From the NCBI GenBank assembly GCA_000002445.1, contig CH464491.1, positions 2,304,001 through 2,368,000 of the forward strand: a stretch of DNA of 64,000 bases. Direction: 5' to 3'. Origin of the DNA: Trypanosoma brucei. Taxonomy: Eukaryota. The number at the start of each line of letters is the position of its first letter. The stretch's first letter is position 1. Under the pieces are notes generated by a model. That model searched no databases, had not been told where the DNA came from, and worked only from the letters and a program-made list of their open reading frames with translations. This document shows positions 1 to 64,000 of the stretch, one piece after another. The position numbers and the translations under genes were made by a program.

Positions 1-835
1 CCCCCCTTTTCCCTCCCAAAACGTACACACGTGATTGAAGGCGGTAGATTCTCCCGTCACACATGTTCCTGCAGCACATGCCATTAAACTCCCAACAGCA
101 CTACGCGACACGCTTCGCCTTTACAGCAACGGAAGCGGGATGTCTCTCTGGTGACAATTACTGTTGCCCTTATATCCAACAAATGTTTGTGTGCTATGTG
201 TATCTTTAATGCTTCTTTTTTCCTTTCTTGCCTATTTGATCGTTGTTTATTAGCATTGTTTGCTTAATTTTCACTTATTGCTTTTTTTTTCCCCCCATAC
301 GATCGCGTGCGCGGTCCGTGGAAGTAGAGTACAATTCTTCCATAATAGCTTCAAAGAAGGACATTATTAATACGCAATGGAATTAAACTCGTGAACGGCT
401 TATGTCGCTTACTGAATTTCCATTCCCGTGCCGGGTGGTTATGACTCGTAATATAAGGAGGGAAAACTGCACGACGAGGTGAGGTCCGGTAATGACAAAT
501 TCGTTTCAAATATATTTTAGTTGGCTCCTCAACTTACCGGAGTTTGTGGAAAATGGCGAAAAGGTCTCGGTAATCTGTTGGAGTGGATTTGTTGAGAAGA
601 GGCCGGCGATTTTCTCCGCGAACGTCTCGATGAGTTTGGTAGGAGGAGATGTCTTCTACCTCACTTTTACGTTAGGGTTTAAACATTTTACTCTTTATTC
701 TTGTGAAGCTGTTGTTGTTGCTGTTGTTGCTATGGTGTGTCCTAAACTATAAATTCGTGATAGTTGACTTCGGTTGAAACGTAATATTACGTAACTATTA
801 TATCACTCTTTTTCCCCCACTCACCGTCTCGCCGC

Positions 836-1699
836 ATGAGTTTAGTAAGCGTCACAAATCGAATGACCTACCGTGCAGCTGTTGTTGATCTGGATGGCAC
901 CCTGTTAAATGAGAATCACCGTATCAGTGCTTACACTCTCGATACCATCCAAAAGTTATTAAAGCGCAATATTCCTGTTGTTATTGCTACGGGCCGCCCA
1001 CATCCCGATGTCTTTCACACAATAAAAAGCTGTGGCCTACAGGGAACCTATGTGATTACTTCCAATGGTGCACGTGTTAGTGACCCGCAGCTTAATGTCA
1101 TTGCCTCTTTTAACCTTAGCGAAGATGTGGTGTCGGAGCTAATTGGGCTCGGATCATCTGGGGAGGACATTCAGGACCCAAAAGAGGTACCGTACACAGT
1201 TAATTTGTTTCAACACGATGAGTGGGTAACAGATGCTGCAAGGGATGAGTTGCTTCTAATGTTTGCTTCTTCCGGTTTCCATTACAGAGTAGTGGATGAC
1301 TTGCAGGCCCACCAAAAGGATGGTGTGCATGAGCTTGTCTTCTTGGCACAACCAAATACTTTGCATTTGCTGGAGGGAGTTGTGAAGAAGCGCTTCGAGG
1401 GCAGGATCTCCGTCATGCGCTCCACATCAATTACACTCGATGTTGTCCACCACAATGCAAATAAAGCTACTGCTATGGCGAAGGTGGCTGAACTTCTGGG
1501 TTTGGAACTGAAGGACATTGTTTCCTTTGGGGACGGCATGAATGATGTCCAAATGCTTGCTGCCGCTGGAAAGGGTTATATCATGGGAAATGCACAACAA
1601 CGTTTAAAAGATGCCCTTCCACATCTGGAGGTTATTGGCACCAATGCGGAAGACAGCGTGGCGAAGAAACTTCGCGAACTGTTCAATATTGAAGACTAG
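836..1699 (+). CDS. HAD-superfamily hydrolase, Cof-like (subfamily IIB) phosphatase
   Basis: 287 aa ORF. HAD motif I 'VVDLDGTLLN' is near the N-terminus and motif IV 'GDGMNDVQML' near the C-terminus, with the Cof-type cap region between them. The codon usage looks coding. Confidence 0.8.
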   Translation: MSLVSVTNRMTYRAAVVDLDGTLLNENHRISAYTLDTIQKLLKRNIPVVIATGRPHPDVFHTIKSCGLQGTYVITSNGARVSDPQLNVIASFNLSEDVVSELIGLGSSGEDIQDPKEVPYTVNLFQHDEWVTDAARDELLLMFASSGFHYRVVDDLQAHQKDGVHELVFLAQPNTLHLLEGVVKKRFEGRISVMRSTSITLDVVHHNANKATAMAKVAELLGLELKDIVSFGDGMNDVQMLAAAGKGYIMGNAQQRLKDALPHLEVIGTNAEDSVAKKLRELFNIED

Positions 1700-2413
1700 G
1701 GGATGAGAACACATCCGCAAGCGATTATACATGTGAACAAATACACACATGAACACATAAAAAGAAAAAGAAAAATAGACACGCACGCGGACACGTGTGT
1801 GAATGTAAATTACATGTGAGTGAAGCTGTAAAGGGGTAAACCGAGCCGTGAATTTTACACCATTTCCGTGTGCCGTTTAGGAAGAAAAAATAAATTCTTT
1901 TCCTTGTGCGTGTTCCTTACACGACAAAATACGTGAAGCAAAAGAAAAAAAAGAAACAATGACCAGACCGAGGAGAGAAGAGAAGAGAAGAGAAGGAAGA
2001 AAGAGGTTGATGCGCTGGAGTTGTTCTCTTTTACTCGGCGTCGCATGTTATGCATCGGTGGCGCGTCTGCTGTTGCTGTTGCCTCATGGTATGAATATAT
2101 ACACAAATATGCCTCAACATCTGTTGTTCCTCGCTCACACACATACGCATTTCCTTTCCGTCCACGTATTGCCATACCATCCTTTATTGATAAACTATAT
2201 TAAAAGAAAAAAAAACATTTTCGTTTTTTTCTCTTGCTGCTACTCTCAGATGCATGAGAACTTATGAGGGGCACCTCCTCTCTTCCATGTGCACTCTGCC
2301 AAACTTCTGTTTCGTTTTGTTTTGCTTTACCGATGCTGATGCTGATACTGCTTCCCTTACGTTTCTGCATACTTGTATCATCCCGTCAGCTTGACACCAT
2401 ATTAATACGTAAA

Positions 2414-2416
<3 letters not shown>

Positions 2417-2452
<36 letters not shown>
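2417..2452. repeat. (AT)18 microsatellite
   Basis: Direct read. Confidence 0.95.
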
Positions 2453-2456
<4 letters not shown>

Positions 2457-2920
2457 ATGTAAGAAAACCTATACATATGCACGCTAATCTCTTTGTGCAC
2501 GTGTTTTGTTTTGTTTTCCTTTGTGCATTCTCCTTTTCTCTGTATTTTATCTGCCTGCCTCATCCCTTCGCCTCCCCTTCTACTCATGCGCATACCTGTA
2601 TATGTTTATTTACTCATATGTTTTCATTTATTTATTTCCTCCTGTCGTGTCCATACCATCATCTCGCTCCCTCTTTTTCATTCAGTCCCCCACCCGCATT
2701 TTTTTCTTTGTAAATTCATGCGGGATGAAGGAAATATGGGTGAGCTGATGGTGAGGATGGAAATGGAAGATGAACAAGAGAACAGGAGGGTTTATATAAA
2801 TGTAAGTGAATACAAATGTGTAAAATAATAAAAGAAAAACAAAAAAAAAATCCTTTTTTTAAAAAAAGAGAAGGGGCTGGTGTGGGAGTCTGACGGCGGC
2901 AAAGTTGGAGCAAAGGGAAG

Positions 2921-2953
2921 TGTATGTGTATGTATGTGTGTGTGTGTGTGTGT
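2921..2953. repeat. (TGTA/TG)n imperfect microsatellite
   Basis: Direct read. Confidence 0.9.
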
Positions 2954-3663
2954 CTTGGGATGTTGATGATGTGGCGTGACGAAAAGGTGGAGGTAGCCGA
3001 GAAAAACACTGAGAAAGGGAAAATGAAGTGAAATGAAACAAATTAATTAATTATTAATGAGTAAAGTTAATGGAGATAATATGGCAGAGCATTAAGGTCA
3101 GAGAGGGAGGTAGGTAAAATAAAGGGGAGCGTGTATGTATGAATATGTGTGAAGAAGAAGCATACATGTAGGGGGGAACTGTGCTCCATTTCTCTAACAA
3201 AAAGAACTTCGTCTTATACAGGATTTGTTCCAACCTACCGCTGAAGGAATAGTAGTTCATTCCCTCTCCCGGACTGGTGATTTAGCTTTACTGATTTTTG
3301 ACCCAATAAACGACTTGTTTCAGGTGTATGTACGTACATCTTTCTCCACGGGAATATTTGTAAGGGTTACCTTCCCAATGTTAAGTTACTTCTTGTAAAA
3401 CCCTATGCAATTTAAGGCAAAGAAAGTTTATTACGCATGTTTCCCCCTCTTTTGTATGATACTACCATGCCATATGTTGTTTGTAACACTTCCGTTAGCG
3501 ACAAAAGACCCGCTCTTTACTACCAAAATAACAAAATATCGCGGGATTTTAGCGAGCTTTGGGAAGAAAAGGCACTCGTGTATAAACTTTAGCCACTGGG
3601 TAGTGGGCATACTAAATATAGATTCAGTTTCATTACACACACGAAAGAAACGAAAAAGAAAAA

Positions 3664-4563
3664 ATGCATGGTGGCGCAAACTCTGCAGTGGCCTCTGTGC
3701 ATGTAGATCCGACTGCCCAGCTGCAATACAACAGGCAGCGGGGGACCGAAGCTTACGCGGAATGCGAATATTCTGACGGTTCTGCGGATGAGAACAATCG
3801 TTACCCCCAACGGGGGCAGCCGCCACAAACGCATGAAACAGCGGCCGTCTCCATAACGGACAACAGGCAGCAGAGCAACATGACACCACGTGCGCACGCA
3901 GGCGGGACCGGGGGCGGTGGCGGTGGCTCAACCATGCGACGCAATGTTATTAATAGGTTTGATTATGGAATCATATCACCTAGTGATGCACGCAGTCTGT
4001 TTCTAGGTGCATCCCTGCTCAACATCTTTTTCGCTATTCTTGGTACTTCTCTATCGCAACTCGACGAAGTTGGTGGTGCGTGTTTTACTTTTTGGGGTTA
4101 CAAAACGGATTGTGACTCGGTAAGTTACACTATCCGCACTCAACTTCTGCCGTGTGCACCCATTCGCGGGAGACTTCAGACTGGAGCCGCATTTTCTATC
4201 ATATCTATTTGCCTCTTGGCATCAATTATTTATCTTTATATCAGGTCTGCGTTGGCAAAGTACATGTCACAATATAATGCAGAGGGGCAAACTCCGGCAC
4301 GCAGGATGGAATCGCGTAGCGGCATCTTGCCAGCGGAAGACTCGATTGTGGCGAGTAATAAGTGGACTATTGTAGCGGTGGGTGGTGTTGTGGTATTGTG
4401 TGAGGTCATTAGTTGGGCAATGACTATAAGTGTGTACGTATCCCGTTTCTGTGAGGATGCCAGTTTGGATCGTAACAAAGTTTATGGACCTGGTTTCGCC
4501 CTTTTAATAGTGGGGACGCTGTTGTTTCTAATGGCGCTTGTAGTTTTCGCACTTAGGGCATAG
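3664..4563 (+). CDS. amastin-like surface membrane protein
   Basis: 299 aa ORF with a perfect amastin signature C-[IVLYF]-[TS]-[LF]-[WF]-G-x-[KRQ]-x-[DENT]-C, here 'CFTFWGYKTDC'. Four hydrophobic segments are spaced as in amastins. The true start may be an internal Met (MRRNVINRF..., near 3935), because the N-terminal 90 aa are hydrophilic and G-rich. Confidence 0.7.
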   Translation: MHGGANSAVASVHVDPTAQLQYNRQRGTEAYAECEYSDGSADENNRYPQRGQPPQTHETAAVSITDNRQQSNMTPRAHAGGTGGGGGGSTMRRNVINRFDYGIISPSDARSLFLGASLLNIFFAILGTSLSQLDEVGGACFTFWGYKTDCDSVSYTIRTQLLPCAPIRGRLQTGAAFSIISICLLASIIYLYIRSALAKYMSQYNAEGQTPARRMESRSGILPAEDSIVASNKWTIVAVGGVVVLCEVISWAMTISVYVSRFCEDASLDRNKVYGPGFALLIVGTLLFLMALVVFALRA

Positions 4564-5566
4564 AATCTCTCCTTGTGTGCCATTTAGGAGGTATTACGGT
4601 GAAAATTCTGTAGGAAGGTGGAAGGGAGGTGCATGTGTGTGTGTGTATGTGTGTGTATGTGGAGGGGAGAAGATTCGGTCCCACCCACGTTTGCGTATGG
4701 AGCAAGCTGCCAGGTAAACGAGAAAACTAAATAAATGAATTGTACCACCAAAGGGCAAGAAAAGGGGGGGAGGCATGCGGAAGTGGGGAGAAACGAGGTG
4801 GGATAAATAAAACAACAAAGAAAAACTGTACAACGGTGTCTACACTGGTGCCGAGCACTTCCCGAAGGGAAGAAATGGGAGGTTTGTTGTATGCTGGAGG
4901 GGAAGTGGAAGTGATCTCACTTTGATTTTGCAATTATTATACAATTTTACAAGAAAAAATGTTTTTGTTTTTCACCTCTCGGGTGTAGAGAAGTGTTTAA
5001 GAAAGGGAAGCCTCTCAACTGCGCACGCATATATGTTTGCATATAGACGGTATAAATTCATGCATACGACGAGCTCGTTTTATTTTAAATTTTAGTTTTC
5101 TCTCTTCCCTCTTCGGTTTGTTCCACCTTGTATTTTCATCCACATAACCCGCTTTCTGACATTTTTTTTCTCCTCCTTATGTTCTTTTGTATATCGTTTT
5201 GTAGTTTCCAGACTTCAGTGTTACTTTTTCCATTTTATTCCTTCCACCGCCCCCTCCCACAATTTTTTATGCCATTGGGCGTCTCACCCCGCCACCACGT
5301 GTTTTATCGCAATTGTAAATGAGAAGGTAATGCATGGAAGGAGGAAAGAGGGGGGTTATATTTAATATCAGCGTTTGTGTTTGTGCTTACCGCATTTCTT
5401 ATCTTTTAACGTATCTTTACTCTTTTTCTCTGATTATTTTCCATTCCCTTATTATTGCCTTGGATGTTTGGGAGAGGGAATAGGGGGTATATTTCTGCCA
5501 ATGGGGGGAGGGGGTCCTGTCGGGAGGCGGTACCAAACAAACGCCTCTGACGGGCTTTTTTATTTT

Positions 5567-5577
5567 GTGTGTGTGTG

Positions 5578-5609
<32 letters not shown>

Positions 5610-5630
5610 CGTGTGTGTGCGTGTGTGTGG
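5567..5630. repeat. (GT)n microsatellite with GC interruptions, about 64 bp
   Basis: Direct read. Confidence 0.95.
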
Positions 5631-5792
5631 AGACCGTTTCTGTATGACAATAGCCGTTAAGTTCCCCCAACTCACTTTGCTTACCGTTTGTTGTTACCGT
5701 TGTAGTAGTGGCATCTACTTTTCAGATTAAGATTTTGATTCTCTACCTCCTAGTGAGCTTCATCTCGCACACGCGTATAAAATATATTTATA

Positions 5793-5794
<2 letters not shown>

Positions 5795-5824
<30 letters not shown>
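5795..5824. repeat. (TA)15 microsatellite
   Basis: Direct read. Confidence 0.95.
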
Positions 5825-5827
<3 letters not shown>

Positions 5828-6167
5828 TTGCTATATTATTCTTTTTTTTGGTGAGCTCGGCAACCCTCAGGTGTGGCAAAATTATCCAATCTTGCCCTTT
5901 GTGGTGTGTTCTTACAAACTCAAGTACACAAGGTAGTAGTGGCACTAGGGTGCGGATGGGTTGGTTTGGCTGCGATTAGGGGGGAGGATAGCAACTGACG
6001 TTGGGCGCGACTTTTGAAACAACAACTGAGGTAATTTTCCTTTTACAAAACTAACGATAACAACAGTGACAATACGTAAACATACACTTTAGATTTCTGT
6101 TTATTAATAACTAAACATATATCACTCCACGGCGCAAGGTGAGAGTGTATAGCGAACGGGGGAAAGG

Positions 6168-7577
6168 GTGAAGATAAGGCACGACCCCAATCTTGGGAGA
6201 GTGCTCATGGAATCAAAACACCCCGAAGTGAGGGGGAAAACTCGCGCGGAAGCAGTGTTTGAGGAAACTGTGTTGGATGAAAGGGAGGAAAAAGAACATC
6301 CACATCCAAGGGACGAAAACAGCGCAAATGTTGTGGGGGGGCAAACCTATAAGTCGACTAATTTGAGTGATGTTTCCTTAACGTTGGATGTAACGGCACT
6401 CGGAGCGGGGCCGTCAGCGCGAGATGAGGCAACGCCCCCCGAGCCCCACTCGGAGGGTTCAGAGGCGCACTCCTCGGCGGCTGCTCCCGCATCAGAACCT
6501 TATGTGCACTCTATCAGTGAGCAGAAACCGGTGAAAGAGAAGGTATATCTGAATGGCAATGATTCCCTCCTCTCTGTTGATGTTGGGCGAAACAGCATTC
6601 CCCGTTCTTCCTCGCAGCATTCGGAATGCGTCTCCGCAGAAAAGGAAAAAGTTAATGTGGCAGAGGAAACGGAACAGCACGAGCCAGTTAATGGCAGCAG
6701 AGATAATTGTGCGGAGGAGAGGCGAGAGGAAGTAAGGGCGATATATGCCAAACTCCCCCTGTATCGATTTCCATGTGATTCAAACCAGTCACAGGAGTTG
6801 TCCCAAACGTTTGTACCATCACCAGCGGAAGCAACTACCTCCGCAGGATGTTGGGAAATGGGAGCATGTGCTACAACTGCGAGGCCCGCAGTAGCGGCGG
6901 GCAAACAACAGTGTGCGTATGTGAAGGGGCAACAGCTTCGAGCCACCAGTGATAGCGGACTTCCTCACTCTCAAAGCTCGGATGGAACCACCAGTGTCTG
7001 TACTCGCGCCCCTTCCGACCGTGCTACACTTCCTCAATGTCTTCACAATGCCTTAGTAATTTGTTGGAATACGGAGAGCCGTTGGCTTGTTGTAACATTC
7101 TGCACGTTCTTGGCTTTTCTGTTGACTCTTGTCGCTCACCCACTTTCGTTAATGGATGTTGTAGGTGGCGGCTGCTACACTTTTTGGGGCTACAAAAATG
7201 ACTGTGATAAGAGTACATACACTTACCGCACAGGTCTTCTTAAGTGTGTTGGCTTAAGGCGGGTGCTCAGTGCTGGGGTTGTATTCAACATATTAGCTAT
7301 AATTTTGCTCGCGGCGGCGTTGGGGTGCTGCATTTTGTTCTTGAAGAGAGATGTGTTCCACAAGTGGAATCTCGTGGTGTTTGTTTTGTTATGCTTAACG
7401 GCTTTAGTGCAATTAGTTTCATGGATGTTGGTTGTTACCATGTTTTTACTTCGCTTCTGCGAGGACACAAAACAACCAAGAAGAACAGCTTATGGTGTTG
7501 CGTTTGGTATGAACGTCACCTCCTGGATACTCGTCTTCGTTAGTTTAGTTGTCATGAAGGTATTTCCAAAGGGTTGA
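6168..7577 (+). CDS. amastin-like surface membrane protein with a long N-terminal extension
   Basis: 469 aa ORF whose C-terminal 170 aa carry the amastin signature 'CYTFWGYKNDC' and four TM segments. It is a paralog of the 3664-4563 gene. The N-terminal 300 aa are hydrophilic and E/S/A-rich, so the true start is uncertain. Confidence 0.65.
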   Translation: MKIRHDPNLGRVLMESKHPEVRGKTRAEAVFEETVLDEREEKEHPHPRDENSANVVGGQTYKSTNLSDVSLTLDVTALGAGPSARDEATPPEPHSEGSEAHSSAAAPASEPYVHSISEQKPVKEKVYLNGNDSLLSVDVGRNSIPRSSSQHSECVSAEKEKVNVAEETEQHEPVNGSRDNCAEERREEVRAIYAKLPLYRFPCDSNQSQELSQTFVPSPAEATTSAGCWEMGACATTARPAVAAGKQQCAYVKGQQLRATSDSGLPHSQSSDGTTSVCTRAPSDRATLPQCLHNALVICWNTESRWLVVTFCTFLAFLLTLVAHPLSLMDVVGGGCYTFWGYKNDCDKSTYTYRTGLLKCVGLRRVLSAGVVFNILAIILLAAALGCCILFLKRDVFHKWNLVVFVLLCLTALVQLVSWMLVVTMFLLRFCEDTKQPRRTAYGVAFGMNVTSWILVFVSLVVMKVFPKG

Positions 7578-8572
7578 AAGGGAGAAGGGTACTCTGAAGC
7601 ATTTTGTTTTTTTTCCCCCCTCATCCTTCACACTCTCAGCCCCTCTACCATCAATATTTGCTTTAATTTGTTTTGCTTTGTTCTCAGTTTGTCTGCTTGT
7701 CATAGCCTCCCATACATAAGCGGATGGAAAGAAGAAGGAATATGATTGATGTGTTTCTAAATTTCATTTCTGCCCGAAGCCGGATTCTACTTTTTTGTAT
7801 TCCCCTTTTGAGGCATATATGTAATATTCACGAAGGCAACGATCGGTGTCTGCTTATGTGCTATTGTTTATTGCGCTTCGTTGGTTGTTTGGCAATTTTT
7901 TTTCTGTTACTTCTATACACTTTCTTTTCTCTTCTTCTGCCATTTACCATACACAAACAATAAACATGTAAGGACTCGAAGAGTTTAAGGCATCCAGCTG
8001 ACAAAATTAAATATCATCAACTGATTTTACGGTGGTGTGACTATTTCGAAGTAAAAAATAAGAAAATAAAAGGAAGGAAAACAAGTGAGCACATACCTAT
8101 CCATAAATTACTTTTTATCGACTGTGTGAAGTATCACGCATTTGATTCCACCAGTCAGAGTAAGGAAGGAAGTGCGAGCGTGTAACAGAAGCGGAAGGTT
8201 TCATTCTTTTGTTGTGTCTGTGTAAAGCCTGAACTTCACCAAGGGGGAATAAAGAAGGGAAAAGAAAAAAGTTTCTTTCCTTTCTTTTTTTTTTTCGTCC
8301 TGCTACGACTGGGCGGCCGATATCCCCTCCAATTCAGGATTACTCCCACGAGGAGCAAATATATTGCGGAGGTGGAAGCTCAACAGTTACTACCGTTGTG
8401 AGAAAAGCAAGTGGGAAGAGAGATTGTTATCATTATTATTATTTATTTTCATCATTATTATTTTTCGACTGAAGGAGTCAGAGAGGAGCGGAAAGAAACA
8501 AACCAATAAGTCAACAAGCGGAGGAAAGGGAAAGAGAGAAGAAAGAAGGGGGTAAAGGCAGAACCAAGAATT

Positions 8573-9196
8573 ATGAGCGTGGGCAAACCTATCACACGTG
8601 ACTCTTCCAAACAACTCTGGCGGCACATCAAATCAAGTGGGGAAGAGGAGTTGACTTACACGCATAATCCATATGATGACTCCCCAAATCGCCGTAAGGA
8701 ACGGGAAAAATCTCTAAATGTCTGCCGTCACTACGCGGAGGGTCGTTGCAATCGCGGTAGCACTTGCCGTTTCCACCACGAGACGCGGCACAACATCATC
8801 GTAACGCCACACGTCACTCCCAAATTCTCAAGCATTGCCCCCCTCAAGGGATTACCAACATCACCGCTTGGAGCATATTTGAGTTCACCTCCCAACAGAT
8901 CGTGTAATGGTTGCTTGCTTTCGCCTACGCATCACAACAACAGTATGAGTTACAACAGCAGCACGAACAGTTCCATGAAAATATTGAGTGAATCCTCCAG
9001 CACTATTCCTCACCTTCAGCTTCCTGAGAGCTTATCAACTCACTGCCGCTCTTCCACTTATGTTGCGTCAGGTATGAATGGGGAGCAACCGCCCCATGAC
9101 GTTTTGATATTGAGTTCGTCGCTTGGTTCTTTGAATGTTGGCGATCATGTTTCCAGAAATAACGGCGGCTTTTTGCTTACTGCGCAGCAAAGGTAA
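8573..9196 (+). CDS. CCCH-type zinc finger protein (C-x7-C-x5-C-x3-H), probable RNA-binding
   Basis: 207 aa ORF. It has a single 'CRHYAEGRCNRGSTCRFHH' CCCH finger followed by an S/N-rich low-complexity tail. Confidence 0.6.
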   Translation: MSVGKPITRDSSKQLWRHIKSSGEEELTYTHNPYDDSPNRRKEREKSLNVCRHYAEGRCNRGSTCRFHHETRHNIIVTPHVTPKFSSIAPLKGLPTSPLGAYLSSPPNRSCNGCLLSPTHHNNSMSYNSSTNSSMKILSESSSTIPHLQLPESLSTHCRSSTYVASGMNGEQPPHDVLILSSSLGSLNVGDHVSRNNGGFLLTAQQR

Positions 9197-10065
9197 GAGC
9201 AAAGAAAAAAGAAAGAGAGAGAGACACCTCATTTCTGCTTGCCTTTACCTTGCCCGTCCTCTGGCTCTTCTTTTCTACTTTTTATTTCCTCTCACTAATT
9301 CATACTGTTCTTTCTTTTGGTAACTTCTTTTGTTTGTTTTTCTCGTGCCTTTCTTTTTTACTTTTTTTTTTGTGCTTCATCCTACTAAGATTCTTTATAT
9401 ATATATAATTTGGCTCTCCAGCTGGTATGGTAACAACACTTTATGATGGGCCCTCCAAAGGGCAATAAGTTGTTTGTCCACAACGAACGAGTATCTTTCG
9501 CTTGTGTTTGTTTTTTTTTAAATTAAAAAAAAAAATTTCCCGTTTTGTTTTGAGCGAAACGTTTTCGGTTGCTTTGTTGGTTTCCACGTTCCTTCGTTCC
9601 AATACATCTATATATATACTTGTATATATTTGTATATATGATTTTTTTTTTGCGTGCGTTTGAAGAATAACAATAGCGGTACCAGCATTGATATTACTAT
9701 TGTTATTTCGCTTACAAGCATCTTCTCGTAACTGGCGCCGTAGCAAAAAAAAATCTTAAAAAAAAAGAGAGAAAGGAAGGAAGGAAAATAAAACGAAGGG
9801 AAAGGGAAAGGAAACGGTAGATTATATTTCAATATGTTTGCATTTCAAAAATGACAACATGTTTCTGGTTCCCTTTTCACCTTTTACTTTTCGTCATTTA
9901 TAAACCCATCGGTTCGTTTGCTTGTTCGTTTTTTTTATTTTTTTCCTCCCTTGTTGATGCCGTGACAGGCTGCGACAGTAGATATATATAAATTACAAAA
10001 GTTGGCCCCTTTCCTTTTTTGTAAAAAAAATACCTTTCACGGTAAAAAAACAAAAAATAAATTTT

Positions 10066-10150
10066 ATCTATATCTATCTATATCTATCTATATATACATA
10101 CATGTACATATATATTTTATATATTTTATATATTTATATATTTATATATG
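10066..10150. repeat. compound (TATC)n/(TA)n/(TATATTT)n simple-sequence block
   Basis: Direct read. Confidence 0.85.
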
Positions 10151-13100
10151 CTGATTTGTACCATAAAATACCAAAGTGAATTTACAAATGATAAACTGGC
10201 GTTTCTTCTCCCTTCTTATTTATTACTTTACTCTTTATTAAGAGGATATGCTCGTACGTGTCTGTCTCTGTGTGCTTGTGTGTGTTTATTTGTATGGCTG
10301 TGAGAAGTGAGGGGAAAAGGGAAGTTATGATTATGAAAATAATAATTATTATAATTGCAATTTTGGTGTGCATACAGTGAGTGGTTGGTTTATATTTGTT
10401 CATGTTTTTGATAACTTCTCTGGGTATCTCAATGTATTTTTATGTAGTTTGTTCGCCTCGGAAATACGAAAAGTGGAAGGGTTTGGTGAAAGTAAAGTAG
10501 AAAATAAAACTAAGAGGATATGTTTTAATTTTTGAAAAAAAAAAGCAACAGAAAGACAGAGAAATGGTAAATGAGGAAGTGAATCACTAGCGGAAATATA
10601 AAAGGCGAGTAAAAGAAAAACAACACCAACAACAACGACAAATAAGTCACTACAGCGGCGGGAAGCGCACGAGTCCACCCGCTAGACAACCGTTAGCCGG
10701 TTCACACGGCGTCATGTTGTAAAAAGAAGGTAAAAAAAAAACGGAAACGGTGGTAACGTTAAATATATTTAATAATTTTTTTATTTATTATGGTTGTACA
10801 GCTGAGTACGTCGGTTCACACTCGGATTGTTTTTTTTTCTTGTTTGATCTTTTCCACCGCTTGCGTTTATGATATGTTTATTCCTGTCGGATCGGACGGT
10901 ATTTTTAGATGTACTCTAAGATTATTTATGTGCCCTTTTACCCGTGTACTTCATGCCATCATGTCTTCTTTTTTTTTTTTTTTACTTCCCCTTTCAACTC
11001 GGTGTTATTTTTCCTGTTAGCCACACCGCTGGTGAATAAACCGGGACGAGGGGAGCAAGAGTGGTGTAACGGGGTAGTGAAATGAAAGGTTGTGGCAACT
11101 TCTCTTCTTCTTGTTGTTACTTTGTTTTGTTTTGTTTTGTTTTTTTTCCACCCCTCCTTCTTTACTTACGTTCGATGTCATTTTTGTTTGTTTGCCAACA
11201 CTTCACCCAGCTGCAGTGCCCATTTCCCCCCCTTTTTTTTTTGTCACCGTGTTTTGCATATTCTCTTCCTTATGTGGTTCCGCCTTTCATCCTCTTAATT
11301 TCAATAAATGAGAGGAAACAAAACGAATGACCCCTTGATAAACGAGGCATGTAAGGCCGCTGCTCCACGATTTCATGTTCCATTTCTCGCTTTTTGTTGC
11401 TACCAAAAAAATAAAATAAAATAAAAATTAAAATGTATTCAATTCGGATCACATATTTGCGTGTGTATTTATACTTATTTATATTTATTTATATGTATTT
11501 ATATGTATTTAAACATCTGGGGAGCGGAAGGAACGGGATTTTCTCTCTTTCTTTTCTTTTTCCCCCCCCCCCCCCACTCCCTCCGCTTTCCTTTTGTTAT
11601 GTGGAGATTGAGAAGAAAGGAGGCGTTGTGTTGCGCTCGCCTGTTCGCATGTGGAGAATTTCTTTCGGGACATGTATAAAAAACGAGTTACGGAAATATA
11701 ACAACTTCAGCACGTTACCACAAGTGAGGAAATGCGAGAATAAGAGAGAAGGAGAAGGAGGAGGAGAAGGAAGGATATTAATTATTGGAAAGGGGGGAAA
11801 ACATATATTGCTTGAAACACCCCATAAACTGGACAGAATCTGAAGGCACAACACGGCTTTTTTAAAAGTTTAGTTCTAGTTTTAGTTTTAGTTTTTTTGT
11901 GTGTGCTTTGTTCGTTATGTTTCGTGTTTGTGTTATATTTGAAGGGTGTGCCCCATTTCCATCGTGTTACCTTTTTCTTTTTTGGCTTATTTCTCGGCCA
12001 CAACACATCACATGAGATCGCTTCACCTCACTTTCCTCTTCTTCTCATTTCTCTCACTTTTTTTTAAAAAAAAGAAATCTGCGAAGTCTTTCATTACTTT
12101 GTTTCCTTTGCTGTTTTACTGTTGCTGTTTACTGTTACTGTTGTTGTTTTTCCGCACTTGTAACTCAATTCCCGAGTGTGTATGCGCCTTTTCTTGTTTT
12201 ACCCGTCAATTCGGCTTCATTTTTTTCCTTTTGCTATACGGGTTAATTGTGCATTCTTGTGTGGTTATACGCGCGACCAGAATAATGATAAGCGCGGCAT
12301 ATTACAAACAAACAAACAAAATTCTTCAACTCCTTAACACTTTTTTTTTTTGATGTTTCCTTTGCTTTCATCTCATTTAAATATTGCCCGCAATTTGTTT
12401 CCAGCGATAAATAAAAATAGGGAACGTAAAAGGAATGGCGGTCAACTGCCAATCAGGGAATTACAAAAGGCCGCCGTACCGTCGGATATATTCCCCTCTT
12501 TTTGTTTTTTTTCACTCCTTTTGTATATCTGTGGTTTGCGTTAAGTCATACTTTTGTTTTTGTTGTCGTTGTTTTTCGATGTTTCTTTTCTTCCTTTAAA
12601 AAAAAAAAAAATGTTGCTTAAAGCCTTAAAGTGTGTTACGTTTGTAATTAAAGCCTGCGGTCGCCTTTTTTTTTTTTTATGCTTTTGTCATGTTCTTCTA
12701 TATATCCTTTACCCGCTGGGATTCGTTCACACCCATTGTTATTTGTTCGCCTTCCGTTATGGTTTCCCTTCTGTTTTTTTTTCTGCTTTCAACTTCTTCA
12801 GTTTCATCTTTGTTTTGCGTTTTTTTTTTTCTGTGTCTTTAATGCATATTTATTTTTCTTGCGCCGTCGCCTCTTTTTTTCTTTTTCTTTTTTTCGGCTG
12901 GACGTTTTGGAACTCCTTATGTTCTTTCGTGTATATTTGTTGCTATGGGACGTTGGGCCGCTGAAACTTCATAACAGTCGAAGCAGAAAAGAAGAGAAAA
13001 AGGAAAAGAAAAAGGCAAACAAACGAAGATGAAAAAAAAAAAGAAAAGTGGTTGAAATAAAAAGAAAAAAAAGGGAGAACTAAAGGAAGTGCCTGTGACG

Positions 13101-14130
13101 AACCAAAAGGGGAAGAGAGGAATATGTGTTTTGTTTGTATATTCATATATTTACAAATTATCAAAACGTGTTAATTACTTTTCTTTCGCTTCTCGAGCGA
13201 CCGTGCTTTCTTCCTCGAGAAGAAAAATTTGTCGTTTTATGTTTTTTGTTTTTAAAATAAAAAATTTATGTATTTGGTTTTCCTTTTCTTTTCTTTTCTT
13301 TTTTTTTTTACTCTCCCTCTCTCTCTCTTTCTTCTTTTTTCAGAGGAGTGTGGAGGAAAAAGAAACAGAAAACAACGACAGCACATCTTTATAATGTTTT
13401 ATTTATGCATTCGTTTTTTGTTTCTTTTTTTTTCTTTTTTGCTTTGTTCAATTTCCGATGATACGAAATATTTTCCTCTTTTTGTCACCAACGACTGCAC
13501 TGACTGGATTCGGGTTGGGAATTGAGAGTTGGTTGGTGAAGAGGGAATGAGAAATTGCAGTCGCCGCTTTCTCTTTTTTTTTCTTTTTTCTTTTTATTAT
13601 TGTCGTTTGGTTTCGTCCATTTGCTTCTGCTCACTCGTGTTTGTGCCTTTATTTTCTCAGGTAACTGCCTCATATCACCGACTGCTGCGTAGAGGGGGGG
13701 AAAAAAAAACAGCAACAACAACAACTAAAGATGTGGAAATGATAAAGTTACGGCGTTTGTTTCTCCATTCCAAGCCGTAACGCAAATTTAAAACATGTGA
13801 GTGTGTAACGCGGTGAGGAGGAAGGAACCGAGGGAAAGAAGGTTCAAAAAAAAAAAAAAAGAAACAGAGGAAAGAAAAAGAAAGAAAAACAAGGAAGATT
13901 AAATTGAACTAATTAATTAAATTATAAAATAAACAAACAAATAAATTCAAATTCAAATAAATACCAGGAGCGGTAGAAGTGTAGAGTGGAAACGAAAGAC
14001 CTCATGGCGCGGTTGATAAAAATGTTGCTCGCGGTGCATTTGGTTTTCGCAGATGTTCTGCCGCGTCAACAAAAGAGATGAAAAACTATGAAATGATCAA
14101 CTCCAACATACCATACTGTTCAATTTCCTT

Positions 14131-14162
14131 TTTTACTTTTACTTTTACTTTTACTTTTACTT
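14131..14162. repeat. (TTTTAC)5 minisatellite
   Basis: Direct read. Confidence 0.9.
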
Positions 14163-14410
14163 GTTTTTTTCTTTTTTCACTTCTTTTTTTTTTATCAAAT
14201 CAATTTTTGAATATTTCCTGTTTTTTTTTTTTTACGTTACTGCGGTTGCTCATGTTTACAAACTCCAGAGGAGAAAAAATAAAATACAAAAAAAAAACAC
14301 CGCACGCACAAAAATTCACAAAAGCAACACAAACAACATGAAATTTCATTTAAAAAAAAAACAACTGTGATACACCCAAAGTGCGTTACATAACATGAAA
14401 TGATCTCTCT

Positions 14411-14462
14411 GTGTCTGTGTGTGTGTGTGTGTGTCTATGTGTATTTTAATATATATATATAT
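14411..14462. repeat. (GT)n followed by (AT)n microsatellites
   Basis: Direct read. Confidence 0.9.
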
Positions 14463-15387
14463 AAATATGTCAAAAATTATTGAAAACAAAAGAGAGATAT
14501 ATATTTTTTTAAAAATGTTTTTAGTTCAAAAAGATTTTTTTTAAAACACTTCAAAAGCTTACTAAATAAAATGATCGTAAAATAACTCACAAAAAAATTA
14601 CAATAAACAACAACCATTATAACAATTTCCACAAATCTCCTTTTCAATAAACAAAGTTAAGAATACATATATACATTCAAGCCAGGTTCACAAAAGGTAT
14701 TATAGGAAGAGAACAACAAACACCTACTACAGAAACAAATGTTAAAACAACAACAGTAACAAACATTAAAGAAAAATATCAGGTAGAAAAAATGGTTTTC
14801 CCTACATGCCACCACAAAAGCATAAGGAGGTCCACTACAATTATACTGTTGTTCCCAGATATACGGGTGTGCGCCTAAAGGGACACGTGACGTTCAAATT
14901 GGATATCCCTCCCATTGTTGACCGTATCTCACATTATTGGATATGTTGTAATCACTGACGGCTTGCTGTGAACTGCCACAGCTGTACACATGCACACACA
15001 TGTGATTCGGTTTTTCTTCTCCCAATATCCTTCCTTTCATATAATATAGGCAACCACACAATATTGGCACAACACCTGCTATCAAACTACCCTAACCCAA
15101 GTGTCTGTTTGTTTCTTTACGTCACTGGGAGGGTTTTAACAAGAACTAACATTGAGTCTGACTATGTGTGGGGGAGAAGAGAATGGTGGATTGGATCAGG
15201 CACATGTGTCCTACAGTGGCAGTGCGAGTGAGCAAAACATTGCGGAAATGATTGTAGACCCATCAGGTTCCCGTCAGCCCACAGCATTCCAACTCACACT
15301 CGATTGCAATAAGGCAGGAATGGGAAATGTGGATAAGGAACGTGTGGAAGCTATTATACGTAATGTAAGGGAAGGCTCACCTTTTTT

Positions 15388-16881
15388 ATGAATGAGCAGC
15401 GTTTGGCTGAGGGTCGAGAGAAGCAACTGCAAGAGCTGAAGCGGAAATCATCTCTCTTCACTCAGTTGTTGGGTGGTGAACGAAACGCTGCGCAGCGGAA
15501 ACAGTGGGAGCTGAAGGTTTCCAAAATAGAACAGGAGCTTGAGGCTACGCGTCGACTGGGAACTTATATCCATTTAGACATGGACATGTTTTATGCTGCT
15601 GTTGAAATCAAGAAGCATCCGGAGTACGCCGCCATTCCGCTTGCCATAGGCACAATAACGAGGTTGATAACAACAAATTATGTTGCGCGTGGACGTGGTA
15701 TTCGTCAAGGTATGCCAGGTTTCCTTGCTCTAAAAATCTGCCCGAATTTGCTCATTCTGCCTCCTGATTTCGATGCTTACAATGAGGAATCCAATACTGT
15801 GCGCCGTATTGTTGCTGAATACGACCCTAATTATATCAGCTTTGGTTTGGATGACTTTACTCTCGAAGTAAGTGCCTACATAGAGCGTTTTGAGGGAACC
15901 AAAACAGCCGAAGATGTGGCTTCTGAACTGCGTGTGCGTGTATTTGGTGAAACAAAGTTGACAGCAAGTGCTGGTATTGGACCCACTGCAGCACTTGCCA
16001 AGATTGCCAGTAATATTAATAAGCCGAATGGACAACATGATCTTAATCTTCACACCCGAGGGGATGTGATGACATACGTCAGGGATTTGGGTCTACGTTC
16101 TGTGCCTGGTGTTGGGAAGGTTACGGAAGCTCTGTTGAAGGGACTGGGTATCACCACTCTCTCAGATATTTACAATAGGCGTGTTGAACTTTGTTACATT
16201 TTGCACAATAATTTATTTCGCTTTTTGCTTGGAGCTTCCATTGGCATTATGCAATGGCCCGATGCAGCAACGGCAGCCAATACCGAGAATTGTGAGGGGG
16301 CTACTGGAGAGCAACGGAAGGCAATCAGTAGCGAGCGATCCATCACTACTCCACGAACCAAAGAAGGTATGCAGGAAATGCTTGATACCGTATTCAATGG
16401 TGCCTATGAAGAAATGCGGAAGAGTGAGCTAATGTGTAGACGCATTTCGTTAAGAATTAGGTGGGCCTCCTATCGTTATCAACAATACACAAAAAGTTTG
16501 ATACAATATTCAGATGACTCTGCAACCCTTCGCCGCGCAGTGGATGGTTTACTGTTACCGCATGCTGCAAAGTATTCAGAGATTTCACTGTTGGGGGTAC
16601 GTTTTCTTGACCTTATCTCTGCAAAAGACTTTCATATGAAAAGAAAGGGTGGTAACCAACTGTCTATTTCACAATTTATTCGCCCCAAGAAGCCGGGTGA
16701 GGTAACAGCAACCACCGGTATAAAAAGGGAGAGAACTACTGAACCGAAACAGGTTGTTGGAGTGAATCTATCATCAGATGACGAGGATGAGAATGATAGT
16801 GTTGGCTTGGCATCTAGCTCCACTATACTCGTTTCAACTGACAAAGGTACTGTTGAGAGGGAAGTTACCATAATTGAGTGA
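15388..16881 (+). CDS. DNA polymerase kappa (Y-family/DinB-like), array copy 1. The N-terminal 79 codons (15152-15391) lie in another frame because of a 1-nt loss, so this may be a pseudogene or a sequence error.
   Basis: The 497 aa ORF carries the Y-family catalytic motif 'HLDMDMFYAAVE', the 'SAGIGPTAALAKIAS' thumb motif and an HhH-like 'VPGVGKVTEALLKGLGI'. The upstream 79-aa ORF 'MSLTMCGG...GSPFL' is homologous to the N-terminus of the other copies but is frame-shifted at 15388. Confidence 0.6.
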   Translation: MNEQRLAEGREKQLQELKRKSSLFTQLLGGERNAAQRKQWELKVSKIEQELEATRRLGTYIHLDMDMFYAAVEIKKHPEYAAIPLAIGTITRLITTNYVARGRGIRQGMPGFLALKICPNLLILPPDFDAYNEESNTVRRIVAEYDPNYISFGLDDFTLEVSAYIERFEGTKTAEDVASELRVRVFGETKLTASAGIGPTAALAKIASNINKPNGQHDLNLHTRGDVMTYVRDLGLRSVPGVGKVTEALLKGLGITTLSDIYNRRVELCYILHNNLFRFLLGASIGIMQWPDAATAANTENCEGATGEQRKAISSERSITTPRTKEGMQEMLDTVFNGAYEEMRKSELMCRRISLRIRWASYRYQQYTKSLIQYSDDSATLRRAVDGLLLPHAAKYSEISLLGVRFLDLISAKDFHMKRKGGNQLSISQFIRPKKPGEVTATTGIKRERTTEPKQVVGVNLSSDDEDENDSVGLASSSTILVSTDKGTVEREVTIIE

Positions 16882-17287
16882 AATGAGGACATCAGTCAAT
16901 AGAAATTCCCACATTGCCCAATGGCATTCATATACAAATCACCTATACACAAGTACCCATAAACAAAACACATTATACACATGTATTGTTATACAGCTAT
17001 CATATGTTTTCATTTTTTGAAGTTATACTTTATATGGTTTATTACTTACATTGTTTTTTTCTTAAGCATGCTTGTGCTCATGTACAACCAGTGGAGCAAC
17101 TGGCTAATAACTCCTTCATCTTTGTGCGGACACCTTGGTGTATCCTATACTTTCTTTGAGGCCTTCTAATCCAGGTACTTTTTACACACTGTGACGCTAA
17201 TAAGTGTAGTTCTTTCTTTTGATTAATGTCTACTGCGTGCAGTGATGCGAAAAAGTCTGTACTTTATTTGTATGTTTATCTTCGGGT

Positions 17288-18181
17288 TTGATTTGTTTGG
17301 TTGCTGATGGCAGTGGAAGGCCTCTGCAATTATGTTTGTGTTTTTGTTTCTTTGTGTTGCTGTTTTTCTATATTTTTGGAGTTTGTTTTTTTTCTTCCTG
17401 TTTTTTTGCACTTCTTTTCTTTGCTTTCCTCTTGCAACATATTTTTTTATGTAATTGTATTTTTTTTGTGTGTGTAATGGTGGCGGATGTTGTTTTTGTT
17501 TTAGTAGTTGAAGTTTTTGTTTGTTGTTGGATTGAGAGCGACAACGGTAGTTTGCTGATGGTTTCGTTTATTTACAGCTGCGTCTCTAGTCGTCTGATGT
17601 TTGCTAGTGTGAAGAGGGCTGTTGGGCAATATTCATGTTTTCATGTGATTTGTTCCCCGCGCTTCCACAGTAACTATGTTGTGGGGGTCAACAAGGCGCC
17701 TAGTTGGATCGCGTCCCCGACAGAAAGGCGACGAAAGTTTGGTGAAGAGTGCCTTGCCGAAGGTAAAGAGCGGGATGGCGACATGGATGTAGAGCTTGTT
17801 CCCGTGGACGTGAAAAAGCTTGCTTTGCCCCTGCACCTCACGGACTCGATCCCGCAGGATATCGTCGATAATATCGTTGCGAGAGATAGAACACTTGTTT
17901 TCGCGCCAAACATGAAGATACTAGACCTGCACAGGCGGTTGTCCCGGATGAAGTATCGGATAAGCGTCCAGCCGCTTGGGAAGGTGCTGCACTTCCGATT
18001 CTTTCGGCTGTGTAAATTGTCCAGCGGTATGCCCGGAGATGTTACAGTGGAAACCTTCCGCAGCATCCAGCAGAAACTCTCCGAGTACACAAGATTTTTG
18101 GTGATGGATGAACGTTGGCCACTGGAGTTGTCATTAGAAATTACCCCCATTATTGAGCATCAACGGAAAGCAATGCTTTGA
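17288..18181 (+). other. partial duplicate (5' 0.9 kb) of the downstream Y-family paralog gene (=40702-41595), truncated by a scaffold gap
   Basis: The 297 aa ORF is identical except for 1 aa to the first 297 aa of the 40702-42636 ORF. The preceding intergenic region is of the array-terminal type. It ends at the N run beginning at 18186. Confidence 0.5.
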
Positions 18182-18185
18182 TGCC

Positions 18186-18286
18186 ANNNNNNNNNNNNNN
18201 NNNNNNNNNNNNNNNNNNNNNNNNNNNNNNNNNNNNNNNNNNNNNNNNNNNNNNNNNNNNNNNNNNNNNNNNNNNNNNNNNNNNNN
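18186..18286. other. assembly gap (N run)
   Basis: About 100 consecutive N. The sequence resumes in the middle of an array intergenic unit. Confidence 0.95.
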
Positions 18287-18899
18287 ACATGTATTGTTAT
18301 ACACCTATCATATGTTTTCATTTTTTGAAGTTATACTTTATATGGTTTATTACTTACATTGTTTTTTTCTTAAGCATGCTTGTGCTCATGTACAACCAGT
18401 GGAGCAACTGGCTAATAACTCCTTCATCTTTGTGCGGACACCTTGGTGTATCCTATACTTTCTTTGAGGCCTTCTAATCCAGGTACTTTTTACACACTGT
18501 GACGCTAATAAGTGTAGTTCTTTCTTTTGATTAATGTCTACTGCGTGCAGTGATGCGAAAAAGTGTGTACTTTATTTGTATGTTTATCTTCGGGTTTGAT
18601 TTGTTTGGTTGCTGATGACAGCGGAAGGTCTCTGCAATTATGAAAACTCATAAGGAGGTCCACTATAATTATACTGTTGTTCCCAGATATACGGGTGTGC
18701 GCCTAAAGGGACACGTGACGTTCAAATTGGATATCCCTCCCATTGTTGACCGTATCTCACATTATTGGATATGTTGTAATCACTGACGGCTTGCTGTGAA
18801 CTGCCACAGCTGTACACATGCACACACATGTGATTCGGTTTTTCTTCTCCTAATATCCTTCCTTTCATATAATATAGGCAACCACACAATATTGGCACA

Positions 18900-18979
18900 A
18901 CACCTGCTATCAAACTACCCTAACCCAAGTGTCTGTTTGTTTCTTTACGTCACTGGGAGGGTTTTAACAAGAACTAACA
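18900..18979 (+). promoter_or_regulatory. putative trans-splicing acceptor region (polypyrimidine tract plus AG) upstream of the pol kappa ATG. It is repeated in every array unit.
   Basis: 'ctgtttgtttctttacgtcactgggagggttttaacaagaactaacattgagtctgactATG' contains a pyrimidine tract followed by several AG dinucleotides 10-45 nt before the ATG. This is the typical kinetoplastid organisation. Nothing has been mapped experimentally. Confidence 0.3.
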
Positions 18980-20704
18980 TTGAGTCTGACTATGTGTGGG
19001 GGAGAAGAGAATGGTGGATTGGATCAGGCACATGTGTCCTACAGTGGCAGTGCGAGTGAGCAAAACATTGCGGAAATGATTGTAGACCCATCAGCTTCCC
19101 GTCAGCCCACAGCATTCCAACTCACACTCGATTGCAATAAGGCAGGAATGGGAAATGTGGATAAGGAGCGTGTCGCTGCAGTGATACATGAGATGTCTGC
19201 GGGATCAGGGTACCTTTGCAATCAGCAGCGTTTATCAAAAAGTCGAGAGAAGCAACTGCAAGAACTCAAGCGGAAATCATCTCTCTTCACTCAGTTGTTG
19301 GGTGGTGAACGAAACGCTGCGCGGCGGACGCAGTGGGAGGTGAAGGTTTCCAAAATAGAACAGGAGCTTGAGGCTACGCGTCGACTGGGAACTTATATCC
19401 ATTTAGACATGGACATGTTTTATGCTGCTGTTGAAATCAAGAAGCATCCGGAGTACGCCAACGTTCCGCTTGCAGTTGGAACTAAAACAATGCTAACAAC
19501 CGCAAATTATGTTGCTAGAGGTTGTGGTGTCCGTCCTGGTATGCCAGGTTATATCGGATTGAAGATTTGCCCGAATTTGCTCATTCTGCCTCCTGATTTC
19601 GATACTTACAATGAGGAATCCAATACTGTGCGCCGTATTGTTGCTGAATACGACCCTAATTACATCAGCTTTGGTTTGGATGAACTGACCCTTGAGGTAA
19701 GTGCCTACATAGAGCGTTTTGAGGGAACCAAAACAGCCGAAGATGTGGCTTCTGAACTGCGTGTGCGTGTATTTGGTGAAACAAAGTTGACAGCAAGTGC
19801 TGGTATTGGACCCACTGCAGCACTTGCCAAGATTGCCAGTAATATTAATAAGCCGAATGGACAACATGATCTTAATCTTCACACCCGAGGGGATGTGATG
19901 ACATACGTCAGGGATTTGGGTCTACGTTCTGTGCCTGGTATTGGGAAGGCTATGGAAGCTCTGTTGAAGGGACTGGGTATCACCACTCTCTCAGATATTT
20001 ACAATAGGCGTGTTGAACTTTGTTATATCTTTACCGAAAAAACATATCGCTTTTTGCTTGGAGCTTCCATTGGCATTATGCAATGGCCCGATGCGTGTAA
20101 TATACCGGGTGGCTCTGTCGATGATGGGACAGGTGTGGGAAGGAAGTCAGTTGGTAGTGAACGTACATTCAAAATATTGCAAAGCAAAGAGGAATTACAG
20201 GAAATTGTTGATTTTATTTTTAATTCTTCGTATGATGAACTAAAGAAACATGAGCTGATGTGTAGACAGGTTTCGTTAAGAATAAGGTGGGCAACCTATC
20301 GATCCCGGCAGTATACTATGAATTTAGCCCAACATTCAGATGACTCTGCAACCCTTCGCCGCGCAGTGGATGGTTTACTGTTACCGCATGCTGCAAAGTA
20401 CTCAGATATGTCGTTACTGGGGATGCGTCTGTTAGACCTTATCTTTGCAAAAGACTTTCATATGAAAAGAAAGGGTGGTAACCAACTGTCTATTTCACAA
20501 TTTATTCGCCCCAAGAAGCCGGGTGAGGTAACAGCAACCACCGGTATAAAAAGGGAGAGGACTACTGAACCGAAACAGGTTGTGGAAATAATAATATCAT
20601 CAGATGACGAGGATGAGAATGATAGTGTTGGCTTGGCATCTAGCTCCACTATACTCGTTTCAACTGGCAAAGGTACTGTTGAGAGGGAAGTTACCATAAT
20701 TTAG
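18980..20704 (+). CDS. DNA polymerase kappa (Y-family), array copy 2
   Basis: 574 aa ORF with DMDMFYAAVE, SAGIGPTAALAKIAS and an HhH motif. It carries variant cassettes 'KTMLTTANYVARGCGVRPGMPGYIGL' and 'IFTEKTYRF...TFKILQSKEELQEI'. Confidence 0.85.
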   Translation: MSLTMCGGEENGGLDQAHVSYSGSASEQNIAEMIVDPSASRQPTAFQLTLDCNKAGMGNVDKERVAAVIHEMSAGSGYLCNQQRLSKSREKQLQELKRKSSLFTQLLGGERNAARRTQWEVKVSKIEQELEATRRLGTYIHLDMDMFYAAVEIKKHPEYANVPLAVGTKTMLTTANYVARGCGVRPGMPGYIGLKICPNLLILPPDFDTYNEESNTVRRIVAEYDPNYISFGLDELTLEVSAYIERFEGTKTAEDVASELRVRVFGETKLTASAGIGPTAALAKIASNINKPNGQHDLNLHTRGDVMTYVRDLGLRSVPGIGKAMEALLKGLGITTLSDIYNRRVELCYIFTEKTYRFLLGASIGIMQWPDACNIPGGSVDDGTGVGRKSVGSERTFKILQSKEELQEIVDFIFNSSYDELKKHELMCRQVSLRIRWATYRSRQYTMNLAQHSDDSATLRRAVDGLLLPHAAKYSDMSLLGMRLLDLIFAKDFHMKRKGGNQLSISQFIRPKKPGEVTATTGIKRERTTEPKQVVEIIISSDDEDENDSVGLASSSTILVSTGKGTVEREVTII

Positions 20705-21497
20705 TGAAGTGAGGACATCAGTCAATGGAAACGCTCACATTGCCCAATGGCATTCATATACAAATCACCTATACACAAGTACCCATAAACAAAACACATT
20801 ATACACATGTATTGTTATACAGCTATCATATGTTTTCATTTTTTGAAGTTATACTTTATATGGTTTATTACTTACATTGTTTTTTTCTTAAGCATGCTTG
20901 TGCTCATGTACAACCAGTGGAGCAACTGGCTAATAACTCCTTCATCTTTGTGCGGACACCTTGGTGTATCCTATACTTTCTTTGAGGCCTTCTAATCCAG
21001 GTACTTTTTACACACTGTGACGCTAATAAGTGTAGTTCTTTCTTTTGATTAATGTCTACTGCGTGCAGTGATGTGAAAAAGTCTGTACTTTATTTGTATG
21101 TTTATCTTCGGGTTTGATTTGTTTGGTTGCTGATGACAGCGGAAGGCCTCTGCAATTATGAAAACTCATAAGGAGGTCCACTATAATTATACTGTTGTTC
21201 CCAGATATACGGGTGTGCGCCTAAAGGGACACGTGACGTTCAAATTGGATATCCCTCCCATTGTTGACCGTATCTCACATTATTGGATATGTTGTAATCA
21301 CTGACGGCTTGCTGTGAACTGCCACAGCTGTACACATGCACACACATGTGATTCGGTTTTTCTTCTCCCAATATCCTTCCTTTCATATAATATAGGCAAC
21401 CACACAATATTGGCACAACACCTGCTATCAAACTACCCTAACCCAAGTGTCTGTTTGTTTCTTTACGTCATTGGGAGGGTTTTAACAAGAACTAACA

Positions 21498-23228
21498 TTG
21501 AGTCTGACTATGTGTGGGGGAGAAGAGAATGGTGGATTGGATCAGGCACATGTGTCCTACAGTGGCAGTGCGAGTGAGCAAAACATTGCGGAAATGATTG
21601 TAGACCCATCAGCTTCCCGTCAGCCCACAGCATTCCAACTCACACTCGATTGCAATAAGGCAGGAATGGGAAATGTGGATAAGGAACGTGTGGAAGCTAT
21701 TATACGTGGTGCCGGGGAAGGCACACCTTTTTTATTAAATGAACAACGTTTGGTTGAGGGTCGAGAGAAGCAACTGCGGGAACTCAAACGGAAATCATCT
21801 CTCTTCACTCGGTTGTTGGGTGGTGAACGAAACGCTGCGCAGCGGACGCAATGGGAGGTGAAGGTTTCCAAAATAGAACAGGAGCTTGAGGCTACGCGTC
21901 GACTGGGAACTTATATCCATTTAGACATGGACATGTTTTATGCTGCTGTTGAAATCAAGAAGCATCCGGAGTACGCCACCATTCCGCTTGCCATAGGCAC
22001 CATGACGAGGCTACAAACAGCAAATTACATTGCGCGTGGACGTGGTATTCGTCAAGGTATGCCAGGTTTCCTTGCTCTAAAAATCTGCCCGAATTTGCTC
22101 ATTCTGCCTCCTGATGATGATTCTTACAATGAGGAATCCAATACTGTGCGCCGTATTGTTGCTGAATACGACCCTAATTACATAGTTGTTGGTTTGGATG
22201 AACTAGCCCTTGAGGTAAGTGCCTACATAGAGCGTTTTGAGGGAACCAAAACAGCCGAAGATGTGGCTTCTGAACTGCGTGTGCGTGTATTTGGTGAAAC
22301 AAAGTTGACAGCAAGTGCTGGTATTGGACCCACTGCAGCACTTGCCAAGATTGCCAGTAATATTAATAAGCCGAATGGACAACATGATCTTAATCTTCAT
22401 ACCCGAGAGGATGTGATGACATACGTCAGGGATTTGGGTCTACGTTCTGTGCCTGGTGTTGGGAAGGTTACGGAAGCTCTGTTGAAGGGACTGGGTATCA
22501 CCACTCTCTCAGATATTTACAATAGGCGTGTTGAACTTTGTTACATTTTGCACAATAATTTATTTCGCTTTTTGCTTGGAGCTTCCATTGGCATTATGCA
22601 ATGGCCCGATGCAGCAACGGCAGCCAATACCGAGAATTGTGAGGGGGCTACTGGAGAGCAACGGAAGGCAATCAGTAGCGAGCGATCCATCACTACTCCA
22701 CGAACCAAAGAAGGTATGCAGGAAATGGTTGATACCGTATTCAATGGTGCCTATGAAGAAATGCGGAAGAGTGAGATAATGTGTAGACGGATATCCCTCA
22801 CAATTAGATGGGCGTCTTATCGTTATCAACAATACACAAAAAGTTTGATACAACATTCAGATGACTCTGCAACCCTTCGCCGCGCAGTAGACGAGCTCAT
22901 GTTACCGCACGCTGCAAAGTATTCAGAGATGTGTTTGTTGGGGGTACGTCTCTCGGACCTTATCTCTGCAAAAGACTTTCATATGAAAAGAAAGGGTGGT
23001 AACCAACTGTCTATTTCACAATTTATTCGCCCCAAGAAGCCGGGTGAGGTAACAGCAACCACCGGTATAAAAAGGGAGAGGACTACTGAACCGAAACAGG
23101 TTGTGGAAATAATAATATCATCAGATGACGAGGATGAGAATGATAGTGTTGGCTTGGCATCTAGCTCCACTATACTCGTTTCAACTGACAAAGGTACTGT
23201 TGAGAGGGAAGTTACCATAATTGAGTGA
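21498..23228 (+). CDS. DNA polymerase kappa (Y-family), array copy 3
   Basis: 576 aa ORF with the same catalytic motifs. Its cassettes are 'TMTRLQTANYIARGRGIRQ' plus 'PPDDDSYNEE' plus 'ILHNNLFRF...SITTPRTKEGMQEM'. Confidence 0.85.
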   Translation: MSLTMCGGEENGGLDQAHVSYSGSASEQNIAEMIVDPSASRQPTAFQLTLDCNKAGMGNVDKERVEAIIRGAGEGTPFLLNEQRLVEGREKQLRELKRKSSLFTRLLGGERNAAQRTQWEVKVSKIEQELEATRRLGTYIHLDMDMFYAAVEIKKHPEYATIPLAIGTMTRLQTANYIARGRGIRQGMPGFLALKICPNLLILPPDDDSYNEESNTVRRIVAEYDPNYIVVGLDELALEVSAYIERFEGTKTAEDVASELRVRVFGETKLTASAGIGPTAALAKIASNINKPNGQHDLNLHTREDVMTYVRDLGLRSVPGVGKVTEALLKGLGITTLSDIYNRRVELCYILHNNLFRFLLGASIGIMQWPDAATAANTENCEGATGEQRKAISSERSITTPRTKEGMQEMVDTVFNGAYEEMRKSEIMCRRISLTIRWASYRYQQYTKSLIQHSDDSATLRRAVDELMLPHAAKYSEMCLLGVRLSDLISAKDFHMKRKGGNQLSISQFIRPKKPGEVTATTGIKRERTTEPKQVVEIIISSDDEDENDSVGLASSSTILVSTDKGTVEREVTIIE

Positions 23229-24018
23229 AATGAGGACATCAGTCAATAGAAATTCCCACATTGCCCAATGGTATTCATATACAAATCACCTATACACAAG
23301 TACCCATAAACAAAACACATTATACACATGTATTGTTATACACCTATCATATGTTTTCATTTTTTGAAGTTATACTTTATATGGTTTATTACTTACATTG
23401 TTTTTTTCTTAAGCATGCTTGTGCTCATGTACAACCAGTGGAGCAACTGGCTAATAACTCCTTCATCTTTGTGCGGACACCTTGGTGTATCCTATACTTT
23501 CTTTGAGGCCTTCTAATCCAGGTACTTTTTACACACTGTGACGCTAATAAGTGTAGTTCTTTCTTTTGATTAATGTCTACTGCGTGCAGTGATGCGAAAA
23601 AGTCTGTACTTTATTTGTATGTTTATCTTCGGGTTTGATTTGTTTGGTTGCTGATGACAGCGGAAGGCCTCTGCAATTATGAAAACTCATAAGGAGGTCC
23701 ACTATAATTATACTGTTGTTCCCAGATATACGGGTGTGCGCCTAAAGGGACACGTGACGTTCAAATTGGATATCCCTCCCATTGTTGACCGTATCTCACA
23801 TTATTGGATATGTTGTAATCACTGACGGCTTGCTGTGAACTGCCACAGCTGTACACATGCACACACATGTGATTCGGTTTTTCTTCTCCCAATATCCTTC
23901 CTTTCATATAATATAGGCAACCACACAATATTGGCACAACACCTGCTATCAAACTACCCTAACCCAAGTGTCTGTTTGTTTCTTTACGTCACTGGGAGGG
24001 TTTTAACAAGAACTAACA

Positions 24019-25746
24019 TTGAGTCTGACTATGTGTGGGGGAGAAGAGAATGGTGGATTGGATCAGGCACATGTGTCCTACAGTGGCAGTGCGAGTGAGC
24101 AAAACATTGCGGAAATGATTGTAGACCCATCAGGTTCCCGTCAGCCCACAGCATTCCAACTCACACTCGATTGCAATAAGGCAGGAATGGGAAATGTGGA
24201 TAAGGAACGTGTGGAAGCTATTATACGTAATGTATCTGAGGGTTCTTCCTTTTTGATGAATGAGCAGCGGAAGGCTGAGGGTCGAGAGAAGCAACTGCAA
24301 GAGCTCAAGCGGAAATCATCTCTCTTCACTCAGTTGTTGGGTGGTGAACGAAACGCTGCGCGGCGGAAACAGTGGGAGCTGAAGGTTTCCAAAATAGAAC
24401 AGGAGCTTGAGGCTACGCGTCGACTGGGAACTTATATCCATTTAGACATGGACATGTTTTATGCTGCTGTTGAAATCAAGAAGCATCCGGAGTACGCCAA
24501 CGTTCCGCTTGCAGTTGGGAGTGTGTCAATGTTGTCTACCGCAAATTATGTTGCACGTGAATGTGGTATTCGCTCCGGTATGCCAGGTTATATCGGATTG
24601 AAGGTCTGCCCGAATTTGCTCATTCTGCCTCCTGATTTCGATGCTTACAATGAAGAATCCAATACTGTGCGCCGTATTGTTGATGAATACGACCCTAATT
24701 TTACCTCTCTCGGTTTGGATGACTTGACCCTCGAGGTAAGTGCCTACATAGAGCGTTTTGAGGGAACCAAAACAGCCGAAGATGTGGCTTCTGAACTGCG
24801 TGTGCGTGTATTTGGTGAAACAAAGTTGACAGCAAGTGCTGGTATTGGACCCACTGCAGCACTTGCCAAGATTGCCAGTAATATTAATAAGCCGAATGGA
24901 CAACATGATCTTAATCTTCATACCCGAGGGGATGTGATGACATACGTCAGGGATTTGGGTCTACGTTCTGTGCCTGGTGTTGGGAAGGTTACGGAAGCTC
25001 TGTTGAAGGGACTGGGTATCACCACTCTCTCAGATATTTACAATAGGCGTGTTGAACTTTGTTACATTTTGCACAATAATTTATTTCGCTTTTTGCTTGG
25101 AGCTTCCATTGGCATTATGCAATGGCCCGATGCAGCAACGGCAGCCAATACCGAGAATTGTGAGGGGGCTACTGGAGGGCAACGGAAGGCAATCAGTAGC
25201 GAGCGATCTTTTTATGTGTTACATAGCAAAGAGCAGTTGCATGAAATGATTTACAGTATTTTTGAAGAGGCCTATGAAGAAATGCGACAGAATGAGATGT
25301 TGTGTCGTCAGATCTCCTTGCTTGTGCGTTGGTCGTCTTATCGTTATCAACAATACACAAAAAGTTTGATACAATATTCAGATGACTCTGCAACCCTTCG
25401 CCGCGCAGTGGATGGTTTACTGTTACCGCACGCTGCAAAGTATTCAGAGATGTGTTTGTTGGGGGTACGTTTTCTTGACCTTATCTCTGCAAAAGACTTT
25501 CATATGAAAAGAAAGGGTGGTAACCAACTGTCTATTTCACAATTTATTCGCCCCAAGAAGCCGGGTGAGGTAACAGCAACCACCGGTATAAAAAGGGAGA
25601 GGACTACTGAACCGAAACAGGTTGTGGAAATAATAATATCATCAGACGACGAGGATGAGAATGATAGTGTTGGCTTGGCATCTAGCTCCACTATACTCGT
25701 TTCAACTGACAAAGGTACTGTTGAGAGGGAAGTTACCATAATTTAG
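24019..25746 (+). CDS. DNA polymerase kappa (Y-family), array copy 4
   Basis: 575 aa ORF. Its cassettes are 'GSVSMLSTANYVARECGIRSGMPGYIGLKVCP' and 'SFYVLHSKEQLHEMIYSIFEEAYEEMRQNEMLCRQISLLVRW'. Confidence 0.85.
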   Translation: MSLTMCGGEENGGLDQAHVSYSGSASEQNIAEMIVDPSGSRQPTAFQLTLDCNKAGMGNVDKERVEAIIRNVSEGSSFLMNEQRKAEGREKQLQELKRKSSLFTQLLGGERNAARRKQWELKVSKIEQELEATRRLGTYIHLDMDMFYAAVEIKKHPEYANVPLAVGSVSMLSTANYVARECGIRSGMPGYIGLKVCPNLLILPPDFDAYNEESNTVRRIVDEYDPNFTSLGLDDLTLEVSAYIERFEGTKTAEDVASELRVRVFGETKLTASAGIGPTAALAKIASNINKPNGQHDLNLHTRGDVMTYVRDLGLRSVPGVGKVTEALLKGLGITTLSDIYNRRVELCYILHNNLFRFLLGASIGIMQWPDAATAANTENCEGATGGQRKAISSERSFYVLHSKEQLHEMIYSIFEEAYEEMRQNEMLCRQISLLVRWSSYRYQQYTKSLIQYSDDSATLRRAVDGLLLPHAAKYSEMCLLGVRFLDLISAKDFHMKRKGGNQLSISQFIRPKKPGEVTATTGIKRERTTEPKQVVEIIISSDDEDENDSVGLASSSTILVSTDKGTVEREVTII

Positions 25747-26539
25747 TGAAATGAGGACATCAGTCAATAGAAATTCCCACATTGCCCAATGGCATTCATA
25801 TACAAATCACCTATACACAAGTACCCATAAACAAAACACATTATACACATGTATTGTTATACAGCTATCATATGTTTTCATTTTTTGAAGTTATACTTTA
25901 TATGGTTTATTACTTACATTGTTTTTTTCTTAAGCATGCTTGTGCTCATGTACAACCAGTGGAGCAACTGGCTAATAACTCCTTCATCTTTGTGCGGACA
26001 CCTTGGTGTATCCTATACTTTCTTTGAGGCCTTCTAATCCAGGTACTTTTTACACACTGTGACGCTAATAAGTGTAGTTCTTTCTTTTGATTAATGTCTA
26101 CTGCGTGCGGTGATGCGAAAAAGTCTGTACTTTATTTGTATGTTTATCTTCGGGTTTGATTTGTTTGGTTGCTGATGACAGTGGAAGGTCTCTGCAATTA
26201 TGAAAACTCATAAGGAGGTCCACTATAATTATACTGTTGTTCCCAGATATACGGGTGTGCGCCTAAAGGGACAGGTGACGTTCAAATTGGATATCCCTCC
26301 CATTGTTGACCGTATCTCACATTATTGGATATGTTGTAATCACTGACGGCTTGCTGTGAACTGCCACAGCTGTACACATGCACACACATGTGATTCGGTT
26401 TTTCTTCTCCCAATATCCTTCCTTTCATATAATATAGGCAACCACACAATATTGGCACAACACCTGCTATCAAACTACCCTAACCCAAGTGTCTGTTTGT
26501 TTCTTTACGTCACTGGGAGGGTTTTAACAAGAACTAACA

Positions 26540-28267
26540 TTGAGTCTGACTATGTGTGGGGGAGAAGAGAATGGTGGATTGGATCAGGCACATGTGTCCT
26601 ACAGTGGCAGTGCGAGTGAGCAAAACATTGCGGAAATGATTGTAGGCCCATCAGGTTCCCGTCAGCCCACAGCATTCCAACTCACACTCGATTGCAATAA
26701 GGCAGGAATGGGAAATGTGGATAAGGAACGTGTGGAAGCTATTATACGTAATGTATCTGAGGGTTCTTCCTTTTTGATGAATGAGCAGCGGAAGGCTGAG
26801 GGTCGAGAGAAGCAACTGCAAGAACTCAAGCGGAAATCATCTCTCTTCACTCAGTTGTTGGGTGGTGAACGAAACGCTGCGCAGCGGAAACAGTGGGAGC
26901 TGAAGGTTTCCAAAATAGAACAGGAGCTTGAGGCTACGCGTCGACTGGGAACTTATATCCATTTAGACATGGACATGTTTTATGCTGCTGTTGAAATCAA
27001 GAAGCATCCGGAGTACGCCGCCATTCCACTTGCAGTTGGGAGTGTGTCAATGTTGTCTACCGCAAATTATGTTGCACGTGAATGTGGTATTCGCTCCGGT
27101 ATGCCAGGTTATATCGGATTGAAGGTCTGCCCGAATTTGCTCATTCTGCCTCCTGATTTCGATGCTTACAATGAGGAATCCAATACTGTGCGCCGTATTG
27201 TTGCTGAATACGACCCTAATTTTACCTCTCTCGGTTTGGATGAACTGACCCTTGAGGTAAGTGCCTACATAGAGCGCTTTGAGGGAACCAAAACAGCCGA
27301 AGATGTGGCTTCTGAACTGCGTGTGCGTGTATTTGGTGAAACAAAGTTGACAGCAAGTGCTGGTATTGGACCCACTGCAGCACTTGCCAAGATTGCCAGT
27401 AATATTAATAAGCCGAATGGACAACATGATCTTAATCTTCATACCCGAGAGGATGTGATGACATACGTCAGGGATTTGGGTCTACGTTCTGTGCCTGGTA
27501 TTGGGAAGGTTACGGAAGCTCTGTTGAAGGGACTGGGTATCACCACTCTCTCAGATATTTACAATAGGCGTGTTGAACTTTGTTATATTTTTACCGAAAA
27601 AACATATTGTTTTTTGCTTGGAGCTTCCATTGGCATTATGCAATGGCCCGATATGTGCAGCATACTTGGTGCCTCCATCGATGATGGGACAGGTGTGGGA
27701 AGGAAGTCAGTTGGGTGTGAACGTACATTCAAAACATTTCAAAACAAAGAAGAATTGCAGGAAATGGTTGATTTCTTAGTCGACTACTCATATGATGAAC
27801 TAAAGAAACATGAGCTGATGTGTAGACAGGTTTCGTTAAAAATTCGATGGAATTCCTACCGTCATCAACAATACACAAAGAATTTGACTCAATATTCAGA
27901 TGACTCTGCAACCCTTCGCCGCGCAGTAGACGAGCTCATGTTACCGCACGCTGCAAAGTATTCAGAGATGCGGCTGCTGGGGGTACGTTTTCTTGACCTT
28001 ATCTTTGCAAAAGACTTTCATATGAAAAAAAAGGGTGGTAACCAACTGTCTATTTCACAATTTATTCGCCCCAAGAAGCCGGGTGAGGTAACAGCAACCA
28101 CCGGTATAAAAAGGGAGAGGACTACTGAACCGAAACAGGTTGTGGAAATAATAATATCATCAGATGACGAGGATGAGAATGATAGTGTTGGCTTGGCATC
28201 TAGCTCCACTGTACTCGTTTCAACTGACAAAGGTACTGTTGAGAGGGAAGTTACCATAATTGAGTGA
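26540..28267 (+). CDS. DNA polymerase kappa (Y-family), array copy 5
   Basis: 575 aa ORF with a unique middle cassette 'PDMCSILGASIDDG...TFKTFQNKEELQEMVDFLVDYSYDELKKHE'. The intergenic region that follows is 103 bp shorter than in other units and has about 90 bp of substituted sequence. Confidence 0.85.
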   Translation: MSLTMCGGEENGGLDQAHVSYSGSASEQNIAEMIVGPSGSRQPTAFQLTLDCNKAGMGNVDKERVEAIIRNVSEGSSFLMNEQRKAEGREKQLQELKRKSSLFTQLLGGERNAAQRKQWELKVSKIEQELEATRRLGTYIHLDMDMFYAAVEIKKHPEYAAIPLAVGSVSMLSTANYVARECGIRSGMPGYIGLKVCPNLLILPPDFDAYNEESNTVRRIVAEYDPNFTSLGLDELTLEVSAYIERFEGTKTAEDVASELRVRVFGETKLTASAGIGPTAALAKIASNINKPNGQHDLNLHTREDVMTYVRDLGLRSVPGIGKVTEALLKGLGITTLSDIYNRRVELCYIFTEKTYCFLLGASIGIMQWPDMCSILGASIDDGTGVGRKSVGCERTFKTFQNKEELQEMVDFLVDYSYDELKKHELMCRQVSLKIRWNSYRHQQYTKNLTQYSDDSATLRRAVDELMLPHAAKYSEMRLLGVRFLDLIFAKDFHMKKKGGNQLSISQFIRPKKPGEVTATTGIKRERTTEPKQVVEIIISSDDEDENDSVGLASSSTVLVSTDKGTVEREVTIIE

Positions 28268-28957
28268 AATGAGGACATCAGTCAATAGAAATTCCCTTTA
28301 TTCTAGCGGCATATTTATAGATATTTATTTCGGTTTTCCCATTCGGCAGAGAGAAATACAACATGTATTAAGTATTGGGGAGCAACTGGCTAATAACTCC
28401 TTCATCTTTGTGCGGACACCTTGGTGTATCCTATACTTTCTTTGAGGCCTTCTAATCCAGGTACTTTTTACACACTGTGACGCTAATAAGTGTAGTTCTT
28501 TCTTTTGATTAATGTCTACTGCGTGCAGTGATGCGAAAAAGTGTGTACTTTATTTGTATGTTTATCTTCGGGTTTGATTTGTTTGGTTGCTGATGACAGC
28601 GGAAGGCCTCTGCAATTATGAAAACTCATAAGGAGGTCCACTATAATTATACTGTTGTTCCCAGATATACGGGTGTGCGCCTAAAGGGACAGGTGACGTT
28701 CAAATTGGATATCCCTCCCATTGTTGACCGTATCTCACATTATTGGATATGTTGTAATCACTGACGGCTTGCTGTGAACTGCCACAGCTGTACACATGCA
28801 CACACATGTGATTCGGTTTTTCTTCTCCCAATATCCTTCCTTTCATATAATATAGGCAACCACACAATATTGGCACAACACCTGCTATCAAACTACCCTA
28901 ACCCAAGTGTCTGTTTGTTTCTTTACGTCATTGGGAGGGTTTTAACAAGAACTAACA

Positions 28958-30685
28958 TTGAGTCTGACTATGTGTGGGGGAGAAGAGAATGGTGGATTGG
29001 ATCAGGCACATGTGTCCTACAGTGGCAGTGCGAGTGAGCAAAACATTGCGGAAATGATTGTAGACCCATCAGGTTCCCGTCAGCCCACAGCATTCCAACT
29101 CACACTCGATTGCAATAAGGCAGGAATGGGAAATGTGGATAAGGAACGTGTGGAAGCTATTATACGTAATGTATCTGAGGGTTCTTCCTTTTTGATGAAT
29201 GAGCAGCGGAAAGCTGAGGGTCGAGAGAAGCAACTGCAAGAGCTGAAGCGGAAATCATCTCTCTTCACTCGGTTGTTGGGTGGTGAACGAAACGCTGCGC
29301 AGCGGAAACAGTGGGAGCTGAAGGTTTCCAAAATAGAACAGGAGCTTGAGGCTACGCGTCGACTGGGAACTTATATCCATTTAGACATGGACATGTTTTA
29401 TGCTGCTGTTGAAATCAAGAAGCATCCGGAGTACGCCGCCATTCCGCTTGCCATAGGCACAATAACGAGGTTGATAACAACAAATTATGTTGCGCGTGGA
29501 CGTGGTATTCGTCAAGGTATGCCAGGTTTCCTTGCTCTAAAAATCTGCCCGAATTTGCTCATTCTGCCTCCTGATTTCGATGCTTACAACGAAGAATCCA
29601 ATACTGTGCGCCGTATTGTTGCTGAATACGACCCTAATTATATCAGCTTTGGTTTGGATGACTTTACTCTCGAAGTAAGTGCCTACATAGAGCGTTTTGA
29701 GGGAACCAAAACAGCCGAAGATGTGGCTTCTGAACTGCGTGTGCGTGTATTTGGTGAAACAAAGCTGACAGCAAGTGCTGGTATTGGACCCACTGCAGCA
29801 CTTGCCAAGATTGCCAGTAATATTAATAAGCCGAATGGACAACATGATCTTAATCTTCATACCCGAGAGGATGTGATGACATACGTCAGGGATTTGGGTC
29901 TACGTTCTGTGCCTGGTGTTGGGAAGGTTACGGAAGCTCTGTTGAAGGGACTGGGTATCACCACTCTCTCAGATATTTACAATAGGCGTGTTGAACTTTG
30001 TTACATTTTGCACAATAATTTATTTCGCTTTTTGCTTGGAGCTTCCATTGGCATTATGCAATGGCCCGATGCAGCAACGGCAGCCAATACCGAGAATTGT
30101 GAGGGGGCTACTGGAGAGCAACGGAAGGCAATCAGTAGCGAGCGATCCATCACTACTCCACGAACCAAAGAAGGTATGCAGGAAATGCTTGATACCGTAT
30201 TCAATGGTGCCTATGAAGAAATGCGGAAGAGTGAGATAATGTGTAGACGGATATCCCTCACAATTAGATGGGCCTCTTATCGTTATCAACAATACACAAA
30301 AAGTTTGATACAACATTCAGATGACTCTGCAACCCTTCGCCGCGCAGTGGATGGTTTACTGTTACCGCACGCTGCAAAGTATTCAGAGATGTGTTTGTTG
30401 GGGGTACGTCTCTCGGACCTTATCTCTGCAAAAGACTTTCATATGAAAAGAAAGGGTGGTAACCAACTGTCTATTTCACAATTTATTCGCCCCAAGAAGC
30501 CGGGTGAGGTAACAGCAACCACCGGTATAAAAAGGGAGAGGACTACTGAACCGAAACAGGTTGTGGAAATAATAATATCATCAGACGACGAGGATGAGAA
30601 TGATAGTGTTGGCTTGGCATCTAGCTCCACTATACTCGTTTCAACTGGCAAAGGTACTGTTGAGAGGGAAGTTACCATAATTTAG
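28958..30685 (+). CDS. DNA polymerase kappa (Y-family), array copy 6
   Basis: 575 aa ORF. Its cassette types match copy 1 (TITRLITTNYVARGRGIRQ, NYISFGLDDFTLEV). Confidence 0.85.
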   Translation: MSLTMCGGEENGGLDQAHVSYSGSASEQNIAEMIVDPSGSRQPTAFQLTLDCNKAGMGNVDKERVEAIIRNVSEGSSFLMNEQRKAEGREKQLQELKRKSSLFTRLLGGERNAAQRKQWELKVSKIEQELEATRRLGTYIHLDMDMFYAAVEIKKHPEYAAIPLAIGTITRLITTNYVARGRGIRQGMPGFLALKICPNLLILPPDFDAYNEESNTVRRIVAEYDPNYISFGLDDFTLEVSAYIERFEGTKTAEDVASELRVRVFGETKLTASAGIGPTAALAKIASNINKPNGQHDLNLHTREDVMTYVRDLGLRSVPGVGKVTEALLKGLGITTLSDIYNRRVELCYILHNNLFRFLLGASIGIMQWPDAATAANTENCEGATGEQRKAISSERSITTPRTKEGMQEMLDTVFNGAYEEMRKSEIMCRRISLTIRWASYRYQQYTKSLIQHSDDSATLRRAVDGLLLPHAAKYSEMCLLGVRLSDLISAKDFHMKRKGGNQLSISQFIRPKKPGEVTATTGIKRERTTEPKQVVEIIISSDDEDENDSVGLASSSTILVSTGKGTVEREVTII

Positions 30686-31478
30686 TGAAATGAGGGCATC
30701 AGTCAATAGAAATTCCCACATTGCCCAATGGCATTCATATACAAATCACCTATACACAAGTACCCATAAACAAAACACATTATACACATGTATTGTTATA
30801 CACCTATCATATGTTTTCATTTTTTGAAGTTATACTTTATATGGTTTATTACTTACATTGTTTTTTTCTTAAGCATGCTTGTGCTCATGTACAACCAGTG
30901 GAGCAACTGGCTAATAACTCCTTCATCTTTGTGCGGACACCTTGGTGTATCCTATACTTTCTTTGAGGCCTTCTAATCCAGGTACTTTTTACACACTGTG
31001 ACGCTAATAAGTGTAGTTCTTTCTTTTGATTAATGTCTACTGCGTGCAGTGATGCGAAAAAGTGTGTACTTTATTTGTATGTTTATCTTCGGGTTTGATT
31101 TGTTTGGTTGCTGATGACAGTGGAAGGTCTCTGCAATTATGAAAACTCATAAGGAGGTCCACTATAATTATACTGTTGTTCCCAGATATACGGGTGTGCG
31201 CCTAAAGGGACACGTGACGTTCAAATTGGATATCCCTCCCATTGTTGACCGTATCTCACATTATTGGATATGTTGTAATCACTGACGGCTTGCTGTGAAC
31301 TGCCACAGCTGTACACATGCACACACATGTGATTCGGTTTTTCTTCTCCTAATATCCTTCCTTTCATATAATATAGGCAACCACACAATATTGGCACAAC
31401 ACCTGCTATCAAACTACCCTAACCCAAGTGTCTGTTTGTTTCTTTACGTCACTGGGAGGGTTTTAACAAGAACTAACA

Positions 31479-32762
31479 TTGAGTCTGACTATGTGTGGGG
31501 GAGAAGAGAATGGTGGATTGGATCAGGCACATGTGTCCTACAGTGGCAGTGCGAGTGAGCAAAACATTGCGGAAATGATTGTAGACCCATCAGCTTCCCG
31601 TCAGCCCACAGCATTCCAACTCACACTCGATTGCAATAAGGCAGGAATGGGAAATGTGGATAAGGAACGTGTGGAAGCTATTATACGTAATGTATCTGAG
31701 GGTTCTTCCTTTTTGATGAATGAGCAGCGGAAAGCTGAGGGTCGAGAGAAGCAACTGCAAGAGCTGAAGCGGAAATCATCTCTCTTCACTCAGTTGTTGG
31801 ATGGTGAACGAAACGCTGCGCAGCGGAAACAGTGGGAGCTGAAGGTTTCCAAAATAGAACAGGAGCTTGAGGCTACGCGTCGACTGNGAACTTATATCCA
31901 TTTAGACATGGACATGTTTTATGCTGCTGTTGANATCAAGAAGCATCCGGAGTACGCCGCCATTCCGCTTGCCATAGNNNNNNNNNNNNNNNNNNNNNNN
32001 NNNNNNNNNNNNNNNNNNNNNNNNNNNNNNNNNNNNNNNNNNNNNNNNNNNNNNNNNNNNNNNNNNNNNNNNNNNNNCGAACTTTGTTATATCTTTACCG
32101 AAAAAACATATCGCTTTTTGCTTGGAGCTTCCATTGGCATTATGCAATGGCCCGATGCGTGTAATATACCGGGTGGCTCTGTCGATGATGGGACAGGTGT
32201 GGGAAGGAAGTCAGTTGGTAGTGAACGTACATTCAAAATATTGCAAAGCAAAGAGGAATTACAGGAAATTGTTGATTTTATTTTTAATTCTTCGTATGAT
32301 GAACTAAAGAAACATGAGCTGATGTGTAGACAGGTTTCGTTAAGAATAAGGTGGGCAACCTATCGATCCCGGCAGTATACTATGAATTTAGCCCAACATT
32401 CAGATGACTCTGCAACCCTTCGCCGCGCAGTGGATGGTTTACTGTTACCGCATGCTGCAAAGTACTCAGATATGTCGTTACTGGGGATGCGTCTGTTAGA
32501 CCTTATCTTTGCAAAAGACTTTCATATGAAAAAAAAGGGTGGTAACCAACTGTCTATTTCACAATTTATTCGCCCCAAGAAGCCGGGTGAGGTAACAGCA
32601 ACCACCGGTATAAAAAGGGAGAGGACTACTGAACCGAAACAGGTTGTGGAAATAATAATATCATCAGATGACGAGGATGAGAATGATAGTGTTGGCTTGG
32701 CATCTAGCTCCACTATACTCGTTTCAACTGGCAAAGGTACTGTGAGAGGGAAGTTACCATAA
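31479..32762 (+). CDS. DNA polymerase kappa (Y-family), array copy 7. Incomplete, interrupted by a 100-N gap and ambiguous bases, with a 1-nt deletion near the 3' end.
   Basis: The ORF is read through the N run at 31978-32077 (translated as X). About 420 bp of coding sequence is missing. The C-terminus reads 'GKGTVRGKLP*' instead of 'GKGTVEREVTII*' because of a missing t near 32742. Confidence 0.5.
   Translation: MSLTMCGGEENGGLDQAHVSYSGSASEQNIAEMIVDPSASRQPTAFQLTLDCNKAGMGNVDKERVEAIIRNVSEGSSFLMNEQRKAEGREKQLQELKRKSSLFTQLLDGERNAAQRKQWELKVSKIEQELEATRRLXTYIHLDMDMFYAAVXIKKHPEYAAIPLAIXXXXXXXXXXXXXXXXXXXXXXXXXXXXXXXXXXELCYIFTEKTYRFLLGASIGIMQWPDACNIPGGSVDDGTGVGRKSVGSERTFKILQSKEELQEIVDFIFNSSYDELKKHELMCRQVSLRIRWATYRSRQYTMNLAQHSDDSATLRRAVDGLLLPHAAKYSDMSLLGMRLLDLIFAKDFHMKKKGGNQLSISQFIRPKKPGEVTATTGIKRERTTEPKQVVEIIISSDDEDENDSVGLASSSTILVSTGKGTVRGKLP
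31978..32077. other. assembly gap (100 N) inside pol kappa copy 7. Single ambiguous bases also occur at 31887 and 31934.
   Basis: N run. Confidence 0.95.
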
Positions 32763-33555
32763 TTTAGTGAAGTGAGGACATCAGTCAATGGAAACGCTCA
32801 CATTGCCCAATGGCATTCATATACAAATCACCTATACACAAGTACCCATAAACAAAACACATTATACACATGTATTGTTATACAGCTATCATATGTTTTC
32901 ATTTTTTGAAGTTATACTTTATATGGTTTATTACTTACATTGTTTTTTCTTAAGCATGCTTGTGCTCATGTACAACCAGTGGAGCAACTGGCTAATAACT
33001 CCTTCATCTTTGTGCGGACACCTTGGTGTATCCTATACTTTCTTTGAGGCCTTCTAATCCAGGTACTTTTTACACACTGTGACGCTAATAAGTGTAGTTC
33101 TTTTGATTAATGTCTACTGCGTGCAGTGATGCGAAAAAGTGTGTACTTTATTTGTATGTTTATCTTCGGGTTTGATTTGTTTGGTTGCTGATGACAGTGG
33201 AAGGCCTCTGCAATTATGAAAACTCATAAGGAGGTCCACTACAATTATACTGTTGTTCCCAGATATACGGGTGTGCGCCTAAAGGGACACGTGACGTTCA
33301 AATTGGATATCCCTCCCATTGTTGACCGTATCTCACATTATTGGATATGTTGTAATCACTGACGGCTTGCTGTGAACTGCCACAGCTGTACACATGCACA
33401 CACATGTGATTCGGTTTTTCTTCTCCCAATATCCTTCCTTTCATATAATATAGGCAACCACACAATATTGGCACAACACCTGCTATCAAACTACCCTAAC
33501 CCAAGTGTCTGTTTGTTTCTTTACGTCACTGGGAGGGTTTTAACAAGAACTAACA

Positions 33556-35280
33556 TTGAGTCTGACCATGTGTGGGGGAGAAGAGAATGGTGGATTGGAT
33601 CAGGCACATGTGTCCTACAGTGGCAGTGCGAGTGAGCAAAACATTGCGGAAATGATTGTAGGCCCATCAGCTTCCATCACCATGGGTTTTCCGTTTTCCA
33701 TCGATTGCAATAAGGCAGGAATGGGAAATGTGGATAAGGAACGTGTGGAAGCTATTATACGTGATGCCAGGGAAGGATCCCCCTTTCTATTGAATGAACA
33801 ACGTTTGGCTGAGGGTCGAGAGAAGCAACTGCAAGAGCTCAAACGGAAATCATCTCTCTTCACTCAGTTGTTGGGTGGTGAACGAAACGCTGCGCAGCGG
33901 AAACAGTGGGAGCTGAAGGTTTCCAAAATGGAGCAGGAGCTTGAGGCTACGCGTCGACTGGGAACTTATATCCATTTAGACATGGACATGTTTTATGCTG
34001 CTGTTGAAATCAAGAAGCATCCGGAGTACGCCACCATTCCGCTTGCCATAGGCACCATGACGAGGCTACAAACAGCAAATTACATTGCGCGTGGACGTGG
34101 TGTCCGTCCCGGTATGCCAGGTTTCCTTGCTCTAAAAATCTGCCCAAATCTACTATTACTCCCTCCCGATGATGATTCTTACTATTTGGAATCCAATATC
34201 GTACGTCGTATTGTTGCTGAATACGACCCTAATTACATAGTTGTTGGTTTGGATGACTTTACTCTCGAAGTAAGTGCCTACATAGAGCGTTTTGAGGGAA
34301 CCAAAACAGCCGAAGATGTGGCTTCTGAACTGCGTGTGCGTGTATTTGGTGAAACAAAGTTGACAGCAAGTGCTGGTATTGGACCCACTGCAGCACTTGC
34401 CAAGATTGCCAGTAATATTAATAAGCCGAATGGACAACATGATCTTAATCTTCACACCCGAGGGGATGTGATGACATACGTCAGGGATTTGGGTCTACGT
34501 TCTGTGCCTGGTGTTGGGAAGGTTACGGAAGCTCTGTTGAAGGGACTGGGTATCACCACTCTCGGCGACATTCACGATAGGCGTGTTGAACTTTGTTACA
34601 TTTTGCACAATAATTTATTTCGCTTTTTGCTTGGAGCTTCCATTGGCATTATGCAATGGCCCGATGCAGCAACGGCAGCCAATACCGAGAATTGTGAGGG
34701 GGCTACTGGAGGGCAACGGAAGGCAATCAGTAGCGAGCGATCTTTTTATGTGTTACATAGCAAAGAGCAGTTGCATGAAATGATTTACAGTATTTTTGAA
34801 GAGGCCTATGAAGAAATGCGACAGAATGAGATGTTGTGTCGTCAGATCTCCTTGCTTGTGCGTTGGTCGTCTTATCGTTATCAACAATACACAAAAAGTT
34901 TGATACAATATTCAGATGACTCTGCAACCCTTCGCCGCGCAGTGGATGGTTTACTGTTACCGCACGCTGCAAAGTATTCAGAGATGTGTTTGTTGGGGGT
35001 ACGTTTTCTTGACCTTATCTCTGCAAAAGACTTTCATATGAAAAGAAAGGGTGGTAACCAACTGTCTATTTCACAATTTATTCGCCCCAAGAAGCCGGGT
35101 GAGGTAACAGCAACCACCGGTATAAAAAGGGAGAGGACTACTGAACCGAAACAGGTTGTGGAAATAATAATATCATCAGACGACGAGGATGAGAATGATA
35201 GTGTTGGCTTGGCATCTAGCTCCACTATACTCGTTTCAACTGACAAAGGTACTGTTGAGAGGGAAGTTACCATAATTTAG
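33556..35280 (+). CDS. DNA polymerase kappa (Y-family), array copy 8
   Basis: 574 aa ORF. It has a unique N-terminal patch 'GPSASITMGFPFSID' (a 27-nt block replacing the usual 30 nt) and the cassette 'LLLLPPDDDSYYLESNIVRR'. Confidence 0.85.
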   Translation: MSLTMCGGEENGGLDQAHVSYSGSASEQNIAEMIVGPSASITMGFPFSIDCNKAGMGNVDKERVEAIIRDAREGSPFLLNEQRLAEGREKQLQELKRKSSLFTQLLGGERNAAQRKQWELKVSKMEQELEATRRLGTYIHLDMDMFYAAVEIKKHPEYATIPLAIGTMTRLQTANYIARGRGVRPGMPGFLALKICPNLLLLPPDDDSYYLESNIVRRIVAEYDPNYIVVGLDDFTLEVSAYIERFEGTKTAEDVASELRVRVFGETKLTASAGIGPTAALAKIASNINKPNGQHDLNLHTRGDVMTYVRDLGLRSVPGVGKVTEALLKGLGITTLGDIHDRRVELCYILHNNLFRFLLGASIGIMQWPDAATAANTENCEGATGGQRKAISSERSFYVLHSKEQLHEMIYSIFEEAYEEMRQNEMLCRQISLLVRWSSYRYQQYTKSLIQYSDDSATLRRAVDGLLLPHAAKYSEMCLLGVRFLDLISAKDFHMKRKGGNQLSISQFIRPKKPGEVTATTGIKRERTTEPKQVVEIIISSDDEDENDSVGLASSSTILVSTDKGTVEREVTII

Positions 35281-36073
35281 TGAAATGAGGACATCAGTCA
35301 ATAGAAATTCCCACATTGCCCAATGGCATTCATATACAAATCACCTATACACAAGTACCCATAAACAAAACACATTATACACATGTATTGTTATACACCT
35401 ATCATATGTTTTCATTTTTTGAAGTTATACTTTATATGGTTTATTACTTACATTGTTTTTTTCTTAAGCATGCTTGTGCTCATGTACAACCAGTGGAGCA
35501 ACTGGCTAATAACTCCTTCATCTTTGTGCGGACACCTTGGTGTATCCTATACTTTCTTTGAGGCCTTCTAATCCAGGTACTTTTTACACACTGTGACGCT
35601 AATAAGTGTAGTTCTTTCTTTTGATTAATGTCTACTGCGTGCAGTGATGTGAAAAAGTCTGTACTTTATTTGTATGTTTATCTTCGGGTTTGATTTGTTT
35701 GGTTGCTGATGACAGTGGAAGGTCTCTGCAATTATGAAAACTCATAAGGAGGTCCACTATAATTATACTGTTGTTCCCAGATATACGGGTGTGCGCCTAA
35801 AGGGACAGGTGACGTTCAAATTGGATATCCCTCCCATTGTTGACCGTATCTCACATTATTGGATATGTTGTAATCACTGACGGCTTGCTGTGAACTGCCA
35901 CAGCTGTACACATGCACACACATGTGATTCGGTTTTTCTTCTCCCAATATCCTTCCTTTCATATAATATAGGCAACCACACAATATTGGCACAACACCTG
36001 CTATCAAACTACCCTAACCCAAGTGTCTGTTTGTTTCTTTACGTCACTGGGAGGGTTTTAACAAGAACTAACA

Positions 36074-37801
36074 TTGAGTCTGACTATGTGTGGGGGAGAA
36101 GAGAATGGTGGATTGGATCAGGCACATGTGTCCTACAGTGGCAGTGCGAGTGAGCAAAACATTGCGGAAATGATTGTAGACCCATCAGGTTCCCGTCAGC
36201 CCACAGCATTCCAACTCACACTCGATTGCAATAAGGCAGGAATGGGAAATGTGGATAAGGAACGTGTGGAAGCTATTATACGTGATGCCAGGGAAGGCAC
36301 ACCTTTTTTATTAAATGAACAACGTTTGGCTGAGGGTCGAGAGAAGCAACTGCAAGAGCTGAAGCGGAAATCATCTCTCTTCACTCGGTTGTTGGGTGGT
36401 GAACGAAACGCTGCGCAGCGGAAACAGTGGGAGCTGAAGGTTTCCAAAATAGAACAGGAGCTTGAGGCTACGCGTCGACTGGGAACTTATATCCATTTAG
36501 ACATGGACATGTTTTATGCTGCTGTTGAAATCAAGAAGCATCCGGAGTACGCCACCATTCCGCTTGCCATAGGCACCATGACTATGATAATAACAACAAA
36601 TTATGTTGCGCGTGGACGTGGTATTCGTCAAGGTATGCCAGGTTTCCTTGCTCTAAAAATCTGCCCAAATCTACTATTACTCCCTCCCGATGATGATTCC
36701 TACTATTTGGAATCCAATATCGTACGTCGTATTGTTGCTGAATACGACCCTAATTATATAGTTGTTGGTTTGGATGACTTTACTCTCGAAGTAAGTGCCT
36801 ACATAGAGCGTTTTGAGGGAACCAAAACAGCCGAAGATGTGGCTTCTGAACTGCGTGTGCGTGTATTTGGTGAAACAAAGTTGACAGCAAGTGCTGGTAT
36901 TGGACCCACTGCAGCACTTGCCAAGATTGCCAGTAATATTAATAAGCCGAATGGACAACATGATCTTAATCTTCACACGCGAGGGGATGTGATGACATAC
37001 GTCAGGGATTTGGGTCTACGTTCTGTGCCTGGTGTTGGGAAGGTTACGGAAGCTCTGTTGAAGGGACTGGGTATCACCACTCTCTCAGATATTTACAATA
37101 GGCGTGTTGAACTTTGTTACATTTTGCACAATAATTTATTTCGCTTTTTGCTTGGAGCTTCCATTGGCATTATGCAATGGCCCGATGCAGCAACGGCAGC
37201 CAATACCGAGAATTGTGAGGGGGCTACTGGAGAGCAACGGAAGGCAATCAGTAGCGAGCGATCCATCACTACTCCACGAACCAAAGAAGGTATGCAGGAA
37301 ATGGTTGATACCGTATTCAATGGTGCCTATGAAGAAATGCGGAAGAGTGAGATAATGTGTAGACGGATATCCCTCACAATTAGATGGGCCTCTTATCGTT
37401 ATCAACAATACACAAAAAGTTTGATACAATATTCAGATGACTCTGCAACCCTTCGCCGCGCAGTAGACGAGCTCATGTTACCGCACGCTGCAAAGTATTC
37501 AGAGATGTGTTTGTTGGGGGTACGTCTCTCGGACCTTATCTCTGCAAAAGACTTTCATATGAAAAGAAAGGGTGGTAACCAACTGTCTATTTCACAATTT
37601 ATTCGCCCCAAGAAGCCGGGTGAGGTAACAGCAACCACCGGTATAAAAAGGGAGAGGACTACTGAACCGAAACAGGTTGTGGAAATAATAATATCATCAG
37701 ATGACGAGGATGAGAATGATAGTGTTGGCTTGGCATCTAGCTCCACTATACTCGTTTCAACTGGCAAAGGTACTGTTGAGAGGGAAGTTACCATAATTTA
37801 G
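36074..37801 (+). CDS. DNA polymerase kappa (Y-family), array copy 9
   Basis: 575 aa ORF with cassette 'TMTMIITTNYVARGRGIRQ' plus 'LLLLPPDDDSYYLESNIVRR'. Confidence 0.85.
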   Translation: MSLTMCGGEENGGLDQAHVSYSGSASEQNIAEMIVDPSGSRQPTAFQLTLDCNKAGMGNVDKERVEAIIRDAREGTPFLLNEQRLAEGREKQLQELKRKSSLFTRLLGGERNAAQRKQWELKVSKIEQELEATRRLGTYIHLDMDMFYAAVEIKKHPEYATIPLAIGTMTMIITTNYVARGRGIRQGMPGFLALKICPNLLLLPPDDDSYYLESNIVRRIVAEYDPNYIVVGLDDFTLEVSAYIERFEGTKTAEDVASELRVRVFGETKLTASAGIGPTAALAKIASNINKPNGQHDLNLHTRGDVMTYVRDLGLRSVPGVGKVTEALLKGLGITTLSDIYNRRVELCYILHNNLFRFLLGASIGIMQWPDAATAANTENCEGATGEQRKAISSERSITTPRTKEGMQEMVDTVFNGAYEEMRKSEIMCRRISLTIRWASYRYQQYTKSLIQYSDDSATLRRAVDELMLPHAAKYSEMCLLGVRLSDLISAKDFHMKRKGGNQLSISQFIRPKKPGEVTATTGIKRERTTEPKQVVEIIISSDDEDENDSVGLASSSTILVSTGKGTVEREVTII

Positions 37802-38594
37802 TGAAATGAGGACATCAGTCAATAGAAATTCCCACATTGCCCAATGGCATTCATATACAAATCACCTATACACAAGTACCCATAAACAAAACACATTATA
37901 CACATGTATTGTTATACACCTATCATATGTTTTCATTTTTTGAAGTTATACTTTATATGGTTTATTACTTACATTGTTTTTTTCTTAAGCATGCTTGTGC
38001 TCATGTACAACCAGTGGAGCAACTGGCTAATAACTCCTTCATCTTTGTGCGGACACCTTGGTGTATCCTATACTTTCTTTGAGGCCTTCTAATCCAGGTA
38101 CTTTTTACACACTGTGACGCTAATAAGTGTAGTTCTTTCTTTTGATTAATGTCTACTGCGTGCAGTGATGCGAAAAAGTCTGTACTTTATTTGTATGTTT
38201 ATCTTCGGGTTTGATTTGTTTGGTTGCTGATGACAGTGGAAGGTCTCTGCAATTATGAAAACTCATAAGGAGGTCCACTATAATTATACTGTTGTTCCCA
38301 GATATACGGGTGTGCGCCTAAAGGGACACGTGACGTTCAAATTGGATATCCCTCCCATTGTTGACCGTATCTCACATTATTGGATATGTTGTAATCACTG
38401 ACGGCTTGCTGTGAACTGCCACAGCTGTACACATGCACACACATGTGATTCGGTTTTTCTTCTCCCAATATCCTTCCTTTCATATAATATAGGCAACCAC
38501 ACAATATTGGCACAACACCTGCTATCAAACTACCCTAACCCAAGTGTCTGTTTGTTTCTTTACGTCACTGGGAGGGTTTTAACAAGAACTAACA

Positions 38595-40322
38595 TTGAGT
38601 CTGACTATGTGTGGGGGAGAAGAGAATGGTGGATTGGATCAGGCACATGTGTCCTACAGTGGCAGTGCGAGTGAGCAAAACATTGCGGAAATGATTGTAG
38701 ACCCATCAGGTTCCCGTCAGCCCACAGCATTCCAACTCACACTCGATTGCAATAAGGCAGGAATGGGAAATGTGGATAAGGAACGTGTGGAAGCTATTAT
38801 ACGTAATGTATCTGAGGGTTCTTCCTTTTTGATGAATGAACAACGTTTGGCTGAGGGTCGAGAGAAGCAACTGCAAGAGCTCAAACGGAAATCATCTCTC
38901 TTCACTCAGTTGTTGGGTGGTGAACGAAACGCTGCGCAGCGGAAACAGTGGGAGCTGAAGGTTTCCAAAATAGAACAGGAGCTTGAGGCTACGCGTCGAC
39001 TGGGAACTTATATCCATTTAGACATGGACATGTTTTATGCTGCTGTTGAAATCAAGAAGCATCCGGAGTACGCCGCCATTCCGCTTGCCATAGGCACCAT
39101 GACGAGGCTACAAACAGCAAATTACATTGCGCGTGGACGTGGTGTTCGATGTAGCATGCCAGGTTTCCTTGCTCTAAAAATCTGCCCGAATTTGCTCATT
39201 CTGCCTCCTGATTTCGATGCTTACAACGAGGAATCCAATACTGTGCGCCGTATTGTTGCTGAATACGACCCTAATTATATCAGCTTTGGTTTGGATGAAC
39301 TGACCCTTGAGGTAAGTGCCTACATAGAGCGTTTTGAGGGAACCAAAACAGCCGAAGATGTGGCTTCTGAACTGCGTGTGCGTGTATTTGGTGATACAAA
39401 GTTGACAGCAAGTGCTGGTATTGGACCCACTGCAGCACTTGCCAAGATTGCCAGTAATATTAATAAGCCGAATGGACAACATGATCTTAATCTTCATACC
39501 CGAGAGGATGTGATGACATACGTCAGGGATTTGGGTCTACGTTCTGTGCCTGGTGTTGGGAAGGTTACGGAAGCTCTGTTGAAGGGACTGGGTATCACCA
39601 CTCTCTCAGATATTTACAATAGGCGTGTTGAACTTTGTTACATTTTGCACAATAATTTATTTCGCTTTTTGCTTGGAGCTTCCATTGGCATTGTGCAATG
39701 GCCCGATGCAGCAACGGCAGCCAATACCGAGAATTGTGAGGGGGCTACTGGAGGGCAACGGAAGGCAATCAGTAGCGAGCGATCCATCACTACTCCACGA
39801 ACCAAAGAAGGTATGCAGGAAATGGTTGATACCGTATTCAATGGTGCCTATGAAGAAATGCGGAAGAGTGAGCTGATGTGTAGACGCATTTCGTTAAGAA
39901 TAAGGTGGGCCTCCTATCGTTATCAACAATACACAAAAAGTTTGATACAATATTCAGATGACTCTGCAACCCTTCGCCGCGCAGTGGATGGTTTACTGTT
40001 ACCGCATGCTGCAAAGTATTCAGAGATTTCACTGTTGGGGGTACGTTTTCTTGACCTTATCTTTGCAAAAGACTTTCATATGAAAAGAAAGGGTGGTAAC
40101 CAACTGTCTATTTCACAATTTATTCGCCCCAAGAAGCCGGGTGAGGTAACAGCAACCACCGGTATAAAAAGGGAGAGGACTACTGAACCGAAACAGGTTG
40201 TGGAAATAATAATATCATCAGACGACGAGGATGAGAATGATAGTGTTGGCTTGGCATCTAGCTCCACTATACTCGTTTCAACTGACAAAGGTACTGTTGA
40301 GAGGGAAGTTACCATAATTTAG
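38595..40322 (+). CDS. DNA polymerase kappa (Y-family), array copy 10 (terminal)
   Basis: 575 aa ORF. It has 'RGVRCSMPGF' and, like copy 1, 'YSEISLLGVRFLDL'. The intergenic region after it has a 30-bp deletion relative to other units. Confidence 0.85.
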   Translation: MSLTMCGGEENGGLDQAHVSYSGSASEQNIAEMIVDPSGSRQPTAFQLTLDCNKAGMGNVDKERVEAIIRNVSEGSSFLMNEQRLAEGREKQLQELKRKSSLFTQLLGGERNAAQRKQWELKVSKIEQELEATRRLGTYIHLDMDMFYAAVEIKKHPEYAAIPLAIGTMTRLQTANYIARGRGVRCSMPGFLALKICPNLLILPPDFDAYNEESNTVRRIVAEYDPNYISFGLDELTLEVSAYIERFEGTKTAEDVASELRVRVFGDTKLTASAGIGPTAALAKIASNINKPNGQHDLNLHTREDVMTYVRDLGLRSVPGVGKVTEALLKGLGITTLSDIYNRRVELCYILHNNLFRFLLGASIGIVQWPDAATAANTENCEGATGGQRKAISSERSITTPRTKEGMQEMVDTVFNGAYEEMRKSELMCRRISLRIRWASYRYQQYTKSLIQYSDDSATLRRAVDGLLLPHAAKYSEISLLGVRFLDLIFAKDFHMKRKGGNQLSISQFIRPKKPGEVTATTGIKRERTTEPKQVVEIIISSDDEDENDSVGLASSSTILVSTDKGTVEREVTII

Positions 40323-40701
40323 TGAAATGAGGACATCAGTCAATAGAAATTCCCACATTGCCCAATGGCATTCATATACAAATCACCTATACACAAGTAT
40401 TGTTATACAGCTATCATATGTTTTCATTTTTTGAAGTTATACTTTATATGGTTTATTACTTACATTGTTTTTTTCTTAAGCATGCTTGTGCTCATGTACA
40501 ACCAGTGGAGCAACTGGCTAATAACTCCTTCATCTTTGTGCGGACACCTTGGTGTATCCTATACTTTCTTTGAGGCCTTCTAATCCAGGTACTTTTTACA
40601 CACTGTGACGCTAATAAGTGTAGTTCTTTCTTTTGATTAATGTCTACTGCGTGCAGTGATGCGAAAAAGTCTGTACTTTATTTGTATGTTTATCTTCGGG
40701 T

Positions 40702-42636
40702 TTGATTTGTTTGGTTGCTGATGGCAGTGGAAGGCCTCTGCAATTATGTTTGTGTTTTTGTTTCTCTGTGTTGCTGTTTTTCTATATTTTTGGAGTTTGT
40801 TTTTTTTCTTCCTGTTTTTTTGCACTTCTTTTCTTTGCTTTCCTCTTGCAACATATTTTTTTATGTAATTGTATTTTTTTTGTGTGTGTAATGGTGGCGG
40901 ATGTTGTTTTTGTTTTAGTAGTTGAAGTTTTTGTTTGTTGTTGGATTGAGAGCGACAACGGTAGTTTGCTGATGGTTTCGTTTATTTACAGCTGCGTCTC
41001 TAGTCGTCTGATGTTTGCTAGTGTGAAGAGGGCTGTTGGGCAATATTCATGTTTTCATGTGATTTGTTCCCCGCGCTTCCACAGTAACTATGTTGTGGGG
41101 GTCAACAAGGCGCCTAGTTGGATCGCGTCCCCGACAGAAAGGCGACGAAAGTTTGGTGAAGAGTGCCTTGCCGAAGGTAAAGAGCGGGATGGCGACATGG
41201 ATGTAGAGCTTGTTCCCGTGGACGTGAAAAAGCTTGCTTTGCCCCTGCACCTCACGGACTCGATCCCGCAGGATATCGTCGATAATATCGTTGCGAGAGA
41301 TAGAACACTTGTTTTCGCGCCAAACATGAAGATACTAGACCTGCACAGGCGGTTGTCCCGGATGAAGTATCGGATAAGCGTCCAGCCGCTTGGGAAGGTG
41401 CTGCACTTCCGATTCTTTCGGCTGTGTAAATTGTCCAGCGGTATGCCCGGAGATGTTACAGTGGAAACCTTCCGCAGCATCCAGCAGAAACTCTCCGAGT
41501 ACACAAGATTTTTGGTGATGGATGAACGTTGGCCACTGGAGTTGTCATTAGAAATTACCCCCATTATTGAGCATCAACGGAAGCAAATGCTTGAATGCCA
41601 AGGGGAATGCCGCGTTTCAACGGCGGAGGATGTAATGGAGTTACTTAGTAGTGTTTTTTCCGCTGAGCTCCGCGTGGGGGCGTGGTGCGGTTTGTCTTGC
41701 ACACCAGTCTTGGCGAAGATGGCGTGCGACGAGTGTCACAGGAAACACAAACTATGCCGACAGGACTATTCTCGCGGTGGGGTAGTAGGTACCGTGCGTT
41801 ACGATATTAGGTCGCACAAGGAGGCAAAGGAGTTTGTGCAGAACCTTTCGTTGGGCGATATTCCTGTTGTTGGGAAGCCACAGGCGAGGCTCCTGGAAGA
41901 TGTTTATGGCATTACCAAATGCGGCGGGATTGCGGATCAGGAGGTAAGACTGGGTTTCAGCCTGTCGCAGTCGACGATGGAGTTCTTCCTCTCTGTAGCG
42001 TATGGCACCGTTCGACTCCCTAGCGAGGCCACCACCACGCTTTTGCGCAAACCGCCGAGATGTAAGGCCGCCCATATACGGCGCGAGTCACAGTTTGGCC
42101 GTGTGGTATCAGACGAACAGTTTATCAACACCGTAATGTCCGTCTTCGACAACGTGTACACAGACCTTGTGGAACATGATTTCGTGACGGGACGGGTCAT
42201 GATCGAGACACGCCGCACACTCCCGCGCACTCATTGGGTGGTTGAAGAGAGCGAAGACATTGCGCCCCGAACGAACGACCGCGATTTGCTGCGGGAGGTA
42301 ACGATCCGCCTCGCAAGACGTTTTGCCCCACGGCGAACCGAAGAGCTGCGAGACATTTACAGCGTTGGTGTTCATTTCGGAGACGTGCGCTCGTGGTCAG
42401 AGAATGAGAGGTTGCAGAAGAAAGCTGTTGCAGTGAGCGAAGGGGGCAGCCCCACGACAGGCGGAAGGAAGGATGGCGTTATCGGTGCGGCGAACGGTGT
42501 CCCGGCGCCTACAGTGCCCAAGGGTAGCTCTTCCGCTGGGGCACGACAGCAGAAAAGAAAGAGAACGGGCACCGGTCCAAAGCCGTTGAGGAAAGGCAAG
42601 ATGGGGGCGGCATCGGGAATTCGCATCGTCACATAA
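40702..42636 (+). CDS. divergent Y-family DNA polymerase-like protein (distant pol kappa paralog). Catalytic motifs appear degenerate.
   Basis: The 644 aa ORF aligns by eye to the pol kappa copies: 'TAEDVMELLSSVFSAELRVGAWCGLSCTPVLAKMAC' vs 'TAEDVASELRVRVFGETKLTASAGIGPTAALAKIAS'; 'LSLGDIPVVGKPQARLLEDVYGITKCGGIAD' vs 'LGLRSVPGVGKVTEALLKGLGITTLSDI'; 'SGMPGD' vs 'PGMPGY'; 'LELSLEITPIIE' vs 'LDELTLEVSAYIE'. The first 100 codons are pyrimidine-rich leader that partly lies inside the array repeat. The true start is probably a downstream Met, for example MFASVKR near 41015. Confidence 0.65.
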   Translation: MICLVADGSGRPLQLCLCFCFSVLLFFYIFGVCFFSSCFFALLFFAFLLQHIFLCNCIFFVCVMVADVVFVLVVEVFVCCWIESDNGSLLMVSFIYSCVSSRLMFASVKRAVGQYSCFHVICSPRFHSNYVVGVNKAPSWIASPTERRRKFGEECLAEGKERDGDMDVELVPVDVKKLALPLHLTDSIPQDIVDNIVARDRTLVFAPNMKILDLHRRLSRMKYRISVQPLGKVLHFRFFRLCKLSSGMPGDVTVETFRSIQQKLSEYTRFLVMDERWPLELSLEITPIIEHQRKQMLECQGECRVSTAEDVMELLSSVFSAELRVGAWCGLSCTPVLAKMACDECHRKHKLCRQDYSRGGVVGTVRYDIRSHKEAKEFVQNLSLGDIPVVGKPQARLLEDVYGITKCGGIADQEVRLGFSLSQSTMEFFLSVAYGTVRLPSEATTTLLRKPPRCKAAHIRRESQFGRVVSDEQFINTVMSVFDNVYTDLVEHDFVTGRVMIETRRTLPRTHWVVEESEDIAPRTNDRDLLREVTIRLARRFAPRRTEELRDIYSVGVHFGDVRSWSENERLQKKAVAVSEGGSPTTGGRKDGVIGAANGVPAPTVPKGSSSAGARQQKRKRTGTGPKPLRKGKMGAASGIRIVT

Positions 42637-42852
42637 GTGGTGTTGATGGTGGCCACTAATTGCAGATTCTTATTTGGTCGTGGGAGCACTGTTGCTTGCA
42701 AGTGGCCGGTGTACTGCGCGGGGGCAACACTTCAACATGCAGCCGGGCTGAACGGGGCGCGAAGGAAACAGCCGTCGAACCAGAGGTTCTACAAACCCGC
42801 GATGCGTTGATGAGCTAAACGCTTCGTCGAGCACGTACGCTACTCAAAGGCT

Positions 42853-44394
42853 TTGAGTATCATGCAAAGGTCGCTGTACCTGCCATTCTTTTCTCATCCC
42901 TGCTCATTATTCATTTGCGTCCTTTCCAGGACTTCCTTTTCACCCATTTTCTGTATCCTCATCCTTCGCCTGCAGGTAGCGCTCAGATACCGCGGCATGT
43001 GGCGTCACAGCTGTATTCTTCATGGAATACCCCCTGCAGAGGGGCTGATGACAACCCCCGGAACGCTGCCGCCCACTTCATCCTCTCCGCGTTGTACGCA
43101 CACTTGTGTGGTTCGTGACCAACACCGCGGCCGTGACAACCGCGATTTCGCGCTTTTATCCACGTCGGCATCTCCCGGGGGTCGGCTGCTCTCCTTGCAT
43201 ATCGATAGCGAGCGGGCGGAACTGCGCCAGGCGCGGATCGCAGCTGTGAGTGATTCCCTGTTGAAAACAAGGGGGGCCGCCATGCACTTGCGTCTGACTT
43301 CCTCCCGGAGTGGTGGCGTGGCGCGCGGCGCTGGGTTTGACGCTGGCGAACAAACTCGGGGGAAAGTGCCAACGCCCCTTCAAATGACACCGTGGAGCCG
43401 CGTGGATACCACTGTTTTGGTTACAGATGACTATTGTGAACCGGTACGGCGCCTCCGGCTGTACAGTGAGCATGAGGACACCGCGGTCGTAATGGCGCCG
43501 GACGCGTTGTACCAACTGCGGTTGGATCCGCTGATAAGGGAGTGCTTCTTCGATGTGGGTTGCGCGGCTGTGAACGCAACGGCGGTGGACTGCTGGGGGC
43601 CGCATTGCGCGGTCGTCGGATTTTCTTCGGGTGATTTGTCCGTTGTTGACTGGCGTGACCCAGGTGGTGGTCCGCTGCTGCGGACCAGGCCGCCTCAGCC
43701 ACCATTTGTTGCCCTACCGAAGTGCGGACGGCGCCTTGCAACTGCTCCACTATTTACAGGTGTGATGTCGTGTTGCTCGCTGGATGATGGATTCCGAATT
43801 GTGTGCGGGTTTGGAGATTTCGCCGGAACAGTTGTGGTTGCAGACCTGCGGAAAGCCGTGACGAACTCGAGCGATAAAAGGAAGAGTGGTCGCCGTTCTT
43901 TGGGGAAGGAAGGTCAGGATGCCGTTCTTACTGGCTCCTTTTCATCACCCACCTCCTACCCAGTATGCGACATGAGGCACTGTCGTGACAGCTTTGGCAC
44001 AATTGGCATGGTAGACACAGGAGGGACGGCACTCCTAACGTCAATAGGTGCACTGGAGTCGGGCGCTCTAAAGGCCCGTCGAGCACGGTGTGGGGCGGTT
44101 GCCAATGGAACCTTCGTGAGCGAACTCAAGCGTGGTGATGATGTTCCTATTAAGCATACGCGTGCCCTGCGGTGTGACGTTTCACCAAATGGATCTTTTG
44201 TAGCGAGCACGGCTGCGGGGCCTTGGTCAGCTTCACTTACAACCCTTTGTGGTAGGAGTGTTCCTCTTGGTTTCGGCTACTCTGCGGTGGAGGGGCTTGG
44301 AGAAGAGGTGTTCACGTCGATTTCATGTATGGGATCGGTCGTGGGCGCTCAGGCAATAGATGGGAGCGTCGTCCACGCCACCATTGAACCGTAA
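42853..44394 (+). CDS. hypothetical protein, possibly WD-repeat-like
   Basis: 513 aa ORF with coding-like composition. It has weak WD-like strands ('GDLSVVDWRD', 'RIVCGFGDFAGTVVVADLRK'). The N-terminal 50 codons look like leader, so the start is probably the internal Met 'MWRHS' or 'MTTPGT'. Confidence 0.45.
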   Translation: MSIMQRSLYLPFFSHPCSLFICVLSRTSFSPIFCILILRLQVALRYRGMWRHSCILHGIPPAEGLMTTPGTLPPTSSSPRCTHTCVVRDQHRGRDNRDFALLSTSASPGGRLLSLHIDSERAELRQARIAAVSDSLLKTRGAAMHLRLTSSRSGGVARGAGFDAGEQTRGKVPTPLQMTPWSRVDTTVLVTDDYCEPVRRLRLYSEHEDTAVVMAPDALYQLRLDPLIRECFFDVGCAAVNATAVDCWGPHCAVVGFSSGDLSVVDWRDPGGGPLLRTRPPQPPFVALPKCGRRLATAPLFTGVMSCCSLDDGFRIVCGFGDFAGTVVVADLRKAVTNSSDKRKSGRRSLGKEGQDAVLTGSFSSPTSYPVCDMRHCRDSFGTIGMVDTGGTALLTSIGALESGALKARRARCGAVANGTFVSELKRGDDVPIKHTRALRCDVSPNGSFVASTAAGPWSASLTTLCGRSVPLGFGYSAVEGLGEEVFTSISCMGSVVGAQAIDGSVVHATIEP

Positions 44395-44621
44395 TGGGAG
44401 TTATTTGAGTGCCAGAAGATTGATCACCCGGTGGGCAGTTTTTTGTGTGTGCCTTCTCTGTGAATTACTGTGGTGCAGTTGTAAAATATTTCCACCGATG
44501 TCTCTCTTCTCACGGGCGCAATATTGAGAAACTCGGTCGGATCTTTTTTTTCCTCCCTCTTACGGGACCACAATAAAAACTGAAACCAATGAAATGGGTT
44601 GCTTCAAACCCCTGCTGTTAG

Positions 44622-46496
44622 TTGAATTGTTGTTCGTGCTTTATGACAACTTTTCCCCCTGTGGTGTACTGCACCGCTGATGCTACAGTTTCGCCGTCAC
44701 CCGCCGTTTGTCTTTTGACTGCCGGCTGTAGGCGGCCGTGTTGCAGTTGGCGAATAGCGCTTAAGGTAAGTTTTTCACAAACCCCCATCGCCCAGTGTTT
44801 TTCTTACAACCTGCTATCATTTGCCCTTTGTCTTCGCTTATGTGTTGCGATGCGCTTACGCACGCAAGTAGTGGGAATAGGACAGCTTAGAACATCTTTT
44901 ACTTCACGAATTTGTATGGGTCGTAGGAGCAACTCTGTCTTCTTCCATCTTTGGCTGAGCTTTGCTTCCCTTTGCCTGGGAAACAGCGACAGTTCAGAGG
45001 GGTCACCCCCAGTTTCTAATGGGACATCGCCTGTAGTTTTGAGTGATCAGTCGGTAGCTAATATGGAAGCAAACGACTCTCAATGGAAGCCTATTCGCAT
45101 CGTGGTATCGGCGAAGGACCTTGATGACTCACTGAAGTATTGCGTGGTGGCCGGCGTCCCCCGGCCCGACTTTATGGGCGGGACTTTGCGCTGCAAAACT
45201 GGCGATGTATTGACGAATGAAAAACGACTAATACTTACAGAGCACGCCCTTCCCAGTGCTATCCACTTACATGCCGAGAGACTTCTTGTTGGCATGGAAA
45301 TCGACAACATCGTCGTTCCAGAGTTTGATTCACCTGCGTGTAAAAGTTTCACCGTTCCCATACATCACCGTTCTGTCGGTGTGCCGCAGGCGGATATTAT
45401 TTTGTACGTGGCTTCTGGGCCTGCGCCTCACGATGGTCCCGCTTACGCAACAACATGTGCTTCGCTTCTCTCTGGGCGTCCAATCGCAGGGGCCATAAAT
45501 TTCTCTCCTAGCGCAATCACTGAGTCGTACCTGTACATTCGGACCGTCGCCCACGAAATAGCCCACGTGCTTGGCTTCAATTTCGAAGCCATGAAGCAGC
45601 TCAACATGGTGGGTACAAAAAATATCCGAGGTAAGTCCTCTGTGAAGGTTGTAAAGACACCCAATGTAGTTAAGGTGGCACGTCAATATTACGGTTGCGG
45701 CAAGATCACTGGCATGGAACTGGAAGATAATGGGGATGACAGCGTACGTAACTCGCACTGGAAACGCCGCATTGCAAGAGACGATCTAATGACTGCCATC
45801 ATGGGGGTTAGTCACTACAGTGAGCTAACATTGGCCTTTTTCCTTGATACGGGGTTTTATAGGGTAAATTGGGAGAAAGGGGAACGTATGCGATGGGGCC
45901 ATGGGGCGGGCTGCAGTTTCATAGAGGGAAAATGCATGGAAAACAATGAAACAAACTTCCCAGACATGTTCTGTAACGACTCTGCGGAAACGCTGTCCTG
46001 CACACATGACCGACAAGCACTTGGGCGCTGCACTGTGCATTCATATGCCGTACCCATAGAGGAAAGTGTGCGATACTTCACGATGTCCTGGGTAGGAGGC
46101 AGTGACAATAATCTAATGGACTATTGCCCTGTTGTAGAACCCTATACGGATAGCTACTGCCGAGATGGTCGGCGGGAGCTGTTACCCGGTAGCCGCATAG
46201 GGGAGAGTTCACGTTGCGTTAAGGGTGAAGGACTAGTTGCCTTCACTACTCATGTTGGCGACATATGTGTGGAGATTCATTGTGGAAAGAGGAGGGGAGT
46301 TAGTATACGTTACAGTGGTGATGATAGCTGGCACGTGTGCCCAGAGGGTGGGCATGTGACGCCCGATAAAACCTTTTCAGAAGGCCGCATTGTGTGCCCT
46401 AAGTGGGAAGAAGTTTGCGACGACAATGCCATGACTCTATCATGTCTAGCTGCCGTGTTCGCCATCTTCGTCAGTGCCCTTTCTTTGGTTGTATGA
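44622..46496 (+). CDS. GP63/leishmanolysin-family zinc metalloprotease (major surface protease)
   Basis: 624 aa ORF. It has the zinc-binding 'VAHEIAHVLGF' (HExxH) and a downstream 'NSHWKRR' third-His region with a Met-turn 'TAIMGV'. It is Cys-rich and has a C-terminal hydrophobic tail 'LSCLAAVFAIFVSALSLVV' consistent with a GPI signal. The true start is likely the internal Met 'MRLRTQVV' or 'MGRRSNSVFFHLWLSFASLCLG' (signal peptide). Confidence 0.8.
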   Translation: MNCCSCFMTTFPPVVYCTADATVSPSPAVCLLTAGCRRPCCSWRIALKVSFSQTPIAQCFSYNLLSFALCLRLCVAMRLRTQVVGIGQLRTSFTSRICMGRRSNSVFFHLWLSFASLCLGNSDSSEGSPPVSNGTSPVVLSDQSVANMEANDSQWKPIRIVVSAKDLDDSLKYCVVAGVPRPDFMGGTLRCKTGDVLTNEKRLILTEHALPSAIHLHAERLLVGMEIDNIVVPEFDSPACKSFTVPIHHRSVGVPQADIILYVASGPAPHDGPAYATTCASLLSGRPIAGAINFSPSAITESYLYIRTVAHEIAHVLGFNFEAMKQLNMVGTKNIRGKSSVKVVKTPNVVKVARQYYGCGKITGMELEDNGDDSVRNSHWKRRIARDDLMTAIMGVSHYSELTLAFFLDTGFYRVNWEKGERMRWGHGAGCSFIEGKCMENNETNFPDMFCNDSAETLSCTHDRQALGRCTVHSYAVPIEESVRYFTMSWVGGSDNNLMDYCPVVEPYTDSYCRDGRRELLPGSRIGESSRCVKGEGLVAFTTHVGDICVEIHCGKRRGVSIRYSGDDSWHVCPEGGHVTPDKTFSEGRIVCPKWEEVCDDNAMTLSCLAAVFAIFVSALSLVV

Positions 46497-47678
46497 ATCG
46501 TGTGACGTGTGGGGATCAAATATCAACCCCGTGGCTCCCGCGTCAGTCCCAACGTAGCAAGGAGGGGACGTGTTGTTTAACAAAAAGTATTCTTTTTTTT
46601 TTTGCCTTTCTATCACCCCCTTCCGGAAGGTTACAGGGGTCTTTTAAAACCGTTTATATATTTTATTGCTCCCTATCACGTCGCTGGAAAATATGAACCG
46701 TGGAGTGGGACAAGTTTGTTTTGTTCCGCGGTACTCTCCCTTCCGGGAATGGTTGGGGTTACTGATTGCGCTTGTTGGCTGAAGGATGAGCGAGTGGTCA
46801 TTGGGAAGGGAGGAAGGAACGAAATAGAATTCGACTAATGATAAATAATTTTAAATAGTGTCCCTCTGCAACCGTCCCTTTTCCAGCTTATTCTTTCGGT
46901 TGAGCGTGTAAGGGGGGATTGTGAACGCCCTCATGGTGTTTACAGTTTTTCTCATCCCTATGTTTCGATCTTCTTTTTGGGGGGTTTACCGCTTTCGATG
47001 CGGGGACTGAGTGTGGCAATTGCTTCGTTCCACTTGGCGGTTGGGAAATCACACCAAGTGCTCATTTTTAAACTTCCCGAGTGAGGATCTCTTGTAGCTT
47101 CGATGCCCTTCACCTTTTCATGTTTTTTTTCGCCTTCCTTTAACTGTGGTGAGAAGAAACTCCCAGCATACGGACGTTTAATACAGTGCAACTAAAGGGA
47201 TGAAGAGGACGAGGATGGAGAATTGTACGGGGTGAATGATTTTTTTACAAACACAGCTGAAAGGTGAGAAAAAGAGGGAAGGTAATAAAGAAAATTGAAA
47301 ACAGAACGTGTATGTGTAGCTCTCGTGGCACACGCTTGTGGCGGGGGCCTGCGTTTTTCGCTCATATACGCGCACACTCTTTGTTCTGTATTTCTTTACT
47401 TGAATCAGCAATGTGTTTTTTTTTCTCGTTTTGGCTCTTGTCCCCCCCCCCCCCAGGAGAGGGGGGACGTTGTTGAACGTTAAGGACCGACTGCAAGTCC
47501 TCGGAAGAGTGCACGGGCTCTGTTTCCATTGAGCTTCGGTGAAAAGAATCTGTTCTCAGCAACATGGTTTCACGCGCGAGCGAGCGATGTGTATTTTAAC
47601 GGATAATTGGCCTACCGCTAACGCTCATTGCGTGATCCAAAGGTGGGCTAATGATAACTCTTTCTCCCTCACATCTGT

Positions 47679-49781
47679 ATGCGCTTATGCAATAAATGGC
47701 AGATCTTAGACTTATGTACTTATTTGTTGTTTAAATGGCATCCCTTACACATTTTTTTCTCGTCTTGTCCATGGGAAACAAAAAAACATTCGCTAGCGAG
47801 CACAATAGGGAAGAGGCTTTGCATGCGCAAGGGGGGAAATGATGCATTTAACAACAGTTCTCAGGAGGGTTTGCGAGTGGTGGGGGAGGTGGGGCGAACG
47901 ACCCCACCTTCAGCATTTGAGCATGCACGGGATCTGATATGCGGCATTCTCGCCAACTGGCCGTACCCATCCCAAGCAGTGTCTCTTCTGCTCTGCGGCC
48001 CTTCCGGAAACGGTAAAAGTTATCTTGTACGAGCTGCTGCTGAAAAGGTCCGCACACAAGATTTTCACCGCCATGTCATAGCAGTCATGCCTTCGTTGGC
48101 CCATTCTTTATCAAGGCGTCATGCGGATGGGAGTACGGCTTTTCGAAAAGATATCCGTAGGGCTATCCAGACAGCGGTTATGAACGAGGAACTGTCGCTT
48201 CCCAACAGCAGCGGCGGCTTAGGGGTCAGTGGTGGTACCGAGTTTGCTGTTCTCGTTGTTCTCGATCATATGGAATTGTTCTTATCAGCCGCCAGTGATG
48301 CTGCGACTCCTGCTCAAGGCAGTGGACCAAAATCAGGACTAGTGGTTGATGTGGCACCACTTAACCCCTCCGTGTTGTGTGATCTCTATGATGTGCTACG
48401 CGGAAGGGAGCTATTCGATCGGGGTGAGTTGACTGCTATGAATTTGAAGGTGGTCCTTTTCGTAACGCTCTTCAGTGGTTCGTACGATGACGTAGATCCC
48501 TTTGCCAGAGCAAAGCTATTCTGCTCCCACGTGTCGTTGAACACACCAACGGAGCGGGAACGCCTCACGTTCTTTACAGGACATGCTGACCTTCCCTACA
48601 CCTTGTGCACTGCTTTGGCAGCACGTACAGGCGGCATTATTTACAGAGGACTGGTCGAAATCATTGAGCATGCGAAAAGCATCTTTTGCAATGTTGTTTC
48701 CGAGGAGGGTCGCCTATTGCTTTCCAACGAGGATGCTGAATCAGCTAGAAATGATGGAAGCAGCGACTATTCAAATGCTTCAAACGCTGTAGGGTTAGCT
48801 GTAAATGTATCACTGCATGTGATCCGAGCATTCGCGGCAAGCGATTCCGCGGCTGCAAGGGACTTTCGGCGGAGTGTTGGCTACGTGGACGTTCAGCAAA
48901 CACGGTGGGACGATATCGCTGGTTTGGACAGTGCCAAATCGACGCTTAAGCGCCTCGTATTGCAGCCACTGCAGTCGAACTTGGTGTACCAGCGCTTTGG
49001 GCTTCAACCATCCACGGGGGTTCTCCTTTACGGTCCACCGGGGACGGGGAAAACGATGCTTGCGAGGGCGATAGCAACGGAACTCAATGCTTCCTTCATC
49101 TACCTCGACCTCCCCCAGCTGATCCAAGCGGAGATGGGCGAGTCCGAGCGGCGCCTTCGGGAGTTCTTCGACGCCGCGCGAGATCGAAGCCCATCCGTCA
49201 TGTTTATTGATGAACTCCAGGCAGCATTCGGCGCTCGTAGTCGAACTGCATCTGTTCACGATTCGAGACTTGTCTCGCAATTTCTTAACTTGCTCGATGC
49301 GGCACGTGAGGACAGCTCTTATTTCACCCTCTTTGTAGGTGCAACAAACGTTGTACACACGTTAGATGGTGAGCTTTTACGCGCTGGTCGGCTCGACACG
49401 ATGGTGGAGGTCCCACCCCTGGACGAGGAGGCGAGGCTTGGATTAGTACGCCGCGTGGTGTATGGAGAGTGGGTTGCCTGGGCTGCATATGCAGCAACGG
49501 AAGCCGCTGGCAACCTAAGATGTGGCATGGATGGTATGGAGGCGCTGACACGTCGGCTTGTTGACGGCACGGTAGGGTTCAGTGGGGCTCAGTTGCGTCA
49601 GACGTTGAACGTGTTCGCTCTGCAGTTTCTTCGACTCAGATGTGGTACAACTACTGGCAGCGGTAATGCGGCATCCACTATTACTCTGCAGGACACCGCC
49701 GCAGGCATGGATGCGTCTGAGTCTCACAATCGTATTGAAGAGGCACTAAGGTTTGCGCTGTCGAGCGCAGTGCGTTACTAG
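47679..49781 (+). CDS. AAA+ ATPase with two AAA modules (degenerate D1, canonical D2), CDC48/PEX1/PEX6-like
   Basis: 700 aa ORF. D2 has Walker A 'GPPGTGKT', Walker B 'VMFIDELQA' and an arginine-finger region. D1 has a degenerate 'GPSGNGKSYL' P-loop. Confidence 0.8.
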   Translation: MRLCNKWQILDLCTYLLFKWHPLHIFFSSCPWETKKHSLASTIGKRLCMRKGGNDAFNNSSQEGLRVVGEVGRTTPPSAFEHARDLICGILANWPYPSQAVSLLLCGPSGNGKSYLVRAAAEKVRTQDFHRHVIAVMPSLAHSLSRRHADGSTAFRKDIRRAIQTAVMNEELSLPNSSGGLGVSGGTEFAVLVVLDHMELFLSAASDAATPAQGSGPKSGLVVDVAPLNPSVLCDLYDVLRGRELFDRGELTAMNLKVVLFVTLFSGSYDDVDPFARAKLFCSHVSLNTPTERERLTFFTGHADLPYTLCTALAARTGGIIYRGLVEIIEHAKSIFCNVVSEEGRLLLSNEDAESARNDGSSDYSNASNAVGLAVNVSLHVIRAFAASDSAAARDFRRSVGYVDVQQTRWDDIAGLDSAKSTLKRLVLQPLQSNLVYQRFGLQPSTGVLLYGPPGTGKTMLARAIATELNASFIYLDLPQLIQAEMGESERRLREFFDAARDRSPSVMFIDELQAAFGARSRTASVHDSRLVSQFLNLLDAAREDSSYFTLFVGATNVVHTLDGELLRAGRLDTMVEVPPLDEEARLGLVRRVVYGEWVAWAAYAATEAAGNLRCGMDGMEALTRRLVDGTVGFSGAQLRQTLNVFALQFLRLRCGTTTGSGNAASTITLQDTAAGMDASESHNRIEEALRFALSSAVRY

Positions 49782-50075
49782 TGGCATCCTCAGAGCTGTA
49801 ACGAGAGAGCTTTAATATCTTCTTTGCGATGCACGGAAATTCACCTGCGCATCGGATTGTTGAATTCGAAAGTGTTTCGAGGATACTAACTTTTTTTTTT
49901 TTGCGGTGTCTGCCGCTCTCTGCCTCTGCAGGTTGATTGAAGTGACCAGGCCATCAGCTGGCCGCGCCTTCCCACACACGCTGAAACACCACAATAACGA
50001 GTAAATACCGGAAACTGTTCATTGTATTTCATCCGTCCTTGTATAACTCTCCTTACGTTGGGGAGTTGAAATGAA

Positions 50076-50567
50076 TTGTACCTTGTTGTCTTACCCCATT
50101 TGTCTCCAAATCAAAAGCGAAAGGGTATTGAAAAGGGCAAGAACGTAAGTCTACGCGATACATTGGAGATCACAACCATGGGAAGGATAGGGGACACTCC
50201 GATGATCATCATTGGCCTTCTCGGTTTTATGGGTGTCGCAGCTGCGGCGATTGGCGCGCACTGGCTACATCCGAACCTTCCTGAGAAAGACAGACGGGCC
50301 TGGGACTACGCAGTTCAGTTCAACCTTATCCACACTGCAGCAATGATGGCTATCTTTGCCGTTTGCAAGTCAGTTCATCCGGAAGGCAGCGCCGCTAAGT
50401 GGCTCAACCGCAGTTTCGTGTTATTGTTCGCTGGAACAACGATCTTTTGCGGTACCGTCTATGCCATCTGCTTGGGAGTCCCTGGAAAACAAGTGGGTCC
50501 TCTGGCTCCTGTCGGCGCCATCACAATGATGTTGGGGTGGGTGTCTGTTGCAATTGCAGGTTTCTAA
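50076..50567 (+). CDS. TMEM256/DUF423-family small membrane protein
   Basis: 163 aa ORF, with a likely start at M near 50187 (about 126 aa). It has four hydrophobic segments. The motifs 'AAAAIGAHW', 'FAGTTIFCGTVY' and 'LAPVGAITMMLGWVSVA' match the DUF423 pattern of human TMEM256 ('YGAHG', 'ASGTTLFCTSFY', 'LAPAGGTLLLLGWLA'). Confidence 0.55.
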   Translation: MYLVVLPHLSPNQKRKGIEKGKNVSLRDTLEITTMGRIGDTPMIIIGLLGFMGVAAAAIGAHWLHPNLPEKDRRAWDYAVQFNLIHTAAMMAIFAVCKSVHPEGSAAKWLNRSFVLLFAGTTIFCGTVYAICLGVPGKQVGPLAPVGAITMMLGWVSVAIAGF

Positions 50568-50939
50568 GGATTAAAAAATACCAACAACGCGGATGGGGGT
50601 TAGGGGAAGTTGTATACATATATGCATGGTCAAAGGACATCGCGTAAAGATGTCCACTGCAAACCAACATAAGCGGGGGTGACCTCAAGAAATCCGTAAA
50701 ACGTTGTGCAGCAAGAATGCTGCGACATTTCCCCGCATGTTTTCTTTTTGCTTGTCTTTTTTTCCTGCTTAGTTGTTTGAATAATGAATTGCTAGCTGTA
50801 TCGCTGCAGCGCTATGTTTAAGGATGTTCCACCATCACATTGGTGAATAAGATTTTGACATCGGTGCTTCGCTGCCGTTCTCAATGCAGGTGGGTGACGG
50901 TCAGGTGCACTCTCTCTATTTCCCTCAGTTTTTTTTCCT

Positions 50940-51416
50940 TTGCTATCTCTGCCTCGCTGGTGGCCGCGCTGCAATAAGAAGGAACATACAAAGGGTAACA
51001 AAACCCTCGTAAGAGCAATGAGCGCACAAGGGGATCCACTTCTCCAGGGAACCTATATCCAGGATGACGTGGAGGATGTTCGTTCTACTTCGAAAGCAAT
51101 TGAGCAATTTGAAGCATGTTTGGCGAGCGGCCAACCAATTCATAGCACAAAGTTCCCCAAGAGAAATCATAAGCCAGCACCAGGGACGCCGTTATATCGT
51201 GCAGCAGCAAAAGTCGGTCAAAAACTCCACGGGGGACAAGGGCTTCAACACTCCCAGCAGCAACAACAACAATTAGTTCGGCGAAGGACACTGACAAGCG
51301 CCACGCACCGACCATCCGAAAAACAGGGGCTCTCTGAGGAGGCGTTGGAACGCCTAGAAGATATTGAAGCGGTTCACCGGCTGGGAGCTGATTCTAGTGA
51401 TGACAATGACGATTGA
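50940..51416 (+). CDS. hypothetical protein with an acidic C-terminus
   Basis: 158 aa ORF with a probable start at M near 51019 (MSAQGDPLL). It contains a polyQ stretch and an acidic tail 'SSDDNDD'. There is weak codon evidence only. Confidence 0.35.
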   Translation: MLSLPRWWPRCNKKEHTKGNKTLVRAMSAQGDPLLQGTYIQDDVEDVRSTSKAIEQFEACLASGQPIHSTKFPKRNHKPAPGTPLYRAAAKVGQKLHGGQGLQHSQQQQQQLVRRRTLTSATHRPSEKQGLSEEALERLEDIEAVHRLGADSSDDNDD

Positions 51417-51968
51417 CAGAACCACGAACTTTTGCGCGGCAACGTTCCTGCAACTCTTGCCTCAAGTCGAGAGAGGAGTTGAAAAAAAGAAAGGTGTGTG
51501 ACACGTGATCTTTGGTCTTTCACGCCATGTGATGTCAGGATCACGCTACCGTGGACAGAGGGAATAGACTTGAATGGTAGAACTCAGTTTTTAGCTTTTC
51601 TCCCATTGTTCTTCGACACTTTTTTACGGCCGTCGGTAACCACTACAGTTTGAGTCGCACCTGCTGTTTCTAACATAAAGGGGAGTTTTGCCCTACTTCT
51701 CAGTGTGTGGTGTTTCAGCAAGTTGAAGAAGAAAGGGAAAGGATATCTCAGTTCTCCGGTTTGTGGGCCCTTCTAAGAATTGATGCGCTGCTGCGGTCAT
51801 TGTGCCACCACACTTCCCGCTAACTGGTGGAACGTACATCATCCCCTCTATATTCCTAAAACCCCCTTTATAACCTACTCCTTCCCTTCTTTTTATTACA
51901 TGCGTTACCTGCGGGAAAGTAACGGCCCCCGCCGGTTACCCACGTCGTAGGTCCTCCATGCAGAATAG

Positions 51969-53831
51969 ATGGAAGAGGTCAGTAACGTGGTGAAGACTTA
52001 CTACGAAGTGATTGGAAAGAAGGATGAGGACATCTTCGAGCTCTACCGTGACAACAGGCGGCTACAAAAACAACTAGATGAAACGTTAACCGGCGAAGAG
52101 GATCGTGAGGCCGAGCGGCGGATTCTAAAGTTGCTTGTTGCGGCGTTACAGACAGAACTGAAAGAAAAGCATCTGTTCATTCAGGAGCAGGAAAGGGAAA
52201 GGAATGCGCTGCAGAGTGCCCTCGTGCGGGCTCGTGAGGCGCTCAACATGAACTCCGAGTTGGATCACCCCGCCAATGACGTTGTAGATTCCCTCATCGC
52301 CCATTATATGATGTGCTACGAGTTGCAGACACAACTACGGGCACTCCTACAGGTCTCCATAAATAATTGTACAGCTGCGCGATTTATGCTAATGGAAAAT
52401 GAGGAACGGGAACGCCGTATCATCGCAGAAACCAGTGAGTTATCGTATACCACTATAGTTTCGTCGGCTCAACACACGCGGGCCGCTATTATACAACGGG
52501 ACCTGCTGCGGTTAGAATACGAGGATGTAGAGCGGGAGCACCGTCAGAAGGAGGAGCTCGTTCGGAAGCAGCACTTGGTGGAGCATCATCGACAGGAAAG
52601 GCTTTTGGAAATGTGGCAGGAGAAGGCAAACACGGCCGTTGACAGTCTCATGTTGCACCAGACTCTGACGGTTCATGAAAGGAAAGAGAAGGAGCTGTTG
52701 ATGGAGGGCGCAAGCGCTCGTCTCGATTTGATGGCGGAACAGAGTGCCGATTTACTTCGAATTTTGGCGTTTATCTTCAGGTCATTTCGGCGTTTTGATG
52801 AGCAGCTGCAGGAGGCCCACGGGAGGGCGGCTGAAGCACAAAAGAAGACTGAGAAGATGCAAATTAGTCTTTCCCAGGCGCGAGCCTGCGTCCGTGTATT
52901 GCAACACCCGGAAAGGACGGAAGTTAATACCCGTGCATTAGATAAAAGTGATTTTAGGGATAGGACGGATGAAGGCAACCCTCATCCGCTGTCACTGCTT
53001 TCGATCGATCGGCAGGGGGAATGTGCCGACCTGCATGCGTTGCGAGAGGAACACGCGGCACTCAAAACAGAATGGCAGAAGTACGTCGAGCGGGAACGTA
53101 TGATGCGACAGCAGTTGGTTTTAGCAACAAACCGCCACAGGGTGGAGAGGGACGACCTGGAGGCCAAAGCTGCAGAAGAACAACGTCGGCATGCAGTCCT
53201 CACCGTGGAGGTGAAGCGCACGAAAAAAGACATGAGGCAACGTACGAAGGAAGTGCGCCAGCTGCAGCAGCAGCTGCAAGATGTGCGAATGGAACTGGAA
53301 CGTAGTGTGGACCGTTGCCGCGATCTGGAGGGCCTTAACGATACCTTAAAAGAGAAGAATACTGTACTTCAAGACCGCGTGGAGACACAGCAAAAAGAAC
53401 ATGCCCTACGTGAAGAGCAGCTACAAGATCAAGTACGCACGAAGGAGACGTGGTGGGATGAAAAGAACCGCACGTATCAGGAGCACATCGCGTCCCTCCA
53501 GCAGCAACTCCGTGATGACAAAGACGGGTTTTTGAAGGAATTGAAAGAATGGACTGTTGTTCTTGACGATGCGCAAAGGAAGATTGCAGCAGCGGAGGGT
53601 GAGCGTGACAAGGAGAGGGCGCTGCGCTGTATGATGGAAGAACAGCACAGGGACGAGATTCGGCTGATTAAAAATGTCACGAACAACGAAAAAATGAAGT
53701 TGACGCGAGCGCTGCAAAAGAAAATTGGCAAACTCGAGATGGCTTGCAGGCGCAGCGCCGACGTCATTGCAGAACTACGTGAGGCGCTGCACCGAAGCAA
53801 AGGCGCTGCCGTAGATGATATAATGTTGTGA
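51969..53831 (+). CDS. coiled-coil protein (hypothetical)
   Basis: 620 aa ORF that is E/R/Q/L-rich with heptad-like periodicity throughout and no recognisable catalytic motifs. Confidence 0.55.
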   Translation: MEEVSNVVKTYYEVIGKKDEDIFELYRDNRRLQKQLDETLTGEEDREAERRILKLLVAALQTELKEKHLFIQEQERERNALQSALVRAREALNMNSELDHPANDVVDSLIAHYMMCYELQTQLRALLQVSINNCTAARFMLMENEERERRIIAETSELSYTTIVSSAQHTRAAIIQRDLLRLEYEDVEREHRQKEELVRKQHLVEHHRQERLLEMWQEKANTAVDSLMLHQTLTVHERKEKELLMEGASARLDLMAEQSADLLRILAFIFRSFRRFDEQLQEAHGRAAEAQKKTEKMQISLSQARACVRVLQHPERTEVNTRALDKSDFRDRTDEGNPHPLSLLSIDRQGECADLHALREEHAALKTEWQKYVERERMMRQQLVLATNRHRVERDDLEAKAAEEQRRHAVLTVEVKRTKKDMRQRTKEVRQLQQQLQDVRMELERSVDRCRDLEGLNDTLKEKNTVLQDRVETQQKEHALREEQLQDQVRTKETWWDEKNRTYQEHIASLQQQLRDDKDGFLKELKEWTVVLDDAQRKIAAAEGERDKERALRCMMEEQHRDEIRLIKNVTNNEKMKLTRALQKKIGKLEMACRRSADVIAELREALHRSKGAAVDDIML

Positions 53832-54199
53832 ATGTTGTATAGCTGTCCCAAGCTACCTCTTTTTTTTCTACATATCACTGTACAGTCACATGCTACTCAA
53901 CCCACGCTGTGAAGGGCGATGGGGCCGTCCTTTGTAATGTGTTAATTGTGTATTGCCAGTTTAGCACAGTGTTTGCACATGAGTTACCTTGGACCACCAT
54001 TTTCCTTCTTCAATGATCTATTCCTTTTCCACTTTTTCCCCCGCTGTCTTTTCTCCCCGCTCTCCTTCTGCATTGCCTGACACCTGAAAATAAGTGGTAT
54101 TACCCACAGGAAGTTGACAGAGGCCTGCGGACAACAGAGCGCAGCAACTTACGAAAAAAAATAATATATAACACACTAGTCGGGCGGCGCAGGAAAGCA

Positions 54200-55405
54200 A
54201 TGACAGCAACCGCAAGGAGTGACGAGGAGGAGCGGGCGGGTCTTCATGAGGAGACGGATATGCAGGCAAATGTTCCAACCATACCCACTTTCGAAGCTAT
54301 GGGGTTAAAAAAAGATCTGCTTCACGGTATGTATGGCTACGGTTACAAGAAACCTACCGCCATCCAGAAGCGCTTCGTTGCGCCGTTCCTACAGTCGCGG
54401 GATCTGGTAGCACAGGCATCGTCAGGCTCGGGAAAGACTTCAGCATTCTGTATTTGTCTTTTGCAGGCAAGTGAACCCACATTACGTGAGACACAGGGAC
54501 TTGTTCTGAGCCCCACAAGGGAGCTGGCACTACAAACTCAGGACTTGTGCAATAACATAGGCCATTACATGGGCATCTCTGCTTATGCCGCCATTGGGGG
54601 GAAAAGCATAGAAGATGATCTCCGGCGCTTAGAGAGTGGCGTGCAGATCGTGTCTGGTACCCCCGGCCGCGTGTTTGATATGATTAAGCGCCGTCATCTG
54701 CGTGTTAATCATCTCAAAACACTTGTTTTGGATGAGGCGGACGAAATGCTTGGAAAGGGGTTTAAAGCACAGATACATGATATTTACCGTATGATTCCGC
54801 CACTTCAAGTAGTACTTGTATCTGCTACCTTGCCGGTGGATGTGCTGGATATGACTGAGAAGTTCATGACAGAACCAGTGCGCATTCTTGTGAAGCGCGA
54901 CGAGATCACTGTAGATTCCATTATGCAGTACTTCGTTTCCGTGGATGAAGAAAAGAATAAATTTGATACATTATGTGATTTGTACGATACTCTGACCATT
55001 GCTCATGCCGTGATATTCTGCAATACCCGCAAGAAAGTAGAGCAACTCGCGAAGAAAATGACCAAGGAGAAATTCACCGTTAGTTTCATGCATGGAGATA
55101 TGCCCCAGGCGGAGCGGGATGAGATTATGCGAAACTTCCGCGAGGGCAAAAGTCGTGTGTTGATTTCAACGGACTTGTGGTCACGCGGTATTGATGTCGA
55201 GCAGATATCGCTGGTACTCAACTACGACTTGCCCTTCTCCCGTGAACAGTACATCCATCGTATTGGTCGCACGGGGCGAATGGGGCGGAAGGGGCTGGCA
55301 ATTAGTTTTGTGAAGCACGATGAACTGAGGCTGTTGCGTGACATTGAGCAGTTCTACGCCACACAAATTGAAGAACTACCAGCAAACGTCGGTGAACAGT
55401 TCTAA
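54200..55405 (+). CDS. ATP-dependent DEAD-box RNA helicase, eIF4A-like
   Basis: 401 aa ORF with the full motif set: Q 'TAIQKRF', I '[10 protein letters not shown]', Ia 'PTRELA', II 'VLDEADEML', III 'SAT' and VI '[13 protein letters not shown]'. Its size and architecture match eIF4A/eIF4AIII. Confidence 0.85.
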
Positions 55406-56386
55406 CTGTGGGGGAAGCCAGGAAGTGGTCAAATAGCTTAGTGGAAGTGAGGTACTCGTGGATCGTGTGGTTCAGATACTGTGACATGGAGGATGGATGC
55501 ACGACTTTACATAAAAAACTTTTAGGGAGAAAGAAATCTGGGGGCGGACAAAGAACGGTGTCGCTTAAAGGAAATGAAAAAGGAAGAATACGTGATGAGG
55601 AGGAAAGGGGCGAAAAAGCAAATAAGCAACAGTAAAACAATAATGATTGTCGGAATTACAATCGTAGTTGGGGCATCCATACCCTGTGCGAAGGCAGAGA
55701 CTAAGCTCCCGCTCCCCTCTATCTCCTGTTGCCCTTCGCCCTCATTCAGGTGCAGCTCAAAGGCTACGGTGAAAGTGTAGCATGACTATGCTCCCTTGCT
55801 AAAGGGGTTCAACACTTGAGAGGAGGGGGCAAAGTAGTTTGTGCAAAGCATGTTGACAACCACGGCCGCAGTCTTCGATATGGTGATCTTTTACTTTTTT
55901 TTCCTGGGTTTCTCCAAGCGCATGCAGGTTAGCAAGAATCATTTAGGTTATGCGTGAACTGCCATTTTCCATCTCTCGATTTTTGGGCCAACAGCTGTCG
56001 ACAGCGGAGTGGTTACAGTGCAGACGCACATGCACGGAGTACTGTACAGTTTGCGATACGAAACTTTATGACGAGTGAATCAAAGAGCCATGAACAACTT
56101 TGACGAGGAGGAGCCACAACTCAAAAGAGGGGGGAGTATCTGGTGTTGCATTCCCCACAAAATCAAGCGGCGTGGTCTTACTCATTTGATACTACAGTTC
56201 AGGTGTCATGCGTTGGTGCTGATTTGCTGCGGTTGAGTCAAGGAACAGAAGAAGTGGTGAGGAGTGACATGCTCACTTTTCTTTGCCGTCGATTCGTATC
56301 TCTCACTGCAGGCTCCCACACTACGTCTCGCAGTGTACTTTCCTTCGTTCGAATCTCCTTTCACAGCATAGGAAGGTGCATATATC

Positions 56387-58108
56387 ATGGCGCTTTTATC
56401 ACTGGACGTGATTGTGCGACTTCGAAGTCGCCACGAAGAGGGAGGAGACTATGGATCACCAGTCACGCAAGAGAAGTTACGAGCGATTGAATTTGTTGTT
56501 AGAAACATGAAGTCAACGGCACCATGGCCTCCACCAGCTGCAAGCGATGGAAAGCCACTTGCCATGCCGAGCGAAGAAGCGTATGGAGCGTTAGCCCCAT
56601 CCGTGTTCTATTACGCACCCCTAGGTGGCCGTTTTTCAAAGGAGTTTCGGGAGGCGCTTCGGCGCGGAATAACTCGTCTGCTCACCGAATTAGTCTTACG
56701 ACAACTGGTTAACATGAGGCAGGAGAAAATTACTGGGGCCCGCTCCAGCGGCAATACATCCGGCATAGAATCGTTCGTCTCCTTCCGTGGGGGCTGCCAC
56801 AATAGGGAGGTGGCTTATGTGCACTGGTCACCTGGGTTGTTGAGCCTCCTTCTCTCCGCAGTGGATACAAGTGAGTTGCGTTTTGATGCGTCCCTACCAC
56901 TTGGTTCGACACTGGTTCCGTTCACTAGAGAAATGAAAGCGCCAACTGTGCAGCAGTCAACGGGCACGGAACTACTTGGTAGCCACGGTCTCCATGGGAG
57001 TATAAATTACAAGAGCGGTGGCAATGATCACGTTCACAAGTACGAGAACTTAGTCTGTCAATTGCACGCAGAAATGCAGAGAATGGAGGTCATCCAGCAG
57101 AGCTTACACGATGAGCGGACGGCGGACCGTCTTGCGGATTTTCTTTACCATTTCCATTTGAAACCAGCGGAGCAGATGCGAGAGGCTGGTGGTGATGCGC
57201 TGAAGCTGCAGCGGTATCGGGATGCGCTGGATTGCTACTGCAAGGCCCTATCCACTGTGCAAAAGGGATTGCTTGTCCCATACCGCCACGCCTTGCGACC
57301 CCCGCCATCACTGGAAGATCGCGTGGAGGGGACGATGGAGGAGGATATACTCGATGAAGCGACAGCATTTGCACTTGTAGCCAGCTCACCTTCCGCGAAA
57401 AGAGAGAGAACATTTTTGGCACCTGCAAACAGATACTTCAACACCCTTCTTCAACTTGATATCCTCGAGGCCACGGATGGGGAAGGCAAAGAGATCTGCG
57501 GCATGCGTAGTGATTCCTTGCTCTTCGGATGTCGTGCTGTCTTTCCGCGTGCGCGTCCTCTGTTCCATGTGTGGTACATGCTACACCGCCATGCAGTCGT
57601 AGCCGTTGCAAACGCGGCGCACACTCTTCTGTTATTGCAAGCAGCGCAAACCCCATCTTTCAATTCCGTGATGCCTGAGTCCGAGACATGCGTCACTGAA
57701 CTGTCATCTAAGGAACTAAGGCACAGACAGGCGCGAGCGGGGCGATGGTGTGGACGGGCACTAGGTATGCTTCAGTGTATCAATGTGTGGCTGGGTGATT
57801 GCTTTAAAAATCCAGCTGCAGAAGGCGCAGCCCCGACAAGAGAGTGGATATGGGTTCAATCAATGAGGTTCAAAATTTTACTTCGTCGGGCAAGGCTAAT
57901 GCAGCTTGTGGGGACGTTCGAGGAATGGAATCGTGCAGTTGAAGCAACGGATGAGCAACTACGCGTCCTCCAAGCCCAGTCAGATTTGTCATGCTGTGCC
58001 TCCGAAGTTCAAGGAATTTTAGACGATGTTCGTGAGCGTCTTGGGCAAGAGAGGTCTCTTCTGCAACGTAACCACGACAGAGGGAGTGGGTTGGTGTTGC
58101 GGTTATGA
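56387..58108 (+). CDS. hypothetical protein
   Basis: 573 aa ORF with a sustained coding-like composition and no motif I can name. Confidence 0.45.
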   Translation: MALLSLDVIVRLRSRHEEGGDYGSPVTQEKLRAIEFVVRNMKSTAPWPPPAASDGKPLAMPSEEAYGALAPSVFYYAPLGGRFSKEFREALRRGITRLLTELVLRQLVNMRQEKITGARSSGNTSGIESFVSFRGGCHNREVAYVHWSPGLLSLLLSAVDTSELRFDASLPLGSTLVPFTREMKAPTVQQSTGTELLGSHGLHGSINYKSGGNDHVHKYENLVCQLHAEMQRMEVIQQSLHDERTADRLADFLYHFHLKPAEQMREAGGDALKLQRYRDALDCYCKALSTVQKGLLVPYRHALRPPPSLEDRVEGTMEEDILDEATAFALVASSPSAKRERTFLAPANRYFNTLLQLDILEATDGEGKEICGMRSDSLLFGCRAVFPRARPLFHVWYMLHRHAVVAVANAAHTLLLLQAAQTPSFNSVMPESETCVTELSSKELRHRQARAGRWCGRALGMLQCINVWLGDCFKNPAAEGAAPTREWIWVQSMRFKILLRRARLMQLVGTFEEWNRAVEATDEQLRVLQAQSDLSCCASEVQGILDDVRERLGQERSLLQRNHDRGSGLVLRL

Positions 58109-58677
58109 AAAGGCAGCCCTCAGTCGCATCATCTTTGCCGTATTTGCCTTCCCTACTCCAGAGTGTGTGCCCCCTATCGTTTCTCCCAATTCGGTTTCAA
58201 TATCTTCATTTCGTTTTCGAGAGACGCGATGGCTTTCTCTCTCCCTTGATTTCGTCTTTTGCCTGCCGCCGTAACCAACTCGGATTCGGGCGGTCGAGTG
58301 GGGGTCAGACCGAAGTATAGGCAAACCAGCCTACTGAATGCAGTAACGTAAAACGAAGGTGTTCGAGTAGACGTGGTCCACCAAGCACGCGGTGGGAAAA
58401 CAACCAAGAAGGTAGAAGGGGAGGGAAAAGGGCAGTCGTGCGTCGAACGCATACAAAAGGGCCGTAGCCTGCCTTGGTATGGCACCACACACACACACAC
58501 CAGTCGTGCAGACGTGTTCCATTACAGTGCTTGAAACCAAATGTGGTTATTCACCACTTGCTCTCCACTTACTTACTAGCACTAGATTGTCACTTCTGTC
58601 ACCCCGCTTCTCTCGTGGAGGGGGACCACACAAATATTTAGCGATAATCAAATAGTCCCTCAGTTCTGCAGCAGGCA

Positions 58678-59634
58678 ATGGACCGCTTGCTTCAGTTCCA
58701 CAGCCAATCCGGAGTGGGTTTCATGAGGGGCTCACCACCGCCAGGTTCATCCGGAGGCCTGTCACGGTTAACTGCCGTGGTGCCCGTCGCTGCACCCGGT
58801 TCGGTGGAGGCGGAAACGGTGACAACTCTAGAGACGTTCTTTGAGGTGGTTGCTACGGTGACTGAGTCTATCGACCGAGTAAATGTGTTAATGTGCGAAA
58901 TGTCTAAGAAGCACGAACAAGCCATGGACACAGTGAACGTGGCAAAGTGTGACGCGATTAGAAAGGAAGTTGGCGATTTGGATGACGAAATTAACAATAC
59001 AATCCAGAAGGCGTGTAAGGGGGTCGAGGATATGGAAAACCTAACGAAGAAACTCAAAGAAACTCCGGAGATGGAGGGACGGTTTGCGGGAGTTATTCGT
59101 TTAGAGGAGAACCAACGGCGGTTCGTGCTCCAGAAACTCTCGGAGACAATGGAAGGCCTGCAAAAGCGCCAGCTGGTGGCGGAGAAAAACTACCTCTCGC
59201 AGACGGAGCGGCGGATAAAAATTGCCTACAGCAATCCAGACGGAGGCGAGATGGACGACGAAACAGCCCACCAACTGGCCATGCAGGTGATGGAAAAGGG
59301 TGCAACAACAGCCATTTTCCAGCAGAGCAAAGAAGTTCTGGCTCAAATGCTTGAAACTAGGAGCGACATCTACCGCATTGAAATGTCTATGCGGTCCCTA
59401 AACCGAGTCTTCAGCGACCTGGCAATCCTTGTAGAGGAGCAGGGAGACCTCATGAATGTGATTATCAGAAACATTGACTCGACAAACTTGTACATGGAGA
59501 AAGCCCACAGGGAGCTACAACAGGCACGTGCTTACCAAAGGGCGAGTCGAAGCAAACTGATGTGTCTTCTGATGATTGGGGTTATAATCATTGCTCTTTT
59601 TGTTGCCGCTGGTTTGCTAGGGTCGTTATTGTAA
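58678..59634 (+). CDS. syntaxin-like Qa-SNARE
   Basis: 318 aa ORF. It has a C-terminal TM anchor 'LMCLLMIGVIIIALFVAAGLLGSLL' preceded by a t-SNARE heptad motif with a central Gln ('LAILVEEQGDLMNVIIRNID'), and a helical N-terminal region (Habc-like). Confidence 0.75.
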   Translation: MDRLLQFHSQSGVGFMRGSPPPGSSGGLSRLTAVVPVAAPGSVEAETVTTLETFFEVVATVTESIDRVNVLMCEMSKKHEQAMDTVNVAKCDAIRKEVGDLDDEINNTIQKACKGVEDMENLTKKLKETPEMEGRFAGVIRLEENQRRFVLQKLSETMEGLQKRQLVAEKNYLSQTERRIKIAYSNPDGGEMDDETAHQLAMQVMEKGATTAIFQQSKEVLAQMLETRSDIYRIEMSMRSLNRVFSDLAILVEEQGDLMNVIIRNIDSTNLYMEKAHRELQQARAYQRASRSKLMCLLMIGVIIIALFVAAGLLGSLL

Positions 59635-60319
59635 AGTAGCAGCAACCCACATGTACACACGAATATGTATGCACATGTGTGCATCTTCAGCCGTTGTGCG
59701 GTGATTGATTTGATTTCGTTTTGTTTTTTGCTTTTGCTCAATCATTTGCCCTCTACAGGATGCGAACACAAAGCGAGCATCCCCCAGGTGCTCAGAGGGA
59801 CTAGTACACAGTTGACAGTCCTGAGAGTAACTGTGGTTATTTTGGCACGCAGCGGCACTTAATCTACACCGTTACTCTCCTACCGACAGCGTTGTTTCCT
59901 TCCGTCTCGTTTCCATTACATCACATGCAGGCAGCTTGATGCAAAGAAGATGATCTGCACCGCCCATGCACTGGGGACGTGAGTAAGAAAATATATCGTG
60001 GGGTATGAGTAGGTACTTTTATTCCCTGCGTGGCCTTGTTTGCTTGTGAAACGGTTGTGGTGAATAAGGATCATGCCACAACGCTGTGTTATAAACGGTG
60101 TGGTGTAGTGCTAGAGCTTACCTTGCAGTGGTGGGAAAACTGTAGAGTGATTGGGGAGTGATTTATGTGCTGTCAGGTACAATAACGCCGGTCGCGGCGT
60201 CCTTGAAGCCTGAAGCAACGCCGTTCCTGTTGTTGGTACCGGCGGAAGTCGTCACCTCTCAGTTTCTCCACTTTGGTTCTTCATAATCACATCTACGTAT
60301 GCTCAAGTGCTACTAACTC

Positions 60320-61153
60320 ATGATAAATCAAACAGGCTTCGCAAGCGCCTTAGCCTCGCGCACAGCGTTGCGGCACTCCGCGTTACGCATGCTCCCGGTT
60401 CGTCGCGATTGTTTTACCCTTTTCTCCTGCCGCCGCTGCTTCAGTTTTTCGCGGGCACGAGCACCGCGTGTGAACTTAGAGGAGGTTCGCTTCGACAAAC
60501 AATCCGCACGGTACGCCGGTACGGTATTTGGAGTGCCTACCGACGCGGTGGTTTTCTACGCGAAAGTTGGAGCCGCTGTGGTCGGGGTTTTAATAGTGTT
60601 CTGTATTTTTGTCAAAGGCTACGGTATACTTGCTCGTCTCAACCTTGGTACTGTTGCGCGGTTGGGGTTCACGTCTGGGTTTCTTTCCTGTATGGTGCTG
60701 AATGCAGTTTTCATTGGAATAGCTAGACGGTTTCGCATCAGCCCAAACGCTGTGTACAATCAGTCCATCGCCATCGTCATGCAAAATGAGAAGGTCGTTC
60801 AGCATCTCGGCCCCCATCCACGAACAGGAGATTTTAAGGCGTACTGTCAAACCGGTGGCTTCCGATTGCCGCTAATCCGGCGCATTCGTAGCGGCTCGTA
60901 TGAGCTGTCAGACCTCCTTGGATTGAAGCCACAGAAGTTGCAAATGATGTTTGTTCTTCGAAACCAAGCAAATGGCGGTGAGGGTTTTGTTACATGTGAA
61001 GTGCGGCGGGAGACAACGGGCTTTCTAAGCTCAGCGAACACGTTCAGGTCACTCGCAGTGACGTTAACGGACCCGTCGCGCTCATCAGCGCGAACGATCG
61101 TATTAATTGGAAAGCCTGAGGACGTTGTGTATCGTGGGTTAATGAACCTGTAG
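60320..61153 (+). CDS. hypothetical single-pass membrane protein with an Arg-rich N-terminal presequence (possibly mitochondrial)
   Basis: 277 aa ORF. The N-terminus 'ASALASRTALRHSALRMLPVRR' resembles a mitochondrial targeting peptide. It has one TM segment 'AAVVGVLIVFCIFV'. Confidence 0.4.
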   Translation: MINQTGFASALASRTALRHSALRMLPVRRDCFTLFSCRRCFSFSRARAPRVNLEEVRFDKQSARYAGTVFGVPTDAVVFYAKVGAAVVGVLIVFCIFVKGYGILARLNLGTVARLGFTSGFLSCMVLNAVFIGIARRFRISPNAVYNQSIAIVMQNEKVVQHLGPHPRTGDFKAYCQTGGFRLPLIRRIRSGSYELSDLLGLKPQKLQMMFVLRNQANGGEGFVTCEVRRETTGFLSSANTFRSLAVTLTDPSRSSARTIVLIGKPEDVVYRGLMNL

Positions 61154-61597
61154 AGGCGGGGAACAGTTCGTTTATGGTGCGTGTGACTGTGCACCGCATT
61201 CGTGTACGTTAAAGGCGGAAGCAATTTTACCGGAGGTGGGAACAGAATCTGCTGTCGAGATGAGATCATCGAACGGGAGAGAGCATCAAAAAAATGTTTG
61301 ACAACTTTATTTCCCAGCTTATGAGAAACACTTGTTTGATTATGAGGTGTGTAACGCTTTTGTTTCCACTTTGCCTGTATTTTCAATCCTGCTGTGCAAC
61401 ATTCGACGTGCACGACCGTAGAGGCACAGAGTAAGGGAGAAAGGATCTAGGGAGGGGAAGATAGGGCGCCCCCTCCCGTGCTTACATCGTGTGCGTTAAA
61501 ACCAGCCACCGAGGTGGCAAAGGACCGCCTAACGGCAATTATTACATGATTCGATTGTTACGGCGGTCACGTTTGGCATTGTCATCTTGAATGTAGT

Positions 61598-63124
61598 GTG
61601 TTCCATGTAGTTCCTCGTGCGCTACCGCACGGATGCAAACACACGAGTATCCGCATGGATGTGCTCTTCCCTTCATGTGTTGGCATCGCCGTGCAGCATG
61701 CACCGCATGCAGGACACTTTTTCTCTTTCACCTTTGCTTTGCCACTGATAGTTATAGACCCGTTCCCCAGTGCAGGGTCCCACTGCATGATAAAACGAAG
61801 ACAACACACAGATGTGTGCTACTACTCCCATGATCGGACAGGCATGAATAGGCTTCATCCACTGCAGCTTCTGTTGGCTTACGAGGAGACTCGCTGTCCG
61901 TACGACCTGCCGGGGGAAAAGGAAAGAAGACGCCTTGTTGGTTATCCTTCATGGACGGAGGCGGCACTCACTGCCTGGTCGCGCCAATCAGTCAAATACA
62001 GCGTGGCTGGGGAGGTAGAAAAGAGATGTGAGGGGAGCAAATCACCGGTGTTGTTGATGGATGGGGGAACGGGGCAACCGGAGCCTGTGGCCAAAGGTGC
62101 AGTGAATACACCTACGAGCGGGGAAGCTGAAAAGGCAATAAGGATTACTGAAGCGCCCCTATTGGTGAGGCTGGTGGCACGCGAAGTTGTGGCGGCATCC
62201 CGCCTTATTGACGACTCGGCGACAAGTGAGGACGCAATGGGTAGCCAAGTTGATGGTGTGTTTACTTCTCATTGCAAACCGGTACGCTCAACTGAGTCTC
62301 ATGCGCTTGAAAATCGAAGTGCCAACCCTGCACGGGAGTTGCTCAGAGTGAAACAACCGGCGACACGAGACATTGGGGTTGGCAGTGACATATGTGATCC
62401 CGGTAAAGGCCCTGCTGAGGAACGGGAAAGTTCCGGTCAAACGCGGCAAAGTGCCGTAGAGGACATCATGGTGGCACAAGGGAATCAAGTGGGTGATCTT
62501 CTTTCAAACACCGTGGAACGTCTCTACGCAAAGCTACAGGGGACCGCGCTAAAGGTCGTTGCCATTGATGACCTAAATCGACAATTAACCGAGAAGTTTG
62601 AATCCTTAAAACCGAGGGACCATGTGGAGGATAAGACTGAACTCAGCATATATCTGTATTCTCTTCGTCGTCAGGTAGAAAACCTGAAAAGGGAATGGGA
62701 TGTCCATAAAACTGCGCTGGAGGCATCGGAGCAGCGGCTACGAGGAAACAAAACGGATCCTTCAGAGCGGACGGTTCGGGTGCAAATTGTGAAAGACTAC
62801 GAAACGCCCCCGGTTCCTTACAAAAAGGGACCGTTCAGGCCGCTTGTTATACCAGCAGTCGGAAAGGAAGGGGAAAAGAAGAGCTCAGCCTCATATTCAG
62901 ATAACTCTGAGTGGACCAGTGAGTCTTCAAGCTCGGTGCCCGCCTCGTCGCGCAGTGTTGTGTCGTCTTCTTCGTACACATCGACTTCCTCTCAACCAAC
63001 GCCGACGTCTTCGTCTACAGACCACTCTTCCTCGTTTTCCACACTGAATTCGTCACCTTCTCGGCGAACGTCTTCGGTTAGCTTCTCATCGGAAGAAATC
63101 GACTCTGGAAGTACTCTTAGTTAG
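61598..63124 (+). CDS. hypothetical protein with a Ser/Thr-rich C-terminus
   Basis: 508 aa ORF. The C-terminal 80 aa are S/T-rich low complexity. The start is uncertain and may be the internal Met 'MNRLHPLQ'. Confidence 0.4.
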   Translation: MFHVVPRALPHGCKHTSIRMDVLFPSCVGIAVQHAPHAGHFFSFTFALPLIVIDPFPSAGSHCMIKRRQHTDVCYYSHDRTGMNRLHPLQLLLAYEETRCPYDLPGEKERRRLVGYPSWTEAALTAWSRQSVKYSVAGEVEKRCEGSKSPVLLMDGGTGQPEPVAKGAVNTPTSGEAEKAIRITEAPLLVRLVAREVVAASRLIDDSATSEDAMGSQVDGVFTSHCKPVRSTESHALENRSANPARELLRVKQPATRDIGVGSDICDPGKGPAEERESSGQTRQSAVEDIMVAQGNQVGDLLSNTVERLYAKLQGTALKVVAIDDLNRQLTEKFESLKPRDHVEDKTELSIYLYSLRRQVENLKREWDVHKTALEASEQRLRGNKTDPSERTVRVQIVKDYETPPVPYKKGPFRPLVIPAVGKEGEKKSSASYSDNSEWTSESSSSVPASSRSVVSSSSYTSTSSQPTPTSSSTDHSSSFSTLNSSPSRRTSSVSFSSEEIDSGSTLS

Positions 63125-64000
63125 TTGCCATGAGATTTCCCCGCGATGGAAGCAATATAGACGTATCCGGATAGAATCAAGCATAGAACACTAGAAACAC
63201 CTCAGTTTTGTAGGTGTGCCGCTATTTCCACCGTATTTTTTTTGTTGGTTGTTTGATCATTTAGTTTGGCTAGTACAAGCTGCTACACCCTGCCGCAAAG
63301 GAATGGGGTAAGTGACATGTTCTCTCCCCACAGGTAAATTAACTGTTTCTCATTTATGTCGTTCATAATTCGTCCGTTCGTTTCCCTTTGCGATTTTCTC
63401 GGTACTTAGAAACGAAAGCAACCACACAGTAACACCAGGACGAAACCTGTCATTAATAGGCAACGGAATGTGACATTCGGTGAGGAGTTGTGTGTGTGGG
63501 GGGGACGTCTCTCGTTGGAGAACACTTGGCACGGGAGCATAAAGTTTCAATGGGTGTAGTGGAACTAACTGGTGAAGCGGTTGTTGTGACCGAAGGCGCT
63601 GGGGTGGGGCGGGGTGGCGGCGCTCTGCGAGGCGAGTGGAAGAGAAAAGAAGGAACCCTACACATTTAAGTCATGGGGGGGGTGCGTTTACCAGCGGATG
63701 CACAAAACTTTCATAGGCTTAGGACGTGCGCCTGCCTGGTTCATGTCGCACTGGAGTTATGGTCGATTTGTATGTGCGTGCAATTGGCGGCGGAAACGGG
63801 CGCCTAAACATTTACATCCCCCTTTTTTTTTTTTGAACCCTCACGATTGTTGGCTACTTAGTGCCGTTTCATTGCCATTTGTTGGGGTGACTGTAACGCA
63901 ACTAATCTTAATTCACTGCATGTCTTTTTTGTCGTCAACGCATGGAACCATTGGTTTCTGTATTGTAACAAGACGGCTGCAATTGTGTAAGGGCCTGTTT

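What the first reader, a model, noticed from the sequence alone, without database searches (positions are those of the whole stretch)
3664..7577. Two tandem amastin-like genes with a perfect amastin signature but atypically long hydrophilic N-terminal extensions
Both ORFs contain the diagnostic 11-residue amastin signature (CFTFWGYKTDC, CYTFWGYKNDC) and 4 TM helices. Their ORFs extend 90 and 300 aa upstream of the amastin domain, whereas typical amastins are 180-200 aa. The 469-aa version has an E/S/A-rich acidic N-terminus. Either the real initiation codons are internal, or these are unusual amastins fused to cytosolic or extracellular extensions.
Basis: partly seen in the sequence, partly recalled or inferred. 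Interest (0 to 1): 0.5.

Follow-up and report, generated by a model that had tools for sequence, protein, structure and literature searches.

The report
Known alpha-amastin gene pair of T. brucei
These are the two already annotated alpha-amastin membrane-protein genes of Trypanosoma brucei, and their long water-soluble front ends are a genuine, normal feature of this amastin subfamily rather than an annotation error or a new kind of fusion.

Summary
The window is T. brucei TREU927 chromosome 11. The ORFs are Tb11.01.0110 (3664-4563, 299 aa) and Tb11.01.0100 = Tb927.11.8460 (ATG 6207-7577, 456 aa; the "469 aa" version starts at a GTG). Both match Pfam Amastin (E about 1e-31) and have the signature and four hydrophobic segments. 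Hydrophilic extensions of 108 and 292 aa precede TM1.

The extensions appear to be translated:
- Annotated spliced-leader sites lie upstream of both ORFs (window 3002 and 5925), and ribosome footprints cover both CDSs.
- The 292-codon extension is open with chance probability about 1e-6.
- Codon usage is frame-specific, and brucei versus gambiense differences are biased to synonymous changes.
- Residues 14-52 of ORF1 are conserved in T. congolense (E=1e-9).
- T. vivax and T. theileri orthologues have no internal ATG that could bypass the extension.
- ORF2 cannot be shorter than 239 aa and still keep TM1.

The locus is syntenic with the ama28 alpha-amastin locus of Jackson (2010), who already described alpha-amastins as a tandem pair of distinct, larger isoforms with a unique 5' half.

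Verdict: real but already known and ordinary. Unresolved: tail function, and possible minor internal trans-splicing in ORF2.

The parts
3664..4563 (+). CDS of Tb11.01.0110 (XP_828919.1, 299 aa). This is the upstream, 'short' alpha-amastin isoform, which has a long TM2-TM3 loop.
   Evidence: Exact match to the deposited protein. Pfam Amastin E=4.7e-32. Gene ID and ribosome footprints from the Vasquez 2014 supplement.
3664..3987 (+). Hydrophilic N-terminal extension of ORF1 (108 aa). It is Gly/Ala/Ser/Arg-rich and contains the motif YAECEYSDGSADENNR and a Gly run.
   Evidence: No TM-like segment. Open-frame probability 0.013 and GC 0.56 against 0.38 in the UTR. Frame-1 codon score is +0.125 and the other frames are negative. 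There are 2 synonymous and 0 non-synonymous differences from gambiense. Residues 14-52 are conserved in T. congolense, E=1e-9. pLDDT is about 30 over residues 1-102 in a low-confidence AF2 model.
4081..4113 (+). Amastin signature CFTFWGYKTDC of ORF1, in the loop between TM1 and TM2.
6207..7577 (+). CDS of Tb11.01.0100 = Tb927.11.8460 (XP_828920.1, 'amastin-like protein', 456 aa). This is the downstream, 'long' alpha-amastin isoform.
   Evidence: Exact match to the deposited protein. Pfam Amastin E=6e-31. Gene IDs.
6207..7082 (+). Acidic Ser/Glu/Ala-rich N-terminal extension of ORF2 (292 aa). It probably forms a disordered cytosolic tail.
   Evidence: Net charge -15 and no TM-like segment. Open-frame probability 1.1e-6, with 6-15 stops in the other frames. 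Frame-1 codon score is +0.147. pN/pS is about 0.23 against gambiense, with no indels. The only in-frame ATG before TM1 is at 6858.
7173..7205 (+). Amastin signature CYTFWGYKNDC of ORF2.
3000..3002 (+). AG dinucleotide and annotated mRNA 5' end of Tb11.01.0110 (5'UTR of 661 nt, 8 uORFs).
   Evidence: Vasquez 2014 supplementary table (genome v4.2 UTR annotation) maps chromosome coordinate 2307002 to window 3002. AG is seen at 3000-3001.
3438..3498 (+). Polypyrimidine tract (3438-3455) and first downstream AG (3497-3498). This is a predicted alternative splice-acceptor that would give a 165-nt 5'UTR with no upstream ATG.
   Evidence: Sequence scan. This is inferred only and has not been mapped experimentally.
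5923..5925 (+). AG dinucleotide and annotated mRNA 5' end of Tb11.01.0100 (5'UTR of 281 nt).
   Evidence: Chromosome coordinate 2309925 maps to window 5925. AG is seen at 5923-5924, preceded by pyrimidine tracts.
5956..5979 (+). 24-nt upstream ORF in the 5'UTR of Tb11.01.0100/Tb927.11.8460, occupied by ribosomes.
   Evidence: Listed as a uORF with footprints in two independent ribosome-profiling studies. Sequence.
6562..6617 (+). Two polypyrimidine tracts (6562-6578 and 6598-6613), each followed by an AG (6594, 6616), inside the ORF2 extension. These are possible but unproven internal trans-splicing sites.
   Evidence: Sequence scan. The first ATGs downstream (6626, 6655) are out of frame, and the first in-frame ATG is at 6858.
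836..1699 (+). Upstream flanking gene Tb11.01.0120, a haloacid dehalogenase-like hydrolase. It is a synteny marker of the ama28 locus.
   Evidence: Pfam Hydrolase_3 E=1.8e-55. Jackson 2010 Table 1.
15388..16881 (+). First copy of the downstream DNA polymerase kappa array (Tb11.01.0080), the second synteny marker of the ama28 locus. ZC3H45 (8573-9196) lies in between.
   Evidence: Pfam IMS, IMS_C and IMS_HHH. Jackson 2010 Table 1. Gene names.

Best explanation
The two ORFs are the alpha-amastin gene pair of Trypanosoma brucei, Tb11.01.0110 and Tb11.01.0100/Tb927.11.8460. They sit at the locus syntenic with Leishmania ama28.

Each encodes a four-helix, claudin-like membrane protein. Its first hydrophobic helix has no cleavable signal peptide before it and probably acts as a signal anchor. 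The hydrophilic N-terminal extension (about 108 aa and about 292 aa) is really translated from the annotated first ATG. It most likely forms an intrinsically disordered tail on the cytosolic side.

Shown here: gene identity, synteny, domain, signature, hydrophobic segments, coding character and selection on the extensions, upstream annotated SL sites, translation of the CDSs, and the same long-extension architecture in orthologues.

Inferred: cytosolic location and disorder of the tails. A role of the tails in sorting, phospho-regulation or partner binding through their acidic Ser/Tyr-rich stretches is also inferred. The sequence of the tail evolves fast while its presence is conserved.
For: - Identity: exact matches to XP_828919.1 and XP_828920.1 of T. 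b. brucei TREU927.
- Pfam Amastin above the gathering score for both proteins. Signature plus four TM-like segments in each.
- Synteny: HAD-like hydrolase, then two amastins, then (ZC3H45) the DNA polymerase kappa array. This equals the ama28 flanks LmjF28.1380/LmjF28.1410. The same order, with 330-aa and 511-aa amastins, occurs in T. theileri.
- The annotated 5' ends at window 3002 and 5925 are upstream of both ORFs. Footprints lie on both CDSs: BF 32.7 and 18.1 rpkm, PF 25.3 and 1.75 rpkm.
- Open-frame probability is 1.1e-6 for the ORF2 extension and 0.013 for ORF1. Extension GC is 0.53-0.56 against 0.38-0.42 in non-coding DNA.
- Codon usage is frame-1-specific, like neighbouring genes.
- Brucei versus gambiense: 6 synonymous and 3 non-synonymous changes in the two extensions combined. 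My binomial estimate against neutrality is about 0.007, calculated by hand from the counts. There are no indels, against 22-37 gap columns in the flanking intergenic DNA. Gly-run variants are all in frame.
- ORF1 residues 14-52 align to T. congolense TcIL3000_11_8970 with 54% identity, E=1e-9. That protein was detected by mass spectrometry.
- The extension in T. vivax has no in-frame ATG after codon 1, and the T. theileri short isoform has none after codon 8. The T. theileri long-isoform extension is 346 open codons, P=1.7e-10.
- Homologue survey: classical amastins have 0-15 aa before TM1, alpha short isoforms about 90-205 aa, and alpha long isoforms 190-365 aa.
- The published amastin topology has both termini in the cytosol, and a claudin-like fold has been reported.
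Against: - I could not see any per-nucleotide SL-read or ribosome-footprint data, or any peptide or phosphopeptide mapping to the extensions. The Nilsson, Kolev, Siegel and Benz supplements gave nothing.
- The annotated 661-nt 5'UTR of Tb11.01.0110 carries 8 uORFs. Its RNA level tracks the upstream HAD gene rather than the amastin CDS. The true major SL site is therefore uncertain, although the best predicted one (5' end at 3499) is still upstream of the ATG.
- In procyclic forms, 5'UTR RNA is about 5-fold below CDS RNA for both genes. This would fit additional downstream SL sites.
- ORF2 contains two internal pyrimidine-tract/AG candidates.
- The T. brucei extensions show no significant similarity to extensions of species other than T. 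congolense. Homology of the ORF2 tail therefore rests on position and architecture only.
- The AF2 model is of low confidence (mean pLDDT 47), so disorder is suggested, not demonstrated.
Confidence: 0.82

Rival explanations
1. The annotated start codons are wrong. Translation would start at internal ATGs (ORF1 Met91 at 3934, ORF2 ATG at 6858), the upstream ORF sequence would be 5'UTR, and the proteins would be near ordinary amastin length (209 and 239 aa).
For: Internal in-frame ATGs exist at suitable places. Procyclic 5'UTR RNA is about 5-fold lower than CDS RNA. Internal pyrimidine-tract/AG candidates exist in ORF2. The extension sequences are poorly conserved outside the closest relatives.
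Against: - The annotated SL sites are upstream.
- There is no pyrimidine tract inside ORF1.
- The extension frames are open against odds of 1e-6 and 0.013 and have gene-like, frame-specific codon usage.
- Substitutions are biased to synonymous changes and indels are in frame only.
- ORF1 residues 14-52 are conserved at protein level in T. congolense.
- T. vivax and T. theileri orthologues have no internal ATG to use.
- After the internal ORF2 acceptor candidates, the first two ATGs are out of frame.
- Even the shortest possible ORF2 product keeps a 74-aa extension.
Confidence: 0.06
2. Both forms are made. The full-length proteins are the main products, but alternative trans-splicing or leaky scanning also yields N-terminally truncated amastins. 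For ORF2 this would use the internal acceptors near 6594/6616 and initiate at 6858, possibly in a stage-specific way.
For: Internal pyrimidine tract plus AG pairs lie within the ORF2 extension. The ratio of UTR to CDS RNA and the translational efficiency of Tb11.01.0100 are stage-dependent (BF 0.56 against PF 0.10). Alternative trans-splicing that changes N-termini is documented in T. brucei (titles and abstracts of PMC2916883 and PMC3273800).
Against: There is no direct read evidence. The pyrimidine tracts may simply reflect Ser/Pro/Leu codons. Out-of-frame ATGs at 6626 and 6655 precede the in-frame ATG at 6858. Neither gene was found in the held Nilsson 2010 supplementary files, though these are small or truncated.
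Confidence: 0.1
3. The extension is translated but faces the outside or the lumen (N-out topology) and acts as an exposed surface domain.
For: Amastins are called surface glycoproteins. The ORF2 extension contains four N-x-S/T sequons and the ORF1 extension contains one.
Against: There is no signal peptide or hydrophobic segment before TM1 (Jackson 2010). With four TM helices, an N-out topology would put the conserved Cys-containing signature loop in the cytosol. This contradicts the published topology (termini cytosolic) and the claudin-like model. Translocating a 292-aa acidic tail without a signal peptide is unlikely; this is inference.
Confidence: 0.03

Closest known systems
Alpha-amastins of the ama28 locus (Jackson 2010, Mol Biol Evol 27:33; e.g. 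LmjF28.1390/1400, the L. braziliensis chromosome-28 'amastin-like protein' of 535 aa, and the T. theileri 330/511-aa pair)
   Same: The flanking genes are the same (HAD-like hydrolase and DNA polymerase kappa). Both are tandem pairs of two structurally distinct isoforms, with no signal peptide and a large unique N-terminal half. The amastin domain with signature sits at the C-terminus, and the upstream isoform has a long TM2-TM3 loop.
   Different: The T. brucei tails have lost the motifs conserved in other lineages: K-M-F-D-D-[IV]-S-S and Y-[IL]-F-P-R-[LM]-D in long isoforms, and D-D-D-Y-Y-Y-S-E in short isoforms. I also found no additional TM helices in the extensions, unlike the '3-10 additional transmembrane helices' stated by Jackson.
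Classical beta-, gamma- and delta-amastins (about 170-195 aa; T. cruzi and Leishmania amastigote surface proteins)
   Same: They share the Pfam PF07344 domain, four TM segments, and the Cys-x-[ST]-x-[WF]-G-x-[KRQ]-x-x-Cys signature in the first loop.
   Different: Classical amastins have only 0-15 residues before TM1, which is annotated as a signal peptide. They occur in large arrays, often next to tuzin, and are stage-regulated. The T. brucei genes have 108-aa and 292-aa hydrophilic tails, occur as a single pair, have no tuzin neighbour, and are expressed in both bloodstream and procyclic forms.
Claudin/PMP22-type four-helix membrane proteins
   Same: Four TM helices, a large first extracellular loop with conserved W and two Cys, and cytosolic termini. 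This is as reported from PHYRE modelling by de Paiva 2015.
   Different: Claudins have a very short N-terminus and carry their regulatory tail at the C-terminus. Here the long tail is N-terminal. The fold relationship was not tested here because the AF2 model was too poor.

Membership tests
Amastin family (Pfam PF07344) | Match to the family HMM above the curated gathering score | tested here: met
   111.5 and 107.9 bits against a cut-off of 27.2, covering 156-157 of 157 profile positions.
Amastin family (Pfam PF07344) | Amastin signature in the first hydrophilic loop. From memory of Rochette 2005 it is C-[IVLYF]-[TS]-[LF]-[WF]-G-x-[KRQ]-x-[DENT]-C. | tested here: met
   CFTFWGYKTDC and CYTFWGYKNDC. 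A relaxed form of the pattern is found in 98 of the 103 homologue sequences examined.
Amastin family (Pfam PF07344) | Four transmembrane helices | tested here: met
   Four Kyte-Doolittle segments in each protein. Four long helices appear in the low-confidence AF2 model of ORF1.
Amastin family (Pfam PF07344) | Cell-surface location with the N- and C-termini in the cytosol | not testable with these tools
   Only the published prediction for other amastins is available. Alpha-amastin-GFP expression failed in L. braziliensis.
Alpha-amastin subfamily (ama28 locus, Jackson 2010) | Genomic position between the haloacid dehalogenase-like hydrolase and DNA polymerase kappa | tested here: met
   HAD at 836-1699, amastins at 3664-7577, polymerase kappa from 15388 with ZC3H45 in between. 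Definition from Table 1 of PMC2794310.
Alpha-amastin subfamily (ama28 locus, Jackson 2010) | [quoted passage not shown] | tested here: met
   299 aa with a long TM2-TM3 loop, against 456 aa with a long N-terminal tail. The domains are only about 38% identical. T. theileri has the same 330/511-aa pair.
Alpha-amastin subfamily (ama28 locus, Jackson 2010) | Larger than other amastins because of a unique 5' half with no homologue in other subfamilies | tested here: met
   Extensions of 108 and 292 aa with no Pfam hit other than Amastin. Classical amastins have 0-15 aa before TM1.
Alpha-amastin subfamily (ama28 locus, Jackson 2010) | No recognisable signal peptide | tested here: inconclusive
   The N-termini are hydrophilic and the first hydrophobic segment starts at aa 109 (ORF1) and aa 293 (ORF2). 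No dedicated signal-peptide predictor was available.
Alpha-amastin subfamily (ama28 locus, Jackson 2010) | [quoted passage not shown] | tested here: not met
   Maximum 19-residue hydropathy in the extensions is 0.11 and 0.83, against a threshold of 1.6. The same holds for nearly all alpha-type homologues, including the L. braziliensis protein. I regard this as a doubtful descriptor rather than a defining feature.
Alpha-amastin subfamily (ama28 locus, Jackson 2010) | Phylogenetic placement in the alpha clade | tested here: inconclusive
   No tree was built. The best phmmer hits of ORF2 are long-extension amastins of T. rangeli, T. conorhini, T. grayi, T. theileri, L. braziliensis and Leptomonas. 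Classical short amastins score much lower. Jackson 2010 states that alpha is the only subfamily in T. brucei.

The most novel reading that the evidence does not exclude
The long N-terminal tails may be functional, lineage-specific cytosolic adaptor or regulatory regions of a claudin-like surface protein. For ORF2, alternative internal trans-splicing (acceptor candidates at 6594/6616, initiation at 6858) or uORF-controlled translation might switch between a tailed and a nearly tail-less amastin during the life cycle.
Probability: 0.1. Interest if true: 0.4.

Novelty: already known. Interest (0 to 1): 0.15.

Why it matters
It matters little beyond quality control. The genes, their lengths and the larger size of alpha-amastins are already in the public annotation and in Jackson (2010). 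This check adds a consistent set of sequence-level arguments that the annotated first ATGs are right.

It also adds three smaller points:
- The tails contain no transmembrane helices, contrary to a statement in the literature.
- Tail sequence evolves very fast while tail presence is conserved from T. brucei to Leishmania and Phytomonas.
- No function of the alpha-amastin tails was reported in the literature I read, so they remain a small open question.

Tried and rejected
- Word-indexed homologue searches reached only very close relatives. The full phmmer search was needed.
- Per-gene SL-site or start-codon data were not retrievable. Nothing was found in the held supplements of Nilsson 2010 or Kolev 2010. 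No supplement is held for Siegel 2010. Parsons 2015 and Urbaniak 2013 are not held.
- No phosphosite entries for Tb927.11.8450 or Tb927.11.8460 appeared in the Benz & Urbaniak 2019 files.
- Profile HMMs built from the extensions of other species did not detect the T. brucei extensions; the real scores were no better than shuffles. Pairwise BLASTP of the T. brucei or T. congolense ORF1 tail against the T. vivax tail was not significant. The ORF2 tail against the T. theileri tail gave only noise. I therefore dropped my by-eye impression that 'NLSDVSLTLD' and 'LYRFPCDS' are remnants of the FDD[IV]SS and Y[IL]FPR[LM]D motifs.
- T. congolense DNA could not be fetched, so codon-level selection between brucei and congolense could not be computed. 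No T. congolense long isoform was found.
- Kozak context was not used, because T. brucei lacks a genome-wide consensus.
- The AF2 model of ORF1 from a 6-sequence alignment was too poor (pLDDT 47) to justify a fold search, so the claudin-like fold was not tested.
- My first polypyrimidine-tract scan was too strict, and I replaced it with a window-based scan.


Full report
**1. What is there**

The region holds two ORFs on the + strand. ORF1 is 3664-4563 (299 aa, ATG start). The tool lists ORF2 as 6168-7577 (469 aa), but that reading starts at GTG under the bacterial rule. The first ATG is at 6207, giving 456 aa.

Both translated sequences exist verbatim in public databases. They are XP_828919.1/EAN79807.1 ('hypothetical protein, conserved'; UniRef 'Amastin') and XP_828920.1/EAN79808.1 ('amastin-like protein') of Trypanosoma brucei brucei TREU927, on a 5.26-Mb contig.

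Supplementary tables of Vasquez et al. 2014 (PMC3973304) give the gene IDs Tb11.01.0110 and Tb11.01.0100 with chromosome coordinates. Window position equals chromosome-11 v4 coordinate minus 2,304,000. Tb11.01.0100 is Tb927.11.8460. This is confirmed by the 24-nt uORF at window 5956-5979, which Jensen et al. 2014 list at Tb927_11_v5:2368212-2368235. I believe Tb11.01.0110 is Tb927.11.8450, but that is from memory only.

**2. Check of the observation**

- Pfam PF07344 (Amastin) matches both proteins far above the gathering score, at E=4.7e-32 and 6e-31.
- The signatures CFTFWGYKTDC (ORF1 aa 140-150) and CYTFWGYKNDC (ORF2 aa 323-333) are present.
- Each protein has four Kyte-Doolittle hydrophobic segments.
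- The sequence before the first hydrophobic segment is 108 aa in ORF1 and 292 aa in ORF2. It is hydrophilic throughout, with maximum 19-aa hydropathy of 0.11 and 0.83.
- The ORF2 tail is Ser/Glu/Ala-rich with net charge -15.

**3. Are the extensions translated?**

(a) Transcript ends. The TriTrypDB v4.2 5'UTR annotation used by Vasquez et al. gives 5'UTRs of 661 nt (Tb11.01.0110) and 281 nt (Tb11.01.0100). These place the 5' ends at window 3002 and 5925. Each lies directly after an AG (3000-3001 and 5923-5924), and both are upstream of the long ORFs.

(b) Translation. Both CDSs carry ribosome footprints in bloodstream forms (32.7 and 18.1 rpkm) and procyclic forms (25.3 and 1.75 rpkm). The 5'UTR of Tb11.01.0110 carries almost none.

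(c) Open frames. Given local base composition, the chance that the ORF2 extension is free of stops is 1.1e-6, and for ORF1 it is 0.013. The other five frames contain 2-15 stops. Extension GC is 0.53-0.56, against 0.38-0.42 in UTR and intergenic DNA.

(d) Codon usage. A frame-specific codon model was trained on nine neighbouring genes.
- The extensions score +0.125 and +0.147 bits per codon in frame 1 and negative in frames 2 and 3.
- The amastin domains score +0.16 and +0.07.
- UTR and intergenic DNA are at or below zero in all frames.

(e) Selection. Compared with T. b. gambiense (locus L002), the two extensions show 6 synonymous and 3 non-synonymous differences. This gives pN/pS of about 0.15. 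My binomial estimate against neutrality is about 0.007, calculated by hand from the counts. There are no indels, whereas the flanking intergenic regions have 22 and 37 gap columns. The Gly-run in ORF1 varies as 4, 6 or 8 Gly among Trypanozoon isolates, always in frame.

(f) Cross-species evidence for ORF1.
- Residues 14-52, upstream of the internal Met73 and Met91, align with the tail of the T. congolense orthologue TcIL3000_11_8970. Identity is 54% and E=1e-9, with the core motif YAEC-x-x-SDGSAD-x-NNR.
- That protein was detected by iTRAQ mass spectrometry (PMC3820035).
- In T. vivax, the 99-codon extension has no in-frame ATG other than the first.
- In T. theileri, the 136-codon extension has ATGs only at codons 1 and 8. 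In both species the tail cannot be skipped without losing TM1.

(g) Cross-species evidence for ORF2.
- The only in-frame ATG between 6207 and TM1 is at 6858. The next one (7152) lies after TM1. Any functional product therefore has at least 239 aa and a tail of at least 74 aa.
- At the same position in the T. theileri locus there is a 511-aa amastin. Its 346-codon hydrophilic extension is open with chance probability 1.7e-10, although it has no sequence similarity to the T. brucei tail.

**4. What it is**

The gene order in the window is as follows:
- HAD-like hydrolase (836-1699)
- amastin
- amastin
- ZC3H45 zinc-finger protein (8573-9196)
- tandem DNA polymerase kappa array (from 15388)

Jackson (2010, PMC2794310) defines the ama28 locus by exactly these flanks, LmjF28.1380 (HAD-like protein) and LmjF28.1410 (DNA polymerase kappa). 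He describes alpha-amastin in these terms:
- It is '35% to 64% larger' than other amastins.
- It lacks a signal peptide and appears constitutively expressed.

A full phmmer search with ORF2, followed by a survey of the retrieved sequences, shows three architectural classes:
- Classical amastins: 170-195 aa, with 0-15 aa before TM1.
- Alpha short isoforms: 90-205 aa before TM1 and a long TM2-TM3 loop. ORF1 belongs here, together with T. congolense, T. vivax, T. theileri, T. cruzi and Porcisia proteins.
- Alpha long isoforms: 190-365 aa before TM1. ORF2 belongs here, together with T. rangeli, T. conorhini, T. grayi, T. theileri, L. braziliensis, Leptomonas and Phytomonas proteins.

The long hydrophilic extension is therefore the rule for this subfamily.

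**5. How it most likely works**

Shown: four hydrophobic helices with the Cys/Trp signature in the first loop, and no hydrophobic segment ahead of TM1.

From the literature: amastins are predicted to have both termini in the cytosol (Rochette 2005, as cited in PMC3598723). They also model onto claudin-15 (PMC4671664).

Inferred: TM1 acts as a signal anchor, and the N-terminal extension stays in the cytosol as a disordered tail. Support for disorder comes from its composition, its fast sequence turnover, and a pLDDT of about 30 over residues 1-102 in an admittedly poor AF2 model.

In other lineages the tails carry conserved short acidic Ser/Tyr motifs:
- K-M-F-D-D-[IV]-S-S-x-x-E and Y-[IL]-F-P-R-[LM]-D in long isoforms.
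- D-D-D-x-Y-Y-Y-[ST]-E in short isoforms.

ORF1 has the acidic YAECEYSDGSADENNR stretch. By analogy with acidic-cluster and tyrosine sorting signals, I consider trafficking or phospho-regulation the most likely role. This is speculation.

**6. Remaining doubts**

- I could not access nucleotide-level SL-junction, footprint or peptide data.
- The annotated 661-nt 5'UTR of Tb11.01.0110 has 8 uORFs. Its RNA level is 45.7 rpkm in BF and 4.4 in PF. That follows the upstream HAD gene (38.4 and 6.5) rather than the amastin CDS (28.8 and 20.7). Much of that 'UTR' may therefore be the HAD 3'UTR.
- A strong pyrimidine tract at 3438-3455 with its first AG at 3497 predicts a 165-nt 5'UTR with no upstream ATG. 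This would still make ATG 3664 the first start codon. There is no pyrimidine tract inside ORF1.
- For ORF2, two pyrimidine tract/AG pairs lie inside the extension (AG at 6594 and 6616). If they were used, two out-of-frame ATGs would precede the in-frame ATG at 6858. A minor truncated isoform cannot be excluded.
- The T. brucei tails are not detectably homologous to those of species other than T. congolense.

**7. Comparison, novelty and verdict**

The features pass the tests for amastin family membership and for the alpha subfamily: locus, tandem distinct isoforms and a unique large 5' half. One descriptor in Jackson's Discussion was not reproduced. [quoted passage not shown] I treat this as a discrepancy in the literature, not as a failed membership test.

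Everything essential in the finding is already annotated and published. The finding is real, correctly observed, and ordinary. Interest is 0.15 and novelty is 'already known'.

Noticed in passing
window 15388-42636: There is a tandem array of about ten DNA polymerase kappa (IMS-family) genes with a period of about 2.5 kb. ORFs of about 575 aa start at 18980, 21498, 24019, 26540, 28958 and onward, and one copy is shortened (31479-32762). Further downstream lie a GP63/leishmanolysin gene (44622-46496) and an AAA ATPase (47679-49781).
   Followed up: partly
window 5925-7577 (Tb11.01.0100), uORF 5956-5979: According to the Vasquez 2014 tables, translational efficiency of the long amastin falls from 0.56 in bloodstream forms to 0.10 in procyclics. 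In procyclics, footprint density on the 5'UTR (6.4 rpkm) exceeds that on the CDS (1.75 rpkm). This suggests uORF-linked, stage-specific translational repression. The same uORF is listed with footprints by Jensen 2014.
   Followed up: partly
window 3002-3663: RNA abundance in the annotated 661-nt, 8-uORF 5'UTR of Tb11.01.0110 follows the upstream HAD gene, not the amastin CDS. The region is probably mostly the HAD 3'UTR. A better splice-acceptor candidate (pyrimidine tract 3438-3455, AG at 3497) would give a uATG-free 165-nt UTR.
   Followed up: partly
ORF1 and ORF2 extensions; homologues P0010-P0073: [quoted passage not shown] Kyte-Doolittle analysis finds none in the T. brucei tails. It finds essentially none in about 45 alpha-type homologues, including L. 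braziliensis. The exceptions look like over-extended gene models or insertions.
   Followed up: partly
L003 8001-12327 (T. vivax): The syntenic T. vivax locus has only the short alpha-amastin isoform (283 aa). The position of the second gene is occupied by a non-LTR retrotransposon (endonuclease plus reverse-transcriptase ORFs at 10048-12327). No second amastin lies within 8 kb.
   Followed up: partly
P0014 cluster (T. cruzi, 21 members, 280-289 aa): Several T. cruzi assemblies encode multiple copies of an amastin with a 90-100-aa hydrophilic extension and a long TM2-TM3 loop, that is, alpha short-isoform architecture. Jackson 2010 reported alpha-amastin as absent from T. cruzi CL Brener.
   Followed up: no
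N-terminal tails of P0010-P0013, P0021-P0030, P0034, P0041-P0045, P0068, P0073 (long isoforms); P0029, P0033, P0035, P0036, P0038 (short isoforms): Short linear motifs are conserved in alpha-amastin tails of other trypanosomatids but not recognisable in T. brucei. Long isoforms have K-(K/M)-F-D-D-[IV]-S-S...E-[ED] near the N-terminus, and Y-[IL]-F-P-R-[LM]-D plus P-P-N-x-[VI]-E just before TM1. Short isoforms have D-D-D-x-Y-Y-Y-[ST]-E.
   Followed up: partly
T. congolense TcIL3000.11.8970 (orthologue of window 3664-4563): In iTRAQ proteomics the T. congolense orthologue rises 12.6-fold from procyclic to epimastigote forms, then falls to 0.14 in metacyclics. This does not fit the 'constitutive' expression assumed for alpha-amastin (PMC3820035).
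   Followed up: no
window 3907-3930 (Gly run in ORF1); proteins P0003, P0004: A GGC/GGT triplet run encodes 6 Gly in TREU927 and gambiense, 8 in T. equiperdum and 4 in a Logan-assembled isolate. This is an in-frame length polymorphism.
   Followed up: no
ORF1 aa 131-174 and 254-278; ORF2 aa 312-357 and 408-430: Neither protein has an N-x-S/T sequon in the predicted extracellular loops. All sequons lie in the presumably cytosolic tails or in TM4. The family name 'surface glycoprotein' may therefore not apply to the T. brucei proteins.
   Followed up: no
window 4630-4665, 5566-5630, 5795-5824: The amastin intergenic region contains (TG)n microsatellites and a (TA)n microsatellite.
   Followed up: no

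What the first reader, a model, noticed from the sequence alone, without database searches (positions are those of the whole stretch)
14815..40745. Tandem array of at least 10 Y-family (pol kappa/DinB-like) translesion polymerase genes
Ten head-to-tail units of about 2.52 kb each carry an ORF of about 575 aa with the Y-family hallmarks DMDMFYAAVE, SAGIGPTAALAKIAS and an HhH motif. A scaffold gap inside the array means the real copy number may be higher. Most eukaryotes have a single POLK, and an expanded pol kappa array is a known peculiarity of African trypanosomes. An amplification this large implies either high dosage demand or a repertoire of lesion-bypass specificities.
Basis: partly seen in the sequence, partly recalled or inferred. 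Interest (0 to 1): 0.6.

Follow-up and report, generated by a model that had tools for sequence, protein, structure and literature searches.

The report
Known trypanosome DNA polymerase kappa array
This is the tandem array of about ten DNA polymerase kappa (damage-bypass polymerase) genes on chromosome 11 of the Trypanosoma brucei reference genome; it is real but already annotated and published, so it is not a new discovery.

Summary
There are ten head-to-tail units of about 2.52 kb at 14821-40750, all on the + strand. Each carries a Y-family polymerase gene whose best solved relative is human Pol kappa, N-clasp included.

Exact protein matches identify the window as T. brucei brucei TREU927 chromosome 11. 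The genes are already annotated 'DNA polymerase kappa, putative'. The array is array 112 in Jackson 2007 and Jackson 2010 (10 copies in T. b. brucei, 7 in T. b. gambiense, recombinant mosaics). It is also discussed in Stortz 2017 and in a 2020 polymerase survey. The finding is therefore already known.

- There are two 100-N gaps, not one.
- Copy 1 is frameshifted.
- Copy 1 looks like a first-copy/last-copy chimera followed by a near-identical duplicate of the downstream flank, so it is probably an assembly collapse or a one-copy allele.
- Copy 7 is broken by a gap.

The units are not identical (87.5-97.7%). The 5' spacer, palm/thumb and C-terminal tail are almost invariant. The N-clasp, fingers/active-site loop and little finger occur as deeply diverged, shuffled cassettes under purifying selection. 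Half the copies have Asp in place of the catalytic Glu. This favours dosage plus isoform diversity over dosage alone, but the functional part is inferred.

The parts
14821..17334 (+). Unit 1. POLK copy 1 runs from the ATG at 15164 to the stop at 16881. A 1-nt deletion near 15388 shifts the frame, and the gene is annotated as 497 aa from the ATG at 15388 (XP_828922).
   Evidence: Searches give the unit and the frameshift; one search gives the exact match to XP_828922. The 5' half resembles the first copy of T. b. gambiense and T. b. equiperdum. The 3' half resembles the last copy of T. b. gambiense, including the private VVGVNLSS variant.
17335..18186 (+). Duplicate of the array's downstream flank (the 5' part of the divergent Y-family paralogue), ending at gap 1.
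   Evidence: It has 1 mismatch in about 1180 bp to 40400-41575, apart from the last 20 bases before the gap. It is absent after the first copy in T. b. gambiense and T. b. equiperdum.
18187..18286 (.). Scaffold gap 1 (100 N).
   Evidence: The sequence after it (18287-18648) is an internal spacer that normally follows a POLK stop codon, so at least one coding sequence is unseen.
18649..21166 (+). Unit 2. POLK copy 2, CDS 18992-20704 (570 aa). It carries the most divergent N-clasp and a beta-type little finger, and its catalytic motif is LDE.
21167..23687 (+). Unit 3. POLK copy 3, CDS 21510-23228 (572 aa), catalytic motif LDE.
   Evidence: It is 99.3% identical to the penultimate T. b. gambiense copy.
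23688..26208 (+). Unit 4. POLK copy 4, CDS 24031-25746 (571 aa, XP_828926). It has an ancestral-type fingers loop (GSVSMLSTANY) and catalytic motif LDD.
26209..28626 (+). Unit 5. POLK copy 5, CDS 26552-28267 (571 aa, XP_828927). The unit is 2418 bp because of a deletion of about 103 bp in its 3' spacer. It has a delta-type little finger and catalytic motif LDE.
28627..31147 (+). Unit 6. POLK copy 6, CDS 28970-30685 (571 aa), catalytic motif LDD.
31148..33224 (+). Unit 7. POLK copy 7, CDS from 31491, interrupted by gap 2 (31978-32077). There is a 1-nt deletion near its 3' end. The two sides of the gap may belong to different units.
   Evidence: The 3' side is identical to copy 2 in the little-finger blocks.
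33225..35742 (+). Unit 8. POLK copy 8, CDS 33568-35280 (570 aa), catalytic motif LDD.
   Evidence: It is 100% identical to P0016.
35743..38263 (+). Unit 9. POLK copy 9, CDS 36086-37801 (571 aa), catalytic motif LDD.
38264..40750 (+). Unit 10. POLK copy 10, CDS 38607-40322 (571 aa), catalytic motif LDE, followed by the terminal remnant of the spacer.
40972..42636 (+). Divergent Y-family paralogue immediately downstream of the array. It is annotated as a 554-aa 'hypothetical protein, conserved' in T. b. gambiense. It is not part of the repeat but belongs to the locus.
   Evidence: Pfam finds a partial IMS domain. It is 24% identical to POLK over palm, thumb and little finger. Orthologues exist across Trypanosoma. 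The motif III Asp is missing.

Best explanation
This is the published POLK tandem array of T. brucei brucei TREU927 chromosome 11. At least nine or ten Pol kappa paralogues lie head to tail inside one polycistronic transcription unit.

Shown here:
- The units are genuine, mutually distinct Pol kappa genes.
- The 5' spacer, N-terminus, palm core, HhH thumb and C-terminal tail are kept almost identical between units.
- Three coding blocks exist as deeply diverged cassettes that are combined differently in different copies. These are the N-clasp, the fingers with the active-site loop plus adjacent palm, and the little finger/PAD.

Inferred:
- Unequal crossing-over made the array, and gene conversion homogenises most of each unit.
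- Because trypanosome genes lack individual promoters, copy number raises total POLK mRNA.
- The retained cassettes give at least eight different isoforms, which probably differ in lesion or substrate preference.

From the literature: RNAi against POLK sensitises T. brucei to MMS.
For: Identity:
- The proteins match XP_828922, XP_828926 and XP_828927 exactly; all are 'DNA polymerase kappa, putative', T. brucei TREU927, on a contig of 5,261,801 bp.
- Human Pol kappa is the best PDB hit at E = 8e-74, and the alignment includes the N-clasp.
- Pfam finds IMS, IMS_HHH and IMS_C.

Array structure:
- The period is 2521/2518. Units are 87.5-97.7% identical.
- All sizeable ORFs with Pfam hits lie on the + strand.

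Distribution of variation:
- Variable sites number 4/331 in the 5' spacer, 303/788 in the three coding blocks and 65/933 in the rest of the CDS.
- Nucleotide diversity is about 0.25 in the blocks against 0-0.02 elsewhere.
- In the blocks dS is 0.36-0.65 and dN/dS is 0.25-0.43.

Shuffling of cassettes:
- Copies 4 and 5 share N-clasp and fingers but differ by 38% in the little finger.
- Copies 4 and 8 have identical little fingers but differ by 27% in the fingers.
- Hudson-Kaplan Rm is at least 44.

Persistence: the isoform types recur in T. b. gambiense and T. b. equiperdum at 97-99% identity.

Lesion-selectivity positions: the copies differ at the equivalents of human V130 (V or I) and M135 (M or R), inside the active-site loop 127-141. 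That loop is linked to lesion selectivity in PMC6695781.

Literature:
- Array 112 has 10 copies in T. b. brucei and 7 in T. b. gambiense, with PHI p < 0.001 (PMC2854126; PMC1855330).
- POLK was a hit in the MMS RIT-seq screen, and the paper states that the selection pressure behind the expansion is unknown (PMC5542689).
Against: - No expression, protein or activity data for individual copies were available here.
- dN/dS is below 1 almost everywhere, so there is no signature of recent positive selection.
- Diverged blocks could persist simply because gene conversion fails once sequences are too different. That would need no selection for diversity.
- Five copies have Asp in place of the catalytic Glu, copy 1 is frameshifted and copy 7 is broken, so some copies may be impaired.
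- The exact copy number is uncertain because of the two gaps and the chimeric copy 1.
Confidence: 0.9

Rival explanations
1. Pure dosage array. The copies exist only to raise POLK expression in an organism without gene-specific promoters. The sequence differences are functionally neutral leftovers that gene conversion has not erased.
For: [quoted passage not shown]
- dN/dS in the blocks is below 1, so there is no positive-selection signal.
- The catalytic Asp residues, the steric-gate Tyr, the HhH motif and the PIP-like motif are the same in all complete copies.
Against: - Variation is not spread neutrally. The non-coding 5' spacer is nearly invariant (4/331 sites), while the substrate-contacting coding blocks differ by up to 35-48% at the nucleotide level.
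- The same cassette types are kept in three subspecies.
- Differences fall on positions whose mutation changes lesion selectivity in human Pol kappa.
Confidence: 0.3
2. Assembly expansion artefact. Only one or two real copies exist, and the assembler multiplied them.
For: - There are two scaffold gaps inside the array.
- Copy 1 looks like a collapsed first/last chimera next to a duplicated flank.
- A 2025 review lists the TREU927 POLK genes under Tb11.v5.* identifiers. To my own knowledge these denote unplaced contigs, which would mean the region is hard to assemble.
Against: - All ten units are distinct, with at least 2.3% pairwise difference and many private combinations. An assembler multiplying 1-2 templates cannot produce that.
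- Even if two haplotypes had been concatenated, at least five copies per haplotype would be needed.
- T. b. gambiense has 7 copies over about 16.8 kb, and T. b. equiperdum also shows tandem POLK.
- Jackson 2010 reports 10 and 7 annotated copies.
Confidence: 0.02
3. Decaying array. Only a few copies encode active polymerase, and the rest are drifting towards pseudogenes through the Glu-to-Asp change in the active site, frameshifts and truncation.
For: - LDD replaces the catalytic LDE in copies 1, 4, 6, 8 and 9. E occurs at this position in 111 of the 132 Pol kappa-family sequences scanned (12 gave no motif match); D occurs only in T. brucei-group copies and one unnamed sequence.
- Copy 1 is frameshifted, and copy 7 has a 1-nt deletion.
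Against: - The LDD copies keep full-length ORFs, and their divergent blocks show dN/dS of 0.25-0.43.
- LDD copies are conserved in T. b. gambiense and T. b. equiperdum.
- Asp still provides a carboxylate.
- The frameshifts lie in copies that adjoin gaps or show low-quality sequence.
Confidence: 0.1

Closest known systems
T. brucei DNA polymerase kappa tandem array (array 112; Tb11.01.0080 and neighbours; Jackson 2007 and 2010)
   Same: It is the same locus. Protein sequences match exactly, as do chromosome 11, the count of about 10 copies, the mosaic/recombinant structure and overall divergence. My dS/dN is 0.177/0.067; Jackson 2007's table gives 0.2129/0.0892 in its two divergence columns, which I took to be dS and dN without checking the header.
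   Different: Nothing differs in kind. I did not find the following in the papers I read: mapping of the variable blocks onto N-clasp, fingers loop and little finger; the catalytic Glu/Asp dimorphism; and the chimeric nature of copy 1.
Human DNA polymerase kappa (POLK; PDB 2OH2, 5W2A, 6CST)
   Same: The N-clasp, palm, fingers, thumb (HhH) and little finger all align, with E = 8e-74. Catalytic D107 and D198, and the F111/Y112 steric gate, are conserved.
   Different: The T. brucei proteins are 570-572 aa. They lack the insert between human residues about 211 and 288. They have no UBZ zinc fingers, because the tail contains no Cys. The tail carries a PIP-like QLSISQFI and an acidic-flanked hydrophobic VVEIIISSDDEDEND instead. 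Half the copies have Asp at the E199 position. The gene is multi-copy rather than single.
T. cruzi Pol kappa (TcCLB.503755.10/.30; Rajao 2009)
   Same: These are orthologous Y-family enzymes at 45-51% identity, at a syntenic locus next to the same divergent paralogue. One was shown experimentally to bypass 8-oxoG and to extend D-loops (cited).
   Different: T. cruzi has two differentiated paralogues, one of them mitochondrial. T. brucei has about ten copies evolving in concert. The acidic N-terminus of the T. brucei copies does not look like a mitochondrial presequence; this is my own reading and was not tested.
Other variable tandem arrays in T. brucei that evolve in concert (for example BARP, ISG65, adenylate cyclase GRESAG4)
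   Same: The coding sequence is more variable than the flanking UTRs, the phylogenetic signal is mosaic, and recombinants differ between subspecies.
   Different: Those arrays mostly encode surface or transport proteins. This one encodes a DNA repair enzyme, and its variation lies in the substrate-binding modules.

Membership tests
Y-family DNA polymerase, DinB/Pol kappa subfamily | Palm/fingers catalytic domain (Pfam IMS) with three catalytic carboxylates (human D107, D198, E199). | tested here: met
   IMS scores E = 2e-41 over the full profile length. The DMD and LD[E/D] motifs align to human D107 and D198/E199 (residues named in PMC6695781). Caveat: the third carboxylate is Asp instead of Glu in copies 1, 4, 6, 8 and 9.
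Y-family DNA polymerase, DinB/Pol kappa subfamily | Little finger / polymerase-associated domain (IMS_C) and HhH thumb. | tested here: met
   IMS_C scores E = 2e-11 and IMS_HHH scores E = 1e-6, both above the Pfam cut-offs.
Y-family DNA polymerase, DinB/Pol kappa subfamily | N-terminal N-clasp extension, which is unique to eukaryotic Pol kappa. | tested here: met
   The alignment to human Pol kappa starts at human residue 17. The conserved stretch NKAGMxxxDKExxxxII lies upstream of the catalytic DMD motif.
Y-family DNA polymerase, DinB/Pol kappa subfamily | Steric-gate aromatic residue after the first catalytic Asp (human F111/Y112). | tested here: met
   DMDMFYAAVE is identical in all nine copies scanned (copy 7 was not scanned; its translation reads DMDMFYAAVX, with the F-Y gate present).
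Y-family DNA polymerase, DinB/Pol kappa subfamily | The closest relatives by sequence are Pol kappa rather than Pol eta, Rev1 or Pol iota. | tested here: met
   The top PDB hits are all human Pol kappa, then bacterial Pol IV. Rev1 scores only E = 7e-24. The named database hits listed are almost all called DNA polymerase kappa, POLK or DNA polymerase IV.
Metazoan-type Pol kappa regulatory tail | C-terminal UBZ zinc fingers, Rev1-interacting region and PIP box. | tested here: not met
   There is no zinc-finger Pfam hit, and the 85-aa tail contains no cysteine. Only a PIP-like QLSISQFI is seen, and its function is untested. This concerns the regulatory tail only, not membership of the catalytic family.
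Tandem gene array evolving in concert | Head-to-tail units on the same strand with a constant period and homologous spacers. | tested here: met
   The periods are 2521/2518/2418. The spacers are over 98% identical.
Tandem gene array evolving in concert | Evidence of exchange between units (mosaic or incongruent similarity along the unit). | tested here: met
   Groupings differ from block to block. 42% of informative site pairs fail the four-gamete test, and Rm is at least 44. Jackson 2010 reports PHI p < 0.001.
Active DNA polymerase (each copy) | Demonstrated nucleotidyl-transfer or lesion-bypass activity and expression. | not testable with these tools
   Only indirect evidence exists: RNAi against POLK sensitised T. 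brucei to MMS in a RIT-seq screen (PMC5542689).

The most novel reading that the evidence does not exclude
The array may be more than a dosage device. It may be a combinatorial set of Pol kappa isoforms. On this reading, gene conversion keeps a common chassis identical: the spacers, palm, thumb and clamp-binding tail. Three old substrate-contact cassettes (N-clasp, active-site loop/fingers, little finger) and a catalytic Glu/Asp switch are retained and reshuffled. The parasite would then have enzymes tuned to different lesions or DNA structures.
Probability: 0.3. Interest if true: 0.5.

Novelty: already known. Interest (0 to 1): 0.2.

Why it matters
As a discovery it adds nothing. The locus is annotated in the reference genome and has been analysed as a tandem array since 2007.

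It still touches an open question. Stortz et al. 2017 state that the selection pressure behind the POLK expansion in T. brucei is unknown.

The domain-level picture obtained here turns 'dosage or repertoire' into a testable hypothesis. In that picture an invariant chassis carries shuffled, deeply diverged N-clasp, fingers-loop and little-finger cassettes, plus a Glu/Asp dimorphism at the catalytic site.

The analysis also warns users of this assembly. Copy 1 and the adjoining gene fragment are probably not a true part of a linear ten-copy array.

Tried and rejected
- TRF found no array because its period limit is 500. A k-mer spacing count was used instead.
- Rfam gave no RNA family anywhere in the window at gathering thresholds.
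- I looked for positive selection. Sliding-window dN/dS reaches about 1 only in the thumb-to-little-finger linker (codons 346-390) and in one short N-terminal window. It is 0.24 in the active-site loop. A 'recent diversifying selection' reading was therefore dropped in favour of 'old cassettes under purifying selection'.
- I tested whether copy 1 is simply a chimera of other TREU927 copies. It is not, because it has a private C-tail variant. That variant turned out to be the signature of the last copy in T. b. gambiense.
- A literature search for Glu-to-Asp mutants of Y-family catalytic sites (E106D) returned nothing useful.
- A PDB sequence search with the downstream divergent paralogue found nothing at E <= 0.01.
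- The region 9200-14820 upstream was inspected for genes or repeats related to the array. It holds only short, low-complexity ORFs and shares no homology with the array.


Full report
**Observation**

The window has two 100-N gaps (18187-18286 and 31978-32077) and two single Ns. Shared 30-mers peak sharply at spacings of 2521 (6574 k-mers) and 2518.

The ORF listing shows nine + strand ORFs at the same spacing, plus a shorter first one. Eight are 574-576 aa with a bacterial TTG start, which is 570-572 aa from the first ATG. DMDMFYAAVE and SAGIGPTAALAKIAS are present in every complete copy.

Copy 1 has a 1-nt deletion near 15388, so only a 497-aa ORF survives. Copy 7 is interrupted by gap 2 and has another 1-nt deletion near its 3' end.

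**What it is**

Pfam finds IMS (E = 2e-41), IMS_HHH and IMS_C, all above the curated cut-offs. The best solved relative is human Pol kappa at E = 8e-74. The alignment begins at human residue 17, so it includes the Pol kappa-specific N-clasp. The database hits are trypanosomatid and animal POLK.

Exact look-up shows that the translated copies are XP_828922, XP_828926 and XP_828927. All are 'DNA polymerase kappa, putative' of T. brucei brucei TREU927, on a 5,261,801-bp contig. The window is therefore reference chromosome 11.

The neighbours all lie on the + strand, as expected for a trypanosome polycistronic unit. They are:
- a HAD hydrolase
- two amastins
- a CCCH zinc-finger protein
- GP63
- an AAA ATPase
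- a DEAD helicase
- a syntaxin

**Already known**

- The array is number 112 in Jackson 2007 (PMC1855330).
- Jackson 2010 (PMC2854126) lists 10 annotated copies in T. b. brucei and 7 in T. b. gambiense, with 4 shared isoforms, significant recombination (PHI p < 0.001) and at least 10 GARD breakpoints.
- Stortz 2017 (PMC5542689) found POLK to be the most notable translesion polymerase hit in an MMS RIT-seq screen. That paper states that the selection pressure behind the expansion is unknown.
- A 2020 survey (PMC7576959) and a 2025 review (PMC12578213) also note the amplification.

**Anatomy beyond the annotation**

Units are 87.5-97.7% identical, and the differences are strongly localised. In the 331-bp 5' spacer only 4 sites vary. 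In three coding blocks 303 of 788 sites vary. In the rest of the CDS 65 of 933 sites vary. Nucleotide diversity is about 0.25 in the blocks against 0-0.02 elsewhere.

The blocks map onto human Pol kappa as follows (domain and residue roles from PMC6695781):
- Codons 67-90 correspond to the N-clasp.
- Codons 151-250 correspond to the fingers, including the active-site loop 127-141, and the adjoining palm with motif III.
- Codons 351-490 correspond to the linker and the little finger/PAD.

Within the blocks dS is 0.36-0.65 and dN/dS is 0.25-0.43. Sliding windows give dN/dS of about 1 only in the thumb-to-little-finger linker and 0.24 in the active-site loop. These are therefore old cassettes under purifying selection, not recent positive selection.

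The cassettes are combined differently in different copies:
- Copies 4 and 5 share N-clasp and fingers but differ by 38% in the little finger.
- Copies 4 and 8 have identical little fingers but differ by 27% in the fingers.
- 42% of informative site pairs fail the four-gamete test, and Rm is at least 44.

Between little-finger types, amino-acid identity within T. brucei is 58-62%. This is hardly more than the 46-55% identity to T. congolense. In the conserved blocks the copies are 93-100% identical to each other and 74-85% identical to T. congolense.

The same isoform types recur in T. b. gambiense and T. b. equiperdum at 97-99% identity.

In the active-site loop the copies differ at the equivalents of human V130 (V or I) and M135 (M or R). 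In human Pol kappa the V130I change relaxes discrimination against a major-groove adduct, and M135 is thought to exclude thymine dimers.

**Catalytic-site dimorphism**

The motif aligned to human S-L-D198-E199 reads GLDE in copies 2, 3, 5 and 10. It reads GLDD in copies 1, 4, 6, 8 and 9. The GLDD form also occurs in T. b. gambiense and T. b. equiperdum copies.

I scanned 132 Pol kappa-family sequences for this motif: the listed hits plus T. brucei cluster members.
- 111 have E at this position.
- 8 have D: seven T. brucei-group copies and one unnamed assembly-derived sequence.
- 12 gave no match to my motif pattern, and one gave a spurious match.

The functional consequence is unknown.

**Assembly issues**

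After copy 1, the sequence follows the normal spacer to 17334. It then continues into a copy of the array's downstream flank, 17335-18186. This copy has one mismatch in about 1180 bp, apart from the degraded last 20 bases, and it stops at gap 1. After the gap, the sequence starts inside a spacer that normally follows a POLK stop codon.

In T. b. gambiense (loci L001 and L004) and T. b. equiperdum (L002) the first copy is intact. It is followed by a second POLK unit, not by that fragment.

Copy 1 resembles the first copy of those subspecies in its 5' half. In its 3' half it resembles the last copy of T. b. gambiense. This includes the private tail variant VVGVNLSS, found otherwise only in that last copy and in one T. 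b. equiperdum copy.

Copy 1 plus the fragment is therefore either a collapse of the array by the assembler or a real one-copy recombinant allele. Either way, the count of 'ten' is approximate. Gap 2 could also hide whole units, because its two sides carry different cassette types.

The array itself is not an artefact. Every unit is distinct, and independent assemblies also show tandem copies.

**Mechanism**

Shown:
- A real tandem array of distinct POLK genes within one directional gene cluster.
- Homogenised spacers and chassis.
- Retained, shuffled cassettes in the DNA-contacting modules.

Inferred:
- Unequal crossing-over and gene conversion generate and maintain this pattern.
- Copy number raises expression in the absence of gene-specific promoters (Jackson 2007).
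- The cassette diversity gives isoforms with different substrate preferences.

The pure-dosage alternative cannot be excluded. Diverged blocks may simply escape conversion, and no isoform has been assayed.

**Verdict**

The feature is already known, so interest is low. The residual value lies in the cassette and Glu/Asp observations and in the assembly caveat.

Noticed in passing
window 40972-42636 (+): A divergent Y-family paralogue lies immediately downstream of the array. Pfam finds only a partial IMS hit, and it is 24% identical to POLK. The motif III Asp is missing, and the first catalytic Asp varies among its orthologues. It is conserved across Trypanosoma as a 'hypothetical protein' or 'UmuC domain' protein. 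It probably lies next to POLK in other species too, judged from shared contig lengths. It is possibly a catalytically dead pseudo-polymerase.
   Followed up: partly
window 16958-18186 versus 40373-41600: There is a near-identical duplicate of the array's downstream flank, including the 5' part of the divergent paralogue. It ends at gap 1 and is absent from T. b. gambiense and T. b. equiperdum. Copy 1 is a first-copy/last-copy chimera, which points to an assembly collapse or a one-copy allele.
   Followed up: yes
window, motif III of each copy (for example 24031-25746, residues LDD): The catalytic Glu (human E199 equivalent) is replaced by Asp in copies 1, 4, 6, 8 and 9, and in some T. b. gambiense and T. 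b. equiperdum copies. Of the 132 Pol kappa-family sequences scanned, 111 keep Glu, and Asp appears only in T. brucei-group copies and one unnamed sequence.
   Followed up: partly
window, C-terminal tails of the copies (for example 25480-25746): The tail is invariant. It carries a PIP-box-like QLSISQFI and a hydrophobic core flanked by Ser and acidic residues (VVEIIISSDDEDEND), which resembles a SUMO-interaction motif. There are no UBZ zinc fingers. The hydrophobic core is changed to VVGVNLSS only in copy 1 and in the terminal copy of T. b. gambiense.
   Followed up: partly
window 9200-14820: A stretch of about 5.6 kb between the CCCH zinc-finger gene and the array has low GC (0.35-0.36), is T-rich on the + strand, and has no convincing ORF. 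It is probably a very long UTR or intergenic region.
   Followed up: no
window about 28300-28626 (3' spacer of unit 5): Unit 5 is 2418 bp instead of 2521 bp because of a deletion of about 103 bp in its 3' spacer. The 3' spacers are more variable (59/354 sites) than the 5' spacers (4/331 sites).
   Followed up: partly
window about 42000 onward: GC content steps up from about 0.42-0.45 across the array to 0.48-0.58 downstream of it.
   Followed up: no
window 3664-4563 and 6168-7577; 44622-46496: Two amastin genes in tandem lie upstream of the array, and a GP63 (leishmanolysin) gene lies downstream. Surface-protein genes therefore flank a DNA-repair gene array.
   Followed up: no

What the first reader, a model, noticed from the sequence alone, without database searches (positions are those of the whole stretch)
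16200..18286. Array-terminal unit plus 5' end of the flanking paralog is duplicated next to copy 1 and abuts a scaffold gap
After copy 1 the sequence continues with the array-terminal type of intergenic spacer and then 0.86 kb that is identical except for 1 SNP to the start of the 40702 gene (17288-18181 = 40702-41595). It stops at a 100-N gap and resumes mid-spacer. Copies 1 and 10 also uniquely share the 'YSEISLLGVRFLDL' cassette. Either the end of the array exists twice, as a segmental duplication or an alternative haplotype, or a contig representing the array end was misplaced at its start.
Basis: seen in the sequence. Interest (0 to 1): 0.5.

Follow-up and report, generated by a model that had tools for sequence, protein, structure and literature searches.

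The report
Assembly artefact at polymerase-kappa array gap
The extra "array end plus start of the next gene" beside copy 1 of the Trypanosoma brucei TREU927 DNA polymerase kappa array is most likely the other chromosome homologue's array end stitched onto copy 1 at a contig break, not a real duplication, so it is ordinary but leaves a bogus annotated gene.

Summary
The window is T. b. brucei TREU927 chromosome 11, covering the published 10-unit DNA polymerase kappa tandem array. After unit 1 the sequence leaves the repeat at the junction used at the true array end (17334/17335 = 40749/40750). It then copies the 5' flank and the first 196 codons of the downstream divergent Y-family paralog, up to a 100-N gap.

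Over 832 bp the copy differs from the real gene by 1 SNP. This is allelic-level divergence: published heterozygosity for the shotgun-sequenced chromosomes, which include chromosome 11, is 0.22%. The last 20 bases hold 4-5 private errors. These errors create the stop codon of the annotated 234-aa "gene" XP_828923.

The 3' part of "copy 1" (16429 onward) is orthologous to the last array copy of T. b. gambiense and T. equiperdum. Its 5' part is orthologous to their first copy. Both of those assemblies go straight from copy 1 to copy 2.

Best reading (about 0.6): reads from the other homologue's array end were joined to copy 1 at a contig end. Rivals:
- A real homologue with a single first/last recombinant copy (about 0.2).
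- A true internal duplication (under 0.1).

Interest is low.

The parts
14821..16401 (+). 5' part of array unit 1, of first-copy type: 5' UTR and the N-terminal and catalytic part of pol kappa
   Evidence: Contiguous with the unique upstream flank. Nearest to 927 copy 6 and to the first copies of T. b. gambiense and T. equiperdum. 16381 C is shared only with copy 6.
15388..16881 (+). Copy-1 pol kappa ORF, 497 aa, truncated at the N terminus by a private 1-bp deletion at about 15388
   Evidence: IMS, IMS_HHH and IMS_C domains. The other copies are 570-572 aa from their ATG. The deletion is private to this copy among 17 units compared.
16429..16881 (+). 3' coding part of unit 1, of array-terminal type: the YSEISLLGVRFLDL cassette at 16573 and the VVGVNLSSDD block at 16753-16782
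   Evidence: Differs by 0-3 positions per 100 bp from the last copies of T. b. gambiense (L001) and T. equiperdum (L005). The block at 16758-16768 is shared only with those terminal copies.
16882..17334 (+). Spacer after unit 1, a terminal-type allele that keeps the 30-bp repeat unit 16953-16982
   Evidence: Identical to the copy-10 spacer from 16983 to 17334, including 17310 G. The 30 bp are absent from copy 10 but present in the gambiense and equiperdum terminal spacers. A 29-bp tandem repeat of 1.9 copies lies at 16929-16985.
17335..18166 (+). Copy of the 5' flank and the first ~190 codons of the downstream divergent Y-family paralog (D'); the real ATG equivalent is at 17597
   Evidence: Matches 40750-41584 with one SNP, 17352 T versus C. 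At that site the 927 gene and the gambiense gene agree against the fragment.
18167..18186 (+). Error-rich end of the left contig, resembling a read tail, which creates a false TGA at 18179-18181
   Evidence: 4-5 private differences in 20 bases, against 1 in the preceding 832. The protein ends ...EHQRKAML* where the real gene reads ...EHQRKQMLECQGE.
17477..18181 (+). Annotated 234-aa 'hypothetical protein, conserved' (EAN79811 / XP_828923), an annotation artefact
   Evidence: The translation is identical to P0013.
18187..18286 (.). 100-N gap between two assembly contigs
18287..18642 (+). Start of the right contig: the tail of an internal-type spacer leading into unit 2
   Evidence: 98.6% identical to 16979-17334 with 5 mismatches, then continues into the unit start at 18649.
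38264..40749 (+). Unit 10, the assembled terminal unit (the other allele of the array end)
   Evidence: Its 5' and middle parts are orthologous to the gambiense and equiperdum last copies. Its 3' end is derived: an internal-type block at the 16758-equivalent position and the 30-bp deletion.
40750..42636 (+). The real downstream flank and the divergent Y-family paralog D (CDS from 40891 or 41011 to 42636)
   Evidence: P0014, 581 aa, is identical to the translation of 40891-42633. Weak IMS domain hit. 24% identity to pol kappa over 254 aa, E 2e-11. Orthologs occur across Trypanosoma.

Best explanation
The arrangement [quoted passage not shown] does not exist on one DNA molecule. It comes from how the Sanger-era TREU927 chromosome 11 reference was assembled.

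Proposed sequence of events (inferred):
1. Chromosome 11 was shotgun-sequenced from both homologues and collapsed into one mosaic sequence.
2. The two homologues differ at the 3' end of the last pol kappa unit. The differences are an 8-base block, a 30-bp repeat-unit indel and the stop codon.
3. Reads from one homologue's array end therefore could not merge with assembled copy 10.
4. Those reads overlapped almost perfectly with the open end of the left contig, inside copy 1, and were joined there. The switch of sequence type lies between 16381 and 16429.
5. They extended that contig through the terminal spacer into the neighbouring gene for about one read length past the last distinguishing site (16982 to 18186, about 1.2 kb).
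6. The contig then stopped in a low-quality read tail. Reads lying wholly in the neighbouring gene were merged with the real gene at 40750 onward.
7. A 100-N gap was then placed before the next contig, which starts mid-spacer.

Shown by the data: the sequence relationships, the error-rich tail, and the absence of the arrangement from sister assemblies.
For: 1. **Identity of the window.** It is TREU927 chromosome 11. ORFs 17477-18178 and 40891-42633 translate exactly to XP_828923 and XP_828934.
2. **Both homologues were sequenced.** Jackson et al. [quoted passage not shown] The fragment differs from the real gene by 1 SNP in 832 bp, against 1.8 expected at that pi. The subspecies difference over the same stretch is about 10 sites. 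Any duplication is therefore very recent, or the two are alleles.
3. **Private differences look like errors.** At every private difference in the fragment, the 927 gene and the gambiense gene agree against it. Apart from the one SNP, these differences all sit in the last 20 bases (P about 4e-8). The flanks of the second gap are also low quality, with Ns at 31887 and 31934 and private bases at 31975-6 and 32078.
4. **Copy 1 is a first/last chimera.** 15617-16401 matches the first-copy orthologs and copy 6. 16429-17334 matches the terminal copies of gambiense and equiperdum, including a block found nowhere else in 927.
5. **Sister assemblies lack it.** T. b. gambiense DAL972 was assembled independently with Phrap from capillary reads. 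It and T. equiperdum IVM-t1 run from copy 1 directly into copy 2 and have no fragment there.
6. **Removing the segment restores the expected layout.** Deleting 17335-18286 lets 16979-17334 overlap 18287-18642 at 98.6%, which gives the gambiense/equiperdum layout.
7. **No novel junction.** The left junction is the native array-end junction and the right side is a gap.
[quoted passage not shown] 927 haplotypes were collapsed into a mosaic, and repeats were collapsed.
Against: - No read-level data (coverage, mate pairs, traces) could be examined, so the false join itself is inferred.
- Copy 1 has only two private sequence events. It is not a generally low-quality consensus.
- Natural gene-conversion mosaics are common in this array. 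A real first/last recombinant copy would look the same.
- The equiperdum assembly is low-coverage PacBio plus MiSeq, with chromosomes constructed using 927 as the reference. Neither sister assembly is TREU927, so a strain-specific structure is not excluded.
- About 1.2 kb from the last distinguishing site to the contig end is at the upper limit for one capillary read.
Confidence: 0.6

Rival explanations
1. The left contig is a correct reading of one real TREU927 homologue. On that homologue the array has contracted, by unequal crossover between the first and last units, to a single recombinant copy: upstream flank - first/last chimera - downstream gene. The reference then wrongly places this homologue's sequence in series with the other homologue's multi-copy array.
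For: - Copy 1 switches cleanly from first-copy type to terminal type within 48 bp, between 16381 and 16429. It then continues without interruption into the downstream gene. This is what a first-by-last unequal crossover would produce.
- Copy 1 has only two private events and is not obviously a poor consensus.
- Array copy number varies between subspecies, 10 versus 7 (coordinates).
- The allelic-level divergence of the fragment fits this reading equally well.
Against: - Two internal-type bases (16431 A, 16458 T) are interleaved within the terminal-type tract. A second interleaved micro-mosaic with a frameshift lies at 15362-15400. These are more expected from a mixed-read consensus than from one clean crossover.
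- If this homologue were read correctly, the contig would be expected to continue through the whole downstream gene. It instead stops in an error-rich tail one read length past the last distinguishing site.
- No other strain examined has fewer than 7 units.
Confidence: 0.2
2. A genuine internal (in-cis) segmental duplication exists in TREU927. The terminal unit, its spacer and at least 0.85 kb of the next gene were copied to the start of the array. The right-hand end of the copy lies inside the gap.
For: - The sequence as deposited shows this order.
- The segment is not a byte-for-byte repeat of the copy-10 end: it differs by the 30-bp indel, the 8-base block and the stop codon. The same reads were therefore not simply used twice.
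Against: - Absent from DAL972 and from T. equiperdum.
- No novel junction is visible.
- Divergence from the real gene is 0.12% in the fragment, but there are many differences in the 250 bp just upstream. This is uneven for one duplication event.
- The contig end is a single-read-like error tail rather than well-covered sequence running into a new junction.
- The extra unit end is more ancestral-looking than copy 10. A recent copy of copy 10 would not look like that.
Confidence: 0.08
3. Copy 1 really has the terminal-type 3' end and spacer in cis, through gene conversion between the first and last units. Only the part beyond 17334 is artefactual: one or two reads from the ordinary array end were attached through the 350-bp spacer stretch that is identical in copies 1 and 10.
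For: - 16983-17334 is identical between the copy-1 and copy-10 spacers, so a join there would leave no trace.
- The fragment is nearly identical to the assembled downstream gene.
Against: - This requires the ancestral terminal block (16758-16768) and the 30-bp unit to have been moved to the first copy and then lost from the terminal copy of the same chromosome. That is less parsimonious than two alleles of the terminal copy.
- 17310 G is otherwise confined to copy 10 within 927.
Confidence: 0.08

Closest known systems
T. brucei DNA polymerase kappa tandem array (array Tb112, Tb11.01.0080 etc.; Jackson 2007, Jackson et al. 2010)
   Same: Same locus. It lies on chromosome 11, with 10 units assembled in T. 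b. brucei 927 and 7 in T. b. gambiense. It shows mosaic sequence variation and gene conversion among units. The units encode IMS / IMS_HHH / IMS_C Y-family polymerases.
   Different: Within the passages retrieved by keyword searches of the two Jackson papers, nothing describes the fragment after copy 1 or the first/last chimeric nature of copy 1. Those papers treat the assembled copies as given, while warning that the assembled copy number is arbitrary.
Haplotype-split or repeat-induced chimeric contig ends in collapsed diploid assemblies (as discussed for TREU927 and Lister 427 by Cosentino et al. 2021)
   Same: A diploid genome was collapsed to one mosaic, and divergent allelic stretches assembled separately. 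The result is artefactual frameshifts and split or false genes. Here there is a false 234-aa gene and possibly the copy-1 frameshift.
   Different: Here the allelic segment was not left in an unplaced 'bin' contig. It was joined in series at the opposite end of a tandem array, which mimics a segmental duplication.
Unequal crossover contraction of tandem gene arrays
   Same: A first/last recombinant unit flanked by both unique flanks is the expected product. Copy 1 plus its flanks has this form.
   Different: There is no evidence that such a molecule exists in TREU927. All other assemblies examined have 7 or more units.

Membership tests
Y-family (pol kappa-like) DNA polymerase tandem array of T. 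brucei chromosome 11 | Units encode proteins with IMS (impB/mucB/samB), IMS_HHH and IMS_C domains | tested here: met
   Copy 1: IMS E 3e-41, IMS_C 1.9e-10, HHH 7.9e-07. Copy 10 gives similar values.
Y-family (pol kappa-like) DNA polymerase tandem array of T. brucei chromosome 11 | Head-to-tail repeats of ~2.5 kb, 10 assembled units in TREU927, with gene products identical to the deposited 927 proteins | tested here: met
   (ten units). (exact matches to XP_828923 and XP_828934). (published 10 versus 7 copies).
Assembly artefact: allelic or repeat-induced chimeric contig end | The duplicated stretch abuts an assembly gap and has no novel junction of its own | tested here: met
   The left junction equals the native array-end junction. 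The right side is the 100-N gap.
Assembly artefact: allelic or repeat-induced chimeric contig end | Divergence from the true locus is at allelic level, and sequencing-error-like differences pile up at the contig end | tested here: met
   There is 1 SNP in 832 bp against pi = 0.0022, and 4-5 private differences in the last 20 bases.
Assembly artefact: allelic or repeat-induced chimeric contig end | The structure is absent from independent assemblies of close relatives | tested here: met
   In DAL972 (L002) and T. equiperdum IVM-t1 (L003), copy 1 is followed directly by copy 2. Caveats: these are different strains, and the equiperdum chromosomes were constructed using 927 as the reference.
Assembly artefact: allelic or repeat-induced chimeric contig end | Read-level proof: a coverage drop, discordant mate pairs, and no spanning long reads | not testable with these tools
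   No TREU927 reads or long-read assembly were reachable. The 927 record is not indexed for contig look-ups.
True in-cis segmental duplication | Two definable junctions, at least one of them novel | tested here: not met
   Only the native junction is present (17334/17335 = 40749/40750). The other end lies in the gap.
True in-cis segmental duplication | Single molecules that span the duplicate and both neighbours | not testable with these tools
   Requires TREU927 long reads or clone mate pairs.
Array contraction by unequal crossover (single recombinant unit on one homologue) | A recombinant unit with first-copy 5' and last-copy 3' parts, flanked by both unique flanks | tested here: inconclusive
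   The sequence has this form. The same form is expected from a false join. Interleaved bases at 16431 and 16458 and the truncated contig end argue weakly against it.

The most novel reading that the evidence does not exclude
One TREU927 chromosome 11 homologue really carries a pol kappa array contracted to a single first/last recombinant, frameshifted copy, while the other carries 9 or more units. This would be an extreme allelic copy-number heterozygosity. The reference conceals it by concatenating the two haplotypes.
Probability: 0.2. Interest if true: 0.3.

Novelty: not a real feature. Interest (0 to 1): 0.12.

Why it matters
The biological significance is small, but the finding is practically useful.

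**Consequences for users of the TREU927 reference**
- The reference carries a false 234-aa "conserved hypothetical" gene (XP_828923). Its stop codon is made by read-tail errors.
- It also carries a probably chimeric and frameshifted first pol kappa copy.
- With two gaps inside the array, the copy number of 10 is arbitrary.
- Analyses of pol kappa copy number, gene conversion or positive selection that take these units at face value inherit the artefacts. So do read-mapping and RNA-seq quantification over the downstream gene, whose 5' end is present twice in the reference.

**One real biological point**
- The terminal unit has a distinctive C-terminal cassette conserved across T. brucei subspecies.
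- TREU927 probably carries two alleles of that terminal unit. One has a short conversion tract to the internal type and a 30-bp repeat-unit deletion.

Tried and rejected
**Exact-protein look-ups in public assemblies**
- Look-ups of copy 10, copy 1, the 541-aa version of the downstream gene and the 234-aa fragment returned nothing. The 927 record itself is not indexed, so no alternative TREU927 assembly could be examined.

**Homolog search**
- A search with the C-terminal 199 aa of copy 1 returned a single hit at E <= 1e-30. It gave no further contexts.

**Logan contigs**
- Contigs ERR7929163 and ERR7929164, which carry the downstream gene, are about 99.5% identical to the window. They therefore come from another strain. 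They start only 50-100 bp upstream of the gene, so they say nothing about the junction.

**Other scans**
- An Rfam scan of the window found nothing.

**Ideas rejected**
- *An ancient relic of the array's founding duplication.* The fragment is 99.9% identical to the 927 gene, while the 927 and gambiense genes differ at about 10 sites over the same stretch.
- *The same reads assembled twice.* The 3' end of copy 1 differs from copy 10 by structured, biologically plausible variants that recur in other subspecies.
- *Copy 1 is a generally error-ridden consensus.* It has only two private events among 17 units compared.
Full report
**What the window is.** The translations of 17477-18178 and 40891-42633 are identical to two deposited proteins of Trypanosoma brucei brucei TREU927: XP_828923 (234 aa) and XP_828934 (581 aa). 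The window is therefore TREU927 chromosome 11. Self-comparison shows ten head-to-tail units of about 2.52 kb, starting at 14821, 18649, 21167, 23688, 26209, 28627, 31148, 33225, 35743 and 38264. Each unit encodes a Y-family polymerase with IMS, IMS_HHH and IMS_C domains. This is the published "DNA polymerase kappa" array (Tb112, Tb11.01.0080), reported as 10 copies in T. b. brucei and 7 in T. b. gambiense. The array contains two 100-N gaps, at 18187-18286 and 31978-32077.

**Checking the observation.**
- Unit 1 leaves the repeat at 17334/17335. This is the same point at which unit 10 leaves it (40749/40750).
- 16958-18186 matches 40373-41600 at 99.2%.
- After the gap, the sequence resumes at a position equivalent to 16979, in mid-spacer.
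- The YSEISLLGVRFLDL cassette occurs only in units 1 and 10.
- The gene downstream of the array (here called D) is a distant paralog of pol kappa. It has 24% identity over 254 aa (E 2e-11), a weak IMS hit, and orthologs across Trypanosoma.

1. The "1 SNP" claim holds only for 17335-18166 (17352 T versus C). The last 20 bases carry 4-5 further differences, and these create the TGA that ends the ORF. The annotated protein ends ...EHQRKAML*, where the real gene reads ...EHQRKQMLECQGE.
2. The spacer after unit 1 keeps 30 bp (16953-16982) that the unit-10 spacer lacks. These 30 bp are one unit of a 29-30-bp tandem repeat.
3. Unit 1 carries a block at 16758-16768 (VVGVNLSSDD) that unit 10 lacks.

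**Anatomy of "copy 1".** I aligned the 927 units with the first and last units of T. b. gambiense DAL972 (L002, L001) and T. equiperdum IVM-t1 (L003, L005).
- From about 15617 to 16401, 927 copy 1 is closest to 927 copy 6 and to the first copies of the other two taxa.
- From 16429 to 17334 it is nearly identical to their last copies. This includes the 16758-16768 block, the 30-bp unit and a TGA stop, none of which is in 927 copy 10.
- 927 copy 10 is orthologous to those last copies over its 5' and middle parts. Its 3' end is derived: it has the internal-type block and the 30-bp deletion.
- Copy 1 is therefore a first/last chimera, with the switch between 16381 and 16429.
- Its terminal-type part is a second version of the array end that looks more ancestral than copy 10. 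It is not a copy of copy 10.

**The fragment of the next gene.**
- Over 832 bp the fragment differs from the 927 gene by one SNP. The 927 and gambiense genes differ at about 10 sites in the same stretch. The two 927 versions therefore separated very recently, or they are alleles.
- Jackson et al. [quoted passage not shown] That predicts about 1.8 differences in 832 bp.
- At every private difference in the fragment, the 927 gene and the gambiense gene agree against it.
- All the private differences except the one SNP lie in the last 20 bases of the contig (P about 4e-8 for such clustering). This is the signature of a low-quality capillary read tail.
- The flanks of the second gap look the same: single Ns at 31887 and 31934, and private bases at 31975-6 and 32078.
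- The contig end (18186) lies about 1.2 kb past the last site that distinguishes this version from copy 10 (16982). That is roughly one long read.

**Related assemblies.**
- In DAL972, the upstream flank aligns with the window from 9000 to 17334, and the next sequence is unit 2. No fragment of the downstream gene is present there. DAL972 was assembled independently with Phrap from its own 8x capillary reads.
- T. equiperdum IVM-t1 shows the same layout. That assembly is a hybrid of low-coverage PacBio and MiSeq, with chromosomes constructed using 927 as the reference, so it counts for less.
- Both have about 7 units (coordinates).
- If 17335-18286 is removed from the window, 16979-17334 overlaps 18287-18642 at 98.6%. 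This reproduces the layout of the other taxa.

**Most likely explanation (about 0.6).**
- Reads from the other homologue's array end could not merge with copy 10, because of the block, indel and stop differences.
- They overlapped almost perfectly with the open end of the left contig inside copy 1, and were joined to it.
- The contig then ran through the terminal spacer into the next gene for one read length and stopped.
- Reads lying wholly in that gene were merged with the real gene.
- Two further features fit a mixed-read consensus, though patchy gene conversion could also give them. One is the pair of interleaved internal-type bases at 16431 and 16458. The other is a second interleaved micro-mosaic with a private 1-bp deletion at 15362-15400.
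- Published remarks support the general picture. The assembled number of repeat units is arbitrary, and the 927 reference is a collapsed mosaic with collapsed repeats.

**Rivals.**
- *A real homologue with one first/last recombinant unit, made by unequal crossover (about 0.2).* It predicts the same sequence. The truncated, error-rich contig end, the interleaved bases, and the fact that all other assemblies have 7 or more units make it less likely.
- *A true in-cis duplication (about 0.08).* It has no novel junction and is absent from relatives. Its divergence is uneven, and it looks more ancestral than its supposed source.
- *A false join within the identical spacer stretch 16983-17334, with a real terminal-type copy 1 (about 0.08).* This is less parsimonious given the orthology pattern.
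- None of these can be settled without TREU927 reads.

**Comparison with what is known, and verdict.** The locus is a known array. The phenomenon belongs to the known class of haplotype- or repeat-induced artefacts in collapsed diploid Sanger assemblies. The feature as described, a duplicated array end next to copy 1, is most likely not a real genomic feature. Its practical consequences are:
- a false annotated gene (XP_828923);
- a probably chimeric and frameshifted first pol kappa copy;
- a 5' end of the downstream gene that is present twice in the reference;
- an unreliable copy number for the array.

The one real biological point is that TREU927 probably carries two alleles of a distinctive, subspecies-conserved terminal unit. 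Interest is low.

Noticed in passing
window 15362-15400 (1-bp deletion at about 15388): Copy 1 has a private 1-bp deletion inside a 40-bp stretch. That stretch interleaves two sequence types seen in the other units. The deletion shifts the frame, leaving a 497-aa ORF instead of about 571 aa. The first copies of T. b. gambiense and T. equiperdum are intact. It could be a real pseudogenising mutation or a consensus error.
   Followed up: partly
window 31887-32078: A second 100-N gap lies inside unit 7, flanked by single Ns (31887, 31934) and private bases. At least ~450 bp of the unit is missing, so the count of 10 units is not reliable.
   Followed up: partly
window 28297-28378 (spacer after unit 5): In the unit-5 spacer, about 182 bp of the usual spacer (equivalent to 16911-17092) is replaced by an unrelated ~82 bp. 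The same variant spacer appears in the third-from-last unit of T. equiperdum (L005 2287-4704), so it is an old, shared spacer type.
   Followed up: partly
window 18649-21166 (unit 2): Unit 2 is by far the most divergent unit, with 67 private alignment columns against 0-10 for the others. The differences are concentrated at 15340-15400 and 16217-16500 equivalents. A similar type occurs in the T. equiperdum third-from-last unit.
   Followed up: no
window 14821-14841 versus L002 16302-16325 and L003 16274-16297: The boundary between the unique upstream flank and the first unit differs between strains. 927 has the internal-unit sequence CATAAGGAGGTCCACTA. T. b. gambiense and T. equiperdum have CATGTTCCGCATATCCACTA or CATGTTCCGCATGTCCACTA. 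In 927 the repeat homology therefore extends about 14 bp further upstream, probably through conversion across the array edge.
   Followed up: partly
window 16929-16985 and 40373-40399: The 30-bp difference between the copy-1 and copy-10 spacers is a copy-number change of a 29-30-bp tandem repeat (1.9 copies versus about 0.9). It is flanked by TATACACA[A/T]GTA.
   Followed up: yes
window 9197-14820: A 5.6-kb AT-rich stretch (about 25-34% GC where sampled, 14000-14899) lies between the CCCH zinc-finger gene and the array. It has no ORF of 150 aa or more and contains several low-complexity A/T repeats. It is conserved in DAL972 and T. equiperdum. There were no Rfam hits.
   Followed up: partly
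window 17674-18150 (-) and 41088-41564 (-): Identical 158-aa antisense ORFs lie inside the fragment and inside the real downstream gene. These are a trivial by-product of the duplication and are not evidence of a gene.
   Followed up: no

What the first reader, a model, noticed from the sequence alone, without database searches (positions are those of the whole stretch)
18980..40322. Copies are a mosaic of discrete variable cassettes on an otherwise near-identical backbone (gene-conversion patchwork)
Variation is confined to a few blocks. They are aa 37-45, aa 60-80 (for example NVSEGSSFLMNEQRKAEG, GAGEGTPFLLNEQRLVEG, DAREGSPFLLNEQRLAEG) and aa 150-235, just after the catalytic DMD motif, with at least 5 types such as TITRLITTNYVARGRGIRQ, KTMLTTANYVARGCGVRPG and GSVSMLSTANYVARECGIRSG. 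They also include PPDFDAYNEE vs PPDDDSYYLESNIVRR, and aa 335-425 with 3 types (SITTPRTKEGMQEM..., TFKILQSKEELQEI... and SFYVLHSKEQLHEMIYSIFEEAYEEMRQNEMLCRQISLLVRW). The same cassette recurs in non-adjacent copies in different combinations, and flanking sequence is identical at the nucleotide level. In Y-family polymerases the fingers and the thumb/little-finger (PAD) determine lesion specificity, which is where the variable blocks fall. This suggests a combinatorially diversified set of translesion polymerases rather than simple dosage amplification.
Basis: partly seen in the sequence, partly recalled or inferred. Interest (0 to 1): 0.75.

Follow-up and report, generated by a model that had tools for sequence, protein, structure and literature searches.

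The report
Mosaic pol kappa gene array
This is the known tandem array of about ten DNA polymerase kappa genes on chromosome 11 of Trypanosoma brucei TREU927, whose copies are patchworks of a few old, divergent segments on a backbone kept identical by gene conversion; the pattern is real but already published, and only the idea that the patches change what the enzymes can copy is still untested.

Summary
The window is T. b. brucei TREU927 chromosome 11, by exact protein matches. It holds ten head-to-tail POLK copies with a period of about 2521 bp.

- **Clustered variation:** many 30-nt windows have zero diversity. Four blocks reach pi 0.15-0.35.
- **Recombination:** PHI z = -29, Rmin = 41, and long shared runs are significant in nearly all pairs.
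- **Not an artefact:** the same cassettes occur in the T. b. gambiense and T. b. equiperdum assemblies in partly different combinations, so they are not assembly chimeras.
- **Age and selection:** within blocks dS is 0.45-0.93 and dN/dS is 0.25-0.42. The backbone has dS 0-0.06. The blocks are therefore old divergence islands in a homogenised backbone, not hypermutation.
- **Domain mapping:** on human Pol kappa the PAD (little finger) is strongly enriched (p = 5e-10). The fingers lid loop, an N-clasp helix and the palm strand with the catalytic Glu also vary. The palm core and C-tail are constant.
- **Conserved residues replaced:** derived cassettes replace M135 with R and catalytic E199 with D. 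All four combinations of these occur.

The mosaic and its recombination were already published for this array (Jackson 2007, 2010), and positive selection was claimed by Poveda 2020. Functional diversification remains plausible but untested.

The parts
15152..16881 (+). Copy c0, the tenth POLK copy, outside the finding's range. ATG at 15164. A frameshift after about codon 76 means the annotated protein EAN79810 starts at 15388. It is a hybrid of first-copy-like 5' sequence and last-copy-like 3' sequence.
16958..18186 (+). 3' flank of c0 plus a 5' fragment of the divergent Y-family paralog. It is 99.2% identical to 40373-41600 and is probably a mis-join or a fragment of the other haplotype.
18187..18286 (.). 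100-N assembly gap between c0 with its paralog fragment and c1.
18992..20704 (+). Copy c1 (EAN79812), the most ancestral-like cassette set (M135, E199 and F422 kept). It has a unique N-clasp cassette.
21510..23228 (+). Copy c2 (EAN79813). R at the M135 position, E199 kept.
24031..25746 (+). Copy c3 (EAN79814). M135 kept, D at the E199 position. Carries the PAD cassette 'SFYVLHSKEQ'.
26552..28267 (+). Copy c4 (EAN79815). Ancestral-like at M135, E199, F422 and R507. It has its own PAD type and a unique 3'UTR replacement.
28970..30685 (+). Copy c5 (EAN79816), used as the reference for numbering and for the AlphaFold2 model. R at M135 (codon at 29468-29470, AGG) and D at E199 (codon at 29660-29662, GAC).
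31491..32762 (+). Copy c6, interrupted by a 100-N gap at 31978-32077 and two single N. A 1-nt deletion near the 3' end shifts the frame. Its 3' half is identical in type to c1.
33568..35280 (+). Copy c7 (EAN79819). R at M135 and D at E199. It has a unique V1 cassette (SIT-MGFPFSI).
36086..37801 (+). Copy c8 (EAN79820). M135 kept, D at E199.
38607..40322 (+). Copy c9 (EAN79821), the last copy, contiguous with the full divergent paralog. R at M135, E199 kept.
29060..29107 (+). Variable block V1 in c5 (codons 31-46). It lies just N-terminal of the N-clasp in a region of low model confidence.
29150..29221 (+). Variable block V2 in c5 (codons 61-84, about human 29-52), the N-clasp helix. dS 0.93, dN/dS 0.27.
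29429..29677 (+). Variable block V3 in c5 (codons 154-236, human 122-204). It covers the fingers lid loop, the rest of the fingers and the palm up to the strand carrying D198/E199. dS 0.57, dN/dS 0.25.
30005..30427 (+). Variable block V4 in c5 (codons 346-486). It covers the last thumb helix, the disordered thumb-PAD linker and the PAD from strand 1 to strand 4. dS 0.45, dN/dS 0.42.
40972..42636 (+). Divergent Y-family paralog (554 aa) that closes the array. It is 25% identical to c1 over the palm, thumb and PAD only, and Pfam IMS matches only its C-terminal half.

Best explanation
The region is the DNA polymerase kappa (POLK) tandem array of T. b. brucei TREU927 chromosome 11.

**Mechanism (shown).**
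- The copies evolve in concert. Unequal crossing-over and short-tract gene conversion between neighbouring repeats have erased almost all differences in the backbone: the first 30 codons, the palm core, most of the thumb, the C-terminal tail, the UTRs and the intergenic DNA.
- Four old, strongly diverged segments survive as discrete haplotype blocks.
- Conversion tracts that start and end in the identical backbone move these blocks as units, so copies carry different combinations.

**Function (inferred).**
- The blocks code for an N-clasp helix, the fingers lid over the template base together with the palm strand carrying the third catalytic carboxylate, the last thumb helix and linker, and most of the PAD.
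- All cassette types remain under purifying selection and have intact reading frames.
- All copies share the same flanks inside one polycistron, so the cell presumably makes a standing panel of at least 8 Pol kappa isoforms.
- These isoforms probably differ in template or lesion handling, because some carry M135R, E199D, F422I or R507S/C at positions that are otherwise invariant in the family.
For: **Identity.** There are exact protein matches to TREU927 EAN79810-21. Pfam finds IMS, IMS_HHH and IMS_C. The best solved-structure matches are human Pol kappa. An AlphaFold2 model with pLDDT 81 matches human Pol kappa with TM 0.84.

**Mosaic and recombination.**

**Old islands in a homogenised backbone.**
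- Block dS is 0.45-0.93 against backbone dS of 0-0.06, and dN/dS is 0.25-0.42.
- pN/pS is below 1 everywhere except codons 346-375.
- Poorly conserved and disordered regions are nevertheless invariant among copies (C tail 2 of 65 positions). Inside the blocks, 36% of family-conserved positions vary. Block position, not constraint, therefore decides what varies.

**Cassettes predate the subspecies split and are reshuffled.**
- 315 polymorphic sites are shared by the TREU927 and DAL972 arrays, with only 1 fixed difference (P511L in every copy of one lineage).
- Some whole copies are conserved: c1-g2 98.8%, c2-g6 99.1%, c7-g3 98.8%. Others are new combinations.

**Domain mapping.**

**Conserved residues replaced.**
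- M135 is M in 60 of 60 other homologues, and E199 is E in 61 of 61.
- All four M/R x E/D combinations occur among the copies.

**Literature.**
- Jackson 2007 (PMC1855330): Ds 0.21, Dn 0.09, T. brucei copies monophyletic, the 'orthologous' topology rejected at p = 0.0001.
- Jackson 2010 (PMC2854126): PHI p<0.001, at least 9-10 breakpoints.
- Stortz 2017 (PMC5542689): POLK RNAi sensitises cells to MMS, and the cause of the expansion is stated to be unknown.
Against: - The functional half is inference only. No isoform has been assayed.
- M135R, E199D and F422I could equally mark relaxed constraint or partial loss of activity in redundant copies.
- Diverged islands can persist without selection, because sequence divergence itself suppresses conversion.
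- The fingers and the N-clasp as whole domains are not significantly enriched for variation.
- The TREU927 assembly has two gaps here and a probable mis-join at c0, so the exact copy number and order in this strain are uncertain.
- Some 'copies' could be alleles of the two haplotypes.
- Expression of every copy was not tested.
Confidence: 0.75

Rival explanations
1. Neutral patchwork with dosage as the only function. The array was amplified for gene dosage in a genome without individual promoters. The variable blocks are leftovers of old paralogues that gene conversion can no longer homogenise, because mismatch-dependent heteroduplex rejection stops tracts at diverged DNA. The isoforms are functionally equivalent, or some are partly degraded.
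For: - dN/dS is below 1 with high dS in the blocks, so there is no general sign of diversifying selection.
- The most variable stretch includes a disordered linker (pLDDT < 50).
- Substitutions at invariant family positions (M135R, E199D, F422I, R507S/C) fit relaxed constraint.
- Jackson 2007 describes the same kind of mosaics in 21 of 47 T. brucei arrays of unrelated function, so the pattern needs no polymerase-specific reason.
Against: - All complete copies keep open frames, and block dN/dS is 0.25-0.42, so each cassette type is still constrained.
- Catalytic D107 and D198, the steric gate Y112, and the dNTP-binding Y141, R144, R149 and K328 are invariant in every copy.
- Cassette types are retained in three subspecies.
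- Under frequent conversion, theory (my own knowledge: Innan; Teshima and Innan) expects divergence to be lost unless selection opposes it.
Confidence: 0.35
2. Ongoing positive (diversifying) selection or targeted mutagenesis creates the variable blocks, as in antigen or receptor families.
For: - Poveda 2020 (PMC7576959) reports codeml M2 over M1 at p = 0.001 and at least 5 FEL sites at p<0.1 in the seven DAL972 copies.
- pN/pS is 2.4 at codons 346-360 and about 1.0 at codons 361-375.
Against: - Synonymous divergence in the blocks is as high as or higher than non-synonymous divergence (dS 0.45-0.93).
- 315 of the variable sites already existed before the brucei/gambiense split, so the variation is old and standing, not newly generated.
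- The published codeml test, as described in the text and supplement read here, mentions no correction for recombination. By my own knowledge (Anisimova et al. 2003), recombination inflates false positives in such tests.
- The one window with pN/pS above 1 involves only two haplotypes.
Confidence: 0.1
3. The mosaics are assembly chimeras or a collapse of the two haplotypes of a repetitive region.
For: - There are two 100-N gaps and two single N inside the array.
- c0 is a first-copy/last-copy hybrid followed by a duplicated paralog fragment, a structure absent from the DAL972 and equiperdum arrays.
- c0 and c6 carry single frameshifts.
Against: - The same cassettes, and several identical whole-copy combinations, are found in independent assemblies: DAL972 without gaps, and T. 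b. equiperdum without gaps.
- 315 polymorphic sites are shared across assemblies.
- Copy 2 is c1-like in all three strains.
Confidence: 0.03

Closest known systems
T. brucei variable tandem gene arrays with sequence mosaics (Jackson 2007, BMC Evol Biol 7:54; Jackson et al. 2010, PLoS NTD 4:e658). Array 112, 'DNA polymerase kappa', sample gene Tb11.01.0080.
   Same: This is the same locus in the same strain. The papers report 10 copies in T. b. brucei and 7 in T. b. gambiense, PHI p<0.001, at least 9-10 GARD breakpoints, monophyly of the T. brucei copies (concerted evolution), and Ds 0.21 against Dn 0.09.
   Different: The text of those surveys that I read does not discuss where the blocks fall in the protein, the per-block dS contrast, or the substitutions at invariant residues. 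Their supplementary gene-conversion tables were not read.
Poveda et al. 2020 (Front Cell Infect Microbiol 10:570493): POLK expansion in trypanosomatids and positive selection in the seven DAL972 copies.
   Same: It covers the same gene family and array and raises the same question of whether the expansion is adaptive.
   Different: They describe the copies as 'highly conserved among them' and ran site models on a single tree, with no recombination correction mentioned. Here the per-block analysis shows old divergence with dN/dS below 1.
Duplicated genes whose functional segments resist homogenisation by gene conversion, such as primate red/green opsins, RHD/RHCE and MHC genes (my own knowledge).
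   Same: These show a near-identical backbone, including non-coding DNA, with islands of divergence at functionally important codons, and patchwork alleles produced by partial conversion.
   Different: In those cases selection on the islands has been demonstrated. Here it is only inferred. This array is also much larger (about 10 copies) and sits in a polycistron.
Engineered Y-family domain-swap chimeras (Dpo4/Dbh little-finger swaps; Boudsocq et al. 2004, cited in PMC6695781; PDB 4F4W and 4F4Y appear).
   Same: Exchanging the little finger/PAD between otherwise similar Y-family polymerases changes lesion bypass and fidelity. The natural cassettes here swap the same domain.
   Different: Those chimeras are laboratory constructs between archaeal enzymes. 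No activity data exist for the trypanosome isoforms.
T. cruzi Pol kappa (Rajao et al. 2009, Mol Microbiol 71:185; cited).
   Same: It is the orthologous family in a related trypanosome (47% identity). It bypasses 8-oxoG and extends D-loops.
   Different: T. cruzi has only two copies, and one is mitochondrial. No mosaic array is reported.

Membership tests
Y-family DNA polymerase, DinB/Pol kappa subfamily | Domain architecture of IMS catalytic core, helix-hairpin-helix thumb motif and IMS_C (little finger/PAD). | tested here: met
   PF00817 E = 4e-41, PF11798 E = 5e-7, PF11799 E = 5e-10, all above the curated cut-offs.
Y-family DNA polymerase, DinB/Pol kappa subfamily | Closest sequence and fold relatives are Pol kappa rather than eta, iota or Rev1, including the Pol kappa-specific N-clasp. 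| tested here: met
   human Pol kappa E = 1e-69, with the alignment starting at human residue 17. K25 is conserved; the AlphaFold2 model's best PDB hits are all human Pol kappa (6cst_A, E = 4e-40, TM 0.84).
Y-family DNA polymerase, DinB/Pol kappa subfamily | Catalytic carboxylate triad (human D107, D198, E199). | tested here: inconclusive
   D107 and D198 are invariant. E199 is kept in c1, c2, c4 and c9 but is Asp (GAC) in c0, c3, c5, c7 and c8, whereas 61 of 61 other homologues have Glu. The residue is still acidic, and the effect on catalysis is unknown.
Y-family DNA polymerase, DinB/Pol kappa subfamily | Steric gate and dNTP-binding residues (human Y112, T138, Y141, R144, R149, K328). | tested here: met
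   all are invariant in the 8 complete copies.
Y-family DNA polymerase, DinB/Pol kappa subfamily | Template-dependent DNA synthesis and lesion bypass activity. | not testable with these tools
   No biochemical data exist for any T. brucei isoform. The 2025 review lists it as 'homology' only. Indirect support: POLK RNAi sensitises cells to MMS.
Tandem multigene family under concerted evolution with gene-conversion mosaics | Head-to-tail repeats with near-identical coding backbone and intergenic DNA. | tested here: met
   period about 2521 bp, and pi is about 0 over most of the unit.
Tandem multigene family under concerted evolution with gene-conversion mosaics | Statistically significant recombination between copies. 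| tested here: met
   PHI z = -29 and Rmin = 41; shared-run tests. This agrees with PMC2854126 Table 2.
Tandem multigene family under concerted evolution with gene-conversion mosaics | Lineage-specific homogenisation, meaning that all copies in one lineage share a change. | tested here: met
   P511 is present in all typed TREU927 copies and L511 in all DAL972 and equiperdum copies. This is the single fixed difference. The SH test in PMC1855330 favours monophyly of the T. brucei copies.
Programmed diversification system (silent donor cassettes feeding one expressed gene, as in VSG mosaic formation or immunoglobulin gene conversion; or targeted mutagenesis) | An archive of silent or partial donors plus a distinct expressed acceptor. 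| tested here: not met
   all complete copies are full-length ORFs with the same flanks in the same orientation. No distinct acceptor or pseudogene archive is present.
Programmed diversification system (silent donor cassettes feeding one expressed gene, as in VSG mosaic formation or immunoglobulin gene conversion; or targeted mutagenesis) | Excess of non-synonymous over synonymous change in the variable regions, or newly generated variation. | tested here: not met
   dN/dS is 0.25-0.42; 315 variable sites predate the subspecies split.

The most novel reading that the evidence does not exclude
The cassettes are functionally distinct modules that selection keeps apart: lid loop M135 or R, catalytic E199 or D, N-clasp variants and four PAD types. 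Conversion in the identical backbone reassorts them. T. brucei would then carry a natural, co-expressed domain-swap library of Pol kappa isoforms with different template or lesion ranges, for example alkylation damage, oxidised bases, recombination intermediates, or nuclear versus kinetoplast DNA. That would answer the open question of why POLK expanded in this parasite.
Probability: 0.25. Interest if true: 0.65.

Novelty: already known. Interest (0 to 1): 0.35.

Why it matters
If the cassettes really alter substrate handling, the array would be a rare natural case of combinatorial domain shuffling inside a DNA repair enzyme. It would also explain an expansion that the trypanosome DNA-repair field calls unexplained (PMC5542689). 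As it stands, the pattern is a well-documented example of concerted evolution with retained divergence islands.

- The islands are old and under purifying selection.
- They hit the PAD, the template-base lid and the third catalytic carboxylate.
- Five copies carry E199D and five carry M135R, in all four combinations. This gives a ready-made set of variants for biochemical testing.
- The published positive-selection claim is weak because it did not account for recombination.
- The TREU927 assembly is probably mis-joined at the left end of the array.

Tried and rejected
1. **Assembly-chimera explanation for the mosaics.** Rejected, because the cassettes and several whole copies recur in the DAL972 and equiperdum assemblies. 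It does seem to apply to c0 and the paralog fragment only.
2. **Hypermutation or diversifying selection in the blocks.** Rejected as the general explanation, because dS is as elevated as dN.
3. **Variable blocks are simply the unconstrained parts of the protein.** Rejected. The disordered, poorly conserved N-terminus and C-tail are invariant among copies, while conserved positions inside the blocks do vary.
4. **The divergent downstream paralog as donor of the cassettes.** Rejected. It is only 25% identical at the protein level and lacks an alignable fingers region.
5. **Searching the PAD and tail of c1 alone against solved structures.** This found nothing. Human numbering for the PAD was instead obtained from a multiple alignment. 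That alignment used a human sequence written from memory and checked against 26 residue identities taken from the papers.
6. **Sites reported as selected by Poveda 2020.** I looked for them in the supplement. Only the methods are held, not the site list.
7. **Not attempted.** GARD/RDP proper, codeml, and a search for T. congolense or T. vivax array DNA. Cassette age relative to the T. congolense split therefore rests on protein distances only.

Full report
**What the region is**

ORF listing and BLAST of one repeat unit against the window show ten head-to-tail copies of a 1.7-kb gene with a period of about 2521 bp.
- c0 lies at 15152-16881, outside the finding's range.
- c1 to c9 lie at 18980-40322.
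- The real start is the ATG 12 nt after the TTG listed by the ORF tool.
- Eight copies are complete. c0 has a frameshift near codon 76. c6 is broken by a 100-N gap and has a 1-nt deletion near its 3' end.

The proteins carry Pfam IMS, IMS_HHH and IMS_C. Their best matches among solved structures are human DNA polymerase kappa (E = 1e-69). An AlphaFold2 model of c5 (mean pLDDT 81) has human Pol kappa complexes as its best PDB matches (6cst_A, E = 4e-40, TM 0.84).

Exact-sequence look-up identifies the copies as EAN79810 and EAN79812-79821 of Trypanosoma brucei brucei TREU927, on a 5.26-Mb contig. The neighbours fit a trypanosome chromosome: a HAD hydrolase, a divergent Y-family paralog and a GP63/leishmanolysin gene.

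**Check of the observation**

A MAFFT alignment of the ten units shows many 30-nt bins with zero diversity. Pi reaches 0.15-0.35 in blocks at CDS nt 120-150, 210-300, 480-720, 1050-1080 and 1110-1470. The intergenic DNA is almost identical. The matrix of 375 variable columns shows sharply bounded runs of variants shared by different subsets of copies in different blocks.

The clustering is far beyond chance:
- The variance/mean ratio of segregating sites per window is 7.25, against at most 1.54 in 5000 permutations.
- Fifteen windows are empty, against at most 2.

Recombination tests I wrote myself on the eight complete copies are unambiguous:
- PHI 0.2035 against a permuted mean of 0.433 (z = -29, 0 of 2000).
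- Rmin = 41.
- Sawyer-type longest shared runs are significant in 27 of 28 pairs at p <= 0.003.

Four corrections apply:
- There are four major PAD types rather than three.
- There is a tenth copy.
- One copy is gapped.

**Not an assembly artefact, with one exception**

The same cassettes occur in the seven copies of T. b. gambiense DAL972 and in T. b. equiperdum, in partly different combinations.

At the DNA level the TREU927 and DAL972 arrays share 315 polymorphic sites. Only 42 and 22 sites are private to each array, and there is one fixed difference.

Three TREU927 copies have near-identical partners in DAL972: c1-g2 98.8%, c2-g6 99.1%, c7-g3/g5 98.8%. The others are new combinations.

The fixed difference is Pro511 in every TREU927 copy against Leu in every DAL972 and equiperdum copy. 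It shows that a change can sweep through the whole array.

The exception is c0.
- Its V3 block is like the first copy of DAL972, but its PAD end, tail and 3' flank are like the last copy.
- It is followed by a 5' fragment of the divergent paralog that is 99.2% identical to 40373-41600, and then by the 100-N gap.
- In the gapless DAL972 and equiperdum loci, copy 1 is followed directly by a c1-like copy 2 with no paralog fragment.
- This part of the TREU927 scaffold is therefore probably a mis-join, or an allele in which the array collapsed by first/last-copy crossover.

**What the blocks are**

Nei-Gojobori estimates by block:

| Region (codons) | Mean dS | dN/dS |
|---|---|---|
| V2 (61-84) | 0.93 | 0.27 |
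| V3 (154-236) | 0.57 | 0.25 |
| V4 (346-486) | 0.45 | 0.42 |
| Backbone | 0-0.06 | not informative (few differences) |

In 15-codon windows pN/pS stays at 0.13-0.59 across nearly all of the gene. It reaches 0.75 at codons 31-45. The exceptions above 1 are codons 346-360 (2.4, two haplotypes only) and the disordered linker at 361-375 (1.0). Two backbone windows have undefined ratios because pS is zero.

The blocks are therefore old paralogous divergence under purifying selection, sitting in a backbone recently homogenised by conversion. They are not products of hypermutation or pervasive diversifying selection.

Constraint does not explain the layout:
- The disordered, poorly conserved N-terminus and C-tail are invariant among copies (2 of 65 positions in the tail).
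- Inside the blocks, 36% of positions that are at least 80% conserved across 61 other Pol kappa homologues vary.

In the first half of the PAD the cassette types differ at 43-59% of residues. That is as much as any of them differs from T. congolense (43-61%), and c1 is closer to T. congolense than to the other T. brucei types. So the PAD cassettes may be about as old as that species split, or the derived types evolved fast.

**Where the blocks fall in the enzyme**

I used the domain limits and contact residues of human Pol kappa from Vasquez-Del Carpio et al. 2009 (PMC2686167) and the review PMC6695781. The alignment's human numbering passed 26 residue checkpoints.

Variable positions by domain:

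| Domain | Variable / total | Note |
|---|---|---|
| PAD | 58 / 114 | OR 4.0, p = 5e-10 |
| Palm | 14 / 102 | depleted, p = 8e-4 |
| C-tail | 3 / 78 | depleted |
| Fingers | 21 / 61 | not significant |
| N-clasp | 17 / 50 | not significant |

By secondary-structure element:
- The fingers lid loop (human 132-135) varies at 4 of 4 positions, and the next strand at 3 of 4.
- PAD strand 1 varies at 5 of 7 positions, the following loop at 6 of 6, and helix A at 16 of 21.
- The palm core from codon 236 to 298 is almost invariant.

The lid loop belongs to the 'active site loop 127-141'. The review describes this loop as tolerant to change and as a determinant of lesion selectivity; for example, V130I relaxes discrimination against a major-groove adduct. 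The same V/I alternation occurs here.

**Substitutions at invariant residues**

Residues needed for chemistry and dNTP binding are invariant in all eight complete copies: D107, D198, Y112, T138, Y141, R144, R149, K328 and K25.

Several positions conserved throughout the family are replaced in the derived cassettes:
- **M135**, which stacks on the template base, is M in 60 of 60 other homologues. It is Arg (AGG) in c0, c2, c5, c7 and c9.
- **E199**, the third catalytic carboxylate, is E in 61 of 61. It is Asp (GAC) in c0, c3, c5, c7 and c8.
- **F422** is Ile in c0, c2, c5, c8 and c9.
- **R507** is Arg only in c4.

The outgroups T. congolense, T. cruzi and T. vivax have M and E at the first two positions, so c1 and c4 are the ancestral-like copies.

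All four M/R x E/D combinations exist among the copies, although the two codons are only 192 nt apart. This is a compact illustration of the reassortment. I found no mention of these substitutions in the papers I could read.

**Mechanism**

Shown:
- A tandem array with significant recombination.
- A homogenised backbone with old islands of divergence.
- Cassettes that predate the subspecies split.
- Lineage-wide fixation of at least one change.
- Reshuffled interior copies between subspecies.

Inferred:
- Unequal crossing-over and short-tract conversion initiate and resolve in the identical backbone. They carry diverged blocks along as units, while divergence inside a block hinders tracts from ending there.
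- All copies have the same flanks in one polycistronic unit, so they are presumably co-expressed.
- The result would be a standing panel of isoforms, not a switching system.

Whether selection keeps the blocks apart (functional partitioning) or they persist passively cannot be decided from sequence.

**Comparison with what is known**

This exact array is 'array 112, DNA polymerase kappa' in two surveys.
- Jackson 2007 (PMC1855330): Ds 0.21, Dn 0.09, monophyly of the T. brucei copies, and the orthologous topology rejected at p = 0.0001.
- Jackson et al. 2010 (PMC2854126, Table 2): sample gene Tb11.01.0080, 10 copies in T. b. brucei and 7 in T. b. gambiense, 4 shared isoforms, PHI p<0.001, and at least 9-10 GARD breakpoints.

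Poveda et al. 2020 (PMC7576959) reported codeml M2 over M1 (p = 0.001) and at least 5 FEL sites for the DAL972 copies. The methods text I read mentions no correction for recombination, and my per-block estimates do not support pervasive positive selection.

Stortz et al. 2017 found that POLK RNAi sensitises T. brucei to MMS. They state that the selection pressure behind the expansion is unknown. A 2025 review still lists T. brucei POLK as 'homology' only.

**Verdict**

The gene-conversion reading is correct.

The structural reading is partly correct:
- Yes for the PAD and the lid loop.
- No for most of the thumb.
- The N-clasp and a catalytic palm strand are also involved.

The functional conclusion, a combinatorially diversified set of translesion polymerases, is a reasonable hypothesis that the sequence neither proves nor excludes.

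The points added here are the age and selective regime of the blocks, the replaced invariant residues and their free reassortment, the weakness of the published positive-selection claim, and the probable mis-join at the left end of the TREU927 array.

Noticed in passing
window 14821-18286: Copy c0 is a hybrid. Its V3 block resembles the first copy of other strains, while its PAD end, 'VVGVNLSS' tail and 3' flank resemble the last copy. It is followed by a 5' fragment of the divergent paralog (99.2% identical to 40373-41600) and a 100-N gap. The gapless DAL972 and equiperdum arrays have no such fragment after copy 1. This is probably a scaffold mis-join, or a collapsed one-copy allele of the other haplotype.
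   Followed up: partly
window 29468-29470 and 29660-29662 (c5), and the equivalent codons in the other copies: Family-invariant residues are replaced in some copies. The template-base lid Met (human M135) becomes Arg in 5 copies. The third catalytic carboxylate Glu (human E199) becomes Asp in 5 copies. All four combinations occur. F422 becomes Ile, and R507 becomes Ser or Cys, in some copies.
   Followed up: partly
window 40972-42636: The divergent Y-family paralog that closes the array is 25% identical to c1 over the palm, thumb and PAD only. Its N-terminal half does not align to the DMD motif or fingers region, and the 'NKPNG' segment containing the K328 equivalent is not conserved. It may be a non-catalytic polymerase-like protein.
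   Followed up: partly
window 28268-28957 (3' of c4): Copy c4 has a unique replacement of about 190 nt in its 3'UTR, and its unit is about 103 nt shorter than the others (2418 against 2521 bp). All other copies share one 3'UTR type.
   Followed up: no
window 32700-32762 (c6) and about 15390 (c0): Single-base frameshifts occur in c6 (a 1-nt deletion gives the tail ...GTVRGKLP) and in c0 (a stop after about codon 76). These are either sequencing errors in the 2005 assembly or real pseudogenes.
   Followed up: no
codons 346-360 of each copy (for example window 30005-30049 in c5): This is the only stretch with pN/pS clearly above 1 (2.4). The last thumb helix reads 'LHNNLF' in most copies and 'FTEKTY' in c1, c4 and c6. 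The outgroups have the TEK form.
   Followed up: partly
nt 1532 of the CDS alignment (codon 511; for example about window 30500-30502 in c5): This is the single fixed difference between the arrays. It is Pro in every TREU927 copy and Leu in every DAL972 and equiperdum copy, a sign of array-wide homogenisation since the lineages split.
   Followed up: yes
window about 42000 onward: G+C content rises from about 0.42-0.45 in the array to 0.48-0.58 downstream. A GP63/leishmanolysin gene lies at 44622-46496 (Pfam Peptidase_M8, E = 6e-138).
   Followed up: no
window 19493-19882, 24526-24921, 27047-27442, 29537-29860 and 39174-39497 (minus strand): Antisense ORFs of 107-131 aa recur inside the POLK copies. 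They repeat only because the underlying DNA repeats, and there is no evidence that they are genes.
   Followed up: no
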